From assembly GCA_023953775.1 (NCBI GenBank), contig JAMLJD010000002.1, positions 39,245-103,244 of the forward strand: DNA of 64,000 nt, given 5' to 3'. The number at the start of each line of letters is the position of its first letter. Position 1 is the stretch's first letter. Made by a program: the position numbers and the translations under genes. Positions 1-64,000 of this stretch are shown here, in pieces. This DNA comes from Rhizobiaceae bacterium. Its GTDB lineage: Bacteria > Pseudomonadota > Alphaproteobacteria > Rhizobiales > Rhizobiaceae. The notes under the pieces were generated by a model. That model was given only the letters and a program-made list of their open reading frames with translations, had not been told where the DNA came from and did not search any database.

Positions 1-268
1 AAGGAAATCCGCACCTCGGCCGCCGATCACGGCGCATCGTCGGTGCGCGGCATCCACGATGGCGACTGGTCCGTTGTCGGCTGGATCACCTCCGGCGGCT
101 ACGCACTATGTGTCGGCAAGTCGATGGCGCAGGGCCATGTGCCAGCCGAACTCGCTGCAAACGAGTAGCTTATGGCCTGTTCGAGATCGAGATCCTCGCA
201 AACGCTGCCCTGCCCGCATCAACGTCGAACCGCCCTTCGATCCGTCGGGCGAGAAAATGTGGGCTTGA
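1..268 (+). pseudogene. 3' end of a GcvT-family gene (aminomethyltransferase or dimethylglycine/sarcosine-dehydrogenase-type folate-binding domain). It is cut by the window edge and frameshifted twice.
   Basis: Frame 1 reads ...DGDWSVVGWITSGGYALCVGKSMAQGHVPAELAANE, then TAG at 166-168. The expected continuation sits in the other two frames: AYGLFEIEIL (from 168) and KRCPARINVEPPFDPSGEKMWA* (stop 266-268). Confidence 0.5.
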
Positions 269-318
269 TCGCGCGGGCGCGCCGGGCCACCCTCCCGGTT
301 CGGCCGGGAGGAAGGGCG

Positions 319-1118
319 ATGAACGACGACACGGCTCCTGCGGTGGATCTGGACGAGGCCGAGGCGGCCGTCGACCTGCCGCCGATCTGCCTGCGCGAGC
401 GCTACGATGCGCTGATGCAGGTGATCCGCAATCGTCACCGTGCGCGCCTTCGACCCGGATTTCCGAGGTGCCGAAGGAGCATTACGAACTCATCTCGAGG
501 CGGTTCGCCACGCGCCATCCGGCGCCAATGCGCAGCCCTGGCACTTCATCTGCGTCAGCGATCCTGTGCCTACGAAGCGAGATTGCCAGCTATTTCGCCG
601 AGGAGCAGCGCCGGCGAGCCAAGCTCAAGATGAAGTTCCCGGACGCCCGACTATCGCGGCCTGGCGACCGCGCCTGGCCTGATCGTCGTGGCGACCGACT
701 TCCGATGGGTGAGCGCCTTTCCGGTGCTGAAGGACGATACATCCGGATTCAACCGATGTATCGCGAGAATGCCGAACGCATCCTCCTGCAATCCGTGGCT
801 GCCGCGACCATGTCGGCGCACCTGCCGCCGGCGCGCTCGGCTACAATGTCTGGTGGGGTGGATGCGACCGCCAGAAGCTGCACAGGACGCGATGAAGCCG
901 ATGCTCGGCATTCCCGACGAGCTCTCCGTGCTCGACATCATGGCGTTCGGCCTGCCGGCCAAGGCGCCCTTACAAGCGCTGGCAAGCCACTCGACGACAT
1001 CACCAACTGGAACGGCGCTTCGGACCCCGCGCACCACATGAGCGACGCAGAACTGGACGACTGGATCCAGAACCAGCGCCACAAGGTGATGTACAAGGAC
1101 GCCTCGAAGATCGACTGA
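319..1118 (+). pseudogene. Nitroreductase-family gene broken by many frameshifts
   Basis: Signature segments are spread over all three frames. They include MNDDTAPAVD...IRNRH, EAVRHAPSGANAQPWHFICVSDP, EIASYFAEEQRRRAKLKMKFPD, VVATDFRWVSAFPVLKDD, MYRENAERILLQSVAAATMSAHL, MKPMLGIPDELSVLDIMAFGLPAK and the C-terminal KPLDDITNWNG...KDASKID*. Confidence 0.6.
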
Positions 1119-1140
1119 CACCCGCCCGACAAAGGACATC

Positions 1141-1899
1141 ATGCCCAACGACAGCCGCCCTGCCCGCCTCGCCGTCCTCATCGACGCTGACAACGCGTCG
1201 CCGAAGATCGCCGACGGCCTGTTCGAGGAGATCGCCAAGCTGGGCGAAGCCAGCGTCCGGCGCATTTACGGGGATTTCTCGAATTCGCGCTCGCGCGGAT
1301 GGGCCGACATTCTCGCCAAATACGCCATCATCCCGCAGCAGCAATTCGCCTATACGACAGGCAAGAACGCCTCCGACATCACCCTGGTGATCGACGCGAT
1401 GGATCTTCTGCACAGTGGCCGGTTCGAAGGCTTCTGCCTGGTCTCCTCAGACAGCGACTTCACGCGGCTTGCCGCGCGCATCCGCGAACAGGGCGTCGAC
1501 GTGTACGGCTTCGGCGAGCAGAAGACGCCGGAGAGCTTCCGCCAAGCATGCAGGCGTTTTGTCTACACCGAGAACCTGCTGCCGAGCGCGCCCGCCAACA
1601 CCGGGCAGACCGCCAAGGCATCGAAGCCGCTGCGCTCGCCCAAGGACGCGATCCCGATCATCGCCAAGGTGATCGAGCAGATGGAAACCGAGGACGGCTG
1701 GGTGCCGCTCGGCGCGGTGGGCACCCAGCTCGCCAACCTTGCCTCGGATTTCGACCCGCGCACCTTCGGGTTCAGGAAACTGAGCGATCTCGTGCGCGAA
1801 ACCGGTGGCTTCGAGATCGACCATCCCGAAGGCGGCTCGGTACGTATCAGGCGAAAAAGGCAGGCGACCCGGGCGCGCCGCGGCGGAACGAAGAAATAG
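1141..1899 (+). CDS. NYN (LabA-like) domain protein with a C-terminal OST-HTH/LOTUS domain
   Basis: The 252-aa ORF contains LAVLIDADNASP...RRIYGDFSN...ASDITLVIDAMDLL...FCLVSSDSDFTRLAARIRE.G..VYGFG, which is the typical NYN core. The C-terminal ~70 aa (IIAKVIEQME...GWVPLGAVGTQL...FGFRKLSDLV) is OST-HTH-like. Confidence 0.85.
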   Translation: MPNDSRPARLAVLIDADNASPKIADGLFEEIAKLGEASVRRIYGDFSNSRSRGWADILAKYAIIPQQQFAYTTGKNASDITLVIDAMDLLHSGRFEGFCLVSSDSDFTRLAARIREQGVDVYGFGEQKTPESFRQACRRFVYTENLLPSAPANTGQTAKASKPLRSPKDAIPIIAKVIEQMETEDGWVPLGAVGTQLANLASDFDPRTFGFRKLSDLVRETGGFEIDHPEGGSVRIRRKRQATRARRGGTKK

Positions 1900-1902
1900 G
1901 TC

Positions 1903-3261
1903 ATGGACAAGGCGGCGTCGGGCAGCTTCGGGCGTCATCGCAAAATCATGCCGTTCGACCCGGAAGCGGCCATGTCCGAGGAGCGTCTGCGCCGCGAGGC
2001 GCGCGAGAAGGCCGCCGCGCTCAACAGCCACGTCCTCGGCTACGGCCCGCTTGCCGAGGCGGAATGGGCCGAGGCGGGCATTTCAGCGCCCGACCTTTCC
2101 ACCATGCGCGCCTACCGTCTCGAGCGCATCCGCGCCGAACTCCGGCGTCGCGACTATGCGGGCGTGCTGCTCTACGATCCCGTCAACATCCGCTATGCGA
2201 CGGACAGCACCAACATGCAGCTTTGGGTGGCGCACAATCCCACGCGTCATTGCTTTGTTGCGACGGAAGGACCGGTGGTCCTGTTCGACTATTTTTCCTG
2301 CGAACACCTGTCCGACCATGCGGGAACCGTCGACGAAGTTCGCCCGGCTGTCTCGTGGATCTATCTCTATGGCGGCGAATTGACCGAGCGGCGCGTCGCG
2401 CGTTGGGCGGACGGCATCGCGGACCTCATGAGGGAGCATGGCGGCGGCAACGGGCGGCTCGCGGTCGATCACCTCGACCATGAAGGCGTCACCGCGCTCG
2501 CCGGACGTGGCGTCACCGTCCACAATGGTGAAGCGGTGATGGAAAACGCCAGGCTGATCAAGTCGCCCGACGAGATCCTCGCCATGCGCCGCGCGATCGT
2601 CGCCTGCGAGGCGGCGATGGGCGAGATGCATACCGCGCTCAGGCCCGGTGTGACGGAGAACGAGCTCTGGTCCGAGCTCCATCGCGGCAACATCGCACGC
2701 GGCGGGGAGTGGATAGAAACGCGCCTGCTGTCCTCGGGACCGCGCACCAATCCGTGGTTCCAGGAATGTTCGTCGCGCACCATCGAGGCCAGCGACCTCG
2801 TCGCCTTCGACACCGACCTGATCGGTCCCTACGGCTTCTGCGCCGACCTGTCGCGCACCTGGCTGTGCGGCGACGGACCCGCGACGAACGAGCAGCGCGA
2901 CCTCTATCGCATCGCCGCCGACCAGATCGCGCACAATTGTGCCCTGCTCCGGCCGGGCATCGGGTTCCGCGATCTCGTGCGCGCGTCGGTCGTGCCTCCC
3001 CCAGACTGCTTTCCGACCCGGTACGGGGTGCTCTATCACGGCGTCGGTTTGGCCGACGAATACCCCACCCTGCCGCACGAGACCGACTGGACCGACGACA
3101 CACCCGACGGCGAGTTGCTGCCGGGCATGGTGGTCTGCGTCGAAAGCTATGTCGGCAGGCTCGGCGGCCGCGAGGGCGTCAAGATCGAGGAACAGGTCCT
3201 CATCGCCCCGAACGGCTCCGAAATGCTGTCCTCCTACCCGCCCGACGACAAGCTCGTGTGA
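1903..3261 (+). CDS. M24-family metallopeptidase-fold enzyme of the DddP (DMSP lyase) subfamily
   Basis: The 452-aa ORF contains YDPVNIRYATDSTNMQLW..HNP, KSPDEILAMRRA, GGEWIETRLLSSGPRTNPWFQECSSR and VAFDTDLIGPYGFCADLSRTW. These blocks closely resemble the conserved blocks of roseobacter DddP as I remember them. The ATG lies 4 nt after the NYN gene stop, and the true start is uncertain. Confidence 0.8.
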   Translation: MDKAASGSFGRHRKIMPFDPEAAMSEERLRREAREKAAALNSHVLGYGPLAEAEWAEAGISAPDLSTMRAYRLERIRAELRRRDYAGVLLYDPVNIRYATDSTNMQLWVAHNPTRHCFVATEGPVVLFDYFSCEHLSDHAGTVDEVRPAVSWIYLYGGELTERRVARWADGIADLMREHGGGNGRLAVDHLDHEGVTALAGRGVTVHNGEAVMENARLIKSPDEILAMRRAIVACEAAMGEMHTALRPGVTENELWSELHRGNIARGGEWIETRLLSSGPRTNPWFQECSSRTIEASDLVAFDTDLIGPYGFCADLSRTWLCGDGPATNEQRDLYRIAADQIAHNCALLRPGIGFRDLVRASVVPPPDCFPTRYGVLYHGVGLADEYPTLPHETDWTDDTPDGELLPGMVVCVESYVGRLGGREGVKIEEQVLIAPNGSEMLSSYPPDDKLV

Positions 3262-3275
3262 GTTTCGGATCGGCG

Positions 3276-4337
3276 CTAGCCGACCTCGACCGAGCGCCGC
3301 ATTTCGGGATGCAGGCTCGAGCCCAATATGTGGTCGGCATTTCCAAGAACCTGCGCCGAGTGTCCGACAATCAGCGGATCGGGTCCGCGCACCAGATGCG
3401 TGTCTTTTCCCGGATAGGGCAGCGTGGCGAGAAAATGCTGCATGGCGTTGAGCCGCGCCCGCTTCTTGTCGTCGGACTTCACCACCGTCCAGGGCGCATC
3501 CGCCGTGTCGGTGTAGAAGAACATCGCTTCCTTCGCCTCGGTGTAGTCGTCCCACTTGTCGATCGAGGCGCGGTCGATCGGCGACAGCTTCCAGCGCTTC
3601 AGGGGATCGTTTTCGCGCGCGAGGAAGCGCCGCTTCTGTTCGTCCCGCGTCACCGAGAACCAGTATTTGTAGAGCCTGATTCCCGAGCGAACCAGCATGC
3701 GTTCGAGCTCGGGCGTCTGGCGCATGAATTCGAGATAGTCGTTGGGCGAACAGAACCCCATCACCCGCTCGACGCCGGCGCGGTTGTACCAGGAGCGGTC
3801 GAACAGCACGATCTCGCCACCGGCAGGCAGATGATTGACGTAGCGCTGGAAGTACCACTGCGTCGCTTCGCGTTCAGATGGCTTCTCCAGGGCGACGACC
3901 CTGGCGCCACGGGGATTGAGATGCTCCATGAAGCGTTTGATCGTTCCACCCTTGCCGGCGGCATCGCGACCCTCGAACAGGACGACTACGCGCTGACCCG
4001 TCTGCTTGACCCATTCCTGTACCTTGAGCAGTTCGACCTGCAACTCCGCCTTGTGCTGCTCGTAGACGGCGGTTCGGATGCGCTGCTTGTAGGGATACTC
4101 TCCGCTTTCGAACGCATGGCGGATCGCTTCAGGATCGTGGCGCATCTCGGCGACACGGTGCTGGCCCGAAGCCTTCTTCTGCTTCGGCCGGGTCGGTTCG
4201 GCGCCATTGGTCCCGGGCAATCCCGACGGGGACTCAAGCTGCGCCTGGTCGATATCGGCACTGTTCGCCGGCGCATCCTTCACGGTTGCATCGACGGCTT
4301 CGGTGGTGACGCGCGACTGCGGGGTGGGCTCGGCCAT
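3276..4337 (-). CDS. ppk2: Polyphosphate kinase 2 (PPK2)
   Basis: The ORF carries VVVLFEGRDAAGKGGTIKRFMEHLNPRGARVVAL.KPSERE..QWYFQRY..HLPAGGEIVLFDRSWYNRAGVERVMGFC, which is the PPK2 Walker-A/lid pattern. Confidence 0.9.
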   Translation of the reverse strand: MAEPTPQSRVTTEAVDATVKDAPANSADIDQAQLESPSGLPGTNGAEPTRPKQKKASGQHRVAEMRHDPEAIRHAFESGEYPYKQRIRTAVYEQHKAELQVELLKVQEWVKQTGQRVVVLFEGRDAAGKGGTIKRFMEHLNPRGARVVALEKPSEREATQWYFQRYVNHLPAGGEIVLFDRSWYNRAGVERVMGFCSPNDYLEFMRQTPELERMLVRSGIRLYKYWFSVTRDEQKRRFLARENDPLKRWKLSPIDRASIDKWDDYTEAKEAMFFYTDTADAPWTVVKSDDKKRARLNAMQHFLATLPYPGKDTHLVRGPDPLIVGHSAQVLGNADHILGSSLHPEMRRSVEVG

Positions 4338-4397
4338 TCGTCCTCTCCTGTTTGCACACAGGATCGGACCGATGGCGGCGCTGCGTGTTGATCGAGG

Positions 4398-5192
4398 TCA
4401 ATCCCGGTCCGTGAGCGCCCGCGCGATGGTCTCGGCCAGATCGCCATGCGCCCGCGACGTGATGTATGGCAGGCCCTTGCGACGCGCGGTCCAGCCGACG
4501 GGCGTCAGTTCGCGCGCCGCCGGCTCGAAGCGCTGCGCCAGGGCCCAGCTCCTGCAATCGATCGCGCAGACATCCGCCCTGCCCTCGGCGACCGCCCGGA
4601 TCGACTGGCGATGGCCGCCGGTCTCGATCCGCTCGCCGAACAGGTCGATGCTCTCGCCCTGCGCCGCCAGATCGCGGGTCAGCGCGATGATCCCGGACAT
4701 CGAATCCGGCCCGTTGAACGCGAACCGCGCACCGCGCATGACATCCACCGGCAACGGGTCACTGAATTGAACCTTTGCTCGCAAACGCGACGATGACCGC
4801 TGCATCAGGATGGCACTGGAATAGAGCTCACTCTCGCCACCCTCGAAGGCGGAATAGTCAGGCTGCCCGACAACGACCACGTGTTCCTGGAGGCCGAATT
4901 CCATCGGACCCCAGCATGTCTGGCCGAAAATAAGCGACGGATGTCGCCACAGCGTGTGCGGATCGAGTTCGTCCGGCGGCAGGCTCTCGGGATCAGGGGC
5001 AATCACGGCGCCTGCCGTATCGCGGATGCCGCCCGGCACTGCCGGCATGTCGGCATTGCGCCGCACCAGCCTTTCGGGCGCCTCAATGCCTGCCGCCGCC
5101 AGCCGCGCCCTGATCGCCGCCCACTGCGTATTGGTCTCGTCCCGCACTTCGGGCCAGTCGTACATGGGCAATGCGGCTATGACTTGGCTCAT
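4398..5192 (-). CDS. PhnD/SsuA-type (phosphonate-binding-like) substrate-binding-fold protein with no recognisable signal peptide
   Basis: The 264-aa ORF begins MSQVIAALPMYDWPEVRDETNTQWAAIRARL, which resembles the PhnD-like periplasmic-binding fold. There is no hydrophobic N-terminus, and no permease or ATPase gene is adjacent. Confidence 0.55.
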   Translation of the reverse strand: MSQVIAALPMYDWPEVRDETNTQWAAIRARLAAAGIEAPERLVRRNADMPAVPGGIRDTAGAVIAPDPESLPPDELDPHTLWRHPSLIFGQTCWGPMEFGLQEHVVVVGQPDYSAFEGGESELYSSAILMQRSSSRLRAKVQFSDPLPVDVMRGARFAFNGPDSMSGIIALTRDLAAQGESIDLFGERIETGGHRQSIRAVAEGRADVCAIDCRSWALAQRFEPAARELTPVGWTARRKGLPYITSRAHGDLAETIARALTDRD

Positions 5193-5237
5193 GCCCCCAT
5201 ACAGCCTTCGCGCGATGCAAACGCAAGCGCGATCGGA

Positions 5238-6251
5238 CTATTCCTTCGGCGGCTCGGCCGGAACGGGCGCCGTTCCCGCATCGAAGACGGTTCGTGCGCG
5301 AAGGCGGGGCCGAAATGCGCGGCCGGGCTCGGCCACCCGCCGCAGCACAGGGTGGACGACAGGTTCCTTGGGTTTGAACGCATAGGAGCGGAACAGGCTG
5401 AAATAGTTGGGGAACGCATAGCCGTCATTCATCGCCAGCCATTCCGCCCGCCTGGCGCGGAAGATCGACGGCAAACGGTACCAGGCGACGGTCGGCAGCT
5501 TGTGGTGCACCAGATGGAGATTGTTGTTGAGAAACAGCAACGACAGCGGCGATCGCTCGACGATGATGGTGCGCCCGTCCGGGCGCTCCGACCACTGATG
5601 CTCGGCGAAGGTGCGGATGGCGATCAGCGACTGGCCGAACCATGCCGGCACGAGCAGATAGAGCCAGAACGGCATGCCGAAGCCCAGAGTAACGACCGCA
5701 ATCACCAGGACGAGCCCGGCTGCATGCAACTCCCACGCACGGCGCACCTCGCGGTCCCCGTCGCGGATCGCCTTGAGGTCTCCGATCACGAAACCGCCGA
5801 CGGAAAGCCACGGGCCGAGGAAGAACCGGCCGACCATTGTGTTGTTGACCTCGAGAAGGAATTTGAGGACCGGCGGCAACGCCCGGTGCTGCCACAGCGC
5901 GCGGTAGTAGCTCTCCGGGTCGTCCAGCGGATCGGTCAGGCGCTCGTCGGCGTGATGGCGCAGGTGAAGCGCCTTGAAACGGCGATAGGGCCAGGCAATT
6001 CCGATCGGCAGGAAGACGAACGCCTCGTTCAGCCGTGCGTTTCGCGTCGGATGACCGTGCAGGACTTCGTGCATCAGCGACGAATGCAATGCCACCGCGA
6101 TCGTCAGCACCACCAGCGAGGCGATCGGGTAATGCGGCCACAGAAGAAACCCGGCCGCGGCCCAGGAGGCATGACATCCAATGATCAGAAAAATCGTCGG
6201 CCATTCGTATCGAGGCGTGCGGCCGCTCAGCCCGTTTCGTGCACCTTCCAT
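5238..6251 (-). CDS. Membrane fatty-acid desaturase / hydroxylase family protein
   Basis: Three histidine boxes are present: HEVLHGH, HLRHHADE and HLVHHKLPTVAWYRLP. The ORF also has multiple hydrophobic spans. Confidence 0.85.
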   Translation of the reverse strand: MEGARNGLSGRTPRYEWPTIFLIIGCHASWAAAGFLLWPHYPIASLVVLTIAVALHSSLMHEVLHGHPTRNARLNEAFVFLPIGIAWPYRRFKALHLRHHADERLTDPLDDPESYYRALWQHRALPPVLKFLLEVNNTMVGRFFLGPWLSVGGFVIGDLKAIRDGDREVRRAWELHAAGLVLVIAVVTLGFGMPFWLYLLVPAWFGQSLIAIRTFAEHQWSERPDGRTIIVERSPLSLLFLNNNLHLVHHKLPTVAWYRLPSIFRARRAEWLAMNDGYAFPNYFSLFRSYAFKPKEPVVHPVLRRVAEPGRAFRPRLRARTVFDAGTAPVPAEPPKE

Positions 6252-6291
6252 GTTGCCCTTTTGACGGTTCTTTCCGGAATCCCCCTGATTC

Positions 6292-6398
6292 CTGACAGTA
6301 CGTTGTCAGTAGCCGGCTTATGGTGCAATGCGACATTGCGCATTAAACGTTGACTTTGCGCACCTGTCGACCCACGTGTTTTGTATTGTAAACAAAAC
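6292..6398. promoter_or_regulatory. Three inverted repeats in the divergent desaturase/XRE intergenic region
   Basis: The repeats are CTGACA-N6-TGTCAG (6292-6309), GCAATG-CGA-CATTGC (6325-6339) and GTTTTGT-N7-ACAAAAC (6378-6398, about 20 nt upstream of the XRE start). Confidence 0.3.
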
Positions 6399-6416
6399 CA
6401 CTGAAAAGCACCGGAT

Positions 6417-7253
6417 ATGGACAAACGCGACCTGTCAGGACTCTTTCGAGAACGGCTCAGGGTCCTGCTTCAGCGCTCGGCAATGCGCCAATCAGCTTTC
6501 GCGCAGTCGGTAGGCATCGACCGCTCCGCCCTGTCGCAACTCCTGTCCGGTCAGACGACACGGCTGCCGCGTGCCGAAACGCTGCTCAACATCGCCGCCA
6601 CGCACAATGTTTCGCTGGATTGGCTTCTGGGTCTGAGTCACGACGAAGGCGTTACAGCGGAACTGCGCGCAAGTCTGGAGATCGCCGAGGCACCCGACGG
6701 CTTCGATCGCAGCCTGTTGGCAAAATGGCACTCCGAGGCGATAGGCACCAAGATCCGCTACGTCCCCTCGGGCATCCCCGACCTGCTGCGGACCGAAGCC
6801 GTCATTGCCTATGAGATCGCGCCCTCGAAACGCGACCGCGCATACGAAATCGACGAGGCGCAGTACCGCATCGACTACAACCGCCGGCCGGAAACCGACA
6901 TGGAAGTCTGCATGCCGTGGCAGACGCTGGAAATGTTCGCGCGCGGCCAGGGCATATGGAGCGGCCTTTCGGTCGAGGCGCGGGCCGAGCAGATGTCCCA
7001 CATGGCCCGCCTTCTCGACGATCTTTATCCGACGTTCCGTCTGTACCTCTACGACGGGCGCGCGCGCTTCTCGATCCCCTATACGATTTTCGGCCCGATC
7101 CGCGCTGCGATCTATGTCGGCGACATCTATCTGGTTCTCAATGCCACGCAGCCCGTTCAAACGCTGACGCGCCATTTCGACGGCCTCATACGCGCCGCCG
7201 CGATCAATGCGCATGAGGTGTCAGGCTTCGCTGCGGGCCTCGTCCCGGCATGA
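6417..7253 (+). CDS. XRE-family HTH transcriptional regulator with a large C-terminal domain
   Basis: The N-terminus is LRVLLQRSAMRQSAFAQSVGIDRSALSQLLSGQTTRLPRAETLLNIAATHNVSLDWLLGLS, a Cro/C1-type HTH. About 200 aa of uncharacterised C-terminal domain follow. Confidence 0.85.
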   Translation: MDKRDLSGLFRERLRVLLQRSAMRQSAFAQSVGIDRSALSQLLSGQTTRLPRAETLLNIAATHNVSLDWLLGLSHDEGVTAELRASLEIAEAPDGFDRSLLAKWHSEAIGTKIRYVPSGIPDLLRTEAVIAYEIAPSKRDRAYEIDEAQYRIDYNRRPETDMEVCMPWQTLEMFARGQGIWSGLSVEARAEQMSHMARLLDDLYPTFRLYLYDGRARFSIPYTIFGPIRAAIYVGDIYLVLNATQPVQTLTRHFDGLIRAAAINAHEVSGFAAGLVPA

Positions 7254-7269
7254 TCGCACCGCGCCGCGA

Positions 7270-7298
7270 TTGACGTTATATAAAGACTTCTTTATATC
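7270..7298 (+). promoter_or_regulatory. Sigma70-like promoter overlapping a palindrome, upstream of the S-methyltransferase gene
   Basis: TTGACG (7270-7275) is followed by a 17-nt spacer and TATATC (7293-7298). The inverted repeat TATATAAAGA-CT-TCTTTATATC (7277-7298, 9/10 match) lies between and over the hexamers. This is the only AT-rich patch in the area. Confidence 0.35.
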
Positions 7299-7328
7299 TT
7301 TATCTTCATTCATTCACGGACGATTTCC

Positions 7329-8336
7329 ATGCAGAATCCGATCGACGCCCTTCTTGCCGAAAAGGGCGTACTCCTGGCCGACGGCGCGACCGGCACGAAT
7401 CTCTTTGCAATGGGTCTCGAGGCCGGCGACGCGCCGGAACTCCTGAACGAGACCGCGCCAGACACGATTGCGGCGCTGCATCAGGGCTTCGTCGATGCCG
7501 GCGCTGACATCATCCTCACCAATTCCTTCGGCGGCACACGGCAACGCCTGAAGCTGCACCACGCGCAGGATCGCGTCCGTGACCTCAACCGCAAGGCCGC
7601 CGAGATCGCCTGCGCAGTGGCCGGCAAGGCCGGCCGGCGCGTTATCGTCGCGGGCTCCGTCGGCCCGACGGGCGAACTGCTCCAGCCTTTGGGTGCGCTC
7701 AGCTACCAGGAAGCGGTGGAAGCCTTCGCCGAACAGATCGAAGGTTTGAAGGAAGGCGGCGCCGAGGTCGCCTGGATCGAGACGATGTCGGCACCTGACG
7801 AGATACGAGCCGCAGCGGAAGCTGCCATCCTCGTTGGCCTCCCCTACACGTATACGGGGTCGTTCGACACGGCCGGCCGCACCATGATGGGCCTCCTGCC
7901 GAAGGACATCCACGCCGTAGCGGATGGCCTGGGAGAAGCGCCGGTCGCCGTCGGCGCGAATTGCGGCGTCGGCGCCTCGGACATCCTGGCGTCGCTCCTG
8001 GATATGACCGCCGAGAAGCCAGGGGCCACCCACATCGTTAAGGGCAATTGCGGCATTCCGGAATTCCGCGGGTCGGAAATCCACTATTCGGGTACGCCCG
8101 AGCTGATGGCCGACTACGCGCGCATGGCAGTCGATTCCGGTGCACGCATTATCGGCGGCTGCTGCGGTACGTCCTTCGCGCATCTGGCAGCGATGCGCCA
8201 GGCGCTGGACACGCACGCCAGGGCGGCGCGTCCGAGCACGAGCGATATCGTCGATCGCATCGGTCCGCTGCGCAACAAGATAGCCGCAGAAGTGCCGGAA
8301 GGCAGCCGGCGCGAGCGCCGCCGCGCGCGGGCCTGA
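7329..8336 (+). CDS. Homocysteine S-methyltransferase family protein (betaine-homocysteine methyltransferase-like)
   Basis: The ORF carries LLADGATGTNLF, ADIILTNSFGG, GANCG and the C-terminal IIGGCCGTS zinc-ligand pattern of the Hcy-binding (S-methyl_trans) domain. Confidence 0.85.
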   Translation: MQNPIDALLAEKGVLLADGATGTNLFAMGLEAGDAPELLNETAPDTIAALHQGFVDAGADIILTNSFGGTRQRLKLHHAQDRVRDLNRKAAEIACAVAGKAGRRVIVAGSVGPTGELLQPLGALSYQEAVEAFAEQIEGLKEGGAEVAWIETMSAPDEIRAAAEAAILVGLPYTYTGSFDTAGRTMMGLLPKDIHAVADGLGEAPVAVGANCGVGASDILASLLDMTAEKPGATHIVKGNCGIPEFRGSEIHYSGTPELMADYARMAVDSGARIIGGCCGTSFAHLAAMRQALDTHARAARPSTSDIVDRIGPLRNKIAAEVPEGSRRERRRARA

Positions 8337-8359
8337 TACCCGAGCGCAGCAGGCTTTCC

Positions 8360-8944
8360 CTACAGATCCTCCAGGTCCCGCCGGACCTTCTTCAAGAGGT
8401 CGCGCGCGGTTTCGGCCTGTTCAGGCGTCCACGAACCGCTGCGCAGCCGTGAAAACACCGCCCAGCGCAGGGCACGGAACTCGTCGCCAATCGCGACGCC
8501 GCTCATCTTGGCCGATGCGCCGTCGATGCCGGCATTGATGCGGTCGAGTTCGGCCGCATGCTCTTCGAGAAACGCCTGTCCGGCCTCGGTGATCGCGTAG
8601 AGGCGTTTGTTGCCGTCGGCTTGCGATGACACCAGGTCGGCCTCTTCCAGCATCTGAAGCATCGGATAGATCGCGCCGGGGCTCGGGCTGTACGCGCCCT
8701 GGAACCGCGCCTCGAGTGCCTTGATGATGTCGTAGCCGTGCCGCGGCTCCTCGGCGATCAGTCCGAGCACCACAAGCCGCAGCGCACCGGAATCGAAGCG
8801 CCCTCCCCGACCTCCGAACGGCCCGCCGTGCCGGCCGCCGAAGCCGCCGCCGCGCCCGCGTCCGCCGCCGTGGCGGCCGGGGCCGCCGCCATGGCCGCTC
8901 ATTCGCCACTCGCCGCGCCAGGAATTGCAGGATTTGTGAAACAT
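8360..8944 (-). CDS. PadR-family transcriptional regulator with an N-terminal Gly/Arg-rich tail
   Basis: The winged helix is LRLVVLGLIAEEPRHGYDIIKALEARFQGAYSPSPGAIYPMLQMLEEADLV. It is preceded by GHGGGPGRHGGGRGRGGGFGGRHGGPFGGRGGRFD. I chose the start at 8944 because AAGGAG lies 7 nt upstream. The ORF stays open to 8986. Confidence 0.8.
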   Translation of the reverse strand: MFHKSCNSWRGEWRMSGHGGGPGRHGGGRGRGGGFGGRHGGPFGGRGGRFDSGALRLVVLGLIAEEPRHGYDIIKALEARFQGAYSPSPGAIYPMLQMLEEADLVSSQADGNKRLYAITEAGQAFLEEHAAELDRINAGIDGASAKMSGVAIGDEFRALRWAVFSRLRSGSWTPEQAETARDLLKKVRRDLEDL

Positions 8945-8971
8945 TCTCATTCTCCTTATCGTCATATCTGC

Positions 8972-8995
8972 GATATATCTATTCAACGATATATC
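8972..8995. promoter_or_regulatory. Two copies of the self-complementary octamer GATATATC upstream of the PadR gene
   Basis: GATATATC occurs at 8972-8979 and 8988-8995, 16 nt centre to centre, in an AT-rich patch 30-50 nt upstream of the chosen PadR start. It is a candidate autoregulatory operator. Confidence 0.35.
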
Positions 8996-9068
8996 TTTTT
9001 ACAAGGAGAATTCGTCGACACCGGGAAAGCTGCCTTCGGCTTCAAAGGCTGCCGTGAGCGAACGGGAT

Positions 9069-9101
9069 AAAAAAAGAGCCGGCAGGTTTCCCTGCCGGCT
9101 C
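9069..9101 (-). terminator. Rho-independent terminator after the sigma/vWA operon
   Basis: The minus strand reads GGAGCCGGCAGG-GAAA-CCTGCCGGCTC followed by TTTTTTT. It lies about 70 nt downstream of the vWA stop codon. Confidence 0.7.
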
Positions 9102-9172
9102 CGCCTCACCCACCCTGACGGATCCGCGCCGCCAAACGATCCCAAAGAACGCGGACCCGCCGATATTGCCAC

Positions 9173-11170
9173 CTACCGCCTGCTGTCGAGCGCCGAGGCA
9201 AGGCGCACAAGCGAGAGGAACTCCGCCCTGTACCCGTAAGGGTCGGAGCCACGCGCGGCGGTGGCAATCTGCATGATCCTGTCGTAGTCGAAGCTGGCCG
9301 TCTGGTCGGTCTTGCGCAGCTTCTGGCCGAAGGCTGCAACGGCGATCGAGAAGCGCACGTCCTGTGCAGCGTTCGCGAAACTGTCGACTTCGTTCGCGGC
9401 CGTCACGGGCGTCGTGATCAGCTTCGAGACATCCTCGCCCGGAAGCTTGTAACGAATCTTGACGAAGGCATATTCGTCCGACGTATCGCCGACAGCGGGC
9501 TTGGCGTCGTCCTGGCCGTAGCGCAAATCGTCGATCAGCTCGGCCGGGCTTCCGTTCGGCGTGATCTCGTAAATGGCCGTCACGGAATGGCCGGAGCCGA
9601 TATCGCCGGCGTCGACGCGATCGTTGTTGAAGTCCTCGCGGTTCAGCGCGCGGGTCTCGTAGCCGATCAGCCGGTATTCCGAGACCTGCTGCGGATTGAA
9701 CTCGACCTGGATCTTCACGTCGTTGGCGATCGGGAACATGGTCGACCCGGCCTCCTGGACGAGGGTCTTTTCCGCTTCCGCCAGCGTGTCGATATAGGCC
9801 GCCGTGCCGTTGCCGTTCTGCGCAATGGTCTGCATCATCTGGTCGTTTAGATTGCCGCGGCCGAAGCCGAACACCGACAGATAGACGCCGCTTTCACGCT
9901 TCTCCTCGATCAGCCTCTTCAGCTCGTCGTCGGAGGTCTGCCCGATGTTGAAGTCGCCGTCGGTTGCCAGCATGACGCGGTTGACGCCATCCTTCACGAA
10001 GCTCTTCTCGGCGAGCCTGTAGGCTTCCCGGATACCTTCCTCGCCGGCCGTCCGGCCACCGGCTTCCAGATTGTCGAGCGCGTCGAGGATCGCCGCCTTG
10101 TCCGACCCCTTGGCGTTCTCCAGGACCGTGCCGGCATTGCCCGCATAGGTGACGATAGACACCGTGTCGTCGGCATCGAGCCTGTCGACCAGCAGCCGGA
10201 ACGCGTTCTTGAGCAGCGGCAGCTTGTCGGGCGCGTTCATCGAGCCGGAAACGTCGAGCAGGAATACGAGGTTCGACTTCGGCTTTTCGGCCGGCTTCAC
10301 ATCATATCCCTTGATCGCGACATGCATCAGCTTGGTGTGGTCGTTCCACGGGCTCGGCGTCACGGTGATCGTCGAATTGAAGGGCTGGTCGGCACCTTCC
10401 GGGCCGCGCCAGTCATAGGGGAAGTAGTTGATCATCTCCTCGACGCGCACGGCGTCGGGGTTGGGCATCACGCCTTCCTTCAGCGTGCGCCGGACGAGTG
10501 CATAGGACGCGGTATCGACGTCGATCGAGAAGGTCGAGACCGGGTTCTCGAGTGCCGAGCGCACCGGATTGGTGTCGAAATTCTCGAACCGGTCGCGGGA
10601 CTCTTCCTCGACGACCACCGGGTCGGGCACGGCCACGTTCGGTTGCGGCGATACCATCGTCTTACTGTGGCCGCCCAGCGACTGGCGATACATGCGATCC
10701 CGCGCCGCGCCTGTCGCAGGCAGGGCCGGTGCCGGGCTCTCCGACGCGACGCCGTCGAAAGACAGCTCCCGCGCGGCTTCGTCGGCTTCGCCATCCGCCC
10801 GCTTGTCGGCAAGCTTGCCGACCGGCTCGGGCTTCGGCGCCTGCTCGCGGGTCTCCTTCTGGTCGAGCGGCGGCATGCCGATATTCACCGTGTCCAGCAT
10901 CTGCCAGCCGACATAGCCGGCGATCGGCAGTGCGACGAGACCGGCGATCGCCGGGGTTGCCATCAGCTTCTTTTCCATCATCCCGCTCCAGATGTTTGCC
11001 ATTCTGTCGCTGAGACGACGGCCCGCCGCCGATCCTTTGGGTATGCTCGAATTTTTTTCCGCGTCGAAGCTTTCGAGCGCCGCCTCTACGGCACGCGCAC
11101 GCGCGTCACGGCCGGGTCCGGGGACCGGGGCACTGCGCAGCATCTTCAGATCATCGTCGTTCATCGTCAC
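9173..11170 (-). CDS. Membrane-anchored von Willebrand factor A protein (YfbK-like), putative anti-sigma or signal-sensing partner of the upstream ECF sigma factor
   Basis: The 665-aa ORF has about 65 cytoplasmic residues, one TM span (LMATPAIAGLVALPIAGYVGW) and a Pro/Glu-rich linker. A vWA-interacting block (VSTFSIDVDTASYALVRR...INYFPYDW) follows. The vWA MIDAS motif is LVFLLDVSGSM...TDGDFN. A DUF3520-like tail is also present. The start overlaps the sigma gene stop (ATGA). Confidence 0.9.
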   Translation of the reverse strand: MTMNDDDLKMLRSAPVPGPGRDARARAVEAALESFDAEKNSSIPKGSAAGRRLSDRMANIWSGMMEKKLMATPAIAGLVALPIAGYVGWQMLDTVNIGMPPLDQKETREQAPKPEPVGKLADKRADGEADEAARELSFDGVASESPAPALPATGAARDRMYRQSLGGHSKTMVSPQPNVAVPDPVVVEEESRDRFENFDTNPVRSALENPVSTFSIDVDTASYALVRRTLKEGVMPNPDAVRVEEMINYFPYDWRGPEGADQPFNSTITVTPSPWNDHTKLMHVAIKGYDVKPAEKPKSNLVFLLDVSGSMNAPDKLPLLKNAFRLLVDRLDADDTVSIVTYAGNAGTVLENAKGSDKAAILDALDNLEAGGRTAGEEGIREAYRLAEKSFVKDGVNRVMLATDGDFNIGQTSDDELKRLIEEKRESGVYLSVFGFGRGNLNDQMMQTIAQNGNGTAAYIDTLAEAEKTLVQEAGSTMFPIANDVKIQVEFNPQQVSEYRLIGYETRALNREDFNNDRVDAGDIGSGHSVTAIYEITPNGSPAELIDDLRYGQDDAKPAVGDTSDEYAFVKIRYKLPGEDVSKLITTPVTAANEVDSFANAAQDVRFSIAVAAFGQKLRKTDQTASFDYDRIMQIATAARGSDPYGYRAEFLSLVRLASALDSRR

Positions 11171-11730
11171 TCATCCCCGGCCGAAGCCATCATCTGCTTC
11201 AGCCGCTTCTTTGCCTCGTGCACGTGCCACGACACCGTGGGCTCCGCGAGCCCCATTACGTCGGCGGCATCGGCATGGCTCAGTCCCTCGCCATAGACCA
11301 GCGTGACGGCGTCGCGCTGCTTGTCCGGAAGCTGGCGCACCGCCGCCCACAGCCGGCCGGCCGCATCGTCGGGCTCTTCGGCCACTTCGCCGTCGATCAG
11401 CGCCTGCGCGCCGTATTCCTTTGCCTTTCGTGCCTCGCGCGCGCCCTTGCGGGCCATGTCGCGCACGGCGTTGAGCGTCAGGGCATAGAGCCAGGTGGTG
11501 AACCGCCCCGCGCCCTTGAAGCCGCGGATGGCACGGCCGAGACGCACGCAGACCTCCTGCGCGATGTCCTCGGCGTCCGCTCGGTTGCCCGCGAGGCGAT
11601 AGGCGACCCGGTAGACGTAGTCGTAGTGGCGTTCGACCAGCGCGGCGAAAGCCGCCCGGTCGCCGGCAATCGCGCCTGCCACCAGCGTCTCGTCAGGTTG
11701 GTCACTGTCTTCCAGCGTCATTGCCATCAT
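11167..11730 (-). CDS. ECF (sigma-70 group IV) RNA polymerase sigma factor
   Basis: Region 2 reads FAALVERHYDYVYRVAYRLAGNRADAEDIAQEV.VRL. Region 4 reads LPDKQRDAVTLVYGEGLSHADAADVMGLAEPTVSWHVHEAKKRLK. Confidence 0.9.
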   Translation of the reverse strand: MMAMTLEDSDQPDETLVAGAIAGDRAAFAALVERHYDYVYRVAYRLAGNRADAEDIAQEVCVRLGRAIRGFKGAGRFTTWLYALTLNAVRDMARKGAREARKAKEYGAQALIDGEVAEEPDDAAGRLWAAVRQLPDKQRDAVTLVYGEGLSHADAADVMGLAEPTVSWHVHEAKKRLKQMMASAGDE

Positions 11731-11855
11731 CGCCCGTTGGACGACCGCTTGTGGGCATTCCTTGGGGTGATGTGAAGATTTTTTTGAGGCGGGTGTCCCG
11801 CGGCACGGCGAGGCGCGTCGTCGCGCGCGCCTTCACTGCCGGCCCGGAACGGGCA

Positions 11856-12524
11856 TCACCGGGCGTAGGCGCGCATGATGAAAGCCTGCATTTCGGCGGG
11901 ATAGCGATAGTCGAGGCCATACGGGCAGGCATTGCGAGCGAGGCATCCCCCTGCCCGGCACGCGCCGCCCCGGACACCTTTGACATGCGCCACGCAACGA
12001 CCGTAGGCGAAGTCAGGCCCGGCGAACGCCTCGACGGGACAGGCGGAAAGACAGGGTTTTCCGTGACATGCGTCGCACAGGTGAATCGGTTTGTGAACCG
12101 GCGGAAAGCCCAAAGGCGTTGCGAAGGCGAGAGCCCCGCGAAAGGCGTGCCACAGTCCGTATTCGGGATGAATGAGGATGCCGAGCGGCGACGCCTCGAG
12201 CCTGGCTGCGCGGCGCGCCCATTGCTGGAACGGCGGGAAAGGCCGCTCGTTGGGCATGATCAGGCGCGCCCCGAACGTTTCGCCGACCCGGCCGATGACT
12301 TCCGCCGACCATGTGTCGAGCGGATCGGCCATCACGTCCGGCTGCCGTTCGACCCAGGCCGTGAATTCGGACCAGAACGTGCCTCCGGCGTTGCCGACCA
12401 GCGCGATCGACTGAGCGGGTCTTCCGGAAGGTCCATCCAGCTCGTCCTCACCGGGTTCGAGATCGAAGCCGCCGAAAAGCGTCAGCCGATTGCGTGCCAG
12501 GGCGGCTGCAAGCGCGTCGCGCAT
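11856..12524 (-). CDS. 4Fe-4S ferredoxin-like protein
   Basis: The 222-aa ORF has Cys clusters CDACHGKPCLSACP and CRAGGCLARNACPYG. The family beyond being Fe-S binding is not resolved. Confidence 0.55.
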   Translation of the reverse strand: MRDALAAALARNRLTLFGGFDLEPGEDELDGPSGRPAQSIALVGNAGGTFWSEFTAWVERQPDVMADPLDTWSAEVIGRVGETFGARLIMPNERPFPPFQQWARRAARLEASPLGILIHPEYGLWHAFRGALAFATPLGFPPVHKPIHLCDACHGKPCLSACPVEAFAGPDFAYGRCVAHVKGVRGGACRAGGCLARNACPYGLDYRYPAEMQAFIMRAYAR

Positions 12525-12527
12525 CGC

Positions 12528-13265
12528 CTACCCCGCAAGCGTCTCGGTGAGCAGCATTTCGAGCCGCTTCCAGTGGCGTTCGGCGCCGGCAGCGTCGAAG
12601 ACACCGTGATCGGGAACGCACCACCCGTGCGCCATACCGACATAATTCTCGATCGTGTGGTCGACCTCGGCCTCGCGGAATGCGCGCGCAAGACGCGCGG
12701 ACTGCTCGGGTGGAAACGACCCGTCGACGCCGGCGCACCCGACATAGATCCGGCCTCGGATCCGATCGGCATTGCGGTGCGGACTGTCGTCGGCGTCGGA
12801 GGCAAGTCCGCCGCCATGGAAGCTGGCGGCCGCCGCGATGCGATCGGGATAATGCGCGGCCGCATTGATGGCGCGCGCACCGCCCATGCAATAGCCGACG
12901 GTGGCGACCGGCCCGTCATGGCCGGCTTCGGCCAGCGCCTCGAGAAACGCACCCGTATCGGCGATCGTCATGGCCTGGGTCGTGCCGCGGATCATGCCGA
13001 TGATTTCAGCCTTCGTCGCCTCGTCGGCGAACGCAGTGCGGGCATCGTGTGGCCCGTAAGGCGCGAAGCGATACAGCGTATCGGGCACCAGAACCGCGTA
13101 GCCGAAGCCGGCGATCCGCTCCGCCATCTGGTCGAGCGCCGGCCGCGGCCCGAATGCGTCCATGTAGATGATCACAGCGCCTTTGGAGGCCGCCCCGTCG
13201 ACGGTGAAAAGGCCCGCATCCGCGCGCCCGTCCGGCGTTTCGATTTTCAGCTCGCGCTTCGTCAT
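12528..13265 (-). CDS. Dienelactone hydrolase family protein
   Basis: The ORF has GAVIIYMDAFGPRP, the nucleophile elbow GYCMGG and a C-terminal HGW histidine. Its length is 245 aa. Confidence 0.85.
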   Translation of the reverse strand: MTKRELKIETPDGRADAGLFTVDGAASKGAVIIYMDAFGPRPALDQMAERIAGFGYAVLVPDTLYRFAPYGPHDARTAFADEATKAEIIGMIRGTTQAMTIADTGAFLEALAEAGHDGPVATVGYCMGGARAINAAAHYPDRIAAAASFHGGGLASDADDSPHRNADRIRGRIYVGCAGVDGSFPPEQSARLARAFREAEVDHTIENYVGMAHGWCVPDHGVFDAAGAERHWKRLEMLLTETLAG

Positions 13266-13362
13266 GCAGATTGTCTCCCTGGCAAAGCCAGAGTTACCGT
13301 GCCGATCACATCCTGCAAGCCGTTTCGATACCGCTTCACCGTCGAGGTTCGATCGATACCGA

Positions 13363-13890
13363 TCAGGCGGAACGCACCATCCGCTTCAGGACATCGTTGC
13401 GCTTGACGAAATGGTGCCAGAGCGCTGCCGCGACATGCAGACCGACCACGGCGATGATGACGGGCTTCGCCATCTCGTGCACCTCGCCGGCATCATGGAT
13501 ACCGAAATACCAGGCGACACCGCCGCTGATCGGCATCCCCAGAATGACCAGATAAAGGATGCCGTGCGTCGCCCTCGCCGCCATCTTCAGCAGCCGGTGC
13601 TCGTCGGCCGGCGGCTCCGGTGCGCCACGGCGCAGCAGGACGACGACCCGCAACAGCGCCAGCACGAAAATCGCGATGCCGACATAGACATGGATATTGG
13701 CCCAGAACAGGTCTGCTTCGGCAGGCGTATTGCCCCGGCTGAAGGCGCGGTAAGCAGGCTTGATGTCCTCGCCCATGATAAGCTGGAAGATCACCAGCAC
13801 CGCGATGATCCAGTGGAGCGCGATCTGGGTGGTGGAATAGCCGGCAGGTTTGGTCGACATCGAGTTCAGGTCCAGTTGATGAAGGCGCAT
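13363..13890 (-). CDS. Cytochrome b561 family (CybB-like) membrane protein
   Basis: Four TM helices carry conserved haem-ligand histidines: ALHWIIAVLVIFQ, HVYVGIAIF, HGILYLVIL, HVAAALWHHF. Confidence 0.85.
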   Translation of the reverse strand: MRLHQLDLNSMSTKPAGYSTTQIALHWIIAVLVIFQLIMGEDIKPAYRAFSRGNTPAEADLFWANIHVYVGIAIFVLALLRVVVLLRRGAPEPPADEHRLLKMAARATHGILYLVILGMPISGGVAWYFGIHDAGEVHEMAKPVIIAVVGLHVAAALWHHFVKRNDVLKRMVRSA

Positions 13891-14065
13891 CGATATCCCG
13901 GAGCTTTACCGGGCCGCCTTGACCTCGGACAAGTTACGACTTGGTCATGAAAGACGACCGCCTCCCGCAATGGCGGTGGCCTCAGTCGTGGCCGCGGATC
14001 GCGCTACGCCAGACTTCCTTGTGGATGATGTCGGCCACTTTAGCCCGGCCGTCCGCGGGCCCTTT

Positions 14066-15634
14066 TCACGTGAAGGCGTCGGGCATCGATTCCTTCTTCT
14101 TCGCCACGAAATCCTTCAGTCCGTCGGCGATTCCCGCATCCAGCGAGGGCGCTTCGTAGGCATCGAGCCATTTGCGCGCGATCTCGTTGGCGCGCTGCGG
14201 CGCGGTCTTCTCGCCTTCCGCAAGCCACTGCTCGTAGGAATTGTTGTCGGCGATCGACGACCGGTAGAAGGCGGTCTGGAAGTTGGCTTGCGTATGGCTG
14301 CAGCCAAGATAGTGGCTGCCGGGCCCGACCTCGCGGATCGCATCCATCGCCTGCCCGTTCTCCGACAGGTCGACACCCTGCGCCAGCTTCTGCTGCATGC
14401 CGAGCTGGTCGACATCCATGATGAATTTCTCGTAGCAGGAGGCCAGTCCGCCCTCGAGCCAGCCGGCTGAGTGGAGAACGAAATTGGTGCCTGCCAGCAG
14501 CGTCGAGTTCAGCGTATTGGCGCTTTCATAGGCCGCCTGGGCGTCGGGAACCTTGGAAGCGCACAGCGAGCCGCCGGTACGGAACGGCAGGCCGAGCCGG
14601 CGCGCGAGCTGTGCCGCGCCATAGGAGACCAGCGCCGGTTCCGGCGTGCCGAAGGTCGGGGCGCCCGACTGCATCGAGATCGACGAGGCGAACGTGCCGA
14701 ACAGCACCGGCGCGCCGGGCCGGCAGAGCTGCGTGAAGGCCGCGCCCGCGAGAACCTCGGCGAGGATCTGCGTCAGCGTGCCGGCAACCGTCACCGGGCT
14801 CATGGCACCTGCGAGGATGAACGGCGTGATGATCGTCGCCTGGTTGGCGCGGGCATAGACCTTCGCCGCGCCGAGCATGGTTTCGTCGAACACCATCGGC
14901 GAATTGGCGTTGATCAGGTTGATGACGACCGTGTTGTCGTCGACGAACTGCTCGCCGAACAGGATCCTGGCCATCGCAACCGTATCCTCGGCGCGCTCGG
15001 GCGCGGTCACCGACCCCATGAACGGCTTGTCCGACAGCGTCATGTGCGCATGCACCATGTCGAGGTGACGCTTGTTCACCGGCACGTCGACCGGCTCACA
15101 CACGGTACCCCCCGAATGATGGATCGACGGCGCCAGGTAGGCGAGCTTCACGAAATTGCGGAAATCCTCGATCGTGGCGTAGCGACGGTTGCCGTCGAGG
15201 TCGCGCACGAAGGGCGGACCGTAGACCGGAGCAAAGACGGTAGCGTCGCCGCCGATCTGAACCGACCGCTCGGGATTGCGTGCATGCTGGGTGAACACCG
15301 GCGGCGCGGTCTTCAACAGTTCGCGGCACAGGCCCTTGGGAAAATGCACGCGCTCGCCCTGGACGTCGGCGCCGGCCTCCTTCCACATCGCCAGCGCTTC
15401 GGCGTCGTCGCGGAACTCGATGCCGATCTCCTCGAGGACCCGGTCGGCATTGGCCTCGATCAGCGCGATGCCTTCCTCGTCGAGAACCTCGTAAACCTTT
15501 ATGCTGCGGCGGATATAGGTAAGTTGCTGCCCCGGCCCGCCACCGGAACGCGCGGCGCGGCGCGCGCTAGCCCCGCCCCGGTCGCCACGGCCCCGCCTTC
15601 CTCCCGAAAGCTCGGCTTCATTGATCTGGTTCAT
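14066..15634 (-). CDS. MttB-superfamily methyltransferase of the non-pyrrolysine type (quaternary-amine:corrinoid methyltransferase-like)
   Basis: The ORF is 523 codons from ATG 15634 with no internal stop or TAG. It has typical MttB-family blocks (VFAPVYGPPFV, NLINANSPMVFD, ITPFILAGAMSPVT, HSAGWLEGGL) and an RG-rich N-terminus. Confidence 0.9.
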   Translation of the reverse strand: MNQINEAELSGGRRGRGDRGGASARRAARSGGGPGQQLTYIRRSIKVYEVLDEEGIALIEANADRVLEEIGIEFRDDAEALAMWKEAGADVQGERVHFPKGLCRELLKTAPPVFTQHARNPERSVQIGGDATVFAPVYGPPFVRDLDGNRRYATIEDFRNFVKLAYLAPSIHHSGGTVCEPVDVPVNKRHLDMVHAHMTLSDKPFMGSVTAPERAEDTVAMARILFGEQFVDDNTVVINLINANSPMVFDETMLGAAKVYARANQATIITPFILAGAMSPVTVAGTLTQILAEVLAGAAFTQLCRPGAPVLFGTFASSISMQSGAPTFGTPEPALVSYGAAQLARRLGLPFRTGGSLCASKVPDAQAAYESANTLNSTLLAGTNFVLHSAGWLEGGLASCYEKFIMDVDQLGMQQKLAQGVDLSENGQAMDAIREVGPGSHYLGCSHTQANFQTAFYRSSIADNNSYEQWLAEGEKTAPQRANEIARKWLDAYEAPSLDAGIADGLKDFVAKKKESMPDAFT

Positions 15635-15730
15635 CGCGCTGTCCTCGACATCACATTGCGTGCATAGCACGGCACTTTCGCCGGACTGTAGCCCCCCGCC
15701 CTTTTGTGAACGGTCAGGCAACGCCAAGGC

Positions 15731-15748
15731 CTGTCGCAATATCGACAG
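15731..15748. promoter_or_regulatory. Inverted repeat in the divergent MttB/corrinoid promoter region
   Basis: The repeat is CTGTCG-CAATAT-CGACAG. It lies about 100 nt upstream of the MttB start and about 140 nt upstream of the corrinoid gene start. Confidence 0.25.
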
Positions 15749-15890
15749 CAAACGGCATTGAAACGCCAGTCGTTTTCGTTTTGCATGACGTCGCAATCCG
15801 GCTATGAGCGTGGACGCGCGCCAGATTATGAATGGCGTGGGTGATGCGCCGCCAATGCACCCGCCGCTTCGCGGACTGAAGGAGCTTTCG

Positions 15891-16589
15891 ATGGCCGACG
15901 ACGAGATCATCCTTTCCGAGCTTCCCGACGACGAACTCGTGCAGCAGATGCACGACGACCTCTATGACGGTCTCAAGGAAGAGATCGAGGAAGGAACCCG
16001 GATCCTGCTCGATCGCGGATGGGCGCCCTACAAGGTCCTGACCGAGGCCCTTGTCGAGGGCATGCGCATCGTCGGCGAGGATTTCCGCGACGGCATCCTG
16101 TTCGTGCCAGAAGTGCTTCTGTCCGCCAACGCGATGAAGGCCGGCATGTCGATCCTGCGCCCGTTGCTCGCCGCCACCGGCGCGCCGAAGCAGGGCAAGA
16201 TGGTGATCGGCACCGTGAAGGGCGACATCCACGATATCGGCAAGAATCTCGTCGGCATGATGATGGAAGGCGCCGGCTTCGATGTCGTCGACCTCGGCAT
16301 CAACAACCCGGTCGAGAACTACCTGGCTGCGATCGAGGAACATCAGCCGGATATCGTCGGAATGTCGGCGCTGCTGACAACGACCATGCCCTACATGAAG
16401 GTCGTGATCGACACGATGAAGGAAAAGGGCATTCGCGACGAGTTCATCGTGCTGGTCGGTGGAGCGCCGCTAAACGAGGAATTCGGCCGCGCTGTGGGTG
16501 CCGATGCATATTGTCGCGACGCCGCTGTGGCCGTCGAGACGGCCAAGGACCTTGTCAAGCGCCGCCACAACCAGCGCAGCGCGGTCTAA
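15891..16589 (+). CDS. Cobalamin-binding corrinoid protein (MtbC/MtgC-like)
   Basis: The ORF has the B12-binding_2 helical cap plus a Rossmann domain. The DxHxxG signature is present (VKGDIHDIGKNLV), along with SALLTTT and GGAPL. AAGGAG lies 7 nt upstream of ATG 15891. Confidence 0.9.
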   Translation: MADDEIILSELPDDELVQQMHDDLYDGLKEEIEEGTRILLDRGWAPYKVLTEALVEGMRIVGEDFRDGILFVPEVLLSANAMKAGMSILRPLLAATGAPKQGKMVIGTVKGDIHDIGKNLVGMMMEGAGFDVVDLGINNPVENYLAAIEEHQPDIVGMSALLTTTMPYMKVVIDTMKEKGIRDEFIVLVGGAPLNEEFGRAVGADAYCRDAAVAVETAKDLVKRRHNQRSAV

Positions 16590-16608
16590 CGCGAAAGCCG
16601 CGCCTGCG

Positions 16609-16764
16609 TTACTCGGCGGCGGTCGCGAGTTCGTTTCCGGCATCCTCGACGGCGTTGACCGCATTTGCGCCGTCCCGGCCCAAGCCGCGAATGGTGTTGG
16701 CGCAGCCCGCCGTGAAGGCGACGATCGCGAGGACTGCGGCAAGGCGCTTGAAGGTGGTGGACAT
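16609..16764 (-). CDS. Entericidin EcnA/B-family small lipoprotein
   Basis: The 51-aa ORF reads MSTTFKRLAAVLAIVAFTAGCANTIRGLGRDGANAVNAVEDAGNELATAAE. It has the lipobox FTAG|C and the entericidin-like C-N-T-x-x-G-x-G-x-D pattern. Confidence 0.65.
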   Translation of the reverse strand: MSTTFKRLAAVLAIVAFTAGCANTIRGLGRDGANAVNAVEDAGNELATAAE

Positions 16765-16818
16765 GATCGAACTCCAGGCTGATGGTCGCGCTCCGTCGGA
16801 GAGCGCAAACGGACGCTG

Positions 16819-17439
16819 ATGAAACGCGCCGCGCCGGAAAAGGTTCTGGTCATCGCCTGCGGAATGATCGCGCGCGAGGTTCTGGCCGTAAAGGACGCGC
16901 TGAAGCTCGATCACATCGACCTCACCTGCCTGCCCGCCGACTTTCACTATTATCCCGACCGAATCCCCGCCGCGATGGACGAGGCGATAGTCGAGGCCAG
17001 GGCCGCCGGATACCGCCATGTCTTTGCTGGCTACGCCGACTGCGGCACCGGGGGGCAACTCGACCGCGTGCTGGAGCGCCACGGTGTCGAGCGCGTCGCG
17101 GGACCGCACTGCTTCGCCTTCTATCAGGGGCTCGATGCCTTCGCGGAGATCGAGGATGCGGACATGACCACCTTCTACATGACCGACTTCCTCTGCCGCC
17201 AGTTCGATGCCTTTTTCATGCGGCCGCTCGGCCTCGACCGGCATCCGGAACTGGCCAAGGACTTCTTCGGCAACTACGAGAAGGTCGTTTACCTCGCGCA
17301 GACCGACGATCCCGCGCTCGATGCGGTTGCAGAAAACGCCGCGCGATGGCTCGGCCTCGCCTACGAAAAGCGCCGTACCGGCTACGGCGACCTTGCGCCC
17401 GCCCTTCGCGAGGCCGCTCGCAGGGCGCCGACTTCTTAG
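16819..17439 (+). CDS. DUF1638 domain protein
   Basis: The 206-aa ORF begins VLVIACGMIAREV...LPADFHYYPDRIP and continues FAGYADCGTGGQLD...GPHCFAFY. I recall this pattern as DUF1638, a family often adjacent to corrinoid methyltransferase genes. Confidence 0.75.
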   Translation: MKRAAPEKVLVIACGMIAREVLAVKDALKLDHIDLTCLPADFHYYPDRIPAAMDEAIVEARAAGYRHVFAGYADCGTGGQLDRVLERHGVERVAGPHCFAFYQGLDAFAEIEDADMTTFYMTDFLCRQFDAFFMRPLGLDRHPELAKDFFGNYEKVVYLAQTDDPALDAVAENAARWLGLAYEKRRTGYGDLAPALREAARRAPTS

Positions 17440-17528
17440 CGGGCCGCCGAATGGCAACCCGTCTTCCGGCTGTTGTGGCAGCATCCTTACGTTGATGCAC
17501 CAAACACATGCGGGGGAGAGAGAAAAGA

Positions 17529-18098
17529 ATGCCTGAAATCGTCGCGACTGTGCTGTGGAGACGCCTCGATACAGCGGGCCACGATGCCTGCCGCCTCGTC
17601 AGGACCGACGAAGGCTGGAGCCTCGCAGGTGCTGCGGTGTTCGACCACGAGGGTAGCACCTGCATGCTCGACTACACCGTCGATTGCGATGCACGATGGC
17701 ACACGCAGCGCGCGTCGGTGCATGGATCCGTGGGCTTCGAGCCGCTGGATTTCGAGATCGAACGCACGCGTGACGGAGAGTGGTTGCTCGACGGCCGGCG
17801 GCAGGCCACCGCGGCCGGATGCATCGACCTTGACCTCGGCTTCACGCCGGCAACGAACCTTCTCCCGATCCGCCGCATTGCGATGGAGCCCGGCGTCGAG
17901 GTTCCGGCGCGGGCCGCCTACTATCTGGAATTCACGCGCGAACTAGGGCTGATCGAGCAGATCTACCGCCACGAAGGGAGCGGCACGATCGCCTACGCCT
18001 CGCCTGCGCACGACTATGCAGCGACGCTGAGTGTCCACGAAACGGGATTCGTCACCGACTATCCGGAGCTATGGTCGGGCACGGTGTCGGCGGCGTGA
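17529..18098 (+). CDS. Putative glycolipid-binding domain protein (DUF1089-like)
   Basis: The ORF contains VLWRRLDTAGHDACRL...GWSL.G.AVF and LDLGFTPATNLLPIRR. ATG 17529 follows a GGGGGAGAGAG ribosome-binding site. Confidence 0.65.
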   Translation: MPEIVATVLWRRLDTAGHDACRLVRTDEGWSLAGAAVFDHEGSTCMLDYTVDCDARWHTQRASVHGSVGFEPLDFEIERTRDGEWLLDGRRQATAAGCIDLDLGFTPATNLLPIRRIAMEPGVEVPARAAYYLEFTRELGLIEQIYRHEGSGTIAYASPAHDYAATLSVHETGFVTDYPELWSGTVSAA

Positions 18099-18201
18099 CC
18101 AGCCGACCCCAGCGACGGGCGCATCGTTGCCGGCGCGGCCCGGACCACGAAACCGCCTGATTCCGGGCGTCCTCTCGGGTCGCTTTTCTAGGGGGAACGC
18201 C

Positions 18202-18780
18202 ATGCCCGCCCGCGCCATCGTCCTGTCCGCCGTCCTTTTTGTGCAGGCTGGTACGGCCTTTGCCACGGGCGAGATCGAGAACCTGATCACCGACGCCGAC
18301 CGGACCCGGCTCGACGGCTACGAAGCCACGCGCAAGGAGGCCCTGGCCGAGGCCAGGGATATGGGCCAGCCAGGCGATCTCGCGACACTGGAAGCGATGA
18401 TGTCAGGCGAGCCGCAAAGCTTCTCCGCCGTTGATTTGACCGGCGAATGGAAGTGCCGCACCGCAAAGGCCGGCGGCCTGGCCGGCCTGGTGATCTACGG
18501 ATGGTTCAATTGTCGCGTCACCGACGACGGTTCCGGCTGGCGGCTGGAAAAGCTGTCCGGATCGCAGCGCACGACGGGACGCTTCTTCACCGAAAGCGAT
18601 ACGCGACTGATCTATCTCGGATCGTTCTACGTCTCCGGCGAAGACGCGCCGGCCTATGGCAGCGGGCCGCAGAGCGATCAGGTCGGCTACGCGTATCTGA
18701 CGGAATCCAACCACTGGAGGATCGAGTTTCCGGCACCTACCTATGAATCGAAGCTGGATATTCTCGAATTGCGCCGTTAG
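18202..18780 (+). CDS. DUF4893-like secreted protein
   Basis: The signal peptide is MPARAIVLSAVLFVQAGTAFA. Later motifs are GEWKCRT.K.GG and FNCRV...GWRLEKLSGSQR. Confidence 0.65.
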   Translation: MPARAIVLSAVLFVQAGTAFATGEIENLITDADRTRLDGYEATRKEALAEARDMGQPGDLATLEAMMSGEPQSFSAVDLTGEWKCRTAKAGGLAGLVIYGWFNCRVTDDGSGWRLEKLSGSQRTTGRFFTESDTRLIYLGSFYVSGEDAPAYGSGPQSDQVGYAYLTESNHWRIEFPAPTYESKLDILELRR

Positions 18781-18856
18781 TGAACCGACAACCGGAAGCC
18801 GGCCCGCATCGCTCACCGGGCGTTAACACCATGTCGGCACAATTGCCGCAAGGGAA

Positions 18857-19534
18857 ATGGGGCGCCGTCCGCGGACGGAACGAATGAAACAGGAAACGCA
18901 ACATCCGCAAGCCGTTGCGCGCGTCTTCCATCCATCGATGGCCGCGCCGCGCCGCCTGTCGCAGGTGCTGCGCGAACTCGCCGACGGTGCGAAGGACGGC
19001 ATTACGGTCGCCCAGCTGCGCGACGCGCTCGGCGATCGCGGCTTCGCCGCGCTCTTTTTCATCTTCTCGGCCATCAATCTTCTTCCGCTGCCGCCCGGCA
19101 CCTCCGTCATTCTCGGCATTCCGATGATCATCGTCGCGTTCCAGATGGTGGCCGGCTACAAGAACGCGTGGCTGCCGCGATTTCTGCTGGCAAAGACCAT
19201 AGGGCCGAAGCAGATGGCGCGCATGCGCAGCGGTCTCATCCCCCGGCTCGAACGGGTCGAACGCGTGATCCAGCCGCGATACTGGCCCTTCCCGCGCAAT
19301 TCCGCCGACAGGATCATCGGCGTCATCGGCCTCATCCTCGCGATCGCCGTGACCCTTCCGGTCCCGCTCGGGAACTGGCTCCCGGCGCTCGCCGCCACGC
19401 TCGTGGCGCTCGGCCTCATGGAGCGCGACGGCATCGTGCTGGGCGTCGGCGTCGCGGTCGGCGCGGTATCGCTCGCCATCATCGCCGCCGTCGTCGGAAT
19501 GGCCGGCGCACTCGCTTCGGTGATATTCGGATAA
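18857..19534 (+). CDS. exoD: ExoD-family exopolysaccharide synthesis membrane protein
   Basis: The ORF contains ITVAQLRDALGDRGFAALFFIFSAINLLPLPPGTSVILGIPMIIVAFQM..G....WLPRF. The start is uncertain and could be the ATG at 18884. Confidence 0.8.
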   Translation: MGRRPRTERMKQETQHPQAVARVFHPSMAAPRRLSQVLRELADGAKDGITVAQLRDALGDRGFAALFFIFSAINLLPLPPGTSVILGIPMIIVAFQMVAGYKNAWLPRFLLAKTIGPKQMARMRSGLIPRLERVERVIQPRYWPFPRNSADRIIGVIGLILAIAVTLPVPLGNWLPALAATLVALGLMERDGIVLGVGVAVGAVSLAIIAAVVGMAGALASVIFG

Positions 19535-19550
19535 GGTTTCCGTCTACCGC

Positions 19551-19581
19551 TTGACCTTCCAGTCACTGGAAGGCCTACCTG
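19551..19581 (+). promoter_or_regulatory. CueR/HmrR (MerR-family) type copper-responsive promoter-operator
   Basis: TTGACC (19551-19556) is followed by a 19-nt spacer and TACCTG (19576-19581). The perfect 9-1-9 palindrome CCTTCCAGT-C-ACTGGAAGG (19555-19573) lies within. It matches the E. coli PcopA CueR site (CCTTCC-N7-GGAAGG, 19-bp spacer). Confidence 0.75.
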
Positions 19582-19611
19582 TTGCCGGACTCACGATCCG
19601 GAACAGACATC

Positions 19612-22116
19612 ATGACCGACACACATCACCCCCACGACCACGCCGACGGCGACTGCTGCGGCGGCCACGGCACGGCGGCACCAGCGGTTCTGCGCGACCC
19701 GGTATGCGGCATGACGGTCGACCCGGCGAAGCAGAAACCGACGCTGGAGCATGACGGCCACACCTATCATTTCTGCTCCGAGGGCTGCCGGACGCGGTTT
19801 TCCAAGGCGCCCGACGACTATTTGACGGACACGGACCCGGTCTGCGGCATGACGGTCGAGCGGGCCAACGCGAAATATTTTGCCCGGCACGAAGGCCACG
19901 GCTTCTATTTCTGCTCTGCCGGCTGCCAGGCAAAGTTCGAAGCCGACCCGGAAAAATATCTCGGCGACCGCCCCGCGCCCGAACCCATGCCCGCCGGCAC
20001 CCAGTACACCTGCCCGATGCACCCCGAGATTGTCCGCGACAAGCCGGGCTCATGTCCGCTGTGCGGCATGGCGCTCGAGCCGATGGGCGTGCCGACCGGC
20101 GACGAAGGTCCCAATCCCGAACTGGTCGACTTCACGCGGCGCTTCTGGGTCAGTGCGGCCTTGTCGATCCCTCTGCTCCTGATCACCATGGGGCCGATGG
20201 TCGGCCTGCCGTTCCGCGACTGGCTCGGCGAGCGAACCGCCATCTGGATCGAACTCGTGCTTGCCACGCCTGTCGTCCTGTGGGCGGCGATCCCGTTCTT
20301 CCATCGCGGGTGGGAATCGATCGTCAATCGCAGCCCGAACATGTGGACCCTGATTTCAATCGGCGTCGGCACCGCCTACGTCTACAGCGTCGTGGCGGCG
20401 CTGTTCCCGGGCATCTTCCCGCACCAGTTTCGCGGCCATGGCGATGTCGTGCCGGTCTATTTCGAGGCCTCGGCCGTCATCGTCGCATTGGTTTTCCTCG
20501 GGCAGGTGCTGGAACTCAAGGCGCGCGAGCGCACGGGATCCGCGATCCGGGCACTGCTCAATCTCGCGCCGAAGACGGCGCGGCGCATCGCCGCCGACGG
20601 CACGGAAACGGACGTGCCGCTTGACGAAGTCGCGGCCGGCGACCGCCTGCGCATCCGGCCCGGCGAAAGCGTTCCCGTCGACGCGACGGTGCTGGAGGGG
20701 CGCTCATCGGTCGATGAATCCATGATCACCGGCGAGCCAGTTCCGGTTGAGAAGACCGAGGGCGACACAGTGACAGGCGGCACGCTCAACCGCAACGGCA
20801 CGCTTGTCGTGCGGGCGGAAAAGGTCGGTGCGGACACCGTCCTGTCGCAGATTGTCGCGATGGTCGCCAAGGCGCAGCGCTCGCGCGCGCCGATCCAGGG
20901 CATGGCCGACCGCGTCTCGTTCTATTTCGTGCCCGCCGTCGTTCTGTCGGCTGTTGTTGCGTTCGTCGCGTGGTCGTTGCTGGGGCCCTCCCCTTCGATG
21001 GTCTACGCGATCGTCTCTGCGGTCTCCGTGCTGATTATCGCCTGCCCCTGCGCGCTCGGCCTCGCGACCCCGATGTCGATCATGACCGCGACGGGACGCG
21101 GTGCGCAGGCCGGCGTCCTGATCCGCGACGCCGAGGCGCTCGAACGCTTCGCCGCCGTCGACACGCTGATCGTCGACAAGACCGGTACCCTCACCGAGGG
21201 TCGGCCGAAGCTCACCGACGTCGTCGCAGACGGCGAGATCGGCGAAGATGACCTTCTGATGCTTGCCGCAAGTCTCGAAAAGGGCTCGGAGCACCCGCTG
21301 GCCGAGGCGATCGTTTCCGGCGCCGAAGAGCGCGGCGCGAAGCCGGAGCAGGCGACGGACTTCGATGCCGTCACCGGCAAGGGTGTCAGCGGGACGGTCG
21401 GCAAGCGCACGGTCGCCCTCGGCAACCGAGCGATGATGGATGCGCTCGGAGCCGATGTCGGCACGCTGGCGGATCGCGCCGACGCATTGCGCGCCGAGGG
21501 CAAGACCGCGATGTTCGTCGCCGTCGACGGCAGGGCAGCGGGCATCGTCGCGGTAGCGGACCCCGTCAAGCAGACCACCGCCGAAGCGATCCGCGCGCTT
21601 CACGCCAGTGGTCTGAAGATAGTCATGGCGACCGGCGACAACGCCCGCACCGCACGGGCCGTCGCGGAACATCTCGGCATCGACGAGGTGCGTGCCGACC
21701 TGCTTCCAGAGGCCAAGCAGAAGCTCATCGAGGACCTGCAGGCGCAAGGCGCGAAGGTCGCCATGGCCGGCGACGGGGTCAACGACGCGCCGGCGCTGGC
21801 CGCTGCCGATGTCGGCATCGCCATGGGCACGGGCGCCGACGTGGCTATGGAAAGCGCCGGCATCACGCTGGTCAAGGGCGATCTCAACGGCATCGTGCGC
21901 GCCCGCACGCTGGCCCGCGCGACCATCCGCAACATCAAGCAGAACCTGTTCTTCGCCTTTATCTACAACGCGCTCGGCGTTCCGGTTGCAGCCGGCATCC
22001 TCTATCCGGTCTTCGGCACGCTGTTGTCGCCGATGTTCGCGGCGGCAGCGATGAGCCTGTCGTCGGTCTCGGTGATCGGCAACGCGCTCAGGCTGCGAAC
22101 GCTGAAGCTGGACTAA
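19612..22116 (+). CDS. copA: Copper-translocating P1B-type ATPase
   Basis: The ORF has the CPC motif ([13 protein letters not shown]), DKTGTLT, the phosphatase TGE (ITGEPVPV), [10 protein letters not shown] and an [15 protein letters not shown] tail. The N-terminus is His/Cys-rich and has two TRASH/YHS-like repeats (DPVCGMTV...H....YHFCS.GC) plus [10 protein letters not shown]...CPLCGM. The ORF-track TTG at 19582 lies inside the promoter, so I chose ATG 19612. Confidence 0.9.
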
Positions 22117-22303
22117 ACCAGCGTCCCGAAATGCGAATACCGGTCTTCGGACGAGAACTGGTCCATCGCGTTAGTGGAGGGCAGTCGGGGCTCGGGTCGC
22201 CGCAGACCGGGTTGCCGAGGTCGACATGCCGCGGATGGAAGCGCGGCAGGGATCCGGTTCGGCCCCGGTCACTCGGCCGCGCCGGAGCTCGCCGAGTATC
22301 TTC

Positions 22304-23053
22304 TCACACGACCAGAAAGCCGCCGTCGACGGGTATCGTGACGCCCGTGACGTATGAGGCCATGTCGGAAGCGAGGAAGATCGCTGGCCCCGCCACCTCG
22401 TCGGCCTCGCCATTGCGGCCGAGCGGGACGCGCGCCAGATGGCTTTTGCCCTTCTCGGTATCGCGGCTGCCCTCCGTCATCGCGGTCTTGATCACGCCTG
22501 GGGCGAGCGCATTGACACGAATCCCGTACGTTCCGAGCTCCCTCGCCATGTACTTGGTCAATGACACGATACCGGCCTTCGCCGCGCCGTAACCGGGGCT
22601 CGAACGCGGTGCAATGAACGCAGCAATCGACGCCGTGTAGACGATGCTGCCGCCTTCTTTCTTCAACGCCGGAATGAAGGCGTATGTCATGTCGAACTGC
22701 CCGTTCAGGTTCACGGAAATCACCTTGTCCCAGCTTTCGGTCAGCGTCTCGTCATCAACCGATACGCGCGGCGCGATGCCGGCATTGTTGACCAGAATAT
22801 GGAGAGCGCCGTGCTCATCGGTGATCCGCTTGGCAAATTCATAAACCGCCTTGCGGTCGCTGACGTCGAGCGCCGCGCCGGTCGCATCACCGCCGGCCGC
22901 CTTGATTTCCTTGGCGACTTCCTCGGCGGCACCGCCGTCGATGTCGACCACCAGGACACGCGCTCCCTCGCGCGAGAAGCCCTTGGCCACCGCAGCGCCA
23001 ATACCGCGTCCCGCGCCCGTGACGACAGCGAATTTCCCTTCCAAGAGGCCCAT
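22304..23053 (-). CDS. SDR-family oxidoreductase (3-oxoacyl-ACP reductase-like)
   Basis: The ORF has KFAVVTGAGRGIGAA, NNAG and YTASIAAF....PGYGAAK. ATG 23053 follows a GGGAGAAG ribosome-binding site. Confidence 0.85.
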   Translation of the reverse strand: MGLLEGKFAVVTGAGRGIGAAVAKGFSREGARVLVVDIDGGAAEEVAKEIKAAGGDATGAALDVSDRKAVYEFAKRITDEHGALHILVNNAGIAPRVSVDDETLTESWDKVISVNLNGQFDMTYAFIPALKKEGGSIVYTASIAAFIAPRSSPGYGAAKAGIVSLTKYMARELGTYGIRVNALAPGVIKTAMTEGSRDTEKGKSHLARVPLGRNGEADEVAGPAIFLASDMASYVTGVTIPVDGGFLVV

Positions 23054-23220
23054 ATGCACTTCTCCCGCAATCGAAATGGTGAGGTGTCCGAACTCAACCC
23101 ATTGGGTCAGGACGAGCGACCTTATCGGCGGGGGCACAGCTGCGTCATCAGCCGCGCGGCGCAAGCCACCGTTGCAGTTTCAGGAACCTCGGCTCGGTAC
23201 ACCACCTCGCAACGGCGAAT

Positions 23221-23255
23221 GGCCCGAAGCGCGCACCGGGCCTGCGCTTCGGGCC
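23221..23255. other. Perfect 12-bp stem hairpin in a divergent intergenic region
   Basis: The sequence is GGCCCGAAGCGC-N11-GCGCTTCGGGCC. It lies between the SDR start (23053, minus) and the acyl-CoA ligase start (23507, plus). No U-tract follows. Confidence 0.4.
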
Positions 23256-23506
23256 GGTCTCCTTGGGAGGAGGATTGAAGGCAGCCGCAGCATCTGCTGA
23301 GGGCCGCGCCGGTTCATCGCAACGCTCACCTTAGCCGGTATGCGGAACGGCCGGCGATATCCATCAGCGCAAAGCACCGTTTCGCCAGTCGGCGCCATTA
23401 GCGGCTCGTGCGCCGGCAACTCTGCGATATGCTTCTACGGCAATGCTGGATTGGCTGGCCGAGCTTAAATCCCGCCAAAGCGAGTTAGGTCTAATCACGG
23501 TCATTC

Positions 23507-25231
23507 ATGCAAGAAACGTCCGACCGAAAGACACCGGCGAGCCGCCGGCAGGCCCTCGAAGCGTCGATCGGCGCATGGACGGCAATGACCATCGGCCAGG
23601 CGCTCGACCAGGCTGCGGACAAATATCCAGATCGGCCGCTCTTCATCACCGACGAGCGCGTATGGACTTATGCGGACATGCAGGCCGCATCGCGGCAATT
23701 GGCCGCCCGGCTGCTGAGCCGGGGCATCGGCCCGCGCGACCATGTCGGCCTCTACATGGCCAACTATGTCGAATTCGCGATCGCGAAGTTTGCGATCGCA
23801 CGGATCGGCGCTGTCGCCGTGCCCATCAACTTCCTGCTCCGCCAACAGGAACTCGCCTACGTTCTGCGACAGTCAGAATGCGCCGCCCTGATCGCGATGG
23901 ACAGCTTTCGCGACCGGAACTACCTGGACGACCTCGACGCCATCATGCCGGGATGGGCAACCTCCGGAGGCGGCGTGGCTTTCCCCGAACTGAAAGAGGT
24001 CTTTATCCATTTCTGCGGTGGCAGTTCGCGCACGGGCGCCGAACCGCTGATCGACGAACGCTACCGGCCGTCGCCGGACGTCCTGGAAAAGCTCCGGCTC
24101 GCCGAGGAAGCGGCCAAACCGGATTTCCGTTGCGATATCATCTATACGTCGGGAACGACCGGCCGCCCCAAGGGTGTCGTCGTCACCCACGACATGGTGC
24201 TGCGCACCGCCTACGCTTCGGCTTATACGAGAGCGCTGGAAGACGGCAGGCGCATCCTTTTCGCGCTGCCGATGTACCACGTGTTCGGCTATGTCGAGTG
24301 CCTGCTGGCGTGCCTGTTCGTAGGCGGCGCCGTGGCTCCAAGGATCGTCTTCGAGCCTGAGGACATGCTGTCAGCGTCGGAGCGCTACAAGGTCGGCGAA
24401 ATCGTCTGCGTTCCGCTGATGACGCTCAAACTCATCGACCTCGCCCGCGTCCGCGGCTTCGATTGCCCCTCATTGGTCGCCTTCTTCAACTCCGGCGGCG
24501 TGTCGCCGCAATCGATCTGGGGTGAGATCCGGGAAGTGCTGGGCGCGGCGGAACTGTTGACCGGCTACGGGATGACCGAAACGACTGCCTCGACCTGCTG
24601 CACCCTGCCGGAGGGAGATGACCGCCATCTGCTGACCAGCAACGGACGCCTGAAGGATGCCGGCCTCGCCGGCTTCGACCAGCCGGACGACCGTCTGGCA
24701 GTCTACAAGGCGATCGACCCGGAAAGCGGCGAAGATCTTCCATACGGCGAAGAAGGCGAATTGCTGGTGAAAGGGCTCGCGGTGACGCCTGGCTACTACA
24801 AGAAGCCCGAAGAGAATGAAGCGGCGTTCACCACCGACGGCTGGCTGCGTACCGGCGATATCGGCACGGTCGACGCCGAGGGCTATGTCGCGCTGCACGG
24901 ACGGATCAAGGAAAGCTATCGCTGCGGCGGTGAGATGGTCATGCCTCAGGAGGTCGAGGAATTGTTGATGAAACATCCGGCGGTGAGCAACGCGCTCGTG
25001 GTGGGCGTGCCCGACCGGAAGATGGGCGAAGTCGGCTGTGCGCTGATCGTTCCGGACGGCGCAGCACCTCCCGTTTCCGAATTGATCGCGCTTTGCATGG
25101 AGCGTCTGGCCCGCTTCAAGGTTCCCAAGCACGTTCTCTTCGTGACCGAGGCCGATGTCCCCTATACCGCCACCGGCCGGGCCCAGCGGGTCTATCTCGG
25201 AACAGTCGCGCGAGAGAGGCTGGGGCTCTGA
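23507..25231 (+). CDS. AMP-dependent acyl-CoA synthetase/ligase
   Basis: The AMP-binding motif is IIYTSGTTGRPKGVV. Other motifs are GYGMTE, TGDIG..D.EGY and a C-terminal FKVPK. Confidence 0.85.
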   Translation: MQETSDRKTPASRRQALEASIGAWTAMTIGQALDQAADKYPDRPLFITDERVWTYADMQAASRQLAARLLSRGIGPRDHVGLYMANYVEFAIAKFAIARIGAVAVPINFLLRQQELAYVLRQSECAALIAMDSFRDRNYLDDLDAIMPGWATSGGGVAFPELKEVFIHFCGGSSRTGAEPLIDERYRPSPDVLEKLRLAEEAAKPDFRCDIIYTSGTTGRPKGVVVTHDMVLRTAYASAYTRALEDGRRILFALPMYHVFGYVECLLACLFVGGAVAPRIVFEPEDMLSASERYKVGEIVCVPLMTLKLIDLARVRGFDCPSLVAFFNSGGVSPQSIWGEIREVLGAAELLTGYGMTETTASTCCTLPEGDDRHLLTSNGRLKDAGLAGFDQPDDRLAVYKAIDPESGEDLPYGEEGELLVKGLAVTPGYYKKPEENEAAFTTDGWLRTGDIGTVDAEGYVALHGRIKESYRCGGEMVMPQEVEELLMKHPAVSNALVVGVPDRKMGEVGCALIVPDGAAPPVSELIALCMERLARFKVPKHVLFVTEADVPYTATGRAQRVYLGTVARERLGL

Positions 25232-25265
25232 CTTCCGGCATGCGCCCTCTCCCAATGGAGCACAG

Positions 25266-25721
25266 ATGGAACTAACCCTCGCACAGGTCCAGTCCGTCAT
25301 CGATATGTCCCAGTTCGACCGGTGGCTCGGATTGACGGCGATCGATCTCGATGAGAACGGGCTTACAATCCGAATGCCGGTGCGTCGCGAAATCCTCGGC
25401 ACCCCGAAGATTGACCGCCTTCACGGCGGAGCGGTCAGCACGCTGATCGATGCCACAGCCTGCTATCTGCTGATCGCGCTGAACAACAAGCGCGTCTCCA
25501 CGGTCGACATGGTCATCGATTATCTGCGGCCAGCCCATGGCGACATGACCGCGAGGAGCCGGGTCGTCAAATTAGGCCGAACGATCTGCGTGGTCACGGT
25601 TGAGGTAACCGGCGCCAACGGCAAGCTGGTGGCCACCGGCCGCCTGGCGATCGCCCCGTCCGATATCCCGATCGGAGAGGAGCAGCTCTTCGCCGAGCGC
25701 GCGCCGGCAACTGCCGGCTGA
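25266..25721 (+). CDS. PaaI-family hotdog-fold thioesterase
   Basis: The 151-aa ORF contains LHGGAVSTLIDATACY and VDMVIDYLRPA.GD...........GRT. The ATG lies 35 nt after the ligase stop. Confidence 0.8.
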   Translation: MELTLAQVQSVIDMSQFDRWLGLTAIDLDENGLTIRMPVRREILGTPKIDRLHGGAVSTLIDATACYLLIALNNKRVSTVDMVIDYLRPAHGDMTARSRVVKLGRTICVVTVEVTGANGKLVATGRLAIAPSDIPIGEEQLFAERAPATAG

Positions 25722-25849
25722 ACGGCCGTCTCTGCAACGATGGTTTGCATCCACGGTACCTGTTGGCCGCTATCTGCGCGCCGGACGGCTTGTTAGATTC
25801 CGAAGAGCGGAAGACCGCCGAGCGGAACGCAGCCCGGAGAACCATCAGT

Positions 25850-27492
25850 ATGAAGAAACCGGATTTCGATGCCGTCGTGATCGGTGCTGGCATCAGCGGC
25901 ATGTACCAGCTCTATAGGCTGCGCGAGCTCGGATACAACGTGCTCGGCCTCGAGGCGTCCGACGATCTCGGCGGCGTCTGGCACCAGAACCGCTATCCGG
26001 GATGCCGCATTGATTCCGAAAGCGAGATCTACGGCTACTTCTGGAACCGTGAACTGATGCAGGAATTCGACTGGACGGAGCGATTCGCCGCCCAGCCTGA
26101 AGTACTCCGCTACCTGCATCGCGCCGCCGACTACATGGATATTCGCAAGGATTTCCGGTTCAACGCGCGCGTCAAGAGCGCCGTTTTCGACGAGCAGAAC
26201 CAGTACTGGACGATCGAGCTTCAGGAAGGCGGATCGGCATCATTGACGACGCGATTCCTGTTCAGCGCGTTGGGGCCTCTCTCCGCCCCCCAGATGCCCA
26301 ATATCGAGGGTGTCCACACATTCAGGGGCGAGACATATCACACGGCCCGCTGGCCACGGGATCCAACCGGATTCGGCCCCGCTAAGATTGATTTCTCCGG
26401 CAAGCGCATCGCCGTCATCGGCACCGGATCCTCCGGCGTCCAGGTGATCCAGGAGATGGCCAAGGTCGCCAGCCATCTGACGGTCTTCCAGCGCTCGCCC
26501 AACTGGTGCACGCCGCTCGGCAACGCGCCGATGCCGAAGGAGCGCATGGACGAGATCAAGGCGGACTACGACCGGTTCATTGCCGCCTGCGACGTGTCGA
26601 TTGCGGGCTTTCCGCACCAGTTTATCGAAAAGGACCTGGCAGACGTTCCCAAGGCCGAGCGCGATGCCACCTTGGAGCAACTTTACAACGGGCCGGGCTT
26701 CTCGCTGTGGCTGGGCGCCTATCAGGATGTCCTGACAGACGAGAACGCGAACGCCTATGTCTCGCAATTCGTGGCGGACAAGATCAGGCAGCGCGTCAAG
26801 GATCCCCGGATCGCGGAGAAGCTGATCCCGAAGGACCACGGCTTCGGCCTCAAGCGCGTGCCGCTGGAGACGCGCTATTTCGAAGTCTACAACCAGGACA
26901 ATGTCAGCCTCGTCGACTTGAACGAGACGCCGATCTCCCGCATCGGCCCGACCGGCATCCACACGGAATCCGCCGACTACGAATTCGACGTGATCATCTT
27001 CGCGACCGGCTTCGACGCCATCAAGGGCTCATGGAACCGCATCGACATACGCGGCCGCAACGGCGTCTCGCTCAAGGAAACGTGGGACGAGGAAGTGAAG
27101 ACCTATATGGGACTGCAGGTCTCGGGCTTTCCGAACTTCTTCATGCTCGTCGGGCCCCAGAACGGCGCCACCTTCTGCAATATTCCCCGCTGCTCTGCTC
27201 TGGTGACCGACTGGCTCACCCAGCTCATGCATCACGCCCGTGACAACCACATCCGAACTGATCGAGGCGACGCCCGAGCTCAGGTTCATGGACATCGTAT
27301 TGCGGCCATCTGCTCGGCAAGATGCTCCTCGGCAAGACAGACTCATGGTTCACCGGCATCAACAAGAATATCGCCGGACGCAACAAGCGCGAGACCCTGC
27401 TCTTCGTCGGCGGAAACCCGAACTTCCGGAAATATTGCGAGAAGGTCGAGGCCGACGGCTTTCGCGGCTTCGAGCTGTCGCAGGTCGGCTGA
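25850..27492 (+). pseudogene. Type I Baeyer-Villiger (flavin-containing) monooxygenase with two frameshifts in its 3' end
   Basis: The N-terminus is FDAVVIGAGISGMYQLYRL...GGVWHQNRYPGCRIDSE. The second Rossmann motif is IAVIGTGSSGVQ. After ...DWLTQLMHHARDNHIRT the reading frame degenerates. The expected tail SWTSYCGHLLGKMLLGKTDSWFTGINKNIAGRNKRETLLFVGGNPNFRKYCEKVEADGFRGFELSQVG* is in another frame and ends at 27492. Confidence 0.75.
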
Positions 27493-27592
27493 CCGGCAGC
27501 TTGCACGAAACGACGGCGAACGTGCCCGTTGTTCGCGACCAGGCAGCACGAAATCAACTCATCTCGAAACATGACACTGGGAGGCATATCGC

Positions 27593-28672
27593 ATGAGGGA
27601 TGGCGGAAACCTGCTCGTCGCAGGCGCCACGAGCGTCGCGACCCAACACCTGATCGAGATTGTCCGCAAGACGCCAGGCTGGACCGTCACCGGCCTCTGC
27701 CGCAATCCGCCAGCCGAGGCGCCCGCAGGCGTACGCTACGTCGCCGCGGACCTCTCGGACCCCGATTCCTGCGCCAAGGCCGTCGAGGACGGGCCGTACA
27801 CACACCTGGTCTACGCCGCTCGTGCGAAGCACACCCTTTACACCGCGATGGCACCTCACGCCCCGGTTGGGATCGAGGACGTCAGGCCGAACCTAGACAT
27901 GCTGCGCAACATCGTCGAAGCGTGCGACGGTCCGGCCCTGAAACACGTTCACGCGGTTTCCGGCGGCAAGTGGTACGGGATCCACCTCGGTCCCTACACG
28001 ACGCCCGCGCGTGAATCCGATCCCGGACATATGCCGCCCAACTTCTATTTCGACCAGCAGCGCTATCTTGAACAGCGGTCGGCCAAGCGGGGCTGGAGCT
28101 GGTCGACCAGCCGGCCCAATATCATCAGTGGCGTGACGGTCGGGGTCGGCACCAACCTTCTCTCGACGATCGGAGTCTATGCGGCGTTCTGCCGACATCT
28201 GGGCCTAGCGTTCGACTTTCCGGGCAAACCCGGCAACTACACGAGCCTGCAGGAAATGAGCGACGCGACACAGCTCGCAGAGGCGATCTTCTGGATGTGC
28301 CGCAGTCCGACGGCCGAGAACCAGGCCTTCAACGTCATCAACGGCGACCTGTTTCGATGGGAGCAGCTATGGCCGAAGCTTGCCGACCACTTCGGCCTTC
28401 GGATGGGGCGTGTCCGGCACTTCTCGCTGGTCAAATGGATGGCCGACAAGGCACCGATGTGGGACGAAATAGTCAAGGTCAACGGGCTGAGACCGCTCGC
28501 ACTCGACCAGGTTGCCTCATGGGGCTTCGCCGACTTCCTGTTGAGTTGGGACTACGACGTGATCTCGTCGATGACGAAGCTGAGACAAGCCGGGTTCCAT
28601 CGCATCGTCGACACCGAGGACATGGTGCTCGACCAGCTGGCGCAGTACCGGCGGGAAAAAGTCCTGCCGTGA
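27593..28672 (+). CDS. Atypical SDR of the PRISE family (progesterone-5beta-reductase / iridoid-synthase-like enone reductase)
   Basis: The 359-aa ORF has an atypical glycine motif (LLVAGATSVATQHL). It also has PPNFYFDQQ, WSWSTSRPNIISG, NLLSTIGVYAAFCRHLG..FDFPG, SDA.QLAEAIFW and FNV.NGDLFRWEQLWPKLADHFG, and ends ...YRREKVLP. These blocks parallel the plant PRISE blocks as I remember them. Confidence 0.7.
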   Translation: MRDGGNLLVAGATSVATQHLIEIVRKTPGWTVTGLCRNPPAEAPAGVRYVAADLSDPDSCAKAVEDGPYTHLVYAARAKHTLYTAMAPHAPVGIEDVRPNLDMLRNIVEACDGPALKHVHAVSGGKWYGIHLGPYTTPARESDPGHMPPNFYFDQQRYLEQRSAKRGWSWSTSRPNIISGVTVGVGTNLLSTIGVYAAFCRHLGLAFDFPGKPGNYTSLQEMSDATQLAEAIFWMCRSPTAENQAFNVINGDLFRWEQLWPKLADHFGLRMGRVRHFSLVKWMADKAPMWDEIVKVNGLRPLALDQVASWGFADFLLSWDYDVISSMTKLRQAGFHRIVDTEDMVLDQLAQYRREKVLP

Positions 28673-28700
28673 TCGTGATTTTGAGCAAGGGGACGATCAG

Positions 28701-29018
28701 ATGACGGCACTGCTCTACGTTCGCGCGGTCGTTGCCGATCCGGCCGACCGCACAGCCTTCGACGAATGGTATGCGACGGACCATTCGCCGATGGGATACA
28801 GGCTGTTCAAGCCGAAACGGTTCTGGCGCTGCTGGAGCCATCTGGACCCGTCCGTCCATTACGCGTTCTACGAGTTCGAGAACGCCGAACGGTACGACGA
28901 GATCGTCGGAACTCCCGAATTCGAGGCGATGGTCGCCGACTTTACCCGCACCTGGGGGGACAGGGTCGTCCGTGACCGTGACGTGATCACGGTCGTCCAC
29001 CAATATCCGGAACTCTAA
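28701..29018 (+). CDS. Small hypothetical protein, possibly of the ferredoxin-like (EthD/ABM-type) alpha+beta barrel fold
   Basis: The 105-aa ORF has a good ribosome-binding site (AAGGGG) and lies 29 nt after the PRISE gene. Alternating hydrophobic/charged beta-alpha-beta patterning is present. No diagnostic motif was recognised. Confidence 0.45.
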   Translation: MTALLYVRAVVADPADRTAFDEWYATDHSPMGYRLFKPKRFWRCWSHLDPSVHYAFYEFENAERYDEIVGTPEFEAMVADFTRTWGDRVVRDRDVITVVHQYPEL

Positions 29019-29171
29019 TCGTCAACACGCGAGATGGCGGTCTCTGCATTCCGTCTCAAACACGGTCAGGCAGCGACTCCGGGCGGTCTGGAGCCAGCGG
29101 GCCAACTCCTCACGCGGTGCGCTGTCGCGCCTTCTTCGATGAAAGATCCGATACCTCGTTACCGGCTGGCG

Positions 29172-30407
29172 CTATCGCGCTCCCGGTCCGGCAACCGCCT
29201 TGGCAGGCACCGGTACTTCGGTTTCGCCGGCGACGTCGTCGATCTCGGTTGGCGACAGCGTGGTGATGCGAGCAAGCACCTCGCGCGTATCCTCGCCCAG
29301 TTTGCGGCTCGGCGGGATCGTCATCGGCTCCATTCCGTCGAAGCGGATCGGTGTTTGCTGGACGATGATTCTGCCGATCTCAGGATGGTCCTGATATTGA
29401 AGGGCGCCGCGCTCATGCATGTTGCGGTCGCAGATCACCTCATCCAGATCGCGCACCGGCGCGCACGGCACATCGTGGGCCATCAGGATGTCGAATATCT
29501 CCGACTTGGTCCGTGGCCTTGTCCAGGCGGAAACATAGTCGTCCACCACGTCCATGTTCGTCACGCGTGACTTCAAGTCGACGAAACGCGGATCCTCTGC
29601 AAGCTCTGGCATGTCCATCGCCTTCACGAGAGCCCGCCATTGCGCCTCGCCGACACACAGGATGGCTATCCAGCCGTCCGAGGTCGGATAGACGTTGTAC
29701 GGGGATTCGGCCATGCCACCGTGGCGGTTTCCGGTCCGCGGCGGGATACCGCTTCCATGGCCTCCCCAATGCATGCCCAGGCTTGAGCTCAGCGAGGCAT
29801 AGACCGCATCCTGCATGGCCACTTCCACACGCCGCGCCTCGCCTGTCCGTTCGCGGTGATAGAGCGCGGTCAGGATCGCCGAATGCAGATGGATTCCGGC
29901 GAAGAAATCGCACAGCGCGGGACCCGCCTTGACCGGCGGGCGGTCGGGAAATCCCGTCGTCGCCATGACGCCCGAGATCGCCTGCACCGTCAGGTCCATG
30001 GCGAGGTACTTGCGATACGGACCGGTGCTGCCGAAGCCGGAACTTGCCGCATAGATGAGCCGCGGATTGATCTTCTGCAAGGCTTCGAAGCCGAGGCCGA
30101 GGCGATCCATGGTGCCGGGCGAGAAATTCTCGACGACGATGTCGGCCGTCTCGGCCATATCGAGGAAAGCCTTCTTGCCGAGTTCGGACTTGAGGTCGAG
30201 CGAGATCGACTTCTTCGCACCGTTCAACATGGCGAACGGCAGCGCCGCGCCGCCGACAACCCCGCGCCGACGCAGCGGCTCGCCCGCTGGCGGCTCGATC
30301 TTGATCACCTCGGCCCCAGCCAGGGCGAGCAGATAGGTTGCGTACGGGCCGTTATAGATCTGGCTCAGATCGATGACTCGAATGCCCTGGAGAGGATAGT
30401 CACTCAC
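29172..30407 (-). CDS. Family III CoA-transferase (CaiB/BaiF)
   Basis: The ORF has the hallmark LQGIRVIDLSQIYNGPYATYLLALAGAEVIKIEPP.GEP.R. It uses a GTG start and is 411 aa long. Confidence 0.9.
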   Translation of the reverse strand: MSDYPLQGIRVIDLSQIYNGPYATYLLALAGAEVIKIEPPAGEPLRRRGVVGGAALPFAMLNGAKKSISLDLKSELGKKAFLDMAETADIVVENFSPGTMDRLGLGFEALQKINPRLIYAASSGFGSTGPYRKYLAMDLTVQAISGVMATTGFPDRPPVKAGPALCDFFAGIHLHSAILTALYHRERTGEARRVEVAMQDAVYASLSSSLGMHWGGHGSGIPPRTGNRHGGMAESPYNVYPTSDGWIAILCVGEAQWRALVKAMDMPELAEDPRFVDLKSRVTNMDVVDDYVSAWTRPRTKSEIFDILMAHDVPCAPVRDLDEVICDRNMHERGALQYQDHPEIGRIIVQQTPIRFDGMEPMTIPPSRKLGEDTREVLARITTLSPTEIDDVAGETEVPVPAKAVAGPGAR

Positions 30408-30479
30408 GGTAACAACGCGGTCCCTTGATTGCGTTTCCTTGGTATCGCGGCCCTGCCCGACTGGTCCGTAAGACCGACT

Positions 30480-31448
30480 TCACGCCCAATGGTCGAGCGC
30501 GGCACCCGCGACCGGCGCCGGAAGGCAGGAGATCGAAGCGGTGGTCAACGCGCCAAGATAGATGGTTTTCCGATCCCGGCCGCCGAATGCGATGCTCGAA
30601 AGGTTGGAGACGCGGCTGCCTTTGCTTTGCACGATCATGTCGCGGGTGAGCCGGCCCTTCGAATAAGCCTCGGACATCTGGTTGAAGAAAGCCGGATCGC
30701 AATCCTCGAAGACGATCTCCCAGGAAAGATCCGGCGCGATGCGGAGGATCCGGTTGGACACCGGACATACGGTCCAGAGGCAACCCGTCTCGTCGAAGGC
30801 GAGACCGTCGGGAAAGGTACCGGCGGGAAATTCGACATGCGCCCTGGCCCCGAGGGAGCCGTCGGCTTCAAGATCGAACCGCGTGGTGCGACAGGCGAAG
30901 GTCTCGTTGACGAAAAGATGCCGGCCGTCCGGAGACACACGCAGCTCGTTCGTCCACGTCAGCCCGTCGGCAACGATCCGGGCGCGGCCGCCTTCGACCA
31001 GGATGATGACACCGCTGTCCTCGTCTTTCGTGAAGTATTCGTGGGACCGGGTCGATGCGCTGACCGTGATCCAGATACGCCGACCATCGACGAGCACGAA
31101 ATTCGCGGGCGGGATCTTGTACCCCCCGACGTCAAGCAGGAACGGCTCCGCCGGACCGGTGCTTCCGACGTGCCATACTCCACCCTTCTCTCCGAGGTTG
31201 GCGAAGAGGAAACCGCCCTCCGGTGCAATCGCCACGCCGTTCGGCAGGAAACCTCCCTCGATGAGCGGTGTCTCGACGGCCGCACTGACACCGCCATCGG
31301 GCGCGATGCGTGCGATGCCGAGCGTCCAGTCAGGCGTGAAAAGATCGCCGGACGGCGTCGCGAGCACGCATTCGGGGCGACTAAGCCCGCTGCCCAGCGA
31401 AGAGATCTCGTTGGTCGAGAAGAGCCGGATGTGCGTCTCAACGGTCAT
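30480..31448 (-). CDS. SMP-30 / gluconolactonase / LRE-family beta-propeller hydrolase
   Basis: The ORF shows the repeated propeller pattern with PEC(V)L, LPNGVAI.PEG, VSPDGRHLFVNETF and FPDGLAFDE.G.LW. The start was chosen at ATG 31448. The ORF stays open to TTG 31475. Confidence 0.8.
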   Translation of the reverse strand: MTVETHIRLFSTNEISSLGSGLSRPECVLATPSGDLFTPDWTLGIARIAPDGGVSAAVETPLIEGGFLPNGVAIAPEGGFLFANLGEKGGVWHVGSTGPAEPFLLDVGGYKIPPANFVLVDGRRIWITVSASTRSHEYFTKDEDSGVIILVEGGRARIVADGLTWTNELRVSPDGRHLFVNETFACRTTRFDLEADGSLGARAHVEFPAGTFPDGLAFDETGCLWTVCPVSNRILRIAPDLSWEIVFEDCDPAFFNQMSEAYSKGRLTRDMIVQSKGSRVSNLSSIAFGGRDRKTIYLGALTTASISCLPAPVAGAALDHWA

Positions 31449-31650
31449 GGCGCGCTGTTCTGCCTTGCAAAGCAAGCCGAAGCCGGGTTGGGGAGGTCAT
31501 GTGTCTGTGGATCATTTTTGAGACTTTGTTCCACCAACGGCGACCAGACAAGCTGCATGGGCGCTGCGGCCGGCAACGGACCGTTGCGCAATTCGTGGCG
31601 ACCGCACCTGATGTGACCGCCGGTCGGTGCGTTACGCGGGCTGCGATTCG

Positions 31651-32829
31651 TCACGGCTTGCCCGTCCTTGCGTGGAAATCCTTGTCCGCAGCATGTTTCG
31701 CGAACATCTCCTGCGCCGCCTTGTTTCGCTTCTCTTGGTAGTCGGCGGCGTTCATCTGCAGCGATTCCCAGCTCGCGAGCCTGTTGGCGTTGACGCCGCT
31801 GAAATGCGGCATCACGTAGCGTGCATAGAGTTCGTAGGATTTCTTCGTCTGATCCCAGTCAGCCCAGTCGACATGCTGGTGGAGAAACACACCGAAATCG
31901 CCTTGCTTCCCGTGCAGGCGCTCAATAAGCGCTATGGCGTCATCGGGCGTTCCAATGACGGCGCGACCTGAATCGACCAGTGCGTCGACGGGATCCTTGC
32001 CCTGGGTGTCGAACGGCTGCGGGGCGACGCAGGAATAGTATCGGATCCAGCGCTCTAGGCCGTAGCGAACATTCTCTCTGGCCTTCTCACGAGTCTCCGC
32101 AATATGCATCGGCGCAACGAGACGAAGGTTCTGCCGGTCCATGATGTTGCCGTGGATTGCGCCCATCTCCTCGGCGATCTTCCAGTTCTCGGCCAGAACA
32201 TTGAAGCCGCCAATATCGGTCGCCGCCACGCACAGCATCGAGAACCCGTATTTGCCGGCAGTGCGGCCGCCCGAGGGGGTGCCCGAACTCGCGACCGCGA
32301 TCTGCGGGTGCGGCCGGGTGAAGGGAAGCAGATGCAGCCGCGCGTTTTCAAGCGTGAACCAGTCGGTCTTCTCGGTGACGATTTCACCCTTGAGAAGCCG
32401 CAGGATGACCTCGATCGCTTCGGCCATCATCTGCCGGGTCTGACCCGGCTGGATGCCCAGCATCGCGGCATCTTCGACCAGAAGGCCTGGCCCGAGTCCG
32501 AATATGGCTCGACCGCGCGTCAGGTGATCGAGCTGGGCGATACGGTTCGCGACCATGAGCGGATTGTGGTACGGCAGCGTGATGACGCCGGTGCCAAGCC
32601 TGATCCTGCGTGTGACCTCCGCCGCCGCCGCGATCATCAGCTCCGGAGATGAAATGGTCTCCAGCCCCCCGGAGTGGTGTTCTCCGAACCAGTACTCATC
32701 GTAGCCGAGGTCATCGGCGATGCGCGCCAGCTCGATATCCTGGCGTAACCCGATCGTCGGATTCTCGACCGGATTGTGGAACGGTGCGAGGAACACACCG
32801 TGCTTAAGGACCACCGGATTCTCTTGCAT
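31651..32829 (-). CDS. Luciferase-like (LLM-class) flavin-dependent monooxygenase
   Basis: The ORF contains HGVFLAPFH....NPT......IELARIADDLGYDEYWFGEHHSG and RIRLGTGVITLPYHNP. It resembles two-component FMN monooxygenases such as the limonene/diketocamphane monooxygenase class. Confidence 0.85.
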   Translation of the reverse strand: MQENPVVLKHGVFLAPFHNPVENPTIGLRQDIELARIADDLGYDEYWFGEHHSGGLETISSPELMIAAAAEVTRRIRLGTGVITLPYHNPLMVANRIAQLDHLTRGRAIFGLGPGLLVEDAAMLGIQPGQTRQMMAEAIEVILRLLKGEIVTEKTDWFTLENARLHLLPFTRPHPQIAVASSGTPSGGRTAGKYGFSMLCVAATDIGGFNVLAENWKIAEEMGAIHGNIMDRQNLRLVAPMHIAETREKARENVRYGLERWIRYYSCVAPQPFDTQGKDPVDALVDSGRAVIGTPDDAIALIERLHGKQGDFGVFLHQHVDWADWDQTKKSYELYARYVMPHFSGVNANRLASWESLQMNAADYQEKRNKAAQEMFAKHAADKDFHARTGKP

Positions 32830-32943
32830 GCCTTGTCTACTCCCTCGGCCTTGCGGGCCGTCGAGCGGCTTGCGGCAACGCCATTTCACGCGTCACCACC
32901 CACCTCGATTTGATAAGTCCATTGTCCCGCGCACGATGGCGCG

Positions 32944-32955
32944 GTTGCAAGCAAC
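32944..32955. promoter_or_regulatory. Short palindrome in the divergent LLM / flavin-reductase::MarR promoter region
   Basis: GTTGC-AA-GCAAC lies roughly midway in the 260-bp divergent intergenic region. It is a candidate MarR-type operator. The evidence is weak because the repeat is short. Confidence 0.2.
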
Positions 32956-33088
32956 GCGGCCGCGTGTCGGCGTAAAGCAGTGTTGCAGGACGCGCACTTC
33001 CGAAGCCCTTCTCGCCCCACGTATCACTGCCGGATAGAGAAATGCCGCCGCAGCCAGCGGCCGCGAACAGCTCCCGCGGAGGTCGGAC

Positions 33089-34123
33089 ATGGCAGATCGC
33101 AAGCGCCACGAACCGAAGGAGATCGAGGACGCGGATGCCGGGCGACTCGTCGCGCGCAACGAGCCCGAAGCTGATCTCGACGCCTACCGCCGCTGTCTCA
33201 GTCAGTTCGCGACCGGGGTGACCGTGGTCACGGCCAGGAGCGGGTCGCAACTCGTCGCGATGACGGCGAACTCGTTCTCGTCGGTCTCGCTCGATCCGCC
33301 GCTGGTATCGTGGTCCGTCAAGCGGGACAGCCAGAGCTTCCAGGCGTTTTCCGAGGCGTCCGGTTTCGTGATCAACATTCTCTCGAGCGACCAGATCGCA
33401 CTGTCACGCCACTTCGGAAAATCAGGAGACGACAAGTTTTCCGGCATCTCGTGGACGCCTGGTGTCGATGGATTGCCGCTGCTGAGCGGCGCGGCCGCAT
33501 GCATCGAATGCCGAAGGGTCCGCGACTTCGACGGCGGAGACCATCTCGTCATGTTGGGGCAGGTCGTACGGTTCACCCATTTCGACCGCAACGTTCTCCT
33601 CTTCGTTCAGGGCAAGTACGGCGTCGTCGGGGAGCATCCCGAACTGTTGACTGGCATGGGCGGAACCAAGGACGATTTCGCGGCAGGACCAGTCAACGAG
33701 TTCTTTGCCGGCCTTATGTATCGTGCATACGGCGCACTGGCCGTTGGGATGACGCAAGCACAGCATGAGCTCGGCTTCGATCCGGTCGAGGGACGGCTAC
33801 TCGGCGCTATCGCGACTTTCGCCGGCAGGACGGCCGAAACCCTGCTTCCCGAACTCTACCTGAGCACCAACGCGACGGAGAACGGTATCGCCTCACTCCG
33901 TGACCAAGGTCTCGTGGACGTTGCAGAGAGTGGGGTATTGCGGCTTTCAGATAAGGGGCAGGAACGCCTGAAAGATCTCACGCAGGCAATCCGCCTGCAC
34001 GAATCTGCTTTGCTGGACGGCGTCGCCCCCGCCGACGTCGAGCGGGCCCGTGGCGTAATGCGCCGTGTCATCGAAAACAGTCGCAGGAATAAGCGATTGC
34101 AGGACGGTGCCGCCGCAGACTGA
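33089..34123 (+). CDS. Fusion protein: NAD(P)H-flavin reductase domain plus a C-terminal MarR-like winged-helix domain
   Basis: Residues about 30-190 read FATGVTVVTAR....LVAMTANSFSSVSLDPPLVSWSV.....S...F......FVINIL...Q...S..F and GDHLVMLGQV, which is the Flavin_Reduct pattern. Residues about 215-330 show the MarR topology: LMYRAYGAL...GFDPVEGRLLGAIA...TAETLLPELYLSTNATENGIASLRDQGLV...RLSDKGQERLKDL. Confidence 0.75.
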   Translation: MADRKRHEPKEIEDADAGRLVARNEPEADLDAYRRCLSQFATGVTVVTARSGSQLVAMTANSFSSVSLDPPLVSWSVKRDSQSFQAFSEASGFVINILSSDQIALSRHFGKSGDDKFSGISWTPGVDGLPLLSGAAACIECRRVRDFDGGDHLVMLGQVVRFTHFDRNVLLFVQGKYGVVGEHPELLTGMGGTKDDFAAGPVNEFFAGLMYRAYGALAVGMTQAQHELGFDPVEGRLLGAIATFAGRTAETLLPELYLSTNATENGIASLRDQGLVDVAESGVLRLSDKGQERLKDLTQAIRLHESALLDGVAPADVERARGVMRRVIENSRRNKRLQDGAAAD

Positions 34124-34131
34124 GGCCGCCG

Positions 34132-34848
34132 CTAAAGTCCCATATAAGCTTCCTGGATCTGCGGATTGTTCATCAGTTCCCCCGCCGTGCCCATCGTCAC
34201 GATCGAGCCATGGTCGATGACGTAACCGCGGTCTGCAACCTCGAGCGCTTCGCCGACATTCTGCTCGACGAGGACCACGGTCAGGTTCTCTTTATCAACC
34301 AGCGACCGGATCGTTTCAAAAACCCGCTCCGTCATGACCGGAGACAGGCCCACGGACGGCTCGTCCAGCATCAGCAGGGTCGGCCGCGACATCATCGCGC
34401 GTGCGATCGCGCACATCTGGCGTTCGCCACCCGAGAGCTGCCCTGCGAGTTGCTGACGCCGCTCCTTCAGGATCGGAAAGACCTCGAAGAGTTCCGCCAT
34501 CCTCTGCTCGCGCTCGGCTCGCGCACGCTTTGCATAGGCGCCGAGCTCGAGGTTTTCCAGCACCGTCATGAATGGAAACAGACGGCCGCCTTCAGGAACC
34601 ATCGCCATCCTCAAGGCCGGTCGCAGATGAGCCGGAAGACCGGTAATCGTTGCCCCGTTAAGCTTGACTTCGCCAGATCTCGGCCGGATCAGTCCTGCGA
34701 GTGCCGAAAGGAGGGTCGTCTTGCCGGCGCCATTGGCACCGACGATACAAACGATCTCCGACTGGTCGGCATGGATCGACACGTCGTGAATGACGTTGGC
34801 TTCGCCGTAGCCCGCATCCAACGAACGTACATCGAGGATCCTCGTCAT
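34132..34848 (-). CDS. livF: Branched-chain-amino-acid-type ABC transporter ATP-binding protein (LivF-like)
   Basis: Walker A is GANGAGKTT, the signature is LSGGERQM and Walker B is LLMLDEPS. There is a 4-nt overlap with livG. Confidence 0.9.
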   Translation of the reverse strand: MTRILDVRSLDAGYGEANVIHDVSIHADQSEIVCIVGANGAGKTTLLSALAGLIRPRSGEVKLNGATITGLPAHLRPALRMAMVPEGGRLFPFMTVLENLELGAYAKRARAEREQRMAELFEVFPILKERRQQLAGQLSGGERQMCAIARAMMSRPTLLMLDEPSVGLSPVMTERVFETIRSLVDKENLTVVLVEQNVGEALEVADRGYVIDHGSIVTMGTAGELMNNPQIQEAYMGL

Positions 34849-35582
34849 CTCTTCTTCTTTCCGATGTAAGCGTCGATGACGTCCGGGTCTGAAAGCACTT
34901 CGCTCGCGCTGCCGTCCGCGATGAGATTGCCGCGATCGAGCACGAGAACACGCTTCGAGAACGCCCGCACGACCTTCAGATTGTGCTCGATCACGATAAT
35001 GGTGTGTCCGGCCTCGTTAAGTGCGAGGACAAGGTCGACGATCCTGTTGACCTCGGTCTGGTTCAGGCCGGCCATCACCTCGTCGAGCAGGAGTACCCGC
35101 GGTTCCATCGACAGAGCGCGCGCAACCTCCAGCCGACGCCGCTCGCCGAGTGTCAGGTGTCCGGCAAGTTCGCCTGCCCTGTGATCCAGACCGACCTTTT
35201 CGAGTGCGGCAAGAGCCGTTTCGGCCGCTTCTCTCAGCGCTGCGTGATGCAGGAAGGCGCCGATCATCGCATTCTCGAGCACCGTCAGCGAAGTCAGCGT
35301 CTGGGAGATCTGGAAGGTGCGCCCGAGACCGAGCCGCGCCCTGCGGCTGGGGCGCTCTCGGCTGATGTCGGCCCCCTCATAGACCACGCGCCCGGCCGTC
35401 GGACTGAGCTGACCCGTCAGGATGTTGAACAGAGTCGTCTTGCCTGCGCCATTCGGGCCGATCAGGCTGACAAGGTCTCCCGAGCCGACGCCGAACGACA
35501 CATCATTGACCGCGACGATGCCACCGAAACGCTTCGAGACGGTTTCGATGCCCAGATGGACTGCGCTCATTGCCGTCTCCAA
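34845..35582 (-). CDS. livG: Branched-chain-amino-acid-type ABC transporter ATP-binding protein (LivG-like)
   Basis: Walker A is GPNGAGKTT, the signature is LTLGERRRLEVARAL and Walker B is LLLDEVMAG. Confidence 0.9.
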   Translation of the reverse strand: METAMSAVHLGIETVSKRFGGIVAVNDVSFGVGSGDLVSLIGPNGAGKTTLFNILTGQLSPTAGRVVYEGADISRERPSRRARLGLGRTFQISQTLTSLTVLENAMIGAFLHHAALREAAETALAALEKVGLDHRAGELAGHLTLGERRRLEVARALSMEPRVLLLDEVMAGLNQTEVNRIVDLVLALNEAGHTIIVIEHNLKVVRAFSKRVLVLDRGNLIADGSASEVLSDPDVIDAYIGKKKR

Positions 35583-36592
35583 ACAGCGTCAAGCGCCTGT
35601 TTGAGCGCACCGAATATTCCCCGTTTCATGAACAGCGCACCGAGAATAAGGATCAGCGCCAGCACCATCAGATTGCCGCCCGGAACGGCGCTGCCGACAA
35701 ATGCCCTCAGCCAGTAGTCGAGCGGAATGAGCAGCAGGGCTCCGAGTAGCGGTCCGTAGATCGTCCCGATACCTCCGATCAGGGCGATCAGCGCAATCTT
35801 CACGCCGACGTCGAACAGCGATAGCAGGCCGGCCGGTTCGACGATACGCACATACATCATGTAGAAGACGCCACCCGCTCCTGTAAGTGCGGCGCTGATG
35901 GCCATCCCCTTGAGCTTGGTCGCCAGCACGTTGATGCCGGACGCTTCGGCAGCGTTCTCGTTGTCCCGAACCGCCTGGAGATAGAAGCCGAGCCGACTGC
36001 GGTAGACGATCACGGAGACCGCCAGCGCAGCGGCAAGATATCCCAGGAACAGCACGGCATAGGCCCACCGTGCCTGGAAGATCATGTTCTCCAGCCCGGC
36101 ACGATAGGGAATGGTAAGCCCGCTGGCACCGCCGGTTATAAGGTCGAAGTGCATCGCAAAGGCGATCGCTACCTCGGTCAACGCCATCGTTGCGATGGCG
36201 AAGAATGGGCCCTTGAGCCGGAATACCGGCCAGGAAACCAACGCGGCGATCCCGGCGCTCAACACCATCGCAGGTATGAGTGATATCCATGGTGATATGT
36301 CGAAATGCTTGAAGAGATTACCCGCCGTGTACGCACCGATAGCGAAAAACACGCTGTGCGCGATCGAGAACTGGCCGCCATATCCGCCAATGATGTTCCA
36401 GGAAACAGCCAGACCGCCGAACAGCAGCGCTACTGTCAGCAGGTTGAGGTAGAAGAACTGTCCTGACAGAAGGAACACCAACAGGCCCAGTCCGCAGACG
36501 ACGGCCAGCCAGATAGGCAGCTCCTTCCGAACGGTCCATACCCCGTCGACAGCAGACCTGGTATCCGGAACCGGGCCGGCTGCTGACCGCAT
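35567..36592 (-). CDS. livM: Branched-chain-amino-acid-type ABC transporter permease (LivM-like)
   Basis: The ORF is polytopic, with WNIIGGYGGQFSIAHSVFFAIGAY and the EAA-like segment VRDNENAAEASGINV. The start is uncertain. The ORF is open to 36661, which would overlap livH. Confidence 0.85.
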   Translation of the reverse strand: MRSAAGPVPDTRSAVDGVWTVRKELPIWLAVVCGLGLLVFLLSGQFFYLNLLTVALLFGGLAVSWNIIGGYGGQFSIAHSVFFAIGAYTAGNLFKHFDISPWISLIPAMVLSAGIAALVSWPVFRLKGPFFAIATMALTEVAIAFAMHFDLITGGASGLTIPYRAGLENMIFQARWAYAVLFLGYLAAALAVSVIVYRSRLGFYLQAVRDNENAAEASGINVLATKLKGMAISAALTGAGGVFYMMYVRIVEPAGLLSLFDVGVKIALIALIGGIGTIYGPLLGALLLIPLDYWLRAFVGSAVPGGNLMVLALILILGALFMKRGIFGALKQALDAVWRRQ

Positions 36593-36614
36593 GCCGAGAC
36601 CCTCGCTCGTCGTA

Positions 36615-37505
36615 TCAAGATTGCTCACGCAGACCCACCTCTTCCGCTCCAACCTTGCCAAACAGGCCGGACGGCCTGACCAGGAGGACGGCGATGAACA
36701 CTATGAAAATGACGGCATGCTTCAGTTCGGGGTCGATGTAGTAACCGGCAAATGCTTCGGTGAGCCCGACGATGAAACCGCCGACGAAGGCACCGGCAAC
36801 ACTCCCCAGACCGCCGAGCACGACGACCGCGAATGCGGCCATCACGAAGTTGCCCCCGATATGCGGAGACAAGGTGTAGATCGGCGACAGGAGCACTCCG
36901 GCGAGACCGGCGAGGCCGGTCCCTATGCCGAAGGTCCACATATACGTAGTCTGCACGTTGATGCCCATGAGCTGCGCGGCGCGGCGGTCCTGGGCGACCG
37001 CGCGGATTGCTTTGCCGACGGTCGAACGGGCCAGGAACACCCCGAGCGCGGCCGCTGCGAGCGCCGCCGCCACCAGGACGATCAGCCGGGAGACCGAGAA
37101 CTGCACCGGACCTAGCGACAGTGCGACCTGCGACAGTGGCGTGTTGATGCTGAAGCTCAACCCGCCAGTGATGGCGAGCACGATATTCTGGAGCAGAAGC
37201 AGTAGGCCGAAGCTGGCGAAGACCTGCATCATCGGCTCGTTCTGCAGCGGCCGCATGACGAGCCAGTAGACGACGACGCCAAGCAGGATCAGCGCGGGAA
37301 CGACGATCAGAACGGTGACATACGGGTCCAGCGCCAGAACGCTGTAGCCCAGATAGGCACCGTACATGCCCAGCATGAGAAACTCGCCCTGGGCGAAGTT
37401 GATGATCCTGATGACCCCAAAAATCAGGTTCAGTCCTACGCTGACCAGCGCATAGATGCCGCCAAGCAGCAGGCCAAGTGTGATGACATTGAGGAGCTGT
37501 TCCAT
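36615..37505 (-). CDS. livH: Branched-chain-amino-acid-type ABC transporter permease (LivH-like)
   Basis: The ORF begins MEQLLNVITLGLLLGGIYALVSVGLNLIFGVIRIINFAQGEF and contains AVAQDRRAAQLMGINV. Confidence 0.9.
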   Translation of the reverse strand: MEQLLNVITLGLLLGGIYALVSVGLNLIFGVIRIINFAQGEFLMLGMYGAYLGYSVLALDPYVTVLIVVPALILLGVVVYWLVMRPLQNEPMMQVFASFGLLLLLQNIVLAITGGLSFSINTPLSQVALSLGPVQFSVSRLIVLVAAALAAAALGVFLARSTVGKAIRAVAQDRRAAQLMGINVQTTYMWTFGIGTGLAGLAGVLLSPIYTLSPHIGGNFVMAAFAVVVLGGLGSVAGAFVGGFIVGLTEAFAGYYIDPELKHAVIFIVFIAVLLVRPSGLFGKVGAEEVGLREQS

Positions 37506-37653
37506 TGGAAGATCCGCTTGTCAGGGGCCGGCGGAGGTGCGCATTGCGAGCGCGTGGCATCGATCGCGAAGGTTCAAACGGGTCTGACCCGTTCCCGCAT
37601 ATCGAACGGAAAGTCCGGCGGCACATCTGCGCGCCGCCGGGAGCGATGTGTGC

Positions 37654-38877
37654 TTACGGGCGGGCCGTATCTTTCATCTCGACACCCTCAGGCGCCGCCT
37701 CGGGCGGCCAGACCACCGTCGTGATGTCTCCCTGCCACTGATAGGTAACGGCATCGGCGCGCGTATTCTGCATATTGTCGTCGAATTTCACGCCGTAGCC
37801 GGTGGGGAATGTTCCCTTGGGAAGGTCCATCTCCTTCGCCGCGGCGATCAGCGCCTCCGGCGAAGTGTCGCCGCCGGTCGCTTCGAGGGCTTTGAACAGG
37901 ACCTGCATCCCGACATAGCCGTTGAAACCCGAATTGCCGACCGGGTCCTCGCCATATTTGGCGCGGAACGCATCGTTGGCAGCGTCGGATCCGGGTGCAT
38001 AGCTTTGATTGATGTGGTGACGCGGATAAGTAACGATCAGCACGCCCTGAAGATAGTCCTGGCCGACCGCGTCCGACGTCTCTTTGGAATCGCCAAGCCC
38101 GATCAGGATAGTGGCGCGCGGCTTGAACTGCTGTTCGCGCATGGTGCGAAGCAGGAGGTTGGTGTCGACCACGTATCCGGCGATGATGTAGACGTCCGGA
38201 TCGAAGTCCTTGGCGCGCAGGATCGCGTCGGTGAGGTCCACCGAAGACGCCTTGTGCCCGGCCGTCTGGATCGAGCTCCCCTTCTCCTTGATGAGACGGT
38301 CAAGCTCCGCGGCGATCGACGAACCGTAGTTTGAATCTTCGTGCTCCACCCACACCTTGAGTGCGCCGACATCCTTGCCCATGTCGGCGGCAAGCTTGCT
38401 GGTGCTCACGTCCGCAGCCTGCAGAGCATAGTAGGCCGCGCTCGGTCCGGTACGCAGGAAGTTCGGCAGGCCGCGTTCAGTAAGGCCGACGGCCAGTGCG
38501 TTGGTCTCCCAGTACATCTTGTTGTAATTGAGCGTCGCCTCGCTCGCAGCCTGGGAGATAAAGGAAGCAATGGTGCCAGTCACGATATCGACTTCATCGA
38601 CCGTCGTCAGCTTGTCGACCGCCGCGATCGCTTCCTGCGCGTTGGTCGCGTCACCGCGAATGATCTGAATCTTGTGACCGGCCACGCCGCCGTTTGCGTT
38701 CGCCTCTTCCGCAGCCATCTCGTACCAGCGGGCGAGGTCATTGCCGAGGATTGCCATGCCTCCCGTATTGGGTGTGATGGCGCCGATCTTGATCGTATCT
38801 TCCTGGGTAAATGCCGGGGACGAGATGCTGCCGGCCAAGATCGCAGCGGCTACACCGTTGCGGATAAATTTCTTCAT
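37654..38877 (-). CDS. Liv-type (family 4) periplasmic substrate-binding protein
   Basis: The signal peptide is MKKFIRNGVAAAILAGSISSPAFT. IKIGAITPNTGGMAILG follows, typical of the Peripla_BP_6 family. A GGGAGGAAG ribosome-binding site precedes the start. Confidence 0.9.
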   Translation of the reverse strand: MKKFIRNGVAAAILAGSISSPAFTQEDTIKIGAITPNTGGMAILGNDLARWYEMAAEEANANGGVAGHKIQIIRGDATNAQEAIAAVDKLTTVDEVDIVTGTIASFISQAASEATLNYNKMYWETNALAVGLTERGLPNFLRTGPSAAYYALQAADVSTSKLAADMGKDVGALKVWVEHEDSNYGSSIAAELDRLIKEKGSSIQTAGHKASSVDLTDAILRAKDFDPDVYIIAGYVVDTNLLLRTMREQQFKPRATILIGLGDSKETSDAVGQDYLQGVLIVTYPRHHINQSYAPGSDAANDAFRAKYGEDPVGNSGFNGYVGMQVLFKALEATGGDTSPEALIAAAKEMDLPKGTFPTGYGVKFDDNMQNTRADAVTYQWQGDITTVVWPPEAAPEGVEMKDTARP

Positions 38878-39045
38878 TCCACTTCCTCCCGAGTAAGGGC
38901 AGCCGATCATCGGCGACCCTCGTTGCGCTCCGCTTCCCGGCCCCGCATCAAGCGCCTCATTGAGCCCGGAGGACGCGACAGGGATGGCCCGGTTTGCAGC
39001 GTGAGAACGTTAGCAGCCGCATCCCCGATGACCATTGCCGCATCG

Positions 39046-39062
39046 TGCAATGGACTGTTGCA
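39046..39062. promoter_or_regulatory. Inverted repeat upstream of the liv-type operon
   Basis: TGCAA-N7-TTGCA lies about 170 nt upstream of the SBP start in the 264-bp intergenic region. Confidence 0.2.
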
Positions 39063-39140
39063 AACGGGCGCGTCGTCCTGCCGGCTAAACCGCCATGCAT
39101 CCGGCCGGCGCAGGGGGATGTGTAACGATCGTGGCATACG

Positions 39141-40328
39141 TCAGCTGCGGCGGCGATAGGCGACGAAGCCGAGAAACGCCGTGGCGCCCATCGCCGGTAT
39201 GATGGTCGAGAACGCCAATACGGGATTGGGAAGCAGAGCGCCGGCGCTGCCGCACACGAGCCCGAAACTCATTTGGAGGAAACCCATCATAGACGCCGCG
39301 GCACCTGCGCTTCGAGGGAACGGATCAAGGGCGGCGGCTGTCATTGCCGGCATGACGAACGCAATGCCGAACGAGAATACCGCGACGGGCCACAAGACAA
39401 GCCAGAGTGTGGGCGCGTGGATGACAAGCGCCGCCATGCCCAGACAAGCTATGCCGATCATGACGTAACCGGCACCCGCCAACCTGTCCGGCGCCACGCG
39501 GACGATCAGCGGACGCACGGCGAGAGATCCGAGAAAGAAGCCGGCGGGATGCACGAGCGAGCAGACGCCGAACTCGACCGGGGACAGCCCGATAACTTCA
39601 ATAAGGATGAAAGGAAGGAAGATGTTGTTGGCATAAACGGCCCCAATCAGCGCAGCGAGTGCGACGGTGGCGGCTAGATATTGCCGGTCTTGCAAAATCT
39701 CTCTGTAAGAGCGCACGGATGCCGCGAAGTTCAGCCGCGACCAGTCCGCGGTGACGGTCTCCCGCAACTGGAGCAGAGTAACCAGGACGATCGCAATACC
39801 GAACCCGGCCATGAAGAGAAAAACCGAGCGCCAGCCGAGATAGGTGATCATAGCCCCGCCGATGATCGGAGATATGGCCGGGGCGATCGCCAGGATCAGG
39901 CCTATGAAATTGATAACGCGTGCTGAGCGATCTCCGGTAAACACGTCTCGCACAAGGGCGCGAGAGATCGACATGCCAGCCGCCGCGCCGATACCCTGCA
40001 CGAAACGTGCCGCAATCAACAGACCGATCGTGTCGGCGAAATAGGCGGCGACGCTCGCCGCGCAGAAGCAGCCGATGAAGCAGTAGAGTGCGGGACGCCG
40101 GCCGATCGCGTCGGATAGCGGCCCTACGACCAGTTGCGAACAGGCGAAGCCAGCGAAGTAGATCGAAACCGTGAACTTCACCTCCGCGGCGGTGGCTCCG
40201 AAGCTCTGGGCTATTTCCGACACTGCCGGCAAATAAAGGTACATCGATACAGGGCCGACCGCGATCAGCATCGCACCGATGATGCTGATGCGGCGCTCGC
40301 TCATGATCGGCGCAATCATGTTGGCCAT
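39141..40328 (-). CDS. MFS transporter of the Bcr/CflA drug-resistance subfamily
   Basis: The ORF has 12 predicted TM spans. It contains LYLPAVSEIAQSFG, the motif A-like GPLSDAIGRRPAL and FVQGIGAAAGMSISRALVRD. Confidence 0.85.
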   Translation of the reverse strand: MANMIAPIMSERRISIIGAMLIAVGPVSMYLYLPAVSEIAQSFGATAAEVKFTVSIYFAGFACSQLVVGPLSDAIGRRPALYCFIGCFCAASVAAYFADTIGLLIAARFVQGIGAAAGMSISRALVRDVFTGDRSARVINFIGLILAIAPAISPIIGGAMITYLGWRSVFLFMAGFGIAIVLVTLLQLRETVTADWSRLNFAASVRSYREILQDRQYLAATVALAALIGAVYANNIFLPFILIEVIGLSPVEFGVCSLVHPAGFFLGSLAVRPLIVRVAPDRLAGAGYVMIGIACLGMAALVIHAPTLWLVLWPVAVFSFGIAFVMPAMTAAALDPFPRSAGAAASMMGFLQMSFGLVCGSAGALLPNPVLAFSTIIPAMGATAFLGFVAYRRRS

Positions 40329-40484
40329 CGAACATTCCTGCGTAACGCGGGCACGTGCAGATCCCTTCTCCCGGCACGGTCGACTAAGCGCGACCACCGG
40401 GACCGCGACGGCATCCGTTCGTTACAGTCGCGGCGCGCCGCGGCTGGCGGACACGCCTCGCGCCGCGGGGTCCAATTCGTGGAT

Positions 40485-41252
40485 CTAACGGAAGTGCTGT
40501 CCACCATTGATATCAAGCGTGGCCCCGGTCATGAACGCGGAAGCGGGCGACGCGAGATAGGATGCGAGTGCCCCGATCTCGCCGGGAGACCCGACGCGGC
40601 CTGCCGGGACGTTGAGGACGGCCGGACCTTCCTGTCCGGACGGAACGACCTGGCGCAGCATGCGCGATTCCACCATGCCCGGCGCGATGCAGTTTGCGGT
40701 CACACCGATATCCGCGCCCTCTCCGGCGGCGGTCTTGGTCAATGTCAGGACCGCGCCCTTGGACGCGGAATAGGCCGCGCTCCCGCGAAAACCTCCGACA
40801 TGCGCCGCAACGGAGCTGATCGTGATGATGCGGCCGTGCTCGACCGGTTCCGCGCGGCGGCGGCGCAACATTTCTCGCAGCATCAGAAATGTACCGGTCG
40901 CATTGACGTCGAATGTCCGCCGCCAGTCTGCAAGGGTCGTGTCTGCGATGCCGGTCCTATGAACCCCGTGGCTGATGAGAACGCCCGCGCATGTGACGAG
41001 TATCGATACCGGGCCGAGTCCAGCTTCGACCTCCCGGAAAAGGCGCTCGGCTTCGCCTTCACTGGTAACATCGCATCCGAACGCAGCATGCGTTTCGTCC
41101 TTGCCCAGATCGGCTGCCGTCGCACGAGCGTCGTCGACGTCGCTGTCCGCGACCGCGAGTACGATCCCGTCGGCAGCGAGCGCGTTGCAGATTGCGCGGC
41201 CGAGGCCGCCTCCGCCGCCAGTGACGAGCGCGACTCTCTTCCGGCCTGTCAG
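40485..41252 (-). CDS. SDR-family oxidoreductase with no canonical start codon
   Basis: The frame reads LTGRKRVALVTGGGGGLGRAICNALAADG...NATGTFLMLREML...YSASKGAV...PGMV. There is no in-frame ATG/GTG/TTG upstream of MLREML (40883). The only plausible start is CTG 41252, which overlaps the ACAD stop codon. Confidence 0.65.
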   Translation of the reverse strand: MTGRKRVALVTGGGGGLGRAICNALAADGIVLAVADSDVDDARATAADLGKDETHAAFGCDVTSEGEAERLFREVEAGLGPVSILVTCAGVLISHGVHRTGIADTTLADWRRTFDVNATGTFLMLREMLRRRRAEPVEHGRIITISSVAAHVGGFRGSAAYSASKGAVLTLTKTAAGEGADIGVTANCIAPGMVESRMLRQVVPSGQEGPAVLNVPAGRVGSPGEIGALASYLASPASAFMTGATLDINGGQHFR

Positions 41253-42385
41253 AGGCCCATTTCCTTCGCGATGATGCTGCGTTGGATCTCGTTGGCGCCG
41301 CCGCCGACCATGCCGTGCTTTGCCTCGCGGAAATAGCGTTCCATGTCGAATTCCGGCATCTGGGCGTAGCCGCCCATCGCCTGCATGCCGTTGAAGGCGA
41401 TCTTGAAGGCGGTATCCACCGCGAAGACCTTCGCCATGGAGACTTCCTTCAGCGCGTTCTCGCCCCGCGCCAGCATGGTGGCGGCGTTGTAGACGAGCAG
41501 CCGGGCCGCAGCGAGTTCGTACTCGTTCTCGGCCATGCGGTGCTTGATCACCTGGAAAGACGACAGGGATCTGCCGAACTGCTTCCGCTCCTTGGTGTAG
41601 CGGATGGTGTCATCAAGTGCGGTGCGGGCATTGCCGACATAGGTCGCCGCTAGGCTCATCCGCTCGAGCTGGAGATGCTGTCCGATGACCTTCCATCCCT
41701 CTCCGACCTTGCCGAGCGTGTTCGACACCGGCACGCGCACATTGTCGAGGAAGTACTGCGTGGTGCCGAGGCTCTTGCGCACGATCGTCGGCAGCTTGCG
41801 GATATCGAGGCCGGGCGTGTCGTTCGGCAACAGGATCGCGGTCAGGCCGGCGTAGCGCTCCTCGCCGGTGCGTGCCAGCAACACGATGGTGGTGTTCGGA
41901 TGATGCGCGCCGGAGCACCACATCTTCGCGCCGTTGATGACCCACTCGTCGCCTTCGCGAACGGCCTTGGTCGTGACCGACGCCGCATCCGAACCGGCAT
42001 TCGGCTCGCTGATCGAGATGGCAAAGCGCTGGTCGCCGGTCAGAAAGGGCGGCAGATATTTCTCCTGCTGTTCCTTCGTGCCGTTGGTCGCAAGGTTCTG
42101 CGCGGTGAAGATCATCTGGATGAAGCAGGCAGCCGTATCGAGGCTGAACTTCGCGATCTTCTCGCAGAAAATGGCGTACATGACGGGGTCAAGACCTAGG
42201 CCGCCGAGTTCCTCGGGCAGGATGATTCCCAACCAGCCCTCCTTGGCAACCTTGCGGTAAACCTCCTCAGGAAACTCGCGGCTGGCGTCGTGCTTGCGTG
42301 TATATTCTCGGCCGACCTCCTTCTCCATGAAGCGGTCGAGCGTATCGCGCCACATTTCCTGTTCGTGTGTATGACGAAAATCCAT
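41249..42385 (-). CDS. Acyl-CoA dehydrogenase
   Basis: The 378-aa ORF contains FAISISEPNAGSDAASV, KMWCSGA and a C-terminal GGANEIQRSIIAKEMGL. A GGAGG ribosome-binding site precedes the start. Confidence 0.9.
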   Translation of the reverse strand: MDFRHTHEQEMWRDTLDRFMEKEVGREYTRKHDASREFPEEVYRKVAKEGWLGIILPEELGGLGLDPVMYAIFCEKIAKFSLDTAACFIQMIFTAQNLATNGTKEQQEKYLPPFLTGDQRFAISISEPNAGSDAASVTTKAVREGDEWVINGAKMWCSGAHHPNTTIVLLARTGEERYAGLTAILLPNDTPGLDIRKLPTIVRKSLGTTQYFLDNVRVPVSNTLGKVGEGWKVIGQHLQLERMSLAATYVGNARTALDDTIRYTKERKQFGRSLSSFQVIKHRMAENEYELAAARLLVYNAATMLARGENALKEVSMAKVFAVDTAFKIAFNGMQAMGGYAQMPEFDMERYFREAKHGMVGGGANEIQRSIIAKEMGL

Positions 42386-42399
42386 GATGATCCTCCAAT

Positions 42400-43233
42400 T
42401 CAGCGCGATGGCTTCGTGTTTCGGTCCCGGCGGTTGTAGGCGGGAGTTCGTTTTGCGAGTGCCGCTTCGACGCCCTCGCGGAAGTCGGCGCTGTACTGGA
42501 GCGTCGACGTCGCCCAGTAGCTCGCGGACATCGACCCGTTGAGGTCGGTCTCCCAGCTGGCACGAAGCAGGTGCTTGGTGGCCTCGAGTGCCTTGCGCGG
42601 ATAGGCAGCGATACGCGATGCCAGCGCGAGAACGGTTTCGAGGAGCTTGTCGTCATCCACGACGTCGTTCAGCAGTCCGAGCTTCAGCGCGCGCTCCGCG
42701 CCTATGAGATCGCCGGTGAATGCGAGTTCCGCCGCAATCCCCGATCCGACGAGCCGCGGCATCAGGTAAGCGCCGCCGTTTCCTGGCGCCAATCCCAGCC
42801 GGATGTAGGTCTCGCCCACGCGTGCCGATCGTGCGGCGATGCGCATGTCGCAGGCGAGCGACATGTCGAAGCCGCCGGCGGTCGCAGCGCCGTTGAGCGC
42901 GGCGATGGTGGGAATGCGCAGGTTGCGCAGGCGCGGCGTGACCGGTGCGAGCAGCCGGGCGTTGAACGGCTCCTCCTCGATCGCCATCCGCTCGTCCAGA
43001 TAGATCTTCATCGCATCGAGATCGGCGCCGGCGCAGAAAGTCTTGCCCGCGCCTGTGAGGACGAGCACGCGGATGCCGAGGTCGGCATCGACCTGGTCGA
43101 GACAGGCCAGCATGTCGCGGATGAGCTCGGGCACGACGCCGTTGCCCTGATGCGGACGGTTGAGCGTCAGCATTCCCACGCCTTCCGCGGGCAAATCCAG
43201 ATAAAGGGTCTCGAACTCCGCGAGCCTTTCCAT
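42400..43233 (-). CDS. Enoyl-CoA hydratase/isomerase (crotonase) family protein
   Basis: The ORF contains LTLNRP...N, VLVLTGAGKTFCAGADLD, AALNGAATAGGFDMSLACDMRIA and GLAPG.GG. Confidence 0.85.
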   Translation of the reverse strand: MERLAEFETLYLDLPAEGVGMLTLNRPHQGNGVVPELIRDMLACLDQVDADLGIRVLVLTGAGKTFCAGADLDAMKIYLDERMAIEEEPFNARLLAPVTPRLRNLRIPTIAALNGAATAGGFDMSLACDMRIAARSARVGETYIRLGLAPGNGGAYLMPRLVGSGIAAELAFTGDLIGAERALKLGLLNDVVDDDKLLETVLALASRIAAYPRKALEATKHLLRASWETDLNGSMSASYWATSTLQYSADFREGVEAALAKRTPAYNRRDRNTKPSR

Positions 43234-43244
43234 CGGCGGCCTCC

Positions 43245-44423
43245 TCAATGTACCGAAGACAGGATCGTGACGACGGCGACGGCATAGGCGTCGCCGACCC
43301 AGCCGCCGGAATTGGCGGCCAGGGCGATCTGCGCTCCGTCGACCTGCCGCTTGTCGGCGCGACCCTTCAGTTGGCTGTAAAGCTCGAAAATCTGGGCACA
43401 GCCGGTGGCACCGAGCGGATGTCCCCTGCTCATCAGGCCGCCACTCACATTGACCGGGATCCGGCCGCCCAGTTCGGTCTCGCCCTTGCGGATGATGTGA
43501 TGGCCTTCGCCGACGCCGCACAGGCCGAGATCACCATACTGGATCAGTTCCGCAGGGGCCGCAGCATCGTGCAGTTCGACGACGTCGATATCCCCGATCC
43601 CAAAACCCGCGGTTTCGTAGGCCTTGCGCGCAGCATCAGCGACCGGGCTCGAACCCTTGCCGGTCCCCGGCGCGATGCAGGTCGCGAGGATACGCGGACC
43701 TGATATGCCGTGGCGCGCGGCAAACCCGCGGCTGCAAACGACGACCGCGGCGGCCCCATCGCTCACCGGCGAACACATCGGCAGCGTCAGCGACGGCGCG
43801 ATCTCGCGTGAGGCGAGCACCTCATCCAGCGTCAGTGGTGTCCGGAAATGGGCCCTGGGGTTCATCGAAGCATGCCGGCGGTTCTTGACCGCGACGCGCG
43901 CAAAATCCGCGAGCTCGGCACCATAGTCGCGGATGAGTTCGCGCCCTTCTGCCGCATACCCCTCCATCAGCGCCGCGCTTGCTTCGGGATGTTCGTGAAG
44001 ATCGACTTCGCCGATCTCCCCGATATCCATTGCCCCGCGCAGCGCCGTGAAAGTTCGTTCGCGCTCGACATGGGAAAGCTGCTCCGCGCCGACAGCGAGG
44101 GCCACGTCACATAGCCCGGTCGCGACCGCCTCATAGGCGAGCTTCAATGCGCTGCTGCCCGAGGCGCAGGCATTTTCGACATTGATTATGGGGACATGCG
44201 CGAGCGGCGTATGGCGGAACGCGACCTGGCCCTTGACCATGTCCTGATGGCTGACTGTCGGCGCCACCGCATTGCCGAAGAAGATGCGTTCGACCCGTGA
44301 CTGGTCGATATCGGCATCGGCAAGCGCATCGGCTGCTGCCTTGACGGCGAAGTCGCGGACACCCGTTCCCGGAAGCTTCCCGAACCGGGTCATGCCCGCA
44401 CCGGCGACGATCACATCACGCAT
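43245..44423 (-). CDS. Thiolase-family protein (acetyl-CoA C-acyltransferase / lipid-transfer-protein-like)
   Basis: The ORF begins MRDVIVAGAGMTRFGK. It has the active-site region VENACASGSSAL and C-terminal NVSGGLMSRGHPLGATG and ANSGGW. Confidence 0.85.
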   Translation of the reverse strand: MRDVIVAGAGMTRFGKLPGTGVRDFAVKAAADALADADIDQSRVERIFFGNAVAPTVSHQDMVKGQVAFRHTPLAHVPIINVENACASGSSALKLAYEAVATGLCDVALAVGAEQLSHVERERTFTALRGAMDIGEIGEVDLHEHPEASAALMEGYAAEGRELIRDYGAELADFARVAVKNRRHASMNPRAHFRTPLTLDEVLASREIAPSLTLPMCSPVSDGAAAVVVCSRGFAARHGISGPRILATCIAPGTGKGSSPVADAARKAYETAGFGIGDIDVVELHDAAAPAELIQYGDLGLCGVGEGHHIIRKGETELGGRIPVNVSGGLMSRGHPLGATGCAQIFELYSQLKGRADKRQVDGAQIALAANSGGWVGDAYAVAVVTILSSVH

Positions 44424-44444
44424 CTCGGTGCCCCGTTGCCTTAC

Positions 44445-46028
44445 TCATCGCGAACCCGCGGCCTTGCCGCCAACAACCTTGCTCGAGTAGCCTGTCCAGT
44501 GGGCTTCGCGCATCTCGCGGCGCTGGACCTTGCCGTAGCCGCTGAGCGGCAGCTCCGTCATGAACTCGACCGACTTCGGCTTCTTGTAGCTGGCGAGGTT
44601 TTCCAGGCAGAAGGCGATAACCTCCTCCGTCGTCACCGAGCCACCGGGCTCGGGCACGACGACGGCGTGGACCGCCTCGCCCCAGTAGTCGTCGGGTACG
44701 CCGAACACGACCGCGGTATTGATTGCGGGGTGGGTTACGAGGACTTCCTCGATCTCACGAGGATAGATGTTGTTGCCGCCGCTGATGATGACGTCCTTGG
44801 CGCGGTCAAGCAGATAGAGGTAGCCGTTCTCGTCAACCTTCCCTATGTCGCCTGTATGAAGCCATCCTCCGGCAAGCGTCTCGCCGGTTGCTTCCGGATT
44901 GTTCCAGTAGCCGAGCATGACGACATCGCCACGCGCGACGACCTCGCCCATCTCTCCGGTCGCGACCTCGTTGTCGTCGCCATCGACGATGCGCATCTCG
45001 ACATCGGTACGGATGGTTCCGGCCGAGCCAATGCGCGGGTCGCCTGTCTCGATGAAGCGTACATGCTCTTCAGGACGCAATCCGGTGATCGTGATCGGCG
45101 CTTCGCCCTGGCCGTATATCTGCGAGAAGACGGGACCGAACACCGTATGCGCCTTGCGCAGGTGCTCGACATAGATCGGTGCTCCGCCGTAGCAGACGGA
45201 ACGCAGCGAGCCGAGGTCGAAGGAACCGGGGACGAATTCCTCCGTCGCCTTGACGATCTGGGTCGGCGCCAGGAACGCAATATGGCCGACCTTGTGCGTC
45301 TCGATCAGCCTGAACATCTCCTGCGGATCGAAATTCGACGTATGCAGGATGATGTTCTGGGCGCCCCGCGCGATGGCCGGCATCGCCACGATGCCGCTGC
45401 CATGCGACAGCGGCGCGGCATGCAGGACGGCCTCGCCGCCGCTGATGTTGTGGACGTCGGCCAGGTAGTTCATGACCACCGTGCGGATCGTGCGGTGGTT
45501 CCACACCGCACCCTTGGGCTTCCCCGTGGTCCCAGAGGTGTAGAACAGCCAGGCAAGATCCTCCGGTGCCGCATCGACGTGCGTCGCCAGCGCGTTATTC
45601 CGGTCGAGCAGGGCATCGAATGGAAGCGTTCCTTCGAGCGGATCGGTGCAGACCCTCAGATCGAGGACTGCAAACTGATCGGCGTTCTGTCGGATCCCAT
45701 CGTCATATTCGGGACCATGCACGAGAACCCGCGCACCTGAGTTCCCGACGATGTAGGCCATTTCCTTTGCATGAAGCCGCGCGTTGATGGGCACGACCAC
45801 CAGGCCGGCGGCGAAGCAGCCGAAGATGACCTCGAGGATCCTCGGGCTGTTGGCCAGGGCGAAGGCGACCCTGTCCCCCGGCTTCAGCCCCCTGGCAAGA
45901 AGGTTGCCGCCGATCGCCAGCGCACGGTCGTAGAAGTCCCGGTAGCAGTGAAGTTCCTCGCCCCAGCGGATCGCAGGTTCTTCGCCATGATATTTGGCGG
46001 CCTTGGCCAGAAATGCACAGGTGTTCAT
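44445..46028 (-). CDS. AMP-dependent acyl-CoA synthetase/ligase
   Basis: The ORF contains LFYTSGTTGKPKGAV, YGQGE, TGDIGKVDENGYLYLLDR and YKKPK. ATG 46028 was chosen. The upstream ORF extension looks like non-coding read-through. Confidence 0.85.
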   Translation of the reverse strand: MNTCAFLAKAAKYHGEEPAIRWGEELHCYRDFYDRALAIGGNLLARGLKPGDRVAFALANSPRILEVIFGCFAAGLVVVPINARLHAKEMAYIVGNSGARVLVHGPEYDDGIRQNADQFAVLDLRVCTDPLEGTLPFDALLDRNNALATHVDAAPEDLAWLFYTSGTTGKPKGAVWNHRTIRTVVMNYLADVHNISGGEAVLHAAPLSHGSGIVAMPAIARGAQNIILHTSNFDPQEMFRLIETHKVGHIAFLAPTQIVKATEEFVPGSFDLGSLRSVCYGGAPIYVEHLRKAHTVFGPVFSQIYGQGEAPITITGLRPEEHVRFIETGDPRIGSAGTIRTDVEMRIVDGDDNEVATGEMGEVVARGDVVMLGYWNNPEATGETLAGGWLHTGDIGKVDENGYLYLLDRAKDVIISGGNNIYPREIEEVLVTHPAINTAVVFGVPDDYWGEAVHAVVVPEPGGSVTTEEVIAFCLENLASYKKPKSVEFMTELPLSGYGKVQRREMREAHWTGYSSKVVGGKAAGSR

Positions 46029-46045
46029 GGCAGCGACCGATCCCG

Positions 46046-46438
46046 TTACGCGAGTTCGAACCACGCCACGGCGCGCTTTGCCGCGCCTTCCGGCGGCGCG
46101 CAAAAACGAACCTCGACGTCGCAGGCATAGGTCGCCCAATCACCACTGGACGAATCCGGGGCAAGGCGCCCCAGAAGCTGGACGCCCTCCTCCAGCTTGA
46201 CGATGCCGAGCCCGTAGGGCAGCTCGTCCTCGAAGCCGGTCGGTGGGATCGCACGGACGATCGTGTAGGTATGCAGCTTCCCCTTCCCCGATGCCTCGGT
46301 CCATCCGAGGTCGTCTGAATGGCACGAGATGCAGCGGTGCCGGGGATAGAGCATCTTGGACTTGCAGACGTTGCAGACCTGAATCAGCAATTTCCCGTCG
46401 GCGAGGCCGTCGTGGAATTCCTTCACGATGTCGCTCAT
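46046..46438 (-). CDS. Zn-ribbon / OB-fold protein (DUF35 family)
   Basis: The 130-aa ORF has the rubredoxin-like C.VC......PR..C..C motif (QVCNVCKSKMLYPRHRCISCHS) followed by an OB-fold segment (GKLHTYTIV...GIVKLEEGVQLLGRL). Its ATGA overlaps the upstream thiolase-like gene. Confidence 0.85.
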   Translation of the reverse strand: MSDIVKEFHDGLADGKLLIQVCNVCKSKMLYPRHRCISCHSDDLGWTEASGKGKLHTYTIVRAIPPTGFEDELPYGLGIVKLEEGVQLLGRLAPDSSSGDWATYACDVEVRFCAPPEGAAKRAVAWFELA

Positions 46439-47670
46439 TGCAGGTCTCCCTTTTCCGTACGTTCAAGCAGGAGGACCTGCGCATCCATGTAGCTGCCGCC
46501 GGAGCCGCCGATGATGCCTTTGCGGGCATTCTCGATCTGGCGCGGCTTTTCGGCGCGATGAAGCAACTGCCGGACCCCTTCGATCAGCAAGGCAAGGCCG
46601 CCGCCAACCCCGGTATGGCCGGCCGAAAGCAGGCCGCCATTGGTGTTCATCGGCATTGCGCCGCCGGGCGATGTCGCGCCCGAGCGGAACCAGCGCGCCG
46701 CCTCGCCGGGCGGGCAAAGGCCGAGGCCTTCGGCACCGATCGTTGTGACGGCGGCGTAGGAATCGTAGATCTGGGCGAAGTCGGCGGCGTCCGCACCCCA
46801 ACTGGCGTGCTCGTAGGCACGACCGGCGGCGATCTTCCAGCCGAGCGTCGCAGCATCGATCTCCTGCCCGAGGCTGTAGTGGCTTACGCAACCGCCTGAA
46901 CCCGCAATCCGCACCCAGCTGTCGGAGTGACGCGCCGCGTTTTCCGCGGTTGTCATGACGAAGGCGGCCGCCCCGTCGGCCAGCATCGGGCACTCCTTCG
47001 CACGGATCGGGTCGCTCACCATCTTCGAGGCTATGATCTCCTCGATCGTAAGGTCCTTGTCCCGGTACATCGCATTCGGATTGAGCCGCGCCCACTTGCG
47101 GAAGGCGACGCAGACCGACGCCATGTCCTCCGGGGTCGAACCGCTTTCAGCCATATAGCGCTGGGTGATCAGCGCGCCGATCGCATTGAAGGTGATACCG
47201 CTCGGCTGCTCCCACTCCTTTGGAATGCCGTTCATGGTGAGCATCGTCACCATTTCCGCCAGGTCGGCCGAACCCCAACGCTCCGCCTGAAGAACCAGGA
47301 CGTTGCGCGCATGACCCGAGGCGATCAGCCCCGATGCGACGCGCACGGCATTGTCGCTGGTCGAGCCGCCGGAATGGACCATGAAGCTCGACTTGGCAGC
47401 ACGTGACAGTCCGAGTTCCTCGACAATCCGCGAGAAGATGAGGTCAGCCTGGTCCGCAAAGGAATGCAGGCATGGGATCAGCATGATCGTGTCGATGTCG
47501 CTGTGCTTGAGGCCGGAATCCTCCAGCGCTCGCTGCGCCACCTCGACCAGATCGCCGATGAAGCTGCGATTGGGGTAGCGCCCGGACGGAAGTTCGCCGA
47601 CCCCTATGAAGACCGGATCGTTGGGCGACCTGGCGTCGGTCGAGAGCTGTGGTTGCGCGTCAGTTGCCAT
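46435..47670 (-). CDS. Thiolase-like (SCP-x / Ltp-type) protein
   Basis: The 411-aa ORF has a thiolase fold with C-terminal NTNGGLLSAGHTGVGGG. It pairs with a DUF35 gene, as in Ltp2/ChsH2(DUF35)-type or archaeal thiolase/DUF35 complexes. Confidence 0.85.
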   Translation of the reverse strand: MATDAQPQLSTDARSPNDPVFIGVGELPSGRYPNRSFIGDLVEVAQRALEDSGLKHSDIDTIMLIPCLHSFADQADLIFSRIVEELGLSRAAKSSFMVHSGGSTSDNAVRVASGLIASGHARNVLVLQAERWGSADLAEMVTMLTMNGIPKEWEQPSGITFNAIGALITQRYMAESGSTPEDMASVCVAFRKWARLNPNAMYRDKDLTIEEIIASKMVSDPIRAKECPMLADGAAAFVMTTAENAARHSDSWVRIAGSGGCVSHYSLGQEIDAATLGWKIAAGRAYEHASWGADAADFAQIYDSYAAVTTIGAEGLGLCPPGEAARWFRSGATSPGGAMPMNTNGGLLSAGHTGVGGGLALLIEGVRQLLHRAEKPRQIENARKGIIGGSGGSYMDAQVLLLERTEKGDLQ

Positions 47671-47673
47671 TCG

Positions 47674-48153
47674 TCATTCTCCACCGGTCTTTTTCTTCGC
47701 AAGCATGGTTTGGATGAACGTCATCACGGTCTCGTCGCGCTGGTTGACGACGGAGTAGAGCATCGAGATGGTTCCGTATTTCGGGCTTCGTGAGCCATCG
47801 ACCTCGGTGAGCTCGGCACGCACGTGGAGGGTATCGCCGGCAAAGACGGGCGCCAGGGCGCGCATCTCGTCGATCCCCTTGAGCGCCACGATTGCATCGC
47901 CCAGATATCCGGAGAGACCGACAAGGCCGACACCGAAGGTGAACGTCAGCGGGCCGTGGCAAATCCTGGCGCCGAAGCGGGTTTTCTTCGAGTATTCCTC
48001 GTCCGTATGGAGGGGATAGAAATCGCCGGTCAGTCCCGAGAACAGGTTGAAATCGGCCGCCTCCACGGTTCTGCCGCGGGTTATGACTACATCGCCGAGC
48101 TGAAAATCCTCGAAGAATTTCTCCTGAGGATCGGTGAAAACACGTCCAGTCAT
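47674..48153 (-). CDS. MaoC-family (R)-specific enoyl-CoA hydratase/dehydratase, single hotdog
   Basis: The ORF contains FSGLTGDFYPLHTDEEYSKKT.FG.RI.HG. A GGAGGAG ribosome-binding site precedes ATG 48153. Confidence 0.85.
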   Translation of the reverse strand: MTGRVFTDPQEKFFEDFQLGDVVITRGRTVEAADFNLFSGLTGDFYPLHTDEEYSKKTRFGARICHGPLTFTFGVGLVGLSGYLGDAIVALKGIDEMRALAPVFAGDTLHVRAELTEVDGSRSPKYGTISMLYSVVNQRDETVMTFIQTMLAKKKTGGE

Positions 48154-48461
48154 AACTCCTCCACGGCGCACCCGCGGGGCGCACCCAGAAAATGGCCAAT
48201 AAAATACGGCGGATCGGCAAATATTCGTGCGGCTGGACCACACGGATAACTTTCAATCGCGACGGACAAGCGCGCACGCCGGGAGCGACGATCAAGCTGT
48301 TGTCATATTCACGTTACACCTACTGGCACGCCGAAAAAGCCCGACGGTTGCAAAGGAGCGTTGCATGGCAATCGTCCGCTGAACGCGGTTCGGCGCATGG
48401 GGTGCGCTCGCCGAAGCCGCCGCTCCGCTTGGCTTGACGCGCCTGAAATCCTGGCTTGTCG

Positions 48462-49324
48462 TCATGCGGCAAGTTCCGCGCGTCCGTGGGAGATGACGAC
48501 CACGTCGCGTTCGACGGCGCGGGTTCGGAAAATAAGCGAGGAACCTTCAAGCCATATCTCTGTGGCAAAGGTCTCCCCGGCATAGGCCGGCGCGGTGAAG
48601 CGGCAGTCCAGCGCGCGGATCCGGGCCGGGTCGTAGTCGCATACCGCGCGCAGGATGGCGTGCGCGGCCACGCCATATGTCGCCAGGCCGTGCAGCACCG
48701 GGCGGCGAAATCCGGCTGCTACCGCGGTTTCGGGGTCTACGTGAAGCGGATTGAGGTCTGCGCTCAACCGGTAGATGAGGGCCATCTGCGGCACTGTCGA
48801 CAGCATGCAGACGATATCAGGTGCCTGATCGGGCATCGCGACCCGCGGCGGCAGCGGGCCCGATGGCCCGCCGAAGCCGCCATCGTTCCTGCAAAAGGCC
48901 GTGTGCCCGACGGTGGCCAGCAAGGCGCCGCTGTCCTTGTCGAAGATCGCGTTCCGAAAGAAGCAGCGCACCGCGCTTCAGCCCCTTGTCGACGACGTTG
49001 GTGACCCGCGTCCTTCCGATGACGGTGCCCCGGACCGGCAGCGGATGGTGAATTCGGAGCCGCTGTTCGCCGTGCAGCACATGCAGATAGTCGATACCCG
49101 TGTCGAGATCGCGCGGCCACAGGCCGGGCTGTGCAAGCACGGCGAGGGTCGGAAGCACCCTCAGGTCCTTTTCGTAAGACGAAGCGCAGCGTCTCGGGGA
49201 TCGTCCGGGCTTTCACCCAGTCCGACGCCGAGGGCATAAAGGATGACGTCCTTTTCCGAGTAGGTCTTACCTGCTCGACCTCGGGGATATCAAGTTCAAG
49301 GAGTTTCCTGTAGTCGATCGGCAT
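48462..49324 (-). pseudogene. Double-hotdog MaoC-type hydratase (MFE-2 hydratase-like) with about five frameshifts
   Basis: The segments are MPIDYRKLLELDIPEVEQ, KTYSEKDVILYALGVGLGESPDDP, ETLRFV, YEKDLRVLPTLAVLAQPG...IDYLHVLHGEQRLRIHHPLP...VVDKG and FDKDSGALLATV...YRLSADLNPLHVDPE.A..AGF..P.LHG. They lie in three different minus-strand frames. Confidence 0.65.
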
Positions 49325-49338
49325 GTTGGACTCTTGCC

Positions 49339-50127
49339 TCACGCCGGCTGGAAAGCAGTGTGCGAAGATGGGGCAAATGTCTTTTCAGCGGTAAAGCCGC
49401 CATCCACCGGCAGTACCGCGCCGGTGATGTATGATGCCCGGTCAGATGCCAGGAAGGCCACCGCGTCGGCAATCTCGGCTGGCCTGCCCGGCCTGCCGAG
49501 CGCGACGGATTCCACGATCGCGGATCGGAACGCTTCGTCACTGAGATAGCGGGCGGTCATCGGTGTCTCGATCATGCCAGGTGCCACCGCGTTGACCCTG
49601 ATGCCGTATGGAGCAAGGTCGCCCGCGTAAGATCGCGTGAGGCCGACCACGCCATGCTTTGAGGCATTGTAGGCGGCGCGCCCCGGGACCGAGATCAGGC
49701 CTGCGATGGATGCGATGTTGACGATGGCGCCGGAACGCGCCGCTATCATCACCTCAGACACCGCCCGAATGCAGTTGAAGACGCCGCCGAGGTTGATGTC
49801 GAAGACCTTCCTCCAGTGGTCGGTGTCGAGTTTCAGCGTGCTCTGGCTCTGGAGGATGCCGGCATTGTTGACCAGAACGGAGATGCCGGCGAACCGCCTG
49901 AGCACCGCCTTGACCATCTCGCCTACCGAACAGTCATCCGCGACATCGCAGGCAAACCCCTCGACGACGGCTCCGTCCTTGCGCAACAGATGGACGGCAT
50001 TCGAGACGGCGTCCTCGCGAAGGTCGACCAGCGCGATTGCATGGCCCTCGCCGGCGAGCAGCCGCGCGACGGCTATCCCGATGCCCCCCGCTCCACCCGT
50101 GACGATCGCTGCATTCCTTCCGGCCAT
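49339..50127 (-). CDS. SDR-family oxidoreductase
   Basis: The ORF contains NAAIVTGGAGGIGIAVA, NNAG and YNASKHGVVGLTR. It is an intact 262 aa. Confidence 0.9.
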   Translation of the reverse strand: MAGRNAAIVTGGAGGIGIAVARLLAGEGHAIALVDLREDAVSNAVHLLRKDGAVVEGFACDVADDCSVGEMVKAVLRRFAGISVLVNNAGILQSQSTLKLDTDHWRKVFDINLGGVFNCIRAVSEVMIAARSGAIVNIASIAGLISVPGRAAYNASKHGVVGLTRSYAGDLAPYGIRVNAVAPGMIETPMTARYLSDEAFRSAIVESVALGRPGRPAEIADAVAFLASDRASYITGAVLPVDGGFTAEKTFAPSSHTAFQPA

Positions 50128-50311
50128 CAGGCCTGATCCTCCGAAGAATTGATAAGCTCAATTCACACCAGATCGGTCCGGGAGGCATTACTTTGCATTC
50201 GCAAAGGACCGTTGCGCGCCGCCGCGCCGTGCCTGTCTGGCTATCGTTCAACGCATGGAGAAAAATGTCGGCCGAGACGCCCAACCGGGTTGGCAACGGG
50301 ACGAGGAAGCC

Positions 50312-51336
50312 ATGGCCGACGCCACAAAGACCAAGCCACACGTGCCACCTGTCGACGAGGAATGGTTGGCACAGGACTCCGAACCACCGCTGCCGACGAC
50401 GATGGAGGTGGTCGACAGCCATATCCACCTTTGGGATTTTTCGACGCCGCCCTATTTCGGCGATACCTACCGCGCCGATGCGAACACGGCCGGCATATCC
50501 GCATCGGTGTTCGTCGAATGCACGATGGCCTATCGGGACACCGGTCCTGACAACGAGCGCGTCGTGGGCGAGGTCGAGTTCGCGCAGCAGCAGGCCGAAC
50601 GATACTCGTCCTCTTCGCTCGCACTCAATGCAGCGATTGTCGGCATGGTCGACGTCACGCTGGGAGACCGTATCGTCCCCGTTCTCGAAATGCTCGATGC
50701 CGTATCGGACGGGCGGTTGCGCGGTATCAGGATCCGTGCAGCACACGATCCAGATCCCACCGTGGGCTACGGCGAAAAGGGAGTGCCCGCCGAGCTGCTC
50801 GGTCAGGCGGAAGTGCTGACGGCGCTGAAAAGCTCCACGCGGCCGGCCATTCGCTGGATGTCTACGCGTTCCATACGCAATTGCCGGAGGTCGAGGCATT
50901 GGCTCGCCGCCCGACTATTTCCGATCGTGGTAAACCATATAAAGGCGGCCCACTCGGCGTTGGCCCTTATGCGCAGATACCGGAAGAGGTCCGGACACTG
51001 TGGATGAAGAACATGGCATCGCTCGCGACATGCGAAAACGTGCATGTCAAAATCAGCGGCTTCGCCATCTCCCGGATCAACATCGTGTCGGCTTCAGGCC
51101 GGCAGGCGCCGCCGTCCTCACAGGAACTCGAAGAACTGTTCCGCCCCTGGTTCGACCACTGTCTGGAAACGTTCGGCGCTCGGCGCTGCATGTTCGGGTC
51201 CAACTTCCCCGTCGACAAGAATGCCATGACGCTGACGACGCTGGTCAACGCCATCAGGCGGCTGTCGGCGAAACTGTGCGGCGACGAGGCATCCGCCTTG
51301 CTGGCCGGTACGGCGCGGCGCTTCTATAGGATCTGA
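50312..51336 (+). pseudogene. Amidohydrolase-2 family (PF04909-like metal-dependent hydrolase/decarboxylase) gene with three frameshifts
   Basis: The N-terminus reads VVDSHIHLWDF. After ...AEVLTALK the sense continues in another frame (KLHAAGHSLDVYAFHTQLPEVEALARR). It returns (FPIVVNHI) and shifts again (GGPLGVGPYAQIPEEV...KISGF...MFGSNFPVDK...ARRFYRI*). The shifts are near 50830, 50905 and 50935. Confidence 0.65.
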
Positions 51337-51373
51337 AAGCTGGACGTTCCAGCCCACCCATGGAGACAAGCTT

Positions 51374-52290
51374 TTGGCCACCATGCACGCCGTCAGATTT
51401 TCCGCGTATGGCGGGCCTGGCACCCTTGAATACTGCACCGTCGAGCAGACGAAGCCGGCTCCCGGAGAAATATCGGTCGAAGTCACGGCGATCGGGGTCA
51501 ATCCCGCTGACCACAAATTCCGCTCGGGTGCGCTGTCCGGCCATCGGCCCAAGGCGCTGCCTCTGATCCCGGGCATGGATGTCTCGGGCCACGTGACCGA
51601 GCTCGGAGAGGTGTGACCCGGTTTTCACGCGGTGACAGGGTTTTCGGTATGCTGCCGCCCTCACGACTTGGAAGCTATGCCGAGTTCGCCACCGGTTCCG
51701 CTGGATTCTTTGCTCCGGTGCCGGACACGCTCGATATGGTTCTCGCTGCCGCATTGCCTACGCCCGGACTTACGGGCGTGGAAATGATCGATGACGACCT
51801 CAATGTCACGCATGGCGACAGGGTGCTGGTGATCGGGGCGCTTGGGTATTGGGCGCGCAGCCGTTTTCGCAGCCCGCCGTCGCGGCGCCACCGTCACCGC
51901 AGCAGTCAGGACCGGCCGGACGGGCGAAGGCAAGCGCGGCCGACACGGTCATCGAAACGGGCGAGGCATGCCATGTTGAGTTCGACGCGATCTGCGACAC
52001 GGTCGGCGGAGAAATCGCGGCGGCGTATTATCCCAATCTAAAGTCCGGCGGCGTATTCTGCTCGGTGTCTACGAACAGGTTGCCGCCGCCAACGCGCGAT
52101 GACATCGTCGTCCGCAACTTCGTCTGTTATCCCGATGTCCAGAAGCTGGCCGAACTGGCCGTTGCCGCAGCTTCCGGCTTTGATTCCACCGGTCCGTGGA
52201 ACGCTGCCGCTGTCCGCTGCATCGGCCGCCCATACGCGGCTTGAGGCGGGCGAGCGCAAGAAGTTCGCTCTTGTCCCTCGGGGCGAGTAA
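51374..52290 (+). pseudogene. Zn-independent MDR-family quinone oxidoreductase-like gene with at least four frameshifts
   Basis: The fragments are HAVRFSAYGGPGTLEY...VEVTAIGVNPADHKFRSG...LIPGMDVSGHVTELGE | VTRFSRGDRVFGML...GSYAEFA...DRVLVIGALG | GRAAVFAARRRGATVTAAV | AADTVIETGE...GGVFCSV | LPLSAASAAHTRLEAGERKKFALVPRGE*. The first shift would be restored by one extra G at about 51610. Confidence 0.6.
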
Positions 52291-52310
52291 CGCTGCCCTC
52301 GCCAGCTCGC

Positions 52311-53111
52311 CTAGAACAGCGAAGCGACGCGCCCGCCATCCACGGGGATTGTCTGGCCGTTGATGAAGCCCGCGCGGTTCGAACAGAGGAACGCGCACAT
52401 GGCCCCGATATCCTCGCGCGTTCCCATGCGGCCGACCGGAATGTCCTTTGTCCGGTACTTCTGGATGTCCTCTCTCGACATTCCCATGTCGAAGGAATGA
52501 GCCTCGTAGGCTCGCGCAATCGAACCGCCGTCATGATCGATCATGCCGGTGCCGATGATGTTCATCGTCATCCCGTTGTCGCCAACCATGTTGGAAAGCG
52601 TCTTGTTCATGCCAACCTGTGCGGCGCGACCAATGTTGTGCATGATCATGGGATAGCCCTTGTGTGGCTCTTTCGCGCAAAGCGAGCCCAGCGTGACGAT
52701 GCGACTCCAGCCCTTCGCCTTCATCGGCTCCAGCAGCTCGCGCATGCACCAGGCGAATCCCATCACATAGACACGGTAGGCTTCCTCGAAATCCTCGTCG
52801 CTCGCCTGGTCGAAATACATGTCGCCGGCGCCGCCATTGTTGTAGACGAAGATGTCTGGAGTGCCGAACTCCTCGTTGATCGCGCGTAGAGCCGAAGTCA
52901 GCCTTCCCTTGTCCCTGAGATCCGAAACGACCCCGTGAGCGTCAGCGCCCTTGTCGATGAGATCATCGACCGCTCCATCAACGCCTGCCTCGTCGCGCGC
53001 GAGCACGATGACGCGGCATCCTTCCTCGCCGAGCGCGACTGCGCATGCATTGCCGAGACCGCGGCTTCCACCCGTCACCAGTGCCGTCTTGCCCGCTATC
53101 CCGAGGTTCAT
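52311..53111 (-). CDS. SDR-family oxidoreductase
   Basis: The ORF contains KTALVTGGSRGLGNACA and the NNGG variant. It is an intact 266 aa. Confidence 0.9.
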   Translation of the reverse strand: MNLGIAGKTALVTGGSRGLGNACAVALGEEGCRVIVLARDEAGVDGAVDDLIDKGADAHGVVSDLRDKGRLTSALRAINEEFGTPDIFVYNNGGAGDMYFDQASDEDFEEAYRVYVMGFAWCMRELLEPMKAKGWSRIVTLGSLCAKEPHKGYPMIMHNIGRAAQVGMNKTLSNMVGDNGMTMNIIGTGMIDHDGGSIARAYEAHSFDMGMSREDIQKYRTKDIPVGRMGTREDIGAMCAFLCSNRAGFINGQTIPVDGGRVASLF

Positions 53112-53153
53112 GATCGGGTTTCCTTCTGTTCCGGTTATTCTGGATGAGCTTGG

Positions 53154-54457
53154 TCAACCCGCCATGCGCGGCAGGAAGAGTATGATGTCGGGAAACGCCA
53201 TCAGCAGCACCACCACCAGAAGATCGGCGAGGATGAAAACTGTCACACCCTTGAAGATGGTCGACAATTCAACCGAGTCGCCAAGAACCGACTTGATGAC
53301 AAACACGTTGAGGCCGACAGGTGGGGTGATCATGCCGATCTCGAGCAGCTTCGCCAGGATGACGCCGAACCAGATCATGTCGAAGCCCGCCTCGTCTGCG
53401 ATCGGCAGCAGGATCGGAAGCGTAAGCAGCACATCGCCCCCATCGGGTCGAGGAACATTCCGAGGACGAAATAGATCAGAGTAATACCCGCGAGCAGCAG
53501 CGCCGGATGACCGCTCACCTGGATGATAAGCTCCGCAAGCGCGTCGCCCGCGCCACTCAACGCAACGAAGCGTGTCAACAGGTTCGCGCCAATCGCAATG
53601 ATGAAAAGTGCCGCTGAGGTCGCGAACGACTCGATCACCGAATTCTTGAAGCACTCGGTTGGCGTTCGCATTCCGGCGGTGACCGGTACCCGATACCGGA
53701 TCCGACCGCTCCCTGCTTCAGTAGGCGTGAAGATGCCGCTGAACAGACCGCCGAACACTGCTGCGGCGAGCACGAGGGCCGGCAGGATCAGCATCAGTGT
53801 CCTGAACCGCTCGTTCCAGCCGAAGGTCTCCGTAACGCGCGGGGCCGCTGACGGGCGCAAGGTGCACCAGACGAAAACGACCGCGACATAGGAGGCAGCC
53901 GTCAGGATGCCGGCCGCCGCACCGCCGAGAAAGAGCTTTGAGATCGGCTGCTGCGCCAGGATGCCGAAGATGATGAACAGTATGCTGGGCGGGATTAGCG
54001 CGCCGATCGTGCCCGCGGCCGCCACCGTACCGGTCGCCAGGGCCGGATTGTACCTTGATCGCATCATCTCCGGGACCGCGATCCGGCCCATCGCCGCCGC
54101 ACATGCCACAGAGGATCCGGTCAGCGCGGCGAAGCCGGCCGCGCCGAAGATGCTGGCGATGGCGAGCCCTCCGGGCAATCGCGAGAGCCAGACCCGCGCC
54201 GCCTCGAAGAGGCCGCGGGTAATGCCGGCGTGATAACAGAGAAACCCCATGAACAGGAACATGGGCACTGAACTGAGCTGCCAGTTGGCAGCGAAATTGT
54301 ACGGAGCAATCCTGAGGATGCCGACAGCCGAAGGCAGGCCGATCAGTGCCCAGATCCCGCCGAAGGAGACTCCGATCAGCGCGACCCCGATGGGCACGCG
54401 CAGGCCGATTAGGAGGACCAGTATACCCAGGCCGACGAAACCGACTGTCTCATTCAT
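53154..54457 (-). pseudogene. dctM: TRAP transporter large permease (DctM family) with one frameshift near its 3' end
   Basis: The ORF runs MNETVGFVGLGILVLLIGLRVPIGVALI... through ...LIYFVLGMFLDPMGAM, then becomes nonsense. The expected tail LLTLPILLPIADEAGFDMIWFGVILAKLLEIGMITPPVGLNVFV...* lies in the adjacent frame and ends at 53154. The shift is near 53430. Confidence 0.75.
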
Positions 54458-54954
54458 GCGCGTTCCGCCGGAAGAACACCCGAAAGCGATCGGAAAAATT
54501 GCAGACAAAGCAGGATGGTCATCATGCCGTAGCCGATCGGCGGGCACAGAAATCCCGGCCAAGTGGCGATGCGGGTCTCGTTCTCGATCAGGAACGTTCC
54601 GGTGGTGAACTTGATGAAGGCTTCCTGACCCGTGAACACGGTAAGAATCGCGAACACGACCGCCGATAGAAGAAAGGTCCACCCGACAAGATGCCGGCGC
54701 ACACTCTCGGGAAGCAAGTTCGTGATCACTTCGACCGAGATGTGCCCGTCGGCTCGCTGGACGAATGCCAGCGGCAGAAAGGTAATGATCGGCATGTAGT
54801 AGTTCGTGACGACCGCGATTGTTCCGGGGATCGGCTGGTTGATCAGGTACTTGCCGGCAACGTCTGCACAGACATGCACAATCATTACCGAGACCGCGAG
54901 ACCGGTGAACATCGCAATCAGGTTATCGAGCCGGCGAAACATCCCGTACCTCAT
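54454..54954 (-). CDS. dctQ: TRAP transporter small permease (DctQ family)
   Basis: The 166-aa ORF has four TM spans. Its ATGA overlaps dctM. Confidence 0.85.
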   Translation of the reverse strand: MRYGMFRRLDNLIAMFTGLAVSVMIVHVCADVAGKYLINQPIPGTIAVVTNYYMPIITFLPLAFVQRADGHISVEVITNLLPESVRRHLVGWTFLLSAVVFAILTVFTGQEAFIKFTTGTFLIENETRIATWPGFLCPPIGYGMMTILLCLQFFRSLSGVLPAERA

Positions 54955-55033
54955 GCGCGACCCGGAGTCGCCCGCCCCTTCCGACTTGCGTCGAACAGGG
55001 GCTTGGCGACCGCGAGCGTCCTTCAGGGAAGCG

Positions 55034-56224
55034 TCAGTTCATGCCGTAGGTGGCGGGATCGAGCTTGTCGAAGATCTCCTTCTGGTAGATCGCCCTCAGC
55101 GCTTCGTAGTCGCTTCCATGGCCATCGGTAAGCTTCTTCCATTTCGAGATCAGCTCTTTGACCTTGGCCACTTTCTCATCGGTGTTCTCGACGCCATATT
55201 GCTTGGCGAACTGCTCAGAGATGACGTTCAGGTCACCCTCGACGAACGCATTGGTGGCATCGACGAGTTCCTGGATCGGTTCGTTGATCGTCACGCCGGC
55301 CTTGACTGCCGCTTCTTCCGATTCCTTAACGCCTGTGTCCTGAAACATCGCCACATCGGCCACCAATCCCGCCGAACCGTTGATCAAGGTGGCTCGCTGC
55401 TCGTTGCTGAGCTGGCGCCAATAGTCCTGATTGACATTGTTCGTGGCGATGCCGGCAAAGACGCCGCCGGGGATGTTGCGGATCACCGTTTTCGTTACGT
55501 CCATCATGCGCTGTCCGAGAAGACCGCCGGTGTCGAGCATGACGCAGTCCACCACCCCTTGCGAAAGGGCGTCGTACATTTCCGAGCTGGGCATGGACAC
55601 CGCCACGCCGCCAACGCTCTCGGCCCAGCGACCGAAATTCGCCGCACCAGAGCGGAAGCGCTTGCCCTTCATGTCCTCGAGCGTGGACAGGGGGTCGCGG
55701 CACAGGAGCGAATATGTCGGAGTCGAGGCCGAAGACAGGAATATCTGGTTCTGGGCCTTGAACTGGTCGAGGCATTCCGGACAGTTGAAGAGCACATACT
55801 CCATCATTGCACCGGACATGGCAGCGAGCGGCGATTCCGTCGGCTCGCCGCTCGTCGCCAGCATCGACAGATTGGCCGCGAGATTCATCTCGGAAAACTC
55901 GGCGGGCACGTAGGCCGGGACAACGAAGCCCAGATTGGCGATGCCGTCGCGAACGCCGGCCGGCACGTCTGGCGCCAGCATCAGCGCCTTGCCGAAGAGC
56001 TTCGGTTCGAGGTCCGAATTCTCCTCAATATAGGAGACGTAGTTCTTCATCGCCTTCACGTAGGCGTTGGTATCCGGCTCCGGTATGATGATCCGGAGTT
56101 CCTCGCCAGCCGCCGTACCCAGCATCGTGCACAGCGACATCGCCGTATATACAGCGATGTTCTTGAGCCTCGCGGCCCGACGGATCTGCGAACCGTCTGT
56201 AGCGCCGTCAATTTTCGCAACCAT
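55034..56224 (-). CDS. dctP: TRAP-type (DctP-like) periplasmic substrate-binding protein
   Basis: The 396-aa ORF has an N-terminal RR-containing leader (SQIRRAARLKNIAVYTAMSLCTMLGTAAG). The operon order is P-Q-M. A GGAGG ribosome-binding site lies 7 nt upstream of ATG 56224. The family assignment relies largely on context. Confidence 0.7.
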   Translation of the reverse strand: MVAKIDGATDGSQIRRAARLKNIAVYTAMSLCTMLGTAAGEELRIIIPEPDTNAYVKAMKNYVSYIEENSDLEPKLFGKALMLAPDVPAGVRDGIANLGFVVPAYVPAEFSEMNLAANLSMLATSGEPTESPLAAMSGAMMEYVLFNCPECLDQFKAQNQIFLSSASTPTYSLLCRDPLSTLEDMKGKRFRSGAANFGRWAESVGGVAVSMPSSEMYDALSQGVVDCVMLDTGGLLGQRMMDVTKTVIRNIPGGVFAGIATNNVNQDYWRQLSNEQRATLINGSAGLVADVAMFQDTGVKESEEAAVKAGVTINEPIQELVDATNAFVEGDLNVISEQFAKQYGVENTDEKVAKVKELISKWKKLTDGHGSDYEALRAIYQKEIFDKLDPATYGMN

Positions 56225-56577
56225 TTCGGGTTCCTCCCCATGAAAAAACAACTGCGCGCTCCAGATGCCCGAACGCGGATGTCAGGAAACGCTACCATCG
56301 GCCCCGAAGGCGGCGAAGCACGCTCCACGTAACGGTCCTTTGCGATTGACGCTTCTCACTGCATCCGCGCGGTCGTACCTGCCTCTCACCTTGCCGGCGA
56401 AACACGTCACCCGCTGCAACTGACACGCGCAAGCACTTGTTAGAAAACGATAATCTCGTCCATGGCAAAGCCAGAACGCGGCTATGAATGCGCCTGTTCA
56501 GGTGTCGTGAGATTGTCGTGAGCGGCGATGGCCTTGTCTCGGGCTTCTCTCGCAATGAAACGAAGTTCGGATTTTTG

Positions 56578-56592
56578 TTGCAGGTTGTGCAA
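56578..56592. promoter_or_regulatory. LysR-type T-N11-A palindrome
   Basis: TTGCA-GGTTG-TGCAA lies about 90 nt upstream of the LysR start, in the 455-bp divergent region shared with the TRAP operon. Confidence 0.3.
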
Positions 56593-56678
56593 CGATCTGA
56601 CTAGATTTTGCGCGTCATCCTCGTTCCGCCGATGCCTCGAATACCCGTCGCCGAACGAGTGTGCATGGGAGGAAAACA

Positions 56679-57647
56679 ATGGACACGCTCTATAGTCTTC
56701 GACTCTTCGTCGGAGCTGCCGAGGAAGGCAGCTTCTCCGCCACGGCGCGGAAGTTCGGCATCTCCACTGCCACCGTGTCGCGCAGCATAGATAGCCTCGA
56801 AAAGCAGCTCGGCTTCCAGCTCTTTCTGAAGACCAGCCGCCAGATCGGCCTCACCGAAGCTGGCCAGTGCTATCTCGGGAATGTACAGCGTCTGCTTCCC
56901 GAACTCGACAATGCGACAGAGTTCGCCAGGGGCTTTCACTCGGAAGCGAAGGGTCACCTTAACGTACGTGCGCGCATGGCGGTCGGAAGCATTTGCATTG
57001 CGCCTCTGATCCCCAAATTCCTCGGCAAGTATCCCGATATCGAGCTGAATTTCTGGCTCACCAACGATCTCGATACGGACCTCGTCTCCAAGAATATCGA
57101 CATCGATATCCGCACCGGCGTGCTGCAGGATTCGTCACTCATCGCGCGCAAGCTCGCCGACTCCAAACGCCTGATCGTGGCCAGTCCGGCATATCTGGAA
57201 GAACACGGCACACCCCAGACGCCCTATGATCTCGAGGATCACAATTGCATCCGGTTCACGACCGGTCCGAGTCCCGTCCACTGGCGCTTCAAGGACAAGG
57301 CGGGCCACGAGATCGGCGTTGTTCCGAAGGGCAATCTCGTCACCAACAACGGGTCGATCATCCGCCGCGCGGTACGGTCCGGAAACGGCATCGCGCATCT
57401 TACCGACTGGTCGGTCGCCAAGGACCTCGAGGCGGGTTCGCTGGTGCAGATCCTCGCCGATTACGATGTGACCGTCGACAAATTCAATCACGGTATCTAC
57501 GCCGTGTTCCTTCCCAACCGGACCCAGTCGCACAAGGTCCGCTGCTTCGTCGACTTCCTTGTCGAGGAACTGCGCCAGCAAGCCAGCGCCTGGCCAAGCC
57601 TGGAGAACGAGGACGAGCTTGACGAATATGTGGAGGCGGCGGAGTAG
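56679..57647 (+). CDS. LysR-family transcriptional regulator
   Basis: The HTH is LRLFVGAAEEGSFSATARKFGISTATVSRSIDSLEKQLGFQLFLKTSRQIGLTEAG. A GGGAGG ribosome-binding site precedes the start. Confidence 0.9.
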   Translation: MDTLYSLRLFVGAAEEGSFSATARKFGISTATVSRSIDSLEKQLGFQLFLKTSRQIGLTEAGQCYLGNVQRLLPELDNATEFARGFHSEAKGHLNVRARMAVGSICIAPLIPKFLGKYPDIELNFWLTNDLDTDLVSKNIDIDIRTGVLQDSSLIARKLADSKRLIVASPAYLEEHGTPQTPYDLEDHNCIRFTTGPSPVHWRFKDKAGHEIGVVPKGNLVTNNGSIIRRAVRSGNGIAHLTDWSVAKDLEAGSLVQILADYDVTVDKFNHGIYAVFLPNRTQSHKVRCFVDFLVEELRQQASAWPSLENEDELDEYVEAAE

Positions 57648-57750
57648 CCAACACACCTTCGGTCGTCACGCCGTCGCGCCTGGCCGGTAATCGATCCCGG
57701 GTAGGCGCGGCCTTCTGTTCCACACGACCTGCCTTCGCCGGCCCTGCCCT

Positions 57751-58102
57751 TAGACCCTTTCAGGATGAGATGGAAACGGTTCTGTTTTCCGATGGTGCGG
57801 CGATCCGCCAGAAGGGCGGCGACGGGCGATGTTGTTCATCGGCCAAGCCGGCCGACGCCGCGGGCGCCCGCCAGCGGAAAACCCAGTTGGTTTGCCTTCG
57901 GCAAAACCAACAGGCAGAGAGCGCCGGTCGTCCCGAGCCACTTCGCAGAAGCGGCGGCGACCGGTGGTGGGCCGGGCGCTTTCGGGCCGCTTCCATCGGG
58001 TTCCGGCTTGACCGTAGCACCGCTACGGCCTTTGTCGGCCCCCTCGATGCCGATCCGAAATCGCTCCGGCAGAACGATTCCATCTCACCCTGAAAGGGTC
58101 TA
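57751..58102. repeat. MITE/RIME-like non-autonomous element bounded by ~31-nt imperfect terminal inverted repeats
   Basis: The left arm is TAGACCCTTTCAGGATGAGATGGAAACGGTTC (57751-57782). The reverse complement of the right arm (58072-58102) is TAGACCCTTTCAGGGTGAGATGGAATCGTTC. Two mismatches and one indel separate them. Internal hairpins occur at about 57886-57911 and in the right half of the element (CCGTAGC-ACC-GCTACGG). No credible ORF lies inside. Confidence 0.5.
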
Positions 58103-59824
58103 GAAGCGCTTCCGGGTCAACCACATCGAGATCACCACCACGGTACTCATCATCGCCGTGATGATGAGCGCGAAACCGGCGAGCGGAGGAAACGAGCCGT
58201 TCGTCCACAACTCCAGGATTACGAAACCGGAAACCGGATTGCGGTTTCCGGCCAGCATCGCCGACGCGGTGATATCGCCTGCGGTAAGCACGAACAACAT
58301 CGTCCATCCGGCCGCCAGACCCGGGATGATAAGCGGCAGGGTCACCCGAAAGAATGTCGCTCCGGTCGACGCGCCCGAGACGAGCGACGCCTCGACCAGC
58401 TGGCGGCTCACCTGCGCAAGCGCCGAACCCGCGGTAAGCGACGCCTGCGGCATGTACAGCACGATATAGGCCAGGAACAGGATCAGCATCGTGCCATGCA
58501 TGAAGAACGGCGCTCCAGCGAAGGCCGAGATGAATGCGATGCCGATCACGAGATGCGAGACGACAGCGGGAAGCTTGGTTGCTCCGTCGACGAAGGCGGC
58601 AAAGCCGGAACTCCGGTGGCGGTCGATGTAGAACGTCACGATCGCCGCGATCAGCATTCCCACAGTCGCCCCCGCAATGCCGAGGAGGATGCTGTTACGC
58701 AGCCCTTCCCACGCCATCGAGTTGGCGGAAAACATGCGGACATAGTGTTTTAGTCCGAGATTGGCGATGTTCAGATTCGAACTCCAGAACGGCTGGACGC
58801 TTACGATCGCCAGCGCGACCAAGGGCAACACGGAGGTGACGATGAGGTACAGGATCATCAAGCCCCTGATAGGCCAGCGGAACATGCCGAACCGCACCAA
58901 CGCGACACGCATTCCCCGCCCGCCAATGGTCGCGAACTTGCCGGAGCGGATAACCGAGCGCTGGATAAGCCAGGACAGCCCGATGAGACCGACGATCATC
59001 AACCCGAGTAGCATCGCCACACCCGGCTTGGGCGGATAGCTTGCAATCATCGAATGAACGATCCTCACGGACAGTATCTCGATCCCTGACTGCCCCCCGA
59101 TGATCAGCGGGATCGAAAACAGCGCGAAACCGGTTATCAACGCCAGGATTCCGCCCGACAGCATCGCCGGCATCACCGCTGGCAGGGTGACCATCCGCAA
59201 CGTTGCCCACGGACCCGCGCCGCTCATACGCGAGGCCTCCTCGAGCGATGGATCGAGATTGCGCAGCGCCGCGGAGACCGTCAGATAGACGTGGGGGACC
59301 AGGTAAATGACATAGACACCCATGAGTCCCGGCCAACTGAAGATGTTGAACACCGGACCGACGTCGTCGAAGCCGAACCATGCGGCGGCATTCGCTACCC
59401 AGGCATTGAGAAAGCCGGCACGCGGGGCCGCCAGGAGCACCCAGCCGATCGCGCCGGCTATCGGCGGCACAAGGAGGGGAATGATCGGCAGTGTCTTGCC
59501 CAGGAACGGCATGCCGATATCTGTACGCTCCGTGAGCCAGGCGAATACGCCGCCGACAATCATTGCCATGATCGCAGCACCGCCGACGACGACCAGCGTG
59601 TCGAGGAACAGCGCGCCAAGATTGGGCTCACGCATGAACTGTTCGAAGGGTGCCGGATCGAGCGTCCAGCCGTCAAAGAAGACGTCGATGGCAACCCAAC
59701 CGAGCGGATAGATGATCACCGCCGCCACGAAAATTGAGACAGCAGCGGCGAGCCACGAGAACCAGTCGAAGAAGAAGCTGCTCCGACCGACCGGGCGGAT
59801 GCTTGCACGAGCGACGTCGCTCAT
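58100..59824 (-). CDS. Two-domain ABC transporter permease (FbpB / iron(III)- or thiamine-type)
   Basis: The ~574-aa ORF is polytopic, with two BPD_transp_1-like halves (EEASRMSGAGPWATLRMVTLP and LVEASLVSGASTGATFFRVTLP). Its start ATGA overlaps the ATPase stop. Confidence 0.85.
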   Translation of the reverse strand: MSDVARASIRPVGRSSFFFDWFSWLAAAVSIFVAAVIIYPLGWVAIDVFFDGWTLDPAPFEQFMREPNLGALFLDTLVVVGGAAIMAMIVGGVFAWLTERTDIGMPFLGKTLPIIPLLVPPIAGAIGWVLLAAPRAGFLNAWVANAAAWFGFDDVGPVFNIFSWPGLMGVYVIYLVPHVYLTVSAALRNLDPSLEEASRMSGAGPWATLRMVTLPAVMPAMLSGGILALITGFALFSIPLIIGGQSGIEILSVRIVHSMIASYPPKPGVAMLLGLMIVGLIGLSWLIQRSVIRSGKFATIGGRGMRVALVRFGMFRWPIRGLMILYLIVTSVLPLVALAIVSVQPFWSSNLNIANLGLKHYVRMFSANSMAWEGLRNSILLGIAGATVGMLIAAIVTFYIDRHRSSGFAAFVDGATKLPAVVSHLVIGIAFISAFAGAPFFMHGTMLILFLAYIVLYMPQASLTAGSALAQVSRQLVEASLVSGASTGATFFRVTLPLIIPGLAAGWTMLFVLTAGDITASAMLAGNRNPVSGFVILELWTNGSFPPLAGFALIITAMMSTVVVISMWLTRKRF

Positions 59825-60939
59825 GGATGCTCTGCATCGATGTCGAAGACGCAAAACGCGTCGGCCTTGACGCGACACCAGACCTGAGTCCCGATCGGGA
59901 GAAGCTCCGAACCCTGTTGCCAGATCTGGATGTCGTGCTTGTCGTTCAGGTCGACCAAATACTCGTTGTGCGAACCGAGAAACGCCGAGGCCCTGATCCT
60001 GCCTTTCCAGGAAAGTCCTCCTTCAAGGGGAGCGGTCGCTATCTCCCAGCGCTCTGGCCGCGAGACGAGGGCGATCCGCTCGGCGGCCGGAACGGCTCCA
60101 GCCGGAAGCTCGATTGTTCCCAGTGATGTCTCAACGGCTGGCGTCGTTCCTGCAGCGAGTACCCGTCCGTCGATCTGGTTGGCGGAACCGATAAAGCGCG
60201 CGACTTTTAGACTGTTCGGCGAAAAATAGACCTCCTGGGGCGTGCCAAGCTGGCTTATCCGACCGTCCGCGACCACCGCGATACGCGTCGCCAGGCTCAT
60301 TGCCTCCTCCTGGTCGTGCGTCACGTAAAGCGCAGTGAAGCCAAGTTCGCGCTGCATGGACAGCAGTTCGAGCCGGAGATGCTCCCGCACTTTGGCATCC
60401 ACGTTGGACAGCGGCTCGTCGAACAGGATCAGATTGTCGCCGCGAACCAGCGCCCGGGCCAGGGCAACCCTCTGCTGCTGGCCACCGCTGATCTGTCCGG
60501 GATACTGCCCCCCAAGTTCGGGAATCCGCATCAACTCGAGTATGCGAGCTACCTTGTCGTCGATGTCGCCGCGTCCAAGTCCGCTCATCTTGAGCGGATA
60601 GCCGACATTCTGCCCGACCGTCATATGCGGCCACAGCGCATAGGACTGGAACACCATGCCGATGTGCCTGCGTTCCGGCGGCACCTCAATCTTGCGGGCG
60701 GCGTCGAAAACGTCGTCCCCATCCAGGCTGATCGCACCGGAATCGGGCTGTTCGAGGCCCGCAACGCAACGCAAAAGCGTGGTCTTGCCGCAACCGCTTG
60801 GGCCGAGCAGGACAACGAGCTCGCCGCTTCTTACGTCGAGTGAGACGTTATCGATCGCGTGCACCAGCTGACCGCTGGCGCGGCGATAGGTCTTGCTGAG
60901 GTTCGTAAGCTTGAGCTGGAGATCGCCTTTGGCAGGCAT
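59821..60939 (-). CDS. ABC transporter ATP-binding protein (FbpC/PotA-like with a C-terminal TOBE-type domain)
   Basis: Walker A is GPSGCGKTT, the signature is LSGGQQQRVALARAL and Walker B is LILFDEPLS. The start was chosen at ATG 60939 (AGGAG upstream). The ORF stays open to 60972. Confidence 0.9.
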   Translation of the reverse strand: MPAKGDLQLKLTNLSKTYRRASGQLVHAIDNVSLDVRSGELVVLLGPSGCGKTTLLRCVAGLEQPDSGAISLDGDDVFDAARKIEVPPERRHIGMVFQSYALWPHMTVGQNVGYPLKMSGLGRGDIDDKVARILELMRIPELGGQYPGQISGGQQQRVALARALVRGDNLILFDEPLSNVDAKVREHLRLELLSMQRELGFTALYVTHDQEEAMSLATRIAVVADGRISQLGTPQEVYFSPNSLKVARFIGSANQIDGRVLAAGTTPAVETSLGTIELPAGAVPAAERIALVSRPERWEIATAPLEGGLSWKGRIRASAFLGSHNEYLVDLNDKHDIQIWQQGSELLPIGTQVWCRVKADAFCVFDIDAEHP

Positions 60940-61047
60940 TGAAAGCGCGCTCCTGTCATCGTTCAGGTACATAAGGGCAAAGCGTGCTCACAATGTCATC
61001 ACGGCCGCCAAGACGAAAGCCGCCGCCTCAGGCGGCGGCATCGTCGG

Positions 61048-62043
61048 CTATTGCAAGCCGAGCAGCTTGACGATTTCGGCACTGTGCTCCGAAAGCTCCG
61101 GGATGCGCGGATCGATGTAGTCAGACGGCATCGGCGCCGTATCGGGGATGTTCGCCAGCGGCGAAACGCTGGTCGGCCCGTTATAGGCTTGCTGTCCAGC
61201 CTCGGTGAACAGGAAGTTCATGAAGCACCGCGCCGCGTTCGGGCTGTCTGCACCTTGCGAGAGGATCGTCTCGAACTCGTTTCCGGTCGTCAATTCCGGA
61301 GCGACGAAGTCGATCGGTGCGCCATCGATTATCAACACCCGAAGCGTCGTCATCACGCTCGGAATGACGACGGTCACCTCGCCTGCCGCGAGTTGCTGCG
61401 TCGCCGGCACGACGCTCGGCACGACGACAGGTTCCTGGGAGGCCACACCCTCCAGGAAATCGTCCCCGTACTTTTCTCGCAGGATCCGGAACAACGCCAT
61501 GTAGGACGGAACGTTTCTTGGGTCACCGAGAATGATCTTGCCCTTGAAATCTGGGCGCATCAGGTCTTCCCAGCTCTTCGGCGGGTTGTCGCCCACCAGG
61601 TCCGTGTTGTAGCCAAAGCCCAGCATGCTGATGCTGGTGGTAGCAGATCCGCCGTCGAACCATTTGTCGTCGAGCTCAGCCAGCGCCGGAAGCTCCGACT
61701 TCTCGATCTTCACGAACCAGTCCTTGGCGAATCCGTCCGCGATGAAATTGGGATCGGCCAGCGAAATCAGGTCGGCGTTGACAACGCCTGCGTCGCGCTC
61801 GGATGCATAGCGTATGGCCAGCTTGCCGGTGGAAAGGCGGAACCCTTCTATCTCGATATCCGGATACGCACTCTTGAACGCCGCGATTGCCGCTTCGTTG
61901 CGCGACGGATCCTGGGACGAATACCAGATCAGCGACGGCTCCGCCGCGCCGGCCTCGCAGACCTCGTCGATCGTTGCAGCAGCGGCCACACCCGCGCCAA
62001 GCCCCAGCGCGGTTGCAAGAGACAGTGTTATGATTGGCTTCAC
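61048..62043 (-). CDS. Extracellular solute-binding protein (iron(III)/polyamine-type, SBP family 1)
   Basis: GTG 62043 follows a GGGAGG ribosome-binding site. The signal peptide is VKPIITLSLATALGLGAGVAAA. SLIWYSS......AAIAAFK.AYPDI follows. Confidence 0.8.
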   Translation of the reverse strand: MKPIITLSLATALGLGAGVAAAATIDEVCEAGAAEPSLIWYSSQDPSRNEAAIAAFKSAYPDIEIEGFRLSTGKLAIRYASERDAGVVNADLISLADPNFIADGFAKDWFVKIEKSELPALAELDDKWFDGGSATTSISMLGFGYNTDLVGDNPPKSWEDLMRPDFKGKIILGDPRNVPSYMALFRILREKYGDDFLEGVASQEPVVVPSVVPATQQLAAGEVTVVIPSVMTTLRVLIIDGAPIDFVAPELTTGNEFETILSQGADSPNAARCFMNFLFTEAGQQAYNGPTSVSPLANIPDTAPMPSDYIDPRIPELSEHSAEIVKLLGLQ

Positions 62044-62303
62044 GGTATCCTCCCTGGATCGAAGCGTGTGGTGACACAGCGCGCCGCCGCCGTGAACCGG
62101 ATGCATTCCGTCTCTCCAGCTTTGATCGACGGCTGCCGACGTACGGCCACGCAACTGGCCTCGACAAACGACAATAAGGTTCGACACCCGCTGATACGAC
62201 AGCCGATTCAGCAACGCACCCTTGCAAATTCCGCGCCTGCAAGCCGCCGCCGATGATGTGAGATTCCTTGGGAAACCAGGGCGGGACAGCAAAGGTACGA
62301 CGA

Positions 62304-63458
62304 ATGACGGAGCATATCCAACCCAGCTATGCGGGCTTGCGTGTCGTCGATTTCACCAGGGTACTTGCCGGACCTTTCGCGACCATGATCCTTGCCGATC
62401 TTGGCGCCGAGGTCATCAAGGTCGAAGCGGAAAGGGGCGACGATTCCCGGCATCTCCCGCCGAAATGGGGCCAGGAGAGCACCGCATTCCTGGCCGTGAA
62501 CCGCAATAAGAAAAGCGTCGTCCTCGACCTCAAGACGGCGGCTGGAAGTGCTGCCGCACTGAAGCTGTGCCAGACTGCCGACGTGGTCATTGAGAGCTTC
62601 CGCCCAGGCACCATGGAACGATTGGGGCTTGGATTCGACGCTGTCGCCGCCGGAAACGACCGTGTCGTCTATTGTTCCATTTCCGCATTCGGCGCCGGAC
62701 GGCTGGGCCGTGACATGCCGGGCTATGACGCTCTGCTGCAGGCTTTCTCAGGCATCCTCAAATCGACCGGACATCCCGGTGAGGCCCCTGTCCGCATCGG
62801 GCCATCGGCGATCGATCTCACGACGGGTATGTGGGCGGCCATCCAGATCATGGCGGCACTTGCCCGACGCGACCGGATTTCCGCCCCGCAGCGTCTGGAT
62901 GCGGTCCTGATCGACGCTTCTCTCAACCTTATGTGCCATCAACTGATCGGCACTCTGGCGACTGGCGTCGCACCACAGCCACAGGGTTCTGGTGCACCAA
63001 GCACTGCGCCATACGAGATATTCCGGGCCAGCGACGGCGAACTAATGATCGCCGCGGGAAACGACAGGCTGTTCGCCATACTGTGCGCGGAGATCGGTCG
63101 TCCAGAGCTTGCAACATTACCGAACTACCGGACGATGTCGGACCGGGTCGCAAATCGGCGTGCCCTGCATGATGCGATCGAATCCAGGCTTCTTGAAGAC
63201 AGCGTCGGGCAATGGCTTCGGCGGCTCGCCGCCGCTGGTGTCCCAGCCGGAGCGGTTCAGGATCTGAAGCAGGCAGCCGAGCATCCCCTCGTGGCGGAGC
63301 GTAGCCTGATATATCCGAGTCCGACGGACGACGCTCCGGACCTCAGATTGCTTAGGCTGCCGCTGGGCGACCTCGCATGCCACAGATTGCCGCCGCCGAA
63401 GCTTGGCGAGCATACAGAAGAAGTGTTGCGCGACATGGGCATCGATGACCCAGGATAG
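62304..63458 (+). CDS. Family III CoA-transferase (CaiB/BaiF), second copy
   Basis: The ORF contains GLRVVDFTRVLAGPFATMILADLGAEVIKVE and is 384 aa long. Confidence 0.9.
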   Translation: MTEHIQPSYAGLRVVDFTRVLAGPFATMILADLGAEVIKVEAERGDDSRHLPPKWGQESTAFLAVNRNKKSVVLDLKTAAGSAAALKLCQTADVVIESFRPGTMERLGLGFDAVAAGNDRVVYCSISAFGAGRLGRDMPGYDALLQAFSGILKSTGHPGEAPVRIGPSAIDLTTGMWAAIQIMAALARRDRISAPQRLDAVLIDASLNLMCHQLIGTLATGVAPQPQGSGAPSTAPYEIFRASDGELMIAAGNDRLFAILCAEIGRPELATLPNYRTMSDRVANRRALHDAIESRLLEDSVGQWLRRLAAAGVPAGAVQDLKQAAEHPLVAERSLIYPSPTDDAPDLRLLRLPLGDLACHRLPPPKLGEHTEEVLRDMGIDDPG

Positions 63459-63509
63459 GCGGCAGACCCGGCGCATGTGGACATGACGCCGGGCACCGCT
63501 CAGGCTGAT

Positions 63510-64000
63510 CTAGCCGGTGGCGGTTTCCGCCTCGCGCGCAGATGCTGACGGCTTTCCGCCACCCTTGTCGCCCGCATCGGAGAAGATGAACCCGCGATAG
63601 TCGTCGTCGCGAATGTCCTTGCAGAGCGCCTTGAATTTCGGATTCCCGCCCGCGTAGAACAAGACCTGACGCACCTGCCGTCCGGGGATGTTGTTGTTGA
63701 CCCCCGTGAACCAGGAATTGGTCGAGCCCAGCAGCGAATGGCCGAGCAATTCGTGGCACAGCTCGTTCCAGTCATGTTGCGCCTGTCTGGTCGGCTCGAT
63801 CCGCGTCGCACCTTCGGCGCGCGCGTCGACCATCAACTGCGTGATCCAGTCGATGGCTGTCACCGAGCAGCGCGGCAGGTTGCAAAACACAGTCCCGTTC
63901 TGCGGCCCGATCAGCGTGAAAAGGTTCGGGAAACCGACGATCTGGAGCCCGAGATAGGTCTGCACGCCATCCGCCCAGGCCTCCTTCAGGGTGACGCCGT
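63510..64000 (-). CDS. Type I Baeyer-Villiger monooxygenase, second copy, C-terminal part only (gene continues past the window end)
   Basis: The ORF reads ...YLGLQIVGFPNLFTLIGPQNGTVFCNLPRCSVTAIDWITQLM...NSWFTGVNNNIPGR...FYAGGNPKF. It is colinear with, and paralogous to, the broken BVMO at 25850-27492, and its frame is intact. Confidence 0.8.
   Translation of the reverse strand, partial: GVTLKEAWADGVQTYLGLQIVGFPNLFTLIGPQNGTVFCNLPRCSVTAIDWITQLMVDARAEGATRIEPTRQAQHDWNELCHELLGHSLLGSTNSWFTGVNNNIPGRQVRQVLFYAGGNPKFKALCKDIRDDDYRGFIFSDAGDKGGGKPSASAREAETATG

Follow-up and report, generated by a model that had tools for sequence, protein, structure and literature searches.

Why are two adjacent genes riddled with frameshifts when the peptides that they encode remain recognizable throughout? 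The question arises at the start of the window (the whole stretch of 64,000 nucleotides that was analysed), which corresponds to G000:C26:39,245-103,244 in an assembly of 4.23 Mb, with 113 contigs, a GC content of ~65%, and an estimated completeness of 90.5%. G000 would seem to be a MAG from a rhizobial genus that is not yet described, since the relatives of the NYN protein encoded just downstream of the two genes have at most 84% identity and since none of the 30 relatives used as the comparison set belongs to the same genus. The nearest named relatives of this protein, found by scans of metagenome and genome contigs, were in Mesorhizobium, Nitratireductor, and Aquamicrobium, which at ≤84% are too distant for a comparison at the nucleotide level; an exact-match look-up with the same protein returned no match. 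The ends of contig C26 overlap other contigs by ~120-160 bp at 94-98% identity (C26:1-157 matches the end of C113, and C26:144,511-144,632 matches the start of C27), which suggests that the contigs were derived from a graph and altered after assembly.

The two genes are as follows:

1–268, plus strand: 3' end of an FAD oxidoreductase/GcvT-domain gene of ~857 codons (dimethylglycine- or sarcosine-dehydrogenase-like), with indels at 166, 171/173, and 199

319–1118, plus strand: nitroreductase-family gene (PF00881) of ~266 codons, with 14 small indels

A frameshift-aware protein-to-DNA alignment with the intact 264-aa orthologue from G003 (71% identity) revealed 10 frame switches in 319-1118 and, once the frame had been corrected, not a single in-frame stop, as the original prediction had proposed for the conserved blocks of the nitroreductase. 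The read-through translation, searched against a large protein collection, retrieved two intact proteins of 266 aa with 88-89% identity. An intact gene of this length is carried by contigs L188-L191, which were obtained from four public assemblies that are independent of one another (Logan SRR28144571 and ENA ERZ27309230, ERZ28655088, and ERZ27309136) and which share with the window the order GcvT-domain gene end, nitroreductase, NYN/OST-HTH, and M24 peptidase; the comparison with the orthologous loci of close relatives, proposed at the outset as a check, hence found intact genes in the same arrangement. The window and these contigs have ~95% nucleotide identity, which makes an exact mapping of the indels possible. 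In the nitroreductase gene, this mapping gave 14 events, namely 435 (-2), 464 (+1), 494 (-1), 578 (+1), 642 (+1), 756 (-1), 824 (-1), 858 (+1), 871 (-1), 875 (-1), 971 (+1), 984 (-2), 1017 (+2), and 1023 (+1). The prediction of at least five and probably about nine switches was, therefore, right in kind and too low in number (10 by protein alignment and 14 by nucleotide alignment). In the GcvT-domain gene end (1-268), where two frame changes had been predicted, there are three indels, at 166 (+1), 171/173 (+1), and 199 (-1), which amount to two net frame changes. The domains of this gene, read from its G006 orthologue, are DAO, FAO_M, GCV_T, and GCV_T_C.

The region 1-1118, to which the damage had been attributed, turned out to be only its end, because the affected block reaches 5.7 kb upstream of the window and has a sharp end within it:

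1–1023, no strand assigned: last 1 kb of the error-rich block, the whole of which is C26:~33,576-40,267 (window -5668 to 1023)

1141–1899, plus strand: intact NYN/OST-HTH gene in a single frame of 252 codons, with no indel relative to L189-L191

Four genes, on both strands, are affected in this block of ~6.6 kb; alignment with orthologues from G003 (for the nitroreductase) and from G006, G015, and G018 gives a minimum of 71 frame changes. The DAO/FAO_M/GCV_T gene (~857 codons, ending at position 268) accounts for 28 of them in the comparison with G006; the MttB-family gene upstream of it has 24, together with one stop; and the minus-strand class-III aminotransferase gene, in the middle of which the block starts, has nine between codons 39 and 296, codons 297-457 being free of them. 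The M24 peptidase gene just downstream of the block (1900-3258), which served as a control for the same method, has none. Since the protein-based alignment detects only roughly two thirds of the nucleotide-level events, the true number in the block is probably near 100. At the other edge, the NYN/OST-HTH gene is the first clean gene past the block: relative to L189, there are 23 indels from -175 to 1023 (19 per kb) and none in 1024-2523, a stretch of 1,500 bp that would be indel-free under the in-block rate with a Poisson probability of ~3e-13. This agrees with the original argument that an error spread uniformly could not produce the pattern, for the error is patchy, and the long neighbouring genes are single frames of 836, 662, and 528 codons. 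The aminotransferase (minus strand), MttB-family methyltransferase, and DAO/GCV_T dehydrogenase genes occupy C26:33,100-39,500 (window -6150 to 268), form a cluster that is syntenic in G006, G015, and G018, and lie entirely within the error block; the cluster looks like a betaine/dimethylglycine-type catabolic unit.

Substitutions were also considered. Relative to the ~95% identical contigs, the mismatches at codon positions 1/2/3 were 4/12/27 in the nitroreductase gene and 6/5/15 in the GcvT end, compared with 5/3/32 and 5/2/21 outside the block, such that positions 1 and 2 account for 39% of the mismatches inside and 22% outside. This small excess is consistent with ~0.8% of added mismatch error. 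At columns that are invariant among the relatives, substitutions private to G000 gave a divergence of 23.5% for the control gene and of only 11-21% for the patch genes; with the control gene being the more diverged, only the contrast inside the aminotransferase gene, 20.6% in the patch part versus 8.8% outside it, is suggestive.

The C26 block has many counterparts in the assembly. A hidden Markov model of codon usage, trained on the long ORFs of the genome itself, found 286 places at which the frame switches on one strand with no stop close by, and these are strongly clustered, with 65% of the neighbour distances below 1 kb versus the 6.5% expected if they were random. They delimit around a dozen strong patches, each 2-14 kb long, and ~30 windows exceed the threshold. 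The patches lie inside contigs, have a normal GC content, and include C81:51-65.5 kb, two in C103 (41-49.5 and 61-69 kb), C76:6.5-18.5 kb, C48:100.5-109.5 kb, and C69:5-12.5 kb. Frame switches are virtually absent from contigs such as C21, C37, and C59. When every contig was compared with every other, most large patches proved to have a second copy on another contig, with an identity of ~89-96% and many gaps: C111 (12.0 kb) corresponds to C81:52.4-64.4 kb, C76 (26 kb) corresponds to C103:42-69 kb, and further redundant pairs are C110/C48:98-109.5 kb, C84/C69, C93/C36, C107/C92, and C90/C18. C52 and C89 also form a redundant pair. Altogether, the redundant sequence in the bin comes to ~139 kb and consists of whole contigs that duplicate inner parts of larger contigs.

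These second copies give an indication of what the differences are. C81 and C111 differ by 383 mismatches that are spread evenly over codon positions 1/2/3 of C111 (118/118/125), and C111 has no frame switch in the codon-model scan; the mismatches between C69 and C84 are similarly even (75/64/69). In duplicates that are poor in gaps, the counts are 30/14/167, 7/3/71, and 1/1/57, and such differences represent genuine divergence between lineages that were binned together. The contrast between the even spread in the gap-rich pairs and the third-position dominance in the gap-poor ones means that the gap-rich differences are random errors rather than the result of evolution. The C48/C110 pair (103/75/369) has a mixture of true third-position divergence and indel errors. 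In C76 and C103, the frame-broken segments are complementary, one copy being unbroken where the other breaks, as would be expected if each read had polished only one of two competing copies. By comparison with the C81 patch, the C26 block is more dominated by indels and has a modest excess of mismatches; the randomness of the mismatches with respect to codon position, which is evident in the sister patches, gives a weaker signal in C26. The duplicates that are free of gaps, 2-11% divergent, and dominated by third-position differences, are C74/C91, C13/C5, C50/C85, C11/C94, C43/C94, C66/C86, and C46/C69; given their presence, often at contig ends, two related lineages or strains have been co-binned in the MAG.

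The nature of the indels bears on their origin. The 23 indels found in the block relative to L189 comprise 15 of one base, four of two bases, three of three bases, and one of five bases, and they lie in base runs of 1-4. A like mix is found between broken-frame and intact-frame copies elsewhere in the assembly, with 157 indels of 1 nt and 69 of 2 nt, in both directions; 88 of 180 single-base insertions are unlike both of their neighbours, and 38% of the single-base deletions lie outside any base run, although runs of at least three bases are over-represented ~threefold. The idea that the events, where they could be reconstructed, are single-base changes in short mononucleotide runs is partly borne out: around two thirds of the events involve a single base, but many are outside runs, and the remark about short runs holds only trivially, for runs of 1-4 bases. 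Slippage and phase variation operate on long mononucleotide runs or short tandem repeats, whereas here the runs are of 1-4 bases, some events are of 2 nt, and there are insertions that do not resemble their neighbours. The spectrum resembles, instead, that of a raw or low-depth long-read consensus.

One conceivable explanation is that the shifted genes are still decoded, via programmed frameshifting or insertional/deletional RNA editing, and the stop-free, conserved peptide blocks distributed over three frames do have a superficial likeness to cryptic edited genes. In programmed ribosomal frameshifting, however, the ribosome shifts once, in a defined direction, on a slippery sequence, whereas the 800 bp of the nitroreductase gene contain 14 events of 1-2 nt, of both signs, and with no common sequence context. 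Moreover, the same density of events continues over a gene on the opposite strand and ends in the middle of it, and the look-alike blocks elsewhere have intact-frame second copies; decoding of this kind is effectively refuted. Mixed-sign events of 1-2 nt, at a density of ~2% and crossing genes and strands, likewise exclude an alternative genetic code and phase variation, as they do programmed frameshifting and RNA editing.

Another explanation would be a very recent and real pseudogenization, in which a burst of small indels inactivated the 6.6-kb betaine/dimethylglycine cluster together with the nitroreductase gene; a burst of slippage targeted to selected genes was one of the two alternatives offered by the original prediction. 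These are accessory catabolic genes, the loss of which is plausible, and intact genes in close relatives fit such a loss equally well. Genuine pseudogenes, such as those in genomes undergoing reductive evolution, do share with the C26 genes the broken frames and the recognizable homology to intact orthologues. They also respect gene units and gather substitutions and stops, whereas the 800 bp of the nitroreductase gene hold 14 indels without a stop, and the block, which begins in mid-gene and spans both strands, shifts the first two thirds of the aminotransferase gene but not its final ~160 codons. With ~16-19 indels per kb, almost no stops, and a third-position bias that is kept, without the relaxed non-synonymous substitution typical of pseudogenes, indels would have to outnumber substitutions vastly; a true accumulation of ~100 indels in a gene would have left far more than the one stop seen in ~2,200 frame-corrected codons. 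The spectrum is not slippage-like, and around a dozen similar blocks exist in the assembly, the intact-frame second copies of which differ from them by random errors. Pseudogenization is, consequently, very improbable, and the targeted burst is not supported. A related idea, that the indels are real and arose in a localized shower over multi-kb tracts in a sub-population, too recently for substitutions or stops to have followed (for example, during error-prone synthesis in the repair of a double-strand break or through the uptake of damaged DNA), would seem a shade more improbable still.

The explanation that we favour with high confidence, on the evidence of sequence comparisons, is that the C26 frameshifts belong to a near-raw, long-read-like patch of consensus that escaped polishing and that they do not reflect biology. 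It corresponds to the other alternative of the original prediction, a locally poor consensus due to coverage or polishing, which gains support from the extent of the block, the indel spectrum, and the sister patches with their second copies. Dense small indels of mixed sign occur here in an otherwise clean assembly, independently of gene boundaries and of strand (the block starts in mid-aminotransferase on the minus strand and continues through three plus-strand genes), as is characteristic of such artefacts. All four genes of the block are, then, most probably intact in the organism.

Comparable errors have been described. Frameshifts due to small indels are common in long-read metagenomes (bioRxiv 10.1101/2021.08.23.457338; PMC9262707), and errors remain after polishing, especially where repeats make the alignment of short reads unreliable (PMC8812927). 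The residual errors of long-read and hybrid assemblies reported in these three studies (PMC8812927, PMC9262707, bioRxiv 10.1101/2021.08.23.457338) likewise fragment genes into conserved peptide blocks, and they persist at low depth or where the placement of reads is not unique; this assembly, too, has redundant contigs. The usual leftovers of polishing are, however, sparse and confined to homopolymers, whereas the C26 block has ~1.5-2% indels over several kb, which is the level of raw reads, and many of its events lie outside homopolymers.

How might such patches have arisen? The consensus of the MAG is very uneven, mostly clean but with about a dozen blocks of 2-14 kb that contain ~1.5-2% small indels plus some random mismatches. 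Most likely, the draft of these blocks was supplied by a single error-prone long read or a few of them, and polishing then brought few or no further reads to bear, either because the reads were drawn off by a near-identical second copy elsewhere in the assembly or because the block belongs to a strain variant of low coverage. We infer both the long-read platform and the polishing mechanism, the term "long-read-like" being taken from the error spectrum. A search for a second copy of the C26 block within the bin found none, and read competition would apply to this block by analogy with the patches that do have one.

Could the block, instead, come from a rare co-occurring strain, correctly assembled but poorly resolved at very low depth, and then stitched into the contig of the dominant strain? 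The gap-poor duplicates, which indicate that the bin holds two lineages ~2-11% apart, are in favour of this, as is the C48/C110 pair (103/75/369), in which true divergence and indel errors are combined. This possibility, which we consider unlikely without dismissing it, still falls under the artefact and would not make the frameshifts biological, since the indels would be errors all the same; the C26 block has no second copy from which its lineage could be read.

To return to the unpolished patch, the window contains further sites at which the same pattern had been predicted, at 27.25 kb, 48.5-52.3 kb, and 53.43 kb, and it is indeed found at each of them in the form of frame shifts or split Pfam domains:

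27252–27297, plus strand: flavin monooxygenase (BVMO-like) gene, with two frame shifts 45 nt apart near its 3' end

48462–52290, no strand assigned: lower-density cluster of frame breaks in MaoC-type hydratase, Amidohydro_2, and ADH_N genes, with Pfam domains split between frames

53432–53713, minus strand: dctM, with five indel events in the alignment to L192-L195

In the second of these regions, the MaoC-type double hot-dog domain is split at 48963 and the Amidohydro_2 domain at 50826 (Pfam), and an intact SDR gene sits among the broken genes. A sensitive scan with the codon model gave 3.7 switches per kb in 48462-52290 versus ~0.9 per kb genome-wide; at this low penalty, the model yields 3,818 switches, too many of which are false, and only the relative density was taken from it. 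A search for the DNA of relatives covering 48.3-52.4 kb found no close reference. The same kind of model had also indicated a truncation of a CoA-transferase at 62.3-63.5 kb, which proved to be an artefact of the model, the 398-codon frame being intact.

In dctM, residues 1-330 and 333-412 of the Pfam DctM domain are in different frames around 53439. Contigs L192-L195, which come from four samples and are 97-98% identical to the window, encode an intact DctM of 434 aa, and relative to them the events are +2 at 53432-53433, -3 near 53656, -3 near 53679, +2 at 53690-53691, and +1 at 53713. Beyond this cluster, the comparison of the window with the longest of these contigs, L192, revealed no other indel in 4.9 kb. 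The cluster spans 280 bp and includes a compensating +1/+2 pair that garbles ~8 codons. It is a miniature patch of the same kind as the C26 block.

If this reading is correct, the C26 frameshifts are an artefact of assembly quality with no biological significance, and ~2-4% of the MAG would be of near-raw quality, in which genes are miscalled as pseudogenes or split ORFs; the bin, in addition, carries redundant contigs and two co-binned lineages. No gene loss (in betaine/dimethylglycine catabolism or TRAP transport, for instance) should be claimed for this genome before it has been re-polished.

A clean genome of this lineage is best sought in the samples that yielded L189-L195. These contigs, 94-98% identical to the window, are from ENA ERZ27309136, ERZ27309144, ERZ27309230, ERZ28655088, ERZ28655783, and ERZ28656179 and from Logan SRR28144571 and SRR32696344; the samples appear to belong to one or two studies, with record names that contain 'WANG18-1_SAMN08389...'. 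Finally, the NYN + OST-HTH/LOTUS protein encoded at 1141-1899 is unusually conserved, with 78-84% identity across Mesorhizobium, Bradyrhizobium, Devosia, Shinella, and Nitrobacter and with hundreds of metagenomic relatives.

Follow-up and report, generated by a model that had tools for sequence, protein, structure and literature searches.

The window examined here, 64 kb of DNA, carries a gene for an MttB-superfamily methyltransferase together with genes for a corrinoid protein and a DUF1638 protein in a rhizobial, Phyllobacteriaceae-like background, and it raises the question of how such a cluster could operate in an aerobe when the usual partner enzymes are not encoded nearby. Our analysis showed that the cluster matches a published aerobic Mtg system and need no longer be regarded as an orphan. 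It is likely to represent the core (MtgB, MtgC and DUF1638, with MtgE 6 kb off) of an aerobic alphaproteobacterial cobalamin-dependent glycine betaine demethylase/split methionine synthase, whose metF2-mtgD-ramA genes have been displaced. Every feature named by the sequence-only reading was confirmed at its stated position; these and further features are listed in Table 1.

Table 1. Features of the mtg region (positions in the window).
Feature	Position	Strand	Basis or remark
MtgE, stand-alone homocysteine S-methyltransferase (S. meliloti Bmt type)	7329..8336	+	Pfam S-methyl_trans E 6e-62
Predicted MMACHC/QueG-fold protein, two 4Fe-4S-type cysteine motifs, 222 aa	11856..12524	-	AlphaFold and Foldseek, synteny
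Cytochrome b561	13363..13890	-	175 bp downstream of MttB, same strand
MtgB-like non-pyrrolysine MttB-superfamily methyltransferase	14066..15634	-	Pfam MTTB, no internal stop codons
Intergenic divergent promoter region mtgB/mtgC	15635..15890		Perfect palindrome CTGTCGCAATATCGACAG at 15731-15748
MtgC-type corrinoid (cobalamin-binding) protein, methyl carrier	15891..16589	+	Pfam B12-binding_2 and B12-binding
Entericidin-type lipoprotein, 51 aa	16609..16764	opposite to mtgC/DUF1638	Lies in the mtgC-DUF1638 gap
DUF1638 protein, candidate accessory factor for cobalamin-dependent methyl transfer	16819..17439	+	Pfam DUF1638 E 1.6e-22
Synteny breakpoint	19535..19581		tblastn of window genes vs 80 related loci

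Core genes

The MttB ORF is full-length (522 aa plus stop, 523 codons), contains no in-frame TAG, TGA or TAA, and covers positions 2-500 of the 500 in the Pfam MTTB profile (E 1.3e-234), in agreement with the sequence-only reading, which had taken it for a non-pyrrolysine member of the family. PDB 4YYC, an entry titled "Putative trimethylamine methyltransferase" and presumably an S. meliloti protein, shares about 82% identity with the ORF product. Judged by similarity, the product is far nearer to the glycine betaine methyltransferase MtgB of D. hafniense (2QNE/9YCE; E 1e-122) than to the pyrrolysine-containing MttB (7XCL; 8e-37), and its score with NCBIfam TIGR02369 (277 bits) lies under the cutoff of 525. 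The gene probably encodes a quaternary amine:corrinoid methyltransferase with glycine betaine as the substrate.

The start codon of mtgC lies 256 bp from that of mttB on the opposite strand. The 232-aa product, as anticipated, carries the DxHxxG / SxL / GG signature (DIHDIG at residue 112, SAL at 159, GG at 190); it shares 82-93% identity with its homologues in Rhizobiales and Rhodobacterales (87-89% for Sinorhizobium, 82-85% for Rhodobacterales), and scores under the cutoffs of the NCBIfam models for MtgC of anaerobes. The DUF1638 gene (206 aa) begins 229 bp past the mtgC stop, downstream as had been claimed, yet this stretch is occupied by the lipoprotein gene. Seven DUF1638 residues (C14, C37, C75, C98, H32, H43, H97) are invariant among 117 sequences. 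The AlphaFold model (pLDDT 92) had no significant fold match among PDB structures; by analogy with systems in which DUF1638 is genetically tied to cobalamin-dependent methyl transfer (PMC5764234, PMC12478193), the protein is a candidate for reactivation or cofactor handling.

Within the species, MttB and MtgC have dN/dS values of 0-0.02 and DUF1638 has 0.08-0.10, the values of 0-0.02 being measured at dS ~0.12 between strains with a common rearranged junction. Purifying selection acts strongly on all three genes, which are therefore in use. In the divergent promoter region, the pattern of palindrome CTGTCGCAATATCGACAG, a candidate operator, occurs once in the window versus 0.03 occurrences expected by chance; a single copy of TGTCGCAAWATCGACA stands at the same position upstream of mtgC in strain-level metagenome contigs as well as in 14 genome loci of Phyllobacteriaceae.

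Gene neighborhood and partner genes

Neither a methyl-corrinoid:tetrahydrofolate (THF) methyltransferase nor RamA is encoded in the 64 kb, as noted before: Pfam scans of about 57 ORFs spanning the window revealed no Pterin_bind, MtrH, RACo/DUF4445 or MTHFR domains, and the MetF2, MtgD and RamA proteins of Sinorhizobium medicae, used as tblastn queries, gave no window match at E<=1e-5. RamA was also sought from the same metagenome samples and none was found. The neighborhood was compared in 80 related loci, 58 of which retain the order mttB<->mtgC->DUF1638, and 48 of which have full flanks and a divergent MttB. DUF1638, whose co-occurrence the sequence-only reading had proposed to check, lies downstream of mtgC in 72 of the 80 loci and in all 48 fully flanked ones. 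In 46-47 of these 48 genomes, metF2-mtgD-ramA is located within 10 kb downstream of mtgC (MtgD in 47, RamA in 46); in S. medicae, genes for MTHFR, Pterin_bind and RACo proteins follow within 8 kb.

The window is collinear with its relatives from position ~5.2 kb up to exoD, after which synteny breaks. Past exoD, the relatives continue into metF2-mtgD-ramA, while the window lineage has there a Cu-ATPase gene and, over about 44 kb, unrelated genes for catabolism and transport. A junction of exoD with a large ORF is also carried by L086 and L089, two strain-level metagenome contigs. Because the break comes just after exoD, metF2-mtgD-ramA is regarded as displaced in the window lineage, and most likely resides elsewhere in the genome; the earlier picture of a pathway with missing partners thus arose from a local break. 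In Rhodobacterales, these partner genes are usually held at separate loci (PMC12478193).

The stand-alone homocysteine methyltransferase, earlier suggested as the methyl acceptor, fits the published MtgE/split-MetH model (PMC5764234, PMC12478193), in which terms it would accept the methyl group from methyl-MtgC, yielding methionine. It exceeds the cutoff of NCBIfam NF005718 (552 bits vs 338) and resembles the homocysteine domain of MetH (1Q7M; 7e-41) more than BHMT (2.5e-10). In 49 of the 80 loci, its gene lies upstream of mtgC at a distance of no more than 10 kb. The protein contains C212, C278 and C279, as well as C95 and C241; the first three we take, by analogy with MetH and BHMT, to be candidate Zn ligands.

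A candidate cobalamin-processing protein

One gene missed by the earlier reading, at 11856-12524, emerged as a candidate cobalamin-processing or -reducing component. Its product exceeded the threshold of none of the Pfam and NCBIfam families; Pfam MMACHC was sub-threshold in relatives (best E 1e-5) and gave nothing for the window protein itself. With the AlphaFold model (pLDDT 97), all 29 Foldseek matches at E<=0.001 were MMACHC (best E 1.6e-6, TM ~0.58) or QueG (best 2e-5), followed by PceA from E 1.1e-3. Among 104 sequences, seven cysteines are invariant (C150, C153, C158, C162, C177, C194 and C200), and an eighth, C189, is conserved in at least 90%. In 45 of 58 loci, the gene follows that of the MttB orthologue directly on the same strand, less than 400 bp downstream, and in 51 of 58 it lies within 1.8 kb; in the window, cytochrome b561 and DLH genes intervene. 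The gene is absent from every mtgC-fetched locus without a divergently adjacent MttB orthologue, and adjacency to mttB is retained in two of three distant homologues (40-45% identity). It is under purifying selection in the window lineage. Our hypothesis is that the product, as an accessory of the mttB operon, would serve in processing or reducing the cobalamin cofactor.

Substrate

Three of the four glycine betaine contact residues of D. hafniense MtgB are retained in the MttB ORF (Y138, R352 and H388 for Y97, R312 and H348), while F356 is replaced by G396, as it is by Gly in 59 of 59 alphaproteobacterial orthologues. In D. hafniense MtgB, the F356L substitution raised Km several hundred-fold (PMC13080624), and no individual knockout or assay of an aerobic MtgB was found in the literature. 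Because of the Gly replacement, glycine betaine stays an inferred substrate, and the same machinery might instead demethylate proline betaine (stachydrine), carnitine, gamma-butyrobetaine or choline, which we consider rather unlikely. MtpB, MtcB, MtyB and MthB also do without the conserved aromatic pair while keeping R312 and H348 (PMC13080624); up to seven MttB paralogues per genome have unassigned substrates (PMC12478193), and additional paralogues were seen in three of our loci (L015, L036, L069). However, Y97, R312 and H348 are retained, the second aromatic could be provided by W392, a Trp that is invariant and stands four positions ahead of G396, and the window orthologue is the one conserved beside mtgC. 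Moreover, Mausz et al. attribute the S. meliloti cluster to glycine betaine, and, as they relate, Barra et al. (2006) deduced that this species has a second route of glycine betaine demethylation that does not depend on Bmt (PMC12478193).

Proposed pathway and alternatives

By homology to the D. hafniense enzyme, MtgB would bind a quaternary amine with a carboxylate group, glycine betaine being the most likely one, and pass one N-methyl group to Co(I) of MtgC-bound cobalamin. Methyl-Co(III)-MtgC could then follow two routes, drawn from published Ruegeria and Phaeobacter genetics and extended here to the window lineage: pterin-binding MtgD would form methyl-THF, to be oxidized by MetF2 for C1 metabolism, or MtgE with homocysteine would yield methionine. 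Adventitiously oxidized Co(II)-MtgC would be re-reduced by a RamA/RACo-type ATP-dependent activase, with DUF1638 as a further participant. The MMACHC/QueG-fold Fe-S protein would, as a hypothesis, handle or reduce the cofactor. A rearrangement or insertion after exoD presumably parted metF2-mtgD-ramA from the core, the block persisting elsewhere in the genome.

Alternatively, mtgD, ramA and metF2 could be truly lost, MtgB-MtgC-MtgE acting only as a cobalamin-dependent betaine:homocysteine methyltransferase whose cofactor is reduced without RamA by DUF1638 and/or the Fe-S protein. The absence of all three partners from a window where nearly all relatives have them, the retention of MtgE within the syntenic block, purifying selection on MttB, MtgC, DUF1638 and the Fe-S protein, and the junction shared by strain-level contigs are consistent with such truncation; nevertheless, a break in synteny need not mean loss, and with separate loci being normal in Rhodobacterales (PMC12478193), we find it improbable. 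That the cluster is a non-functional, decaying remnant is extremely improbable: the partners are absent from the window, but the ORFs are intact, and the dN/dS values in strains with the rearranged junction contradict decay.

The sequence-only reading had let DUF1638 stand in for the methyl-corrinoid:THF methyltransferase or activase, and cytochrome b561, 3' of MttB, provide an electron route. In favor of this model, the cytochrome gene is close to MttB on the same strand, and DUF1638 is a constant companion of mtgC. DUF1638 does belong to the system, in line with published genetics and proteomics; however, relatives hold it alongside canonical MtgD and RamA, not instead of them, and its model is not a TIM barrel, unlike pterin-binding methyltransferases. 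Cytochrome b561 adjoins MttB in just two of the 80 loci and evolves faster (dN/dS 0.16-0.42), and is not a conserved neighbor or component of the system. Contradicted by these neighborhood data, such gap filling is highly improbable, and displacement of the partner genes is preferred.

Comparison with known systems

The methyl-transfer chain in aerobic alphaproteobacteria, earlier considered not established, has in fact been described (Price 2018; Mausz 2025; PMC5764234, PMC12478193): a B12-dependent system of MtgB/MtgC/MtgD(/MtgE) demethylates glycine betaine and also serves as a split methionine synthase, with loci in Ruegeria pomeroyi (SPO2108/2134, SPO2160, SPO1863, SPO1884), Phaeobacter inhibens (PGA1_c13340-13370) and S. 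meliloti (around SMc04325-SMc04333). Knockouts of mtgC and mtgD in R. pomeroyi abolish both growth on glycine betaine and methionine prototrophy, and N-osmolytes induce MtgB, RamA and DUF1638 (PMC12478193). In Phaeobacter, the split methionine synthase was defined from transposon fitness data, together with its RamA-like and DUF1638 factors, both required by split MetH and co-occurring across Alphaproteobacteria (PMC5764234), and the two proteins have been linked to cobalamin reactivation (PMC5764234, PMC12478193). In S. meliloti, where the cluster was named explicitly in 2025 and Bmt is MtgE, mtgBCDE, reactivation modules and cob genes are colocalized (PMC12478193). The window shares with this system the MttB-family MtgB, MtgC (82-89% identical), DUF1638 directly after mtgC and a Bmt-type MtgE, and with Sinorhizobium the divergent mttB/mtgC order. 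It differs in that metF2-mtgD-ramA, adjoining in nearly all Rhizobiales relatives, is apart from the core, and in that its Phyllobacteriaceae-like lineage is known from metagenome contigs alone.

With D. hafniense MtgB/MtgC/MtgA and RamA and with E. limosum MtpB/MtcB/MtyB/MthB, the system has in common a three-component logic (MttB-superfamily substrate:corrinoid methyltransferase, corrinoid protein, methyl-corrinoid:THF methyltransferase) plus an ATP-dependent activase. In contrast to these anaerobic systems, the window host is an aerobe, the corrinoid protein, which scores under the cutoffs of the anaerobe MtgC families, also serves methionine synthesis, and DUF1638 is added. The relatives use a Pterin_bind/MetH-like MtgD as THF methyltransferase, whereas MtgA of D. 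hafniense reportedly has no sequence identity to known structures (PMC7154762).

The homocysteine, pterin and B12 modules of MetH correspond to MtgE, MtgD and MtgC, MtgE being closest to the homocysteine domain of T. maritima MetH (E 7e-41). Here, however, each module is a protein of its own, the AdoMet reactivation domain is replaced by a RamA-like protein and DUF1638 (PMC5764234), and the same corrinoid is also fed by an additional methyl-donor module, MtgB. The Fe-S protein, finally, shares its predicted fold with MMACHC (CblC), QueG and PceA and, like QueG and RdhA, has a C-terminal region with two ferredoxin-type Cys motifs, but differs from MMACHC, QueG and reductive dehalogenases in its small size, sub-threshold sequence similarity and genomic tie to mttB.

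Core genes of the cluster

The MttB-superfamily, corrinoid and DUF1638 genes named in the sequence-only reading lie where that reading placed them, and profile searches matched Pfam MTTB, B12-binding_2/B12-binding and DUF1638, respectively. The cytochrome b561 and homocysteine S-methyltransferase genes that it listed nearby are likewise real (Pfam).

Features of the mttB/mtgC region, in window coordinates
Feature	Position	Strand	Description
MtgE, homocysteine S-methyltransferase	7329-8336	+	NF005718, 552 bits vs 338 cutoff
ECF sigma factor and vWA/YfbK_C protein genes	9173-11730	-	
Predicted MMACHC/QueG-fold protein	11856-12524	-	222 aa; no family assignment (Pfam, NCBIfam)
Cytochrome b561	13363-13890	-	Pfam
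MttB-superfamily methyltransferase	14066-15634	-	522 aa; Pfam MTTB PF06253 end to end
Palindrome CTGTCGCAATATCGACAG	15731-15748		perfect; mttB/mtgC divergent promoter region
MtgC, corrinoid protein	15891-16589	+	232 aa; Pfam B12-binding_2 + B12-binding
Entericidin-domain lipoprotein	16609-16764	-	51 aa; antisense, in the 229-bp mtgC-DUF1638 spacer
DUF1638 protein	16819-17439	+	Pfam DUF1638, E 1.6e-22
exoD	18857-19534		last collinear gene
Region after exoD	19535-64000		no counterpart in any of 80 related loci

The corrinoid protein carries the claimed DxHxxG / SxL / GG signature as DIHDIG (residue 112), SAL (159) and GG (190), and is 82-85% identical to Rhodobacterales and 87-89% identical to Sinorhizobium homologues that occur in the published gene order. 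Domains, motifs and homologues all match MtgC of the aerobic MtgBCDE system (SPO2160 / PGA1_c13350 type). The protein scores below the cutoffs of the NCBIfam models for anaerobe MtgC, which agrees with the separate phylogenetic position given by Mausz et al. (PMC12478193). Conservation of MtgC is unusually high, with 82-93% amino acid identity between Rhizobiales and Rhodobacterales, while the adjoining DUF1638 protein reaches just 51-77% (window and related mtgC loci L005-L084).

The MttB protein covers profile positions 2-500 of 500 of PF06253 (E 1.3e-234). Its gene contains no internal TAG, as had been read from the sequence, and no internal stop codon of another kind, which places it in the non-pyrrolysine clade. 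Its score against the trimethylamine methyltransferase model TIGR02369 (trimeth_pyl) is 277 bits, below the cutoff of 525. It is far closer to the glycine betaine methyltransferase MtgB of D. hafniense (E 1e-122) than to the pyrrolysine MttB 7XCL (E 8e-37), and shares about 82% identity with PDB 4YYC, an S. meliloti protein whose deposition title is 'Putative trimethylamine methyltransferase'.

Glycine betaine is contacted in D. hafniense MtgB by Y97, R312, H348 and F356 (PMC13080624). The first three are kept in the MttB protein as Y138, R352 and H388, but F356 is replaced by G396, and since F356 is G396 we describe the protein as MtgB-like by sequence rather than as an equivalog of D. hafniense MtgB. 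The Y-R-H-G pattern is common to 59/59 alphaproteobacterial MttB orthologues, and W392, four residues before G396, is invariant. Retention of Y138, R352 and H388 supports a carboxylate-bearing quaternary amine as the substrate, with glycine betaine the most likely candidate; as one of the four contact residues is absent from the alphaproteobacterial MtgB clade, the substrate is still something that we infer. MttB paralogues in two related mtgC loci (L036 and L069) are also altered at the positions of Y97 or H348.

The homocysteine S-methyltransferase passes the NCBI equivalog model for the S. meliloti Bmt type (NF005718), as expected of MtgE. The MetH homocysteine domain is a closer match to it than animal BHMT, and it is 77-78% identical to the Sinorhizobium homologue found at the same position. 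Residues C212, C278 and C279 are present and, by analogy with MetH/BHMT, are candidate Zn ligands. The ECF sigma factor and vWA/YfbK_C genes between MtgE and the mttB operon stay close to the cluster in 31-32 of the related loci.

The palindrome CTGTCGCAATATCGACAG is a candidate operator. Its core TGTCGCAAWATCGACA is present as a single, identically placed copy in each of 14 Phyllobacteriaceae genome loci, and a second GTCGCAA repeat follows the palindrome after about 60 bp.

DUF1638

The spacer between mtgC and DUF1638 has the length read from the sequence but is not empty, as it holds the antisense entericidin gene. About 45 rhizobial loci have a homologue of this gene in the corresponding position, so that in Rhizobiales DUF1638 is probably not co-transcribed with mtgC.

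Four cysteines (C14, C37, C75, C98) and three histidines (H32, H43, H97) are invariant in an alignment of 117 DUF1638 sequences, pointing to a site for a metal or cluster. AlphaFold models the protein with confidence (pLDDT 92). A sequence search of the PDB gave zero matches to DUF1638, and a fold search of the PDB returned nothing significant (best E 2e-3, TM <0.5). Literature searches on the S. meliloti locus tags SMc04329-04333 yielded just a proteomics table, in which SMc04333 is listed as DUF1638. The role of the protein is known only from genetics, DUF1638 being required in Phaeobacter (PMC5764234), and from co-occurrence.

Gene neighbourhood and the absent partner genes

Neither a pterin-binding methyltransferase nor a RACo/RamA activase or MTHFR was found by Pfam among about 57 ORFs across the 64 kb, and tblastn with MetF2, MtgD and RamA of Sinorhizobium medicae gave no match in the window. 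The observation that a methyl-corrinoid:tetrahydrofolate methyltransferase (MtgD) and a RamA-like protein (Fer2 + RACo) are absent from this stretch is therefore confirmed. A neighbourhood survey with MtgC as query and one genome per species yielded 80 loci from Rhizobiales and Rhodobacterales; 48 of them had full 10-kb flanks and a divergent MttB.

Genes accompanying mtgC in related loci
Gene	All loci	Fully flanked loci with divergent MttB
DUF1638 after mtgC	72/80	48/48
Divergent MttB orthologue	58/80	48/48 (by selection)
MtgE, up to 10 kb upstream	49/80	36/48
MetF2 downstream	45/80	40/48
MtgD downstream	54/80	47/48
RamA downstream	55/80	46/48
Cytochrome b561	2/80	2/48

Given these counts and the Pfam assignments of the S. 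medicae downstream genes (MTHFR, Pterin_bind, RACo), canonical partners exist and are normally adjacent to the core. The sequence-only reading had offered DUF1638 as a stand-in for the absent enzymes. Constant co-occurrence of DUF1638 with the core was borne out in the fully flanked loci, though not across all 80; in the former it coexists with MtgD and RamA almost without exception, so that DUF1638 accompanies the canonical partners and is no replacement for them. Cytochrome b561, put forward as an electron route, is a neighbour in just two of the 80 loci and was rejected as a partner on neighbourhood conservation.

The absence of partners from the window reflects a local rearrangement. Collinearity of the window with its relatives begins at about 5.2 kb and runs up to exoD; after exoD the relatives continue into metF2 (MTHFR), mtgD and ramA, whereas in the window exoD is followed by a Cu-ATPase gene and roughly 44 kb of genes for catabolism and transport. 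In strain-level metagenome contigs, whose DUF1638 is 96% identical, a large ORF likewise begins about 78 bp beyond exoD, and the exoD junction is likely common to them and the window. Comparison of these strains gave dN/dS values of 0-0.02 (MttB and MtgC) and about 0.09 (DUF1638), with dS at about 0.1, and the MttB/MtgC/DUF1638 core is clearly in use. Because of the published co-occurrence, mtgD and ramA are likely to be located elsewhere in this genome. RamA was not found in the same metagenome samples, the four ENA-only matches to an Aquamicrobium RamA query all coming from other samples. Exact matches to MttB, ExoD and a DUF1638 variant were confined to short ENA metagenome contigs, and a megablast of 13300-18800 against the PLSDB plasmid collection gave no near-identical record. 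The 'missing partner' reading thus comes from the break after exoD, and the sequence-only interpretation as a whole is partly supported.

The region beyond the break contains the Cu-ATPase, acyl-CoA metabolism genes, monooxygenases and ABC/TRAP transporters, and its GC content is slightly lower (0.60-0.64 in most 2-kb windows vs about 0.65 upstream). Neither an integrase nor a transposase came up in Pfam scans of 19.5-64 kb, and since Rfam and tRNA scans across the whole window were empty, the synteny breakpoint is not marked by a riboswitch or tRNA. Just one other fully flanked locus, in MAG MFD01721.bin.2.219, has none of metF2, mtgD and ramA within 10 kb, and the MttB of that locus (8148-9619) is in six frame-shifted pieces, which could represent a pseudogene or long-read errors. 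In one strain-level metagenome contig (ENA ERZ27309172), a Radical_SAM gene (116-1198), which recalls the radical-SAM gene PGA1_c13360 of P. inhibens, lies divergently upstream of mtgC in place of MttB; this contig could be an assembly chimera.

A predicted cobalamin-binding protein of the mttB operon

In 45/58 loci the orthologue of the 222-aa protein is encoded directly downstream of the MttB orthologue, and in 51/58 it lies within 1.8 kb; none was found in mtgC-fetched loci that have no divergently adjacent MttB orthologue. Among three distant homologues (40-45% identity), two are likewise encoded immediately after an MttB gene. The MMACHC-fold family comprises about 1,200 clusters at 50% identity. 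In the window, cytochrome b561 and dienelactone hydrolase genes stand between this gene and mttB. In this lineage dN/dS of the gene is 0.15-0.18, which indicates purifying selection.

The protein has two 4Fe-4S-type Cys motifs, with a CxxCx4Cx3CP motif and four more cysteines. Of these eight, all but C189 are invariant among 104 sequences, and C189 is kept in at least 90% of them. Sequence similarity to MMACHC/QueG is sub-threshold: Pfam MMACHC (PF16690) gave E 0.042 and 13.9 bits vs the 27-bit cutoff, with sub-threshold matches in 8/11 and 17/104 relatives, and a profile search of the PDB reached QueG at E 5.6e-4. In Foldseek searches with the AlphaFold model (pLDDT 97), all 29 matches with E<=0.001 were human MMACHC or QueG (best MMACHC, E 1.6e-6, TM about 0.58), followed by the reductive dehalogenase PceA from E 1.1e-3, all of them cobalamin-binding proteins. 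The model thus predicts a nitroreductase-like cobalamin-binding fold.

We propose, purely as a hypothesis, that the cobalamin on which MtgC depends is processed or reduced by this protein. Loading or reduction of the cofactor by the protein, if it takes place, would go some way to explaining how aerobes keep an oxygen-sensitive Co(I) cycle running. Bacteria have been stated to have no CblC homologues (PMC5070874), and the papers on MtgBCDE (PMC5764234, PMC12478193) make no mention of an MMACHC/QueG-fold Fe-S gene. A further step, which we regard as a long shot, would make the protein a previously unrecognised bacterial cobalamin-processing or -reducing enzyme dedicated to MtgC that, together with the Cys4/His-rich DUF1638, may hold MtgC as Co(I) in air without RamA in this lineage. 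Were this linked pair true, MtgB, MtgC and MtgE would form a self-contained B12-dependent betaine:homocysteine methyltransferase.

Comparison with the aerobic MtgBCDE system

Methionine synthase of Phaeobacter inhibens is a split enzyme, with the homocysteine, pterin and B12 modules on separate proteins; it requires a RamA-like Fer2/DUF4445 protein as well as a DUF1638 protein encoded beside the B12 protein (Price et al., 2018, PMC5764234). In Ruegeria pomeroyi, MtgC and the pterin-binding MtgD are indispensable for making methionine and for growth on glycine betaine, and N-osmolytes induce MttB-family MtgB proteins as well as RamA and DUF1638 (Mausz et al., 2025, PMC12478193). The same work described colocalisation of MtgBCDE, two reactivation modules and the cob operon in S. 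meliloti and reinterpreted Bmt (SMc04325) as MtgE. The homocysteine methyltransferase and DUF1638, suspected in the sequence-only reading to be involved, accordingly belong to the system, as already published (PMC5764234, PMC12478193).

The cluster in the window is largely explained by the 2018 and 2025 work, so that, taken alone, it extends a system known mostly from marine bacteria by one Phyllobacteriaceae member from soil; its remaining value lies in the inferred substrate, in the chemistry behind DUF1638 and in the MMACHC-fold Fe-S gene of the mttB operon. It resembles the aerobic MtgBCDE system in MtgC, DUF1638 and MtgE, and differs from it in having neither MtgD nor a RamA-like activase within the 64 kb.

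Follow-up and report, generated by a model that had tools for sequence, protein, structure and literature searches.

Comparable described systems come from camphor and steroid catabolism. In the camphor pathway, the Baeyer-Villiger monooxygenase (BVMO) OTEMO acts on a CoA ester produced by a dedicated ligase (PMC6352141). The ChsH1-ChsH2-Ltp2 and Shy-Sal systems for steroid side chains are typified by the combination of a MaoC hydratase, a thiolase-like aldolase and a DUF35 protein; Ltp2 carries the motif YDHF and Sal its counterpart YDCY; the mutation C304S abolished Sal activity (PMC12329534).

The window analysed here is a stretch of 64,000 nucleotides, in which about 40 genes form a 42-kb block that we describe as a partly decayed alicyclic-ketone catabolic cluster, its right border lying beyond the window. 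It is probably a chromosomal catabolic supercluster for breaking down, in the form of CoA thioesters, a carboxylic acid or ketone of alicyclic, terpenoid-like structure, and the caveat of an earlier note, that the substrate is not readable from the sequence, stands. We found neither a published characterisation of the cluster nor a characterised pathway matching it. The closest named relative of the host is the MAG 'Rhizobiales bacterium 65-9', and the host is a soil or wastewater alphaproteobacterium. The description of the locus as an accessory island was not borne out: integrase, transposase and tRNA genes were looked for at the border and none was found, and GC is only modestly different (0.622 vs 0.648).

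Genes were identified through Pfam and NCBIfam scans (Table 1), which recovered every item of the earlier gene list at the coordinates given there, its five short-chain dehydrogenases (SDRs) being four classical SDRs and the PRISE-like protein. Three genes had been missed (a second MaoC, an Amidohydro_2 and an MDR/Zn-ADH gene), all frameshifted. The presumed exporter does belong to the MFS family, but the sequence does not reveal in which direction it transports. The NCBIfam scan covered 20 proteins, transporter genes and others not being among them, and no equivalog cutoff was reached, which counts against our best explanation.

Table 1. Features of the cluster, in order of position in the window.
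Feature	Coordinates	Strand	Evidence
SDR_a, classical short-chain dehydrogenase	22304..23053	-	Pfam adh_short_C2, E = 1e-65
Lig1, acyl-CoA ligase, 574 aa	23507..25231	+	Pfam AMP-binding, E = 8e-74
Hotdog-fold (PaaI-like) thioesterase	25263..25721	+	Pfam 4HBT, E = 6e-13
BVMO1, type-I BVMO of OTEMO clade, frameshifted	25850..27492	+	PDB comparison, motifs
PRISE-like extended SDR (progesterone 5-beta-reductase / iridoid synthase-like)	27593..28672	+	Pfam PRISE, 59 bits (cutoff 27)
orf105, small conserved protein	28701..29018	+	travels with PRISE
CoAT1, family-III CoA-transferase	29172..30407	-	Pfam CoA_transf_3, E = 4e-115
SGL/SMP-30-type beta-propeller	30480..31475	-	Pfam SGL, E = 1.3e-18
LLM, luciferase-like flavin monooxygenase, 392 aa	31651..32829	-	Pfam Bac_luciferase, E = 5e-47
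Flavin reductase, two-domain type	33089..34123	+	Pfam Flavin_Reduct, E = 6e-42
LIV-type ABC uptake: two ATPases, two permeases, periplasmic binding protein	34132..38910	-	Pfam ABC_tran, BPD_transp_2, Peripla_BP_6
MFS transporter	39141..40397	-	Pfam MFS_1, E = 3e-44
SDR_b, last gene of operon	40485..41252	-	both halves match Pfam adh_short
ACAD, acyl-CoA dehydrogenase	41249..42385	-	all four Pfam ACAD domains
ECH, crotonase, 277 aa	42400..43233	-	Pfam ECH_1, E = 9e-49
Thl1, SCP2-type thiolase	43245..44423	-	Pfam Thiolase_N, Thiolase_C_1
Lig2, acyl-CoA ligase, 527 aa from likely ATG start 46028	44445..46028	-	Pfam AMP-binding, E = 1.5e-73
DUF35 protein, zinc ribbon and OB fold	46046..46438	-	Pfam OB_ChsH2_C, zf-ChsH2
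Thl2, thiolase-fold protein without thiolase nucleophile	46435..47670	-	motif alignment
MaoC1, single-hotdog (R)-hydratase, first gene of operon	47674..48153	-	Pfam MaoC_dehydratas, E = 7e-20
MaoC2, double-hotdog hydratase pseudogene, at least 3 frame changes	48462..49325 (right end approximate)	-	L144 orthologue
SDR_c, intact	49339..50127	-	Pfam adh_short_C2, E = 2e-69
Amidohydro_2 pseudogene, frame change between 50821 and 50947	50312..51333	+	tblastn
MDR/Zn-ADH-type dehydrogenase pseudogene, at least 2 frame changes	51383..52281	+	Pfam fragments, tblastn
SDR_d and TRAP transporter (DctM, DctQ, DctP)	52311..56251	-	Pfam
LysR-type regulator	56661..57647	+	Pfam HTH_1, LysR_substrate
MITE-like element, 352 bp, 28-nt terminal inverted repeats	57751..58102	.	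inverted-repeat search, fold
Second ABC uptake: fused double permease, TOBE-domain ATPase, SBP_bac-type binding protein	58100..62292	-	Pfam
CoAT2, family-III CoA-transferase, 384 aa	62304..63458	+	Pfam, E = 7.5e-111
BVMO2, C-terminal 162 codons; gene runs past window	63510..64000	-	translation

Twelve genes make up a core (SDR_a, Lig1, the OTEMO-type BVMO, the putative SGL lactonase, CoAT2, MaoC1, Thl2, DUF35, Lig2, Thl1, ECH and ACAD) that recurs beside BVMO1 orthologues in Oceanicola, on a Rhodococcus plasmid, in a Solirubrobacteraceae MAG and on several metagenome contigs. These genes have orthologue-level matches (44–82% amino acid identity) co-located in Rhodobacterales, two Actinomycetota and metagenome contigs. 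An 82%-identical relative (ERZ27315062 k141_1618532, seen as L089 and L144) is syntenic across almost all of the 42 kb, and L086/L092 and L001 are colinear across the parts covered by their contigs. In Oceanicola sp. 502str15 (54–82% identity), the order is SDR, Lig1, 4HBT, BVMO, SBP, ATPase, permease and LysR, followed by MaoC, Thl2, DUF35, Thl1, ECH and ACAD. The Solirubrobacteraceae MAG (L140) encodes TetR, MaoC, Thl2, DUF35, Lig2, Thl1, ECH, BVMO, SDR and SGL consecutively on one strand, while GCA_942492295 and the Rhodococcus sp. 008 plasmid pR8L1 hold the same gene set plus a P450 and a ferredoxin. At loci with a BVMO of 66% identity or less, these neighbours are missing. This clustering exceeds chance, and the recurrence of the twelve genes around BVMO1 orthologues, together with the synteny of the 82% relative, argues that the core is one functional unit.

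The co-located core supports the scheme put forward earlier of CoA activation, Baeyer-Villiger ring oxygenation, lactone hydrolysis and beta-oxidation. The accompanying view of a single catabolic unit is upheld for the core, but not for the PRISE-like reductase or the LLM/flavin-reductase pair, both of which lie outside it, PRISE being also absent from the 82% relative. The PRISE gene, LLM and flavin reductase, TRAP transporter and others are add-ons limited to the lineage of the window. Because they are not conserved with the core, 'one pathway' may be limited to the core alone.

Sequence comparison places both BVMOs specifically in the clade of OTEMO. BVMO1 is 60% identical to OTEMO (PDB 3UOV) over 460 aa, scores 572 bits with it vs about 415 with PAMO, STMO and CHMO, and carries the fingerprint FRGETYHTARWP and two GxGxxG motifs. 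The gene is indeed broken, as had been noticed: the N-terminal 467 codons and the C-terminal 68 codons lie in different frames, with a +1 indel close to 27252 and a net -2 around 27283–27290. An intact 547-aa allele, 99% identical, occurs in a metagenome (P0001). BVMO2 had been reported as an intact type-I BVMO; the type is correct, but only its last 162 codons lie in the window, too little to read it as intact. The full-length, intact gene (567 aa) was found on contig L142 (99.0% nucleotide identity), and this version is 65% identical to BVMO1, with OTEMO as its best PDB match (607 bits vs 484). That the two BVMOs are specific for CoA esters is an extrapolation from one characterised enzyme, to which they are 60% identical.

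The eight-gene minus-strand operon (48153 to 40485) is as tightly packed as first described, with intergenic gaps or overlaps of at most 21 nt, in the order MaoC, thiolase-like, DUF35, ligase, thiolase, crotonase, ACAD and SDR. The 159-aa MaoC1 orthologue of L144 aligns to 48153–47683 at 87%. Thl2, previously taken for an Ltp-like thiolase, has the thiolase fold and an Ltp2/Sal-like motif but lacks the thiolase nucleophile, Gly occupying the position of the Cys. Its motif, YDSY, is conserved in six orthologues from two phyla, and the Oceanicola orthologue is 82% identical. Thl2 is probably a retro-aldolase, a prediction that is not secure because its motif places Ser at the residue that is His in Ltp2 and a required Cys in Sal, and Sal C304S is inactive. 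The zinc ribbon of DUF35 is of the C4 type (C-x2-C-x10-C-x2-C). Lig2 occupies the identical operon position in L139 and L140 (61–63% identity), Thl1 retains the nucleophilic Cys in alignment, with NACASG and HDAA motifs, and ECH is a generic crotonase by PDB comparison. ACAD is 88% identical in L001 and 62–69% in actinobacterial clusters. A search for ATG, GTG or TTG upstream of the Rossmann motif of SDR_b found none, and SDR_b is missing between ACAD and MFS in L001.

The open frame of SDR_a reaches 23164; counted from the likely ATG at 23053, the protein has 249 aa, the length seen in relatives; its orthologues (51–68% identity) adjoin the BVMO in every relative. Lig1, for which NCBIfam gave no equivalog, has orthologues upstream of the BVMO (48–72%). 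Orthologues of the SGL/SMP-30 protein (56–57%) lie within BVMO-SDR-SGL operons of L139, L140 and L141, and its call as a putative lactonase comes from a generic SGL domain with weak PDB similarity. CoAT2 is 99% identical to P0121 (384 aa), 72% identical in L145, directly after BVMO-ECH, and 47–48% in actinobacterial clusters.

From these genes a pathway can be proposed. An ABC or TRAP system would import an acid, which a ligase or CoA-transferase would convert to its CoA ester. ACAD, a MaoC hydratase and Thl2/DUF35 may then trim a side chain, or take it off entirely, at a carbon that is branched or part of the ring, with Thl2/DUF35 as a predicted retro-aldolase comparable to steroid side-chain cleavage. 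SDR_a would oxidise a ring hydroxyl to the ketone, next to which the BVMO would insert oxygen in the CoA ester, as OTEMO does, and the SGL protein would open the lactone. The branched dicarboxylyl-CoA that results would be beta-oxidised by ECH, SDR_b and Thl1, the true thiolase. Modules that the lineage of the window has added comprise PRISE with orf105, CoAT1, the LimB-like LLM with flavin reductase, LIV-type ABC, MFS and TRAP, along with the extra SDRs, hydratase, amidohydrolase and MDR dehydrogenase; they presumably broaden the substrate range.

In the left part, the hotdog thioesterase exceeds the TIGR00369 cutoff (79 bits) and is kept only in alphaproteobacterial versions of the cluster. 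The PRISE-like SDR matches PDB 2V6F and 5COA (E about 1e-46) and is a putative enone reductase; it is present in L086/L092 at 75% identity. The Pfam scan gave no match for orf105, whose orthologue in L086 (68% identical) lies directly 3' of PRISE. CoAT1 is 83–87% identical in three close relatives (L001, L086 and L089), which also keep the divergent transcription of LLM and flavin reductase. The best PDB match of LLM is 7BIP (E = 4.5e-29), and homologues at 60–68% identity carry the JGI/NCBI name 'limonene 1,2-monooxygenase', the family being labelled LimB-like. The flavin reductase resembles the reductase component of p-hydroxyphenylacetate hydroxylase, with NF045919 at 208 bits, under its cutoff of 340. 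The LIV-type system is 71–89% identical in close relatives.

Beyond the operon, three pseudogenes surround or follow SDR_c, itself 62% identical to its L144 counterpart. The intact 286-aa MaoC2 orthologue of L144 aligns as four segments in three frames. Intact 341-aa amidohydrolases (L144, L093) used as tblastn queries gave two HSPs in different frames, the Pfam Amidohydro_2 match being weak. In the MDR gene, fragments matching ADH_N and, faintly, ADH_zinc_N_2 lie in different frames, and its breaks were confirmed by tblastn with the L144 MDR (304 aa) and L138 ADH and by three-frame translation. A contig with the exact SDR_c, sought as an independent check of the frameshifts, was not on record.

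Two rival readings take their cue from the described systems. That the locus is the cam pathway itself, with genes orthologous to those of the Pseudomonas putida CAM plasmid, is very unlikely. The camphor parallel drawn by the earlier note is backed by the OTEMO-like BVMOs, one of which adjoins a CoA ligase; this pairing and that of an LLM with a flavin reductase share the logic of camF/camG and camE/Fred; yet P450cam, putidaredoxin and the reductase are all absent from the window, the BVMOs at 60% to OTEMO are clade members and not clear orthologues, and the relationship of LLM to diketocamphane monooxygenase is remote (E = 8.5e-16 to 3,6-DKCMO, N-terminal third only). The consulted passages of a CAM-plasmid review mention no MaoC, Thl2 or DUF35 genes. 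A steroid or bile-acid side-chain/ring-degradation cluster is the most improbable reading of all. KstD, KshAB, HsaA-D and IpdAB-type genes are absent from a Pfam survey of the window, and although a trio of MaoC, Ltp-like and DUF35 proteins would fit, as would the relationship of a BVMO to steroid monooxygenase, both BVMOs are far nearer OTEMO. Thl2 does match Ltp2 (PDB 6OK1, E = 5.6e-22), but is nearer the uncharacterised thiolase-like 4U4E (E = 4e-42), and its motif is neither YDHF nor YDCY.

It is also unlikely that unrelated operons (fatty-acid or branched-chain beta-oxidation, transporters, oxidoreductases) merely lie side by side with no shared pathway. Modules do differ among relatives: PRISE/orf105 is absent from L089; SDR_d and TRAP, the segment of lowest GC in the region (0.603), are absent between MDR and LysR in L144, an insertion specific to the lineage of the window, as is the MITE-like element from L144; and Oceanicola, L140 and L141 (Rhodococcus) lack LLM, flavin reductase and CoAT1. 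LLM is also absent from L145 and only 26% identical in L139, its homologues elsewhere (57–67%) have unrelated neighbours, and the presence of three different uptake systems points to more than one substrate. Against this, 12 genes at orthologue-level identity stay close to the BVMO (within 10–20 kb) across two phyla, ten of them consecutive on one strand in L140. Such co-location of the core is hard to explain without functional coupling, so a mosaic is tenable for the peripheral modules only. With four broken genes (BVMO1 of the core, MaoC2, amidohydrolase and MDR dehydrogenase), the pathway may be non-operative in the source strain. That the whole cluster is a non-functional relic there, its pathway being lost, is possible but doubtful. 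At least eight frame changes concentrated in about 4.5 kb, the MITE-like insertion, an SDR_b without canonical start codon and intact copies in relatives (P0001; L144) speak for decay; about 33 other genes, all remaining core genes included, have no frame break, most of them near full length in Pfam matches, all broken genes but BVMO1 are peripheral, and some frameshifts may be assembly errors. BVMO2, an OTEMO-type paralogue intact on the 99%-identical contig, may take over the ring-opening step from BVMO1.

At the right end, the LysR gene is 81% identical in L144 and 59–60% in Oceanicola and L145, with the same adjoining genes. Orthologues of the second ABC system adjoin the BVMO in Oceanicola and L144 (54–72% identity). 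The MITE-like element adjoins the LysR gene; its inverted repeat (I3) is 93% complementary, its DNA fold has z = -8.2 and shuffled sequence gave zero chance matches, and the LysR-permease gap in L144 is merely 44 nt.

Twelve genes of the catabolic region (22304-64000) have orthologue-level matches (44-82%) that travel together in other genomes. They encode a classical SDR (SDR_a), two acyl-CoA ligases (Lig1 and Lig2), a Baeyer-Villiger monooxygenase (BVMO), an SMP-30-type propeller (SGL), a family-III CoA-transferase (CoAT2), an acyl-CoA dehydrogenase (ACAD), a crotonase (ECH), an SCP2-type thiolase (Thl1), a thiolase-fold protein (Thl2), a DUF35 protein and a MaoC hydratase (MaoC1). Carriers of this core include Rhodobacterales from the sea, Hyphomicrobiales from soil and wastewater, Rhodococcus and Solirubrobacteraceae. 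The gene order in Oceanicola sp. 502str15 (Rhodobacterales) is SDR (minus strand), Lig1, 4HBT, BVMO, SBP, ATPase, permease and LysR (minus strand), followed by MaoC, Thl2, DUF35, Thl1, ECH and ACAD. Identity to the window is 54-82% (82% for Thl2), and the right half of the window, read on the minus strand, shows the same gene order. A Solirubrobacteraceae MAG carries TetR, MaoC, Thl2, DUF35, Lig2, Thl1, ECH, BVMO, SDR and SGL genes consecutively on one strand, while locus L145 has Thl1, DUF35, Thl2, MaoC, LysR, SDR, Lig1, 4HBT, BVMO, ECH and CoAT2 in that order. The same gene set was found in GCA_942492295 and in Rhodococcus sp. 008 together with a P450 and a ferredoxin, which suggests that these two organisms start from a substrate with a non-oxygenated ring C-H. 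Both loci also bear SnoaL/NTF2-like genes, and the Rhodococcus locus encodes an extra FAD-dependent oxidoreductase that may serve as ferredoxin reductase. Rhodococcus sp. 008 is a cultured isolate, open to experiment.

Among closer relatives, one with 82% identity (64.8-kb contig; L089 and L144) keeps the gene order of the window from SDR_a through CoAT2. Missing from it are the PRISE gene with the small gene that follows (orf105), a segment encoding SDR_d and a TRAP system, and a MITE-like element, and a different 609-aa flavoprotein is encoded at the position of the second BVMO. Another relative (83%; L086/L092) has SDR, Lig1, 4HBT, BVMO, PRISE, orf108, ECH, CoAT, SGL, LLM (luciferase-like monooxygenase), Fre (flavin reductase) and an ABC system. 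Among named relatives, the MAG 'Rhizobiales bacterium 65-9' comes closest (LLM 82% and ACAD 88% identical); it has Lig2, ECH, ACAD, MFS, SBP, an ABC system, Fre, LLM, SGL and CoAT1. In the negative controls, none of the core neighbours was shared by over 40 metagenome loci whose BVMO is at most 66% identical, and among 80 genomes with 57-67% LLM homologues synteny was seen in the 65-9 MAG alone. Because the twelve genes co-travel in relatives and the controls are without these neighbours, we regard the core as a functional unit. The earlier note had read the whole region as a single pathway. Synteny bears this out for the core, but not for PRISE, orf105, CoAT1, LLM/Fre, the LIV-type ABC system, MFS, SDR_b, SDR_c and SDR_d, nor for MaoC2, the amidohydrolase, the MDR gene and TRAP, all of which are peripheral and lineage-specific by the same comparison.

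Genes were called by GC3 and frame bias and annotated with Pfam and NCBIfam; the GC content of the window is about 62-65%. Every gene that had been listed for 22304-64000 was found at its coordinates, and the tight packing claimed for the eight-gene operon was borne out (adjacent genes overlap or stand apart by 21 nt at most). The list had, however, overlooked MaoC2, Amidohydro_2, MDR/Zn-ADH and DctQ. None of the 20 proteins scanned reached an NCBIfam equivalog cutoff.

Coordinates of features in the window
Feature	Coordinates	Strand	Remark
NYN-domain protein, M24 peptidase, PPK2, desaturase, PadR regulator	within 1-22116		upstream genes
VWA protein and ECF sigma factor, MttB-type methyltransferase and corrinoid protein, P-type ATPase	within 1-22116		further upstream genes
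MttB module	14066-17439
BVMO1	25850-27492	+	first BVMO; frameshifted
PRISE	27593-28672	+
SGL	30480-31475
LLM	31651-32829	-
Fre	33089-34123	+
Eight-gene operon	48153 to 40485	-
SDR_b	40485-41252	-
Thl2	46435-47670	-
MaoC2	48462-~49325	-	double-hotdog MaoC gene; frameshifted relative to intact orthologue in L144
Amidohydro_2	50312-51333	+	frameshifted relative to intact orthologue in L144
MDR/Zn-ADH	51383-52281	+	frameshifted relative to intact orthologue in L144
SDR_d and TRAP (DctMQP)	52311-56251
DctQ	54454-54954		overlooked in first reading
MITE-like element	57751-58102
BVMO2	63510-64000	-	second BVMO; C-terminal part

Thl2 had been described as an Ltp-like thiolase. Thl1 keeps the nucleophilic cysteine (NACASG) as well as an HDAA motif. 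In the alignment, Thl2 has HSGGS where Thl1 has NACASG and 7YVY has ACASGG, and glycine stands at the cysteine position in all six orthologues aligned (from Alphaproteobacteria, Actinomycetota and unnamed contigs). The nucleophile is gone, and a YDSY motif, invariant in the same six, resembles those of the Ltp2 and Sal aldolases. In these steroid side-chain aldolases the motif reads YDHF in Ltp2 and YDCY in Sal, its Tyr is the catalytic base, and Sal shares the Gly at the thiolase nucleophile position (PMC12329534). The second catalytic acid is Tyr344 in Ltp2 and Cys304 in Sal, whose C304S variant is inactive (PMC12329534). Thl2 thus differs from both in its motif, while sharing the Tyr-Asp-x-aromatic pattern, and its third position holds Ser, the very residue that inactivates Sal. 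The MaoC1, Thl2 and DUF35 genes are contiguous; the trio of MaoC, a Cys-less thiolase fold and DUF35 is also encoded together in ChsH1-ChsH2-Ltp2 of actinobacteria and Shy-Sal of proteobacteria. Unlike in those systems, DUF35 (with a canonical C4 zinc ribbon, C-x2-C-x10-C-x2-C) and MaoC are here separate, unfused small proteins. From Gly in place of Cys, the YDSY motif and the gene trio, we predict that Thl2/DUF35 is a retro-aldolase and not a thiolase, with the Ser in the motif as a caveat. In sequence, Thl2 resembles Ltp2 only modestly (E = 5.6e-22). The Thl2 group is probably a new aldolase clade. PMC12329534 names no characterised thiolase-fold aldolases other than Ltp2 and Sal.

BVMO1 has the two Rossmann GxGxxG motifs (GAGISG at residue 12 and GTGSSG at 191) and the fingerprint FxGxxxHxxxW[P/D] (FRGETYHTARWP at 158) that served as criteria for type-I BVMOs. 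It is 60% identical to OTEMO, the camphor-pathway CoA-ester BVMO (PDB 3UOV; 572 bits). Other characterised BVMOs score at most 418 bits, with about 415 bits each for phenylacetone, steroid and cyclohexanone monooxygenases. The full BVMO2 sequence, taken from contig L142, is 65% identical to BVMO1 and again matches OTEMO best (607 bits versus 484). By these scores, both are nearer OTEMO than any other characterised BVMO. Homologues with at least 70% identity number in the hundreds among the matches listed, some clusters having more than 100 member sequences. To our knowledge, OTEMO is the sole characterised CoA-ester-specific BVMO. Its substrate, according to PMC6352141, is the CoA ester of a cyclopentenone-acetic acid, formed by a dedicated ligase. 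A ligase and a hotdog thioesterase are encoded immediately upstream of BVMO1; from this and the similarity to OTEMO, we infer that the enzyme would act on a CoA-esterified cyclic ketone.

A parallel with camphor degradation had been drawn, and part of it stands. As in the lower camphor pathway of P. putida ATCC 17453 (camF1/F2 CoA synthetase; camG, encoding OTEMO), a cyclic keto-acid would be activated with CoA and a type-I BVMO of the same clade would oxygenate the ring of the CoA ester. Also encoded nearby are an LLM and a flavin reductase that form a two-component pair, comparable to the camE diketocamphane monooxygenases and their flavin reductase. However, the window LLM is too remote from these enzymes for the same assignment, matching 3,6-diketocamphane monooxygenase (4UWM) at E = 8.5e-16 over residues 29-151, its N-terminal third. 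No P450 or ferredoxin domain (P450cam, putidaredoxin and its reductase) was detected by Pfam in any window ORF, and the window does not hold the cam set of P450cam, putidaredoxin with its reductase and 5-exo-hydroxycamphor dehydrogenase. A cam cluster proper is very unlikely because the P450cam system and a diketocamphane monooxygenase orthologue are both missing. The window also adds to the camphor system a full beta-oxidation/retro-aldolase operon, CoA-transferases and several transporters. Whereas the lactones of the camphor pathway open spontaneously (PMC6352141), a putative dedicated lactonase is present here in SGL, a generic SMP-30-type propeller. As for the crotonase, 6-oxocamphor hydrolase is absent among its best 60 PDB matches, all generic enoyl-CoA hydratases, and this candidate function was rejected. 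A steroid cluster, which the Thl2 trio might bring to mind, is likewise very unlikely because ring-degradation genes are missing; those that accompany the steroid side-chain systems are not found around Thl2.

Monoterpene and cyclohexaneacetate pathways offer another comparison. Rhodococcus erythropolis DCL14 has the LLM-type monooxygenase LimB, a monoterpene-ketone BVMO and a lactone hydrolase, while the cyclohexaneacetate pathway of Arthrobacter proceeds by hydration and a lyase to cyclohexanone and acetyl-CoA, which precede the BVMO. The BVMO substrates in both are a free acid or a free ketone. The region would share with them the succession of alcohol to ketone, Baeyer-Villiger oxygenation, lactone hydrolysis, CoA activation and beta-oxidation and, with Arthrobacter, the removal of a side chain from a ring carbon through hydration and a C-C lyase. 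Homologues of the window LLM (60-68% identical) carry the JGI/NCBI label 'limonene 1,2-monooxygenase', recalling LimB; this label is to be read as similarity-based, and the likeness to these pathways is one of logic. No cluster of this composition was found in the literature searched for DCL14- or Arthrobacter-type pathways, nor any characterised pathway or cluster with the composition of the core. The statement in the earlier note that the cluster matches no nameable pathway holds, as does its view that the substrate cannot be read from the sequence.

The PRISE protein scores 59.2 bits against Pfam PRISE (cutoff 27) and matches plant progesterone 5-beta-reductase/iridoid synthase over its full length (E ~1e-46; E = 2e-46 to PDB 2V6F over residues 8-358). 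Of the GxKxY and NFYY motifs, which carry the catalytic Lys and Tyr in this family, the lysine motif is conserved as GGKWYG, and NFYF stands in place of NFYY. Unlike the plant enzymes, the protein is bacterial, its identity to them being presumably moderate, and unlike the core genes its gene is not conserved, being missing from L089. LLM homologues (57-67%) are very widespread in Alphaproteobacteria and Variovorax (80 loci, L002-L080 among them). Genes for a family-III CoA-transferase, ACAD, ECH and SDR, matching those of the window at paralogue level, often lie near them, which hints that the LLM family works generally in CoA-thioester catabolism. At L047, an SGL homologue (55%) adjoins the LLM. 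The flavin reductase (~320-344 aa, with a C-terminal extension) is most like the reductase component of p-hydroxyphenylacetate 3-hydroxylase (208 bits, cutoff 340), not the short HpaC/Fre type, and may be regulated by substrate.

The most likely route would begin with import of an alicyclic carboxylic acid and its conversion to the CoA ester. ACAD, MaoC hydration and retro-aldol cleavage by Thl2/DUF35 would then handle a side chain borne by a ring carbon or a branched one. SDR_a would oxidise a ring hydroxyl to the ketone, the hydroxyl being installed by the P450 in actinobacterial versions, and the OTEMO-type BVMO would lactonise the ring ketone of the CoA ester. The lactone would then be opened by SGL and the resulting branched dicarboxylyl-CoA beta-oxidised by ECH, SDR_b and Thl1. 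Unsaturated or bicyclic ketones could plausibly enter the core through the PRISE enone reductase and through the LimB-like LLM and its flavin reductase.

As an object, this is an ordinary alicyclic-compound catabolic cluster, distinguished by its uncharacterised cross-phylum core, in which relatives of OTEMO and of Ltp2/Sal are linked and for which no published substrate was found. It is conceivable, though we hold it more doubtful than probable, that the core is a widespread aerobic pathway in which a new YDSY-type retro-aldolase clade (Thl2/DUF35/MaoC) and an OTEMO-type CoA-ester BVMO together break down some oxo-cycloalkyl-acetic or -alkanoic acid that is common in nature. Monoterpenoid ring acids, jasmonate-type cyclopentanone oxylipins and naphthenic acids would be candidate substrates. 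If so, aldol cleavage of side chains as known from steroids and Baeyer-Villiger chemistry on CoA esters would extend to a general alicyclic-acid route. Identifying the substrate would assign a function to many proteins in genomes and in marine and soil metagenomes and could close a gap in the understanding of how alicyclic terpenoid-type acids are mineralised by bacteria after ring activation; the CoA-ester BVMO, the retro-aldolase and the bacterial PRISE enone reductase are potential biocatalysts.

For the genome at hand the meaning is more modest, that of a partly decayed copy of the cluster. At least eight frame changes fall in four genes: two in BVMO1, at least three in MaoC2, at least one in the amidohydrolase and at least two in the MDR gene. 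The remaining genes of the region, about 33, have no frame break, and most give near-full-length Pfam matches. BVMO1 had rightly been called broken: comparison with a 99%-identical intact metagenome protein of 547 aa revealed an indel of +1 at about 27252 and a net change of -2 around 27283-27290. The second BVMO had been called intact, which cannot be asserted from the window because only its final 162 codons lie inside and the reading frame is cut by the window end; no uninterrupted BVMO frame is present within the window. L142 (99.0% identical DNA) has an intact 567-aa BVMO2 gene followed by a SnoaL-like gene. In L144, MaoC2 (286 aa), the amidohydrolase (341 aa) and MDR (304 aa) are all intact. 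Random assembly error would also give frame changes, but their concentration in four genes points to true decay, for MaoC2 and the MDR gene at any rate. A search for an exact match to SDR_c, as an independent check on the frameshifts, returned nothing on record. SDR_c itself is intact and sits amid the adjacent frameshifted MaoC2, amidohydrolase and MDR genes.

The frame of SDR_b is open and its Rossmann motif (TGGGGGLG) intact, but no ATG, GTG or TTG was found from the ACAD stop codon to this motif. The ACAD TGA is overlapped by a CTG at 41252. Metagenome gene calls begin at the equivalent of 41162, which would remove the motif. This could reflect inactivation of the gene, translational coupling or the use of a non-canonical start codon. 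The 65-9 MAG lacks SDR_b altogether.

GC is lowest in the SDR_d-TRAP segment (0.603). As L144 lacks this segment at the syntenic position, it was probably inserted into the cluster at a later stage. The MITE-like element (352 bp; 28-nt terminal inverted repeats, 93% complementary; fold z = -8.2 as single-stranded DNA) lies between the LysR and ABC permease genes, a gap of only 44 nt in L144, where the element is absent.

Several observations bear on whether the region is an island. Positions 1-22116 encode chromosomal functions unrelated to the catabolic region, GC is 0.648 upstream and 0.622 inside, the left flank is unlike those of L086 and L089, and a homologous cluster is carried on a Rhodococcus plasmid (pR8L1). 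Among the window ORFs, Pfam gave no integrase or transposase, and no tRNA was detected in the window; the right border of the region falls beyond the window end. A known plasmid was rejected as its origin, since PLSDB, searched by megablast with 24.7 kb, gave only matches of ~55 nt. Near-identical DNA, located through exact-protein matches, consists of metagenome contigs shorter than 7 kb (96.7-99.0% nucleotide identity). An Rfam scan gave no match, and promoter and terminator scans gave matches as frequently in shuffled sequence. Further upstream, an MttB-family methyltransferase (614-aa ORF; Pfam MTTB, 778 bits) adjoins corrinoid-binding and DUF1638 proteins. This module looks like one for quaternary-amine/glycine-betaine-type demethylation and is unconnected with the catabolic cluster.

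Follow-up and report, generated by a model that had tools for sequence, protein, structure and literature searches.

Gene Content of the Locus

The window, which designates here the whole stretch of 64,000 nucleotides analyzed, harbors a gene encoding a two-domain flavin reductase of 344 amino acids (aa) that is transcribed divergently from the operon of a luciferase-like (LLM) monooxygenase, its presumed oxygenase partner. The features of the region are listed below; L numbers designate the loci used for comparison, which were obtained from contigs encoding individual homologues of the reductase.

29172-30407, minus strand: family III CoA-transferase of the LLM operon (CoA_transf_3, E 4e-115; 83% identical and syntenic in L007)
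30480-31475, minus strand: SMP-30/gluconolactonase-type (SGL) hydrolase of the LLM operon (Pfam SGL, E 1e-18; syntenic in L007, L097, and L005)
31651-32829, minus strand: LLM monooxygenase (Bac_luciferase, E 5e-47)
32830-33088, no strand: divergent intergenic region of 259 bp between the starts of the LLM and reductase genes
32944-32955, no strand: palindrome GTTGC-AA-GCAAC, probably fortuitous (single occurrence, neither enriched nor conserved)
32973-32990, plus strand: conserved 18-nt block TAAAGCAGTGTTGCAGGA, a candidate cis-element (17/18 identical in L097/L098)
33078-33082, plus strand: Shine-Dalgarno sequence GGAGG, 6 nt before the reductase ATG, read from the sequence
33089-34123, plus strand: two-domain flavin reductase gene, a single open reading frame (ORF) with an ATG start (full-length matches to NF045919 and to 5ZYR/5ZC2)
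33200-33622, plus strand: Flavin_Reduct domain (PF01613), residues 38-178 (Pfam, E 6e-42)
33635-33688, plus strand: flexible interdomain linker, residues approximately 183-200 (low pLDDT; indel-rich and variable in a 32-sequence alignment)
33689-34117, plus strand: MarR-fold domain, residues approximately 201-343, with six helices and a short hairpin (AF2 model, Foldseek)
33833-33946, plus strand: degenerate winged helix-turn-helix (wHTH), residues 249-286 (aligned against 20 MarRs from the genome of origin)

The LLM protein starts with MQENP, as borne out by its orthologue (84% identical) located at the same place in L007, and the gap between the two divergent genes therefore measures 259 bp, in agreement with the approximately 260 bp given in an initial annotation of this DNA. 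That annotation also described the product of the divergent gene as a flavin reductase fused to a MarR-like domain, and both parts are indeed found on the single 344-aa ORF, the former by Pfam and the latter by AF2 modeling and Foldseek. The MarR-like helix pattern was correctly recognized, whereas the size proposed for the C-terminal domain (approximately 120 aa) was too small, as it spans approximately 145 aa.

The N-terminal domain retains residues R34, T59, N61, S62, F63, G150, D151, and H152, which are invariant in the 32-sequence alignment of the reductase, and D69 is kept in 28 of its 32 rows. According to the HMMER alignment to 5zc2, the structure of the C1 reductase presented below, from which the residue correspondences were taken, R34 is equivalent to C1 R20 and lies just upstream of the Flavin_Reduct span, D69 is equivalent to C1 D56, and H152 to C1 H139.

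A Genuine Fusion and Its Distribution

A word-seeded homology search with the reductase retrieved 1204 proteins at E ≤ 0.001, and the best 120, which were those listed, are nearly all 310-350 aa long with approximately 90% query coverage; many bear the JGI name "flavin reductase / DNA-binding MarR family." Thirty-two homologues align end to end with the reductase, linker included, and 118 homologues of 295-370 aa, from isolates as well as metagenomes, align over its full length. More than 100 homologues keep a full-length C-terminal domain, even at identities as low as approximately 35%, and the same continuous two-domain protein is represented by a solved structure of 315 aa and another of 321 aa.

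These data bear on the possibility, already raised in the initial annotation, that an indel or the loss of a stop codon had merged two adjacent genes, one for a short flavin reductase and one for a MarR protein, in the assembly or its annotation. Such an error might be suspected since other genes of the window look frameshifted, for instance a SDR at 40485-41125, and since broken genes abound in L096, a related contig of low coverage. However, the continuous two-domain protein recurs in the 118 homologues and in the two solved structures, and the lost-stop scenario was ruled out because homologues align end to end through the linker. We consider the fusion as genuine and the probability of an artefact as virtually nil.

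The genome of origin (4.2 Mb in 113 contigs) encodes one copy of the fusion and one short reductase. Among 60 related genomes, only three possess a full-length homologue, at 34-43% identity, and the gene therefore moves together with an accessory catabolic island. To find close syntenic loci, metagenomes were scanned with the reductase protein alone, which returned no matches. An alignment-based scan of genome contigs retrieved mostly short reductases limited to the N-terminal domain, as well as about 10 full-length loci, all at 39% identity or less and hence too distant to help much in comparing promoters.

Relationship to C1 and Other Long Flavin Reductases

According to the initial annotation, no characterized example of this architecture was at hand. 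This was wrong, as exactly such a layout is found in C1, the reductase of the p-hydroxyphenylacetate (HPA) 3-hydroxylase (HPAH) of Acinetobacter baumannii (PDB 5ZC2/5ZYR), which has been studied both kinetically and structurally (PMC11618861, PMC10816480). In C1, the NADH site is obstructed by a helix equivalent to the recognition helix of MarR proteins; this latch involves salt bridges of E248 and E251 to R20 and of E250 to R99, while R222 forms a salt bridge to the effector carboxylate (PMC11618861). According to a second report, binding of HPA to the MarR domain lifts this self-inhibition and increases flavin reduction at least 30-fold (PMC10816480).

The reductase of the window is homologous to C1 over its full length. 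C1 (5ZC2/5ZYR) is its best PDB match by sequence (E 1e-43, query residues 29-276) as well as the best Foldseek match of the full-length model (298-305 columns, 31-32% identity), and both proteins present, in the same order, a Flavin_Reduct domain followed by a MarR-fold domain, with 31-32% identity over approximately 300 aligned columns. The NADH-contacting residues R34 and H152 are kept. Similarly, the effector arginine of C1 is conserved as R236, located on helix alpha2 of the C-terminal domain and present in 115 of the 118 homologues, and the recognition-like helix carries an acidic residue, E264, at the position of C1 E250. On the contrary, the latch residues E248 and E251 of C1 are replaced by A262 and N265, and the latch of this reductase may therefore differ in its details from that of C1; across the family, positions 264 and 265 are acidic in 77 and 62% of the sequences, and the full-length model (pTM 0.58) places the two domains in an uncertain orientation.

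The two systems also differ in their partners and neighbors. C1 serves C2, an oxygenase of acyl-CoA-dehydrogenase fold, whereas the partner of this reductase is a TIM-barrel enzyme of the LLM type; and while C1 is found in the context of homoprotocatechuate genes, the neighbors are here a lactonase, a CoA-transferase, and beta-oxidation genes. Because of this different pathway context, devoid of homoprotocatechuate genes, HPA is an improbable effector here. NF045919 was the sole full-length NCBIfam match (residues 27-329 against model positions 4-308 of 309), and an assignment as HPAH reductase sensu stricto was ruled out by its score of 208 bits, under the equivalog cut-off of 340 bits, and by the Bac_luciferase/LLM partner, which is not of the C2 type.

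The oxygenase of the nitrilotriacetate monooxygenase system of Chelatobacter/Aminobacter, NtaA, is itself an LLM-type enzyme, and since its NADH:FMN oxidoreductase NtaB thus serves an oxygenase of this class, there is a precedent for a MarR-tailed reductase working with an LLM monooxygenase. Like the reductase of the window, NtaB is a long reductase, reported to contain two C1-like domains (PMC11618861); this likeness rests on the published description of NtaB, whose proposed effector contacts are unlike those of C1. Substrate-dependent release was proposed for NtaB, and the architecture and mechanism of C1 were predicted to extend to NtaB as well as to the HPAH reductase of P. putida (PMC11618861). 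The NtaA/NtaB system itself was rejected for this locus, the LLM enzyme of the window scoring 30.4 bits against TIGR03860 (NtaA/DmoA), for which the cut-off is 279.7.

Another alphaproteobacterial long flavin reductase, SMa0793 of Sinorhizobium meliloti (PDB 3RH7, 321 aa), a "hypothetical oxidoreductase" from structural genomics, is 38-39% identical in the N-terminal domain, but the alignment is confined to that domain both by sequence and by Foldseek.

Fold of the C-Terminal Domain

The full-length AF2 model, built on the 32-sequence alignment, has a mean pLDDT of 88. Residues 183-193 fall below 50, as expected for a disordered linker, and are followed by six helices and a hairpin of two strands, ordered as in MarR proteins. 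Modeled alone, residues 195-344 reach a pLDDT of 92 and adopt the arrangement alpha1-alpha2-alpha3-alpha4, beta-hairpin, alpha5-alpha6. When this domain was compared to the PDB with Foldseek, the best 50 matches listed were almost all MarR-family regulators, with TM-scores mostly of 0.6-0.77 over approximately 120-145 columns. The relative orientation of the two domains is uncertain in the full-length model (pTM 0.58), which deviates from 5ZYR by an RMSD of 12.7 Å and does not reproduce the interdomain packing of C1.

The fold is thus that of a MarR protein, but the Pfam models of this family do not recognize it: MarR_2 matched residues 229-281 below threshold (18.7 bits for a cut-off of 27), and a six-frame scan of the genome of origin with PF01047 produced 29 matches, none of them at the reductase locus. 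A phmmer search with the C-terminal domain alone against 1.84 billion representatives gave only 32 significant matches, most of them located at residues approximately 180-320 of proteins of 310-336 aa, i.e., in the same fusion; at the sequence level, the nearest relatives of this domain appear to be mostly the tails of other enzymes rather than free-standing MarRs. It is also the fastest-evolving part of the reductase.

Canonical MarRs such as NadR, HpaR, PcaV, ST1710, and Rv2887 share with this domain the six-helix winged-helix fold (TM 0.6-0.77) and a ligand pocket that lies between the wHTH and alpha1/alpha2 and in which an arginine binds carboxylate effectors. Unlike them, the C-terminal domain sits behind an enzyme, presents a truncated wing without the D-x-R motif and an acidic recognition helix, scores below threshold with Pfam models, and has no conserved palindromic operator at its locus.

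Loss of DNA-Binding Hallmarks

The C-terminal domains of the 118 full-length homologues were compared in a MAFFT alignment with 20 MarRs of the genome of origin found with PF01047. The wing span, from the end of alpha4 to strand beta3, counts 11 residues in the fusions (n = 118) vs. 17 in the MarRs (n = 20), and the D-x-[RK] motif of the wing, present in 19 of the 20 MarRs, occurs in only 9 of the 118 fusion homologues. The net charge of HTH and wing is -2.35 ± 1.8 in the fusions, whereas it amounts to +2.40 ± 2.5 in the MarRs (same samples). Two positions of the recognition helix are especially telling: position 264 (C1 E250), acidic in 77% of the fusions, is never acidic in the MarRs, where Thr or Ser is found, and position 265 (C1 E251), acidic in 62% of the fusions, is likewise never acidic in the MarRs and is often occupied by Arg or Lys. 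In the reductase of the window, the wing reads LVDVAESGVLR and the net charge of HTH and wing is -3. A literature search turned up no publication in which C1, or any other fusion of a flavin reductase with a MarR domain, was seen to bind DNA. Judging from these alignments, a DNA-binding role of the MarR-fold domain is unlikely, and the signatures of the homologues would fit a latch and a ligand site of the C1 type rather than a DNA-reading surface.

The Divergent Promoter Region

The palindrome pointed out in the initial annotation is present at 32944-32955, but it is neither significant nor conserved. Nine inverted repeats (arms ≥ 5 bp, spacers ≤ 10 bp) were counted in the 259-bp gap, whose G + C content is 65%, and such repeats are no more frequent than by chance, as Markov simulations give 5.0 ± 3.4. 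Neither L007 nor L097 has GTTGC-AA-GCAAC in its orthologous gap.

A distinct element, the 18-nt block, stands out by its conservation. It lies 99 nt upstream of the reductase ATG in the window and 96 nt upstream in L097/L098, where the remainder of the gap is unalignable with that of the window, for a chance expectation of 0.04 matches per window. The block has no clear dyad symmetry, and a search for it as a possible regulon operator found no second site in the genome of origin. Compared by eye with sigma-54, LysR (T-N11-A), and GntR (GT...AC) patterns, it showed no convincing fit, and a scan of the 259-bp gap with the sigma-70 consensus found no promoter.

Genomic Context in Related Loci

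One or two LLM genes are adjacent to the reductase gene, or within a few kb of it, in eight out of nine independent homologue loci. The supply of reduced flavin to the LLM monooxygenase, as presumed in the initial annotation, is hence very probable on grounds of gene neighborhood. In L007 and L097, whose reductases are 52 and 51% identical to that of the window, the gene order of the window is preserved: the CoA-transferase, the SGL lactonase, and the LLM gene are encoded on one strand, and next come the divergent reductase gene and, convergent to it, a Liv-type ABC system. With respect to L007, the reductase is conserved at 52% only, vs. 84% for the LLM monooxygenase and 83% for the CoA-transferase. 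In two loci with more distant homologues (L008 and L009), the reductase is encoded behind two genes of acyl-CoA-dehydrogenase fold, as is C1 with C2, and partners of this fold are confined to such distant homologues among the loci inspected.

The relatives of the LLM monooxygenase in the PDB include 3,6-diketocamphane monooxygenase, a type II Baeyer-Villiger enzyme; a search on 7BIP, the PDB entry closest to the LLM enzyme, gave no further clue to the substrate. Because an SGL-type lactonase and a CoA-transferase follow, the LLM enzyme plausibly performs a Baeyer-Villiger-type or hydroxylating step in an alicyclic or terpenoid-like catabolic island.

Dedicated regulators accompany several of these loci. 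The reductase gene begins 2 nt after the LLM gene in L111, where a GntR regulator is encoded upstream, a LysR regulator immediately precedes the reductase in L112, and IclR regulators are found nearby in L003, L005, and L008. From the gene contexts of the nine loci, the fusion is in most cases an enzyme encoded within an operon and accompanied by a regulator of its own. In the window, no canonical regulator was found between approximately 22 and 56 kb, the nearest being a LysR gene at 56661-57647, next to a TRAP transporter, and none was found in the syntenic L007 within 8 kb on either side.

Proposed Function and Alternative Readings

We propose, with a probability of about 0.7, that this protein is a long NAD(P)H:flavin reductase of the C1/NtaB type that serves the LLM monooxygenase and whose MarR-fold tail acts as a substrate-gated intramolecular regulator. 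The domain identities, the homology to C1 over the full length, the lost DNA-binding hallmarks, the kept effector arginine, and the partnership with the LLM enzyme come from the present data, whereas we infer by analogy with C1 its autoinhibition, the nature of its effector, and its flavin specificity. The Flavin_Reduct domain would reduce free flavin, probably FMN, which would then diffuse to the divergently encoded LLM monooxygenase. The acidic former recognition helix may pack on the reductase domain near R34 and hold it in a state of low activity, until an anionic metabolite of the pathway binds R236 between alpha1 and alpha2 and frees the reductase. Reduced flavin, and hence H2O2, would be made only with the substrate present.

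The initial annotation had favored another role, in which the MarR-fold domain binds the divergent promoter and couples the effector or the redox state to transcription, making the protein both an enzyme and a repressor. The complete fold of a MarR protomer, the divergence of the gene from the operon that it serves, and an 18-nt element approximately 98-99 nt upstream of the ATG, conserved in two lineages, would all suit such a function, but the idea is mainly kept alive because no canonical regulator was found near the gene, neither in the surrounding 34 kb or so nor in the syntenic L007. The domain itself argues in the opposite direction, with a wing hairpin 6 residues shorter than in genuine MarRs, a D-x-R motif in 9/118 vs. 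19/20 sequences, Asp or Glu at recognition-helix positions where the MarRs of the same genome have T/S and often R/K, a net negative HTH and wing, and Pfam MarR models that remain below threshold or silent. In the DNA, the 18-nt block is devoid of dyad symmetry, and the palindrome, which does not exceed chance level, lacks conservation. Elsewhere, moreover, the gene lies within operons beside dedicated GntR, LysR, or IclR regulators, and DNA binding by C1 or similar fusions was not found in the searchable literature. We thus regard this bifunctional role as very improbable. We give equally little credence to the variant in which the domain, despite its degenerate wing, has kept or re-evolved DNA binding at the 18-nt block, so that a single metabolite would control flavin reduction as well as the expression of the LLM operon at the level of transcription; if true, DNA binding would account for the absence of a visible separate regulator in the island and in L007.

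Alternatively, the reductase could be constitutive and its tail vestigial or structural, contributing to oligomerization, stability, or docking to the LLM enzyme without any gating by an effector. The replacement of the C1 latch residues E248 and E251 by A262 and N265 would be in line with such a role, and the faster divergence of the reductase (52%) than of the LLM monooxygenase (84%) and CoA-transferase (83%) with respect to L007, together with the fastest evolution of the C-terminal domain, is compatible with a relaxed constraint. However, the domain is predicted to be highly ordered and persists at full length in more than 100 homologues to approximately 35% identity, and both the nearly invariant R236 and the acidic recognition helix are conserved, which argues for selection on ligand and latch surfaces of the C1 type. 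A tail without gating function is hence unlikely, albeit worth keeping in mind.

Under the preferred reading of a substrate-gated reductase, the attractive role of enzyme and repressor is probably wrong, and the gene would join a known class in which a borrowed MarR fold serves as allosteric switch of an enzyme. The near clade of this class is mostly paired with LLM monooxygenases and not with HPAH-type oxygenases. [quoted passage not shown] As many homologues are at present annotated as "DNA-binding MarR family," a wing shorter by 6 residues, the lack of the D-x-R motif, and Asp or Glu at the two helix positions could serve as annotation markers to separate such enzyme tails from real MarRs.

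Conservation of the module and its surroundings

The module was compared between the window (29172-34123) and the syntenic locus L007 (4243-8948), and the flavin reductase with the MarR-fold C-terminal domain was found to share 52% identity between the two, far below its neighbours, namely the luciferase-like monooxygenase (LLM, 84%), the CoA-transferase (83%) and the SMP-30/gluconolactonase-type hydrolase (SGL, 69%). The other syntenic locus, L097, encodes orthologs of the window's CoA-transferase (75%) and SGL (58%), and its LLM is a different one, with 28% identity to that of the window.

The module belongs to a catabolic island that spans about 34 kb (22000-56000) and includes genes for a BVMO, a PRISE-like reductase, the LLM, an ACAD, several SDRs, the CoA-transferase, a lactonase, an ECH, thiolases, two acyl-CoA ligases and a MaoC, as well as for a Liv-type ABC system and an MFS transporter. 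No canonical transcription regulator was found within these limits, and the closest one is a LysR (56661-57647) divergent from a TRAP transporter.

Region upstream of the reductase gene

Two elements lie in front of the reductase gene:

32973-32990, 18-nt block TAAAGCA(G/C)TGTTGCAGGA
33044-33061, G+C-rich hairpin GCCGCCGCAGCCAGCGGC (7-bp stem, 4-nt loop)

The 18-nt block, located about 98 nt 5' of the reductase start, also occurs in L097 (6338-6355) and in L098 (6333-6350), another locus with a reductase homologue. It is conserved between two lineages, the rest of their intergenic regions being unalignable. A weaker form, GTAAcGCtgcaTTGC, is present in L007 at a similar distance from the reductase start. 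The block is a single site within its own genome, no dyad symmetry was detected in it, and we consider it a candidate operator or promoter element.

The hairpin, 27 nt 5' of the reductase ATG, was picked up on the minus strand by a terminator scan, and could represent a 5'-UTR structure or a chance outcome of G+C-rich sequence.

Irregular and fragmented genes

A near-identical copy of the module was present in a metagenome (L096, ENA ERZ2606016, coverage about 1x), where the majority of genes are fragmented, including the reductase (called as 218 aa); these breaks are due to low-coverage assembly errors and not to biology.

Two irregular genes were observed in the window:

40485-41125 (-), short-chain dehydrogenase seemingly in two pieces
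42400-43521 (-), enoyl-CoA hydratase ORF, which as listed shares about 280 nt with the thiolase gene upstream of it

The dehydrogenase may reflect a frameshift or a non-canonical start: the match of its 132-aa ORF (40485-40883) to adh_short_C2 is confined to the C-terminal half of the model (positions 121-236), and the 80-aa ORF upstream had no match in a Pfam search. The true start of the enoyl-CoA hydratase is probably internal, since residue 113 is the first one covered by the Pfam match.
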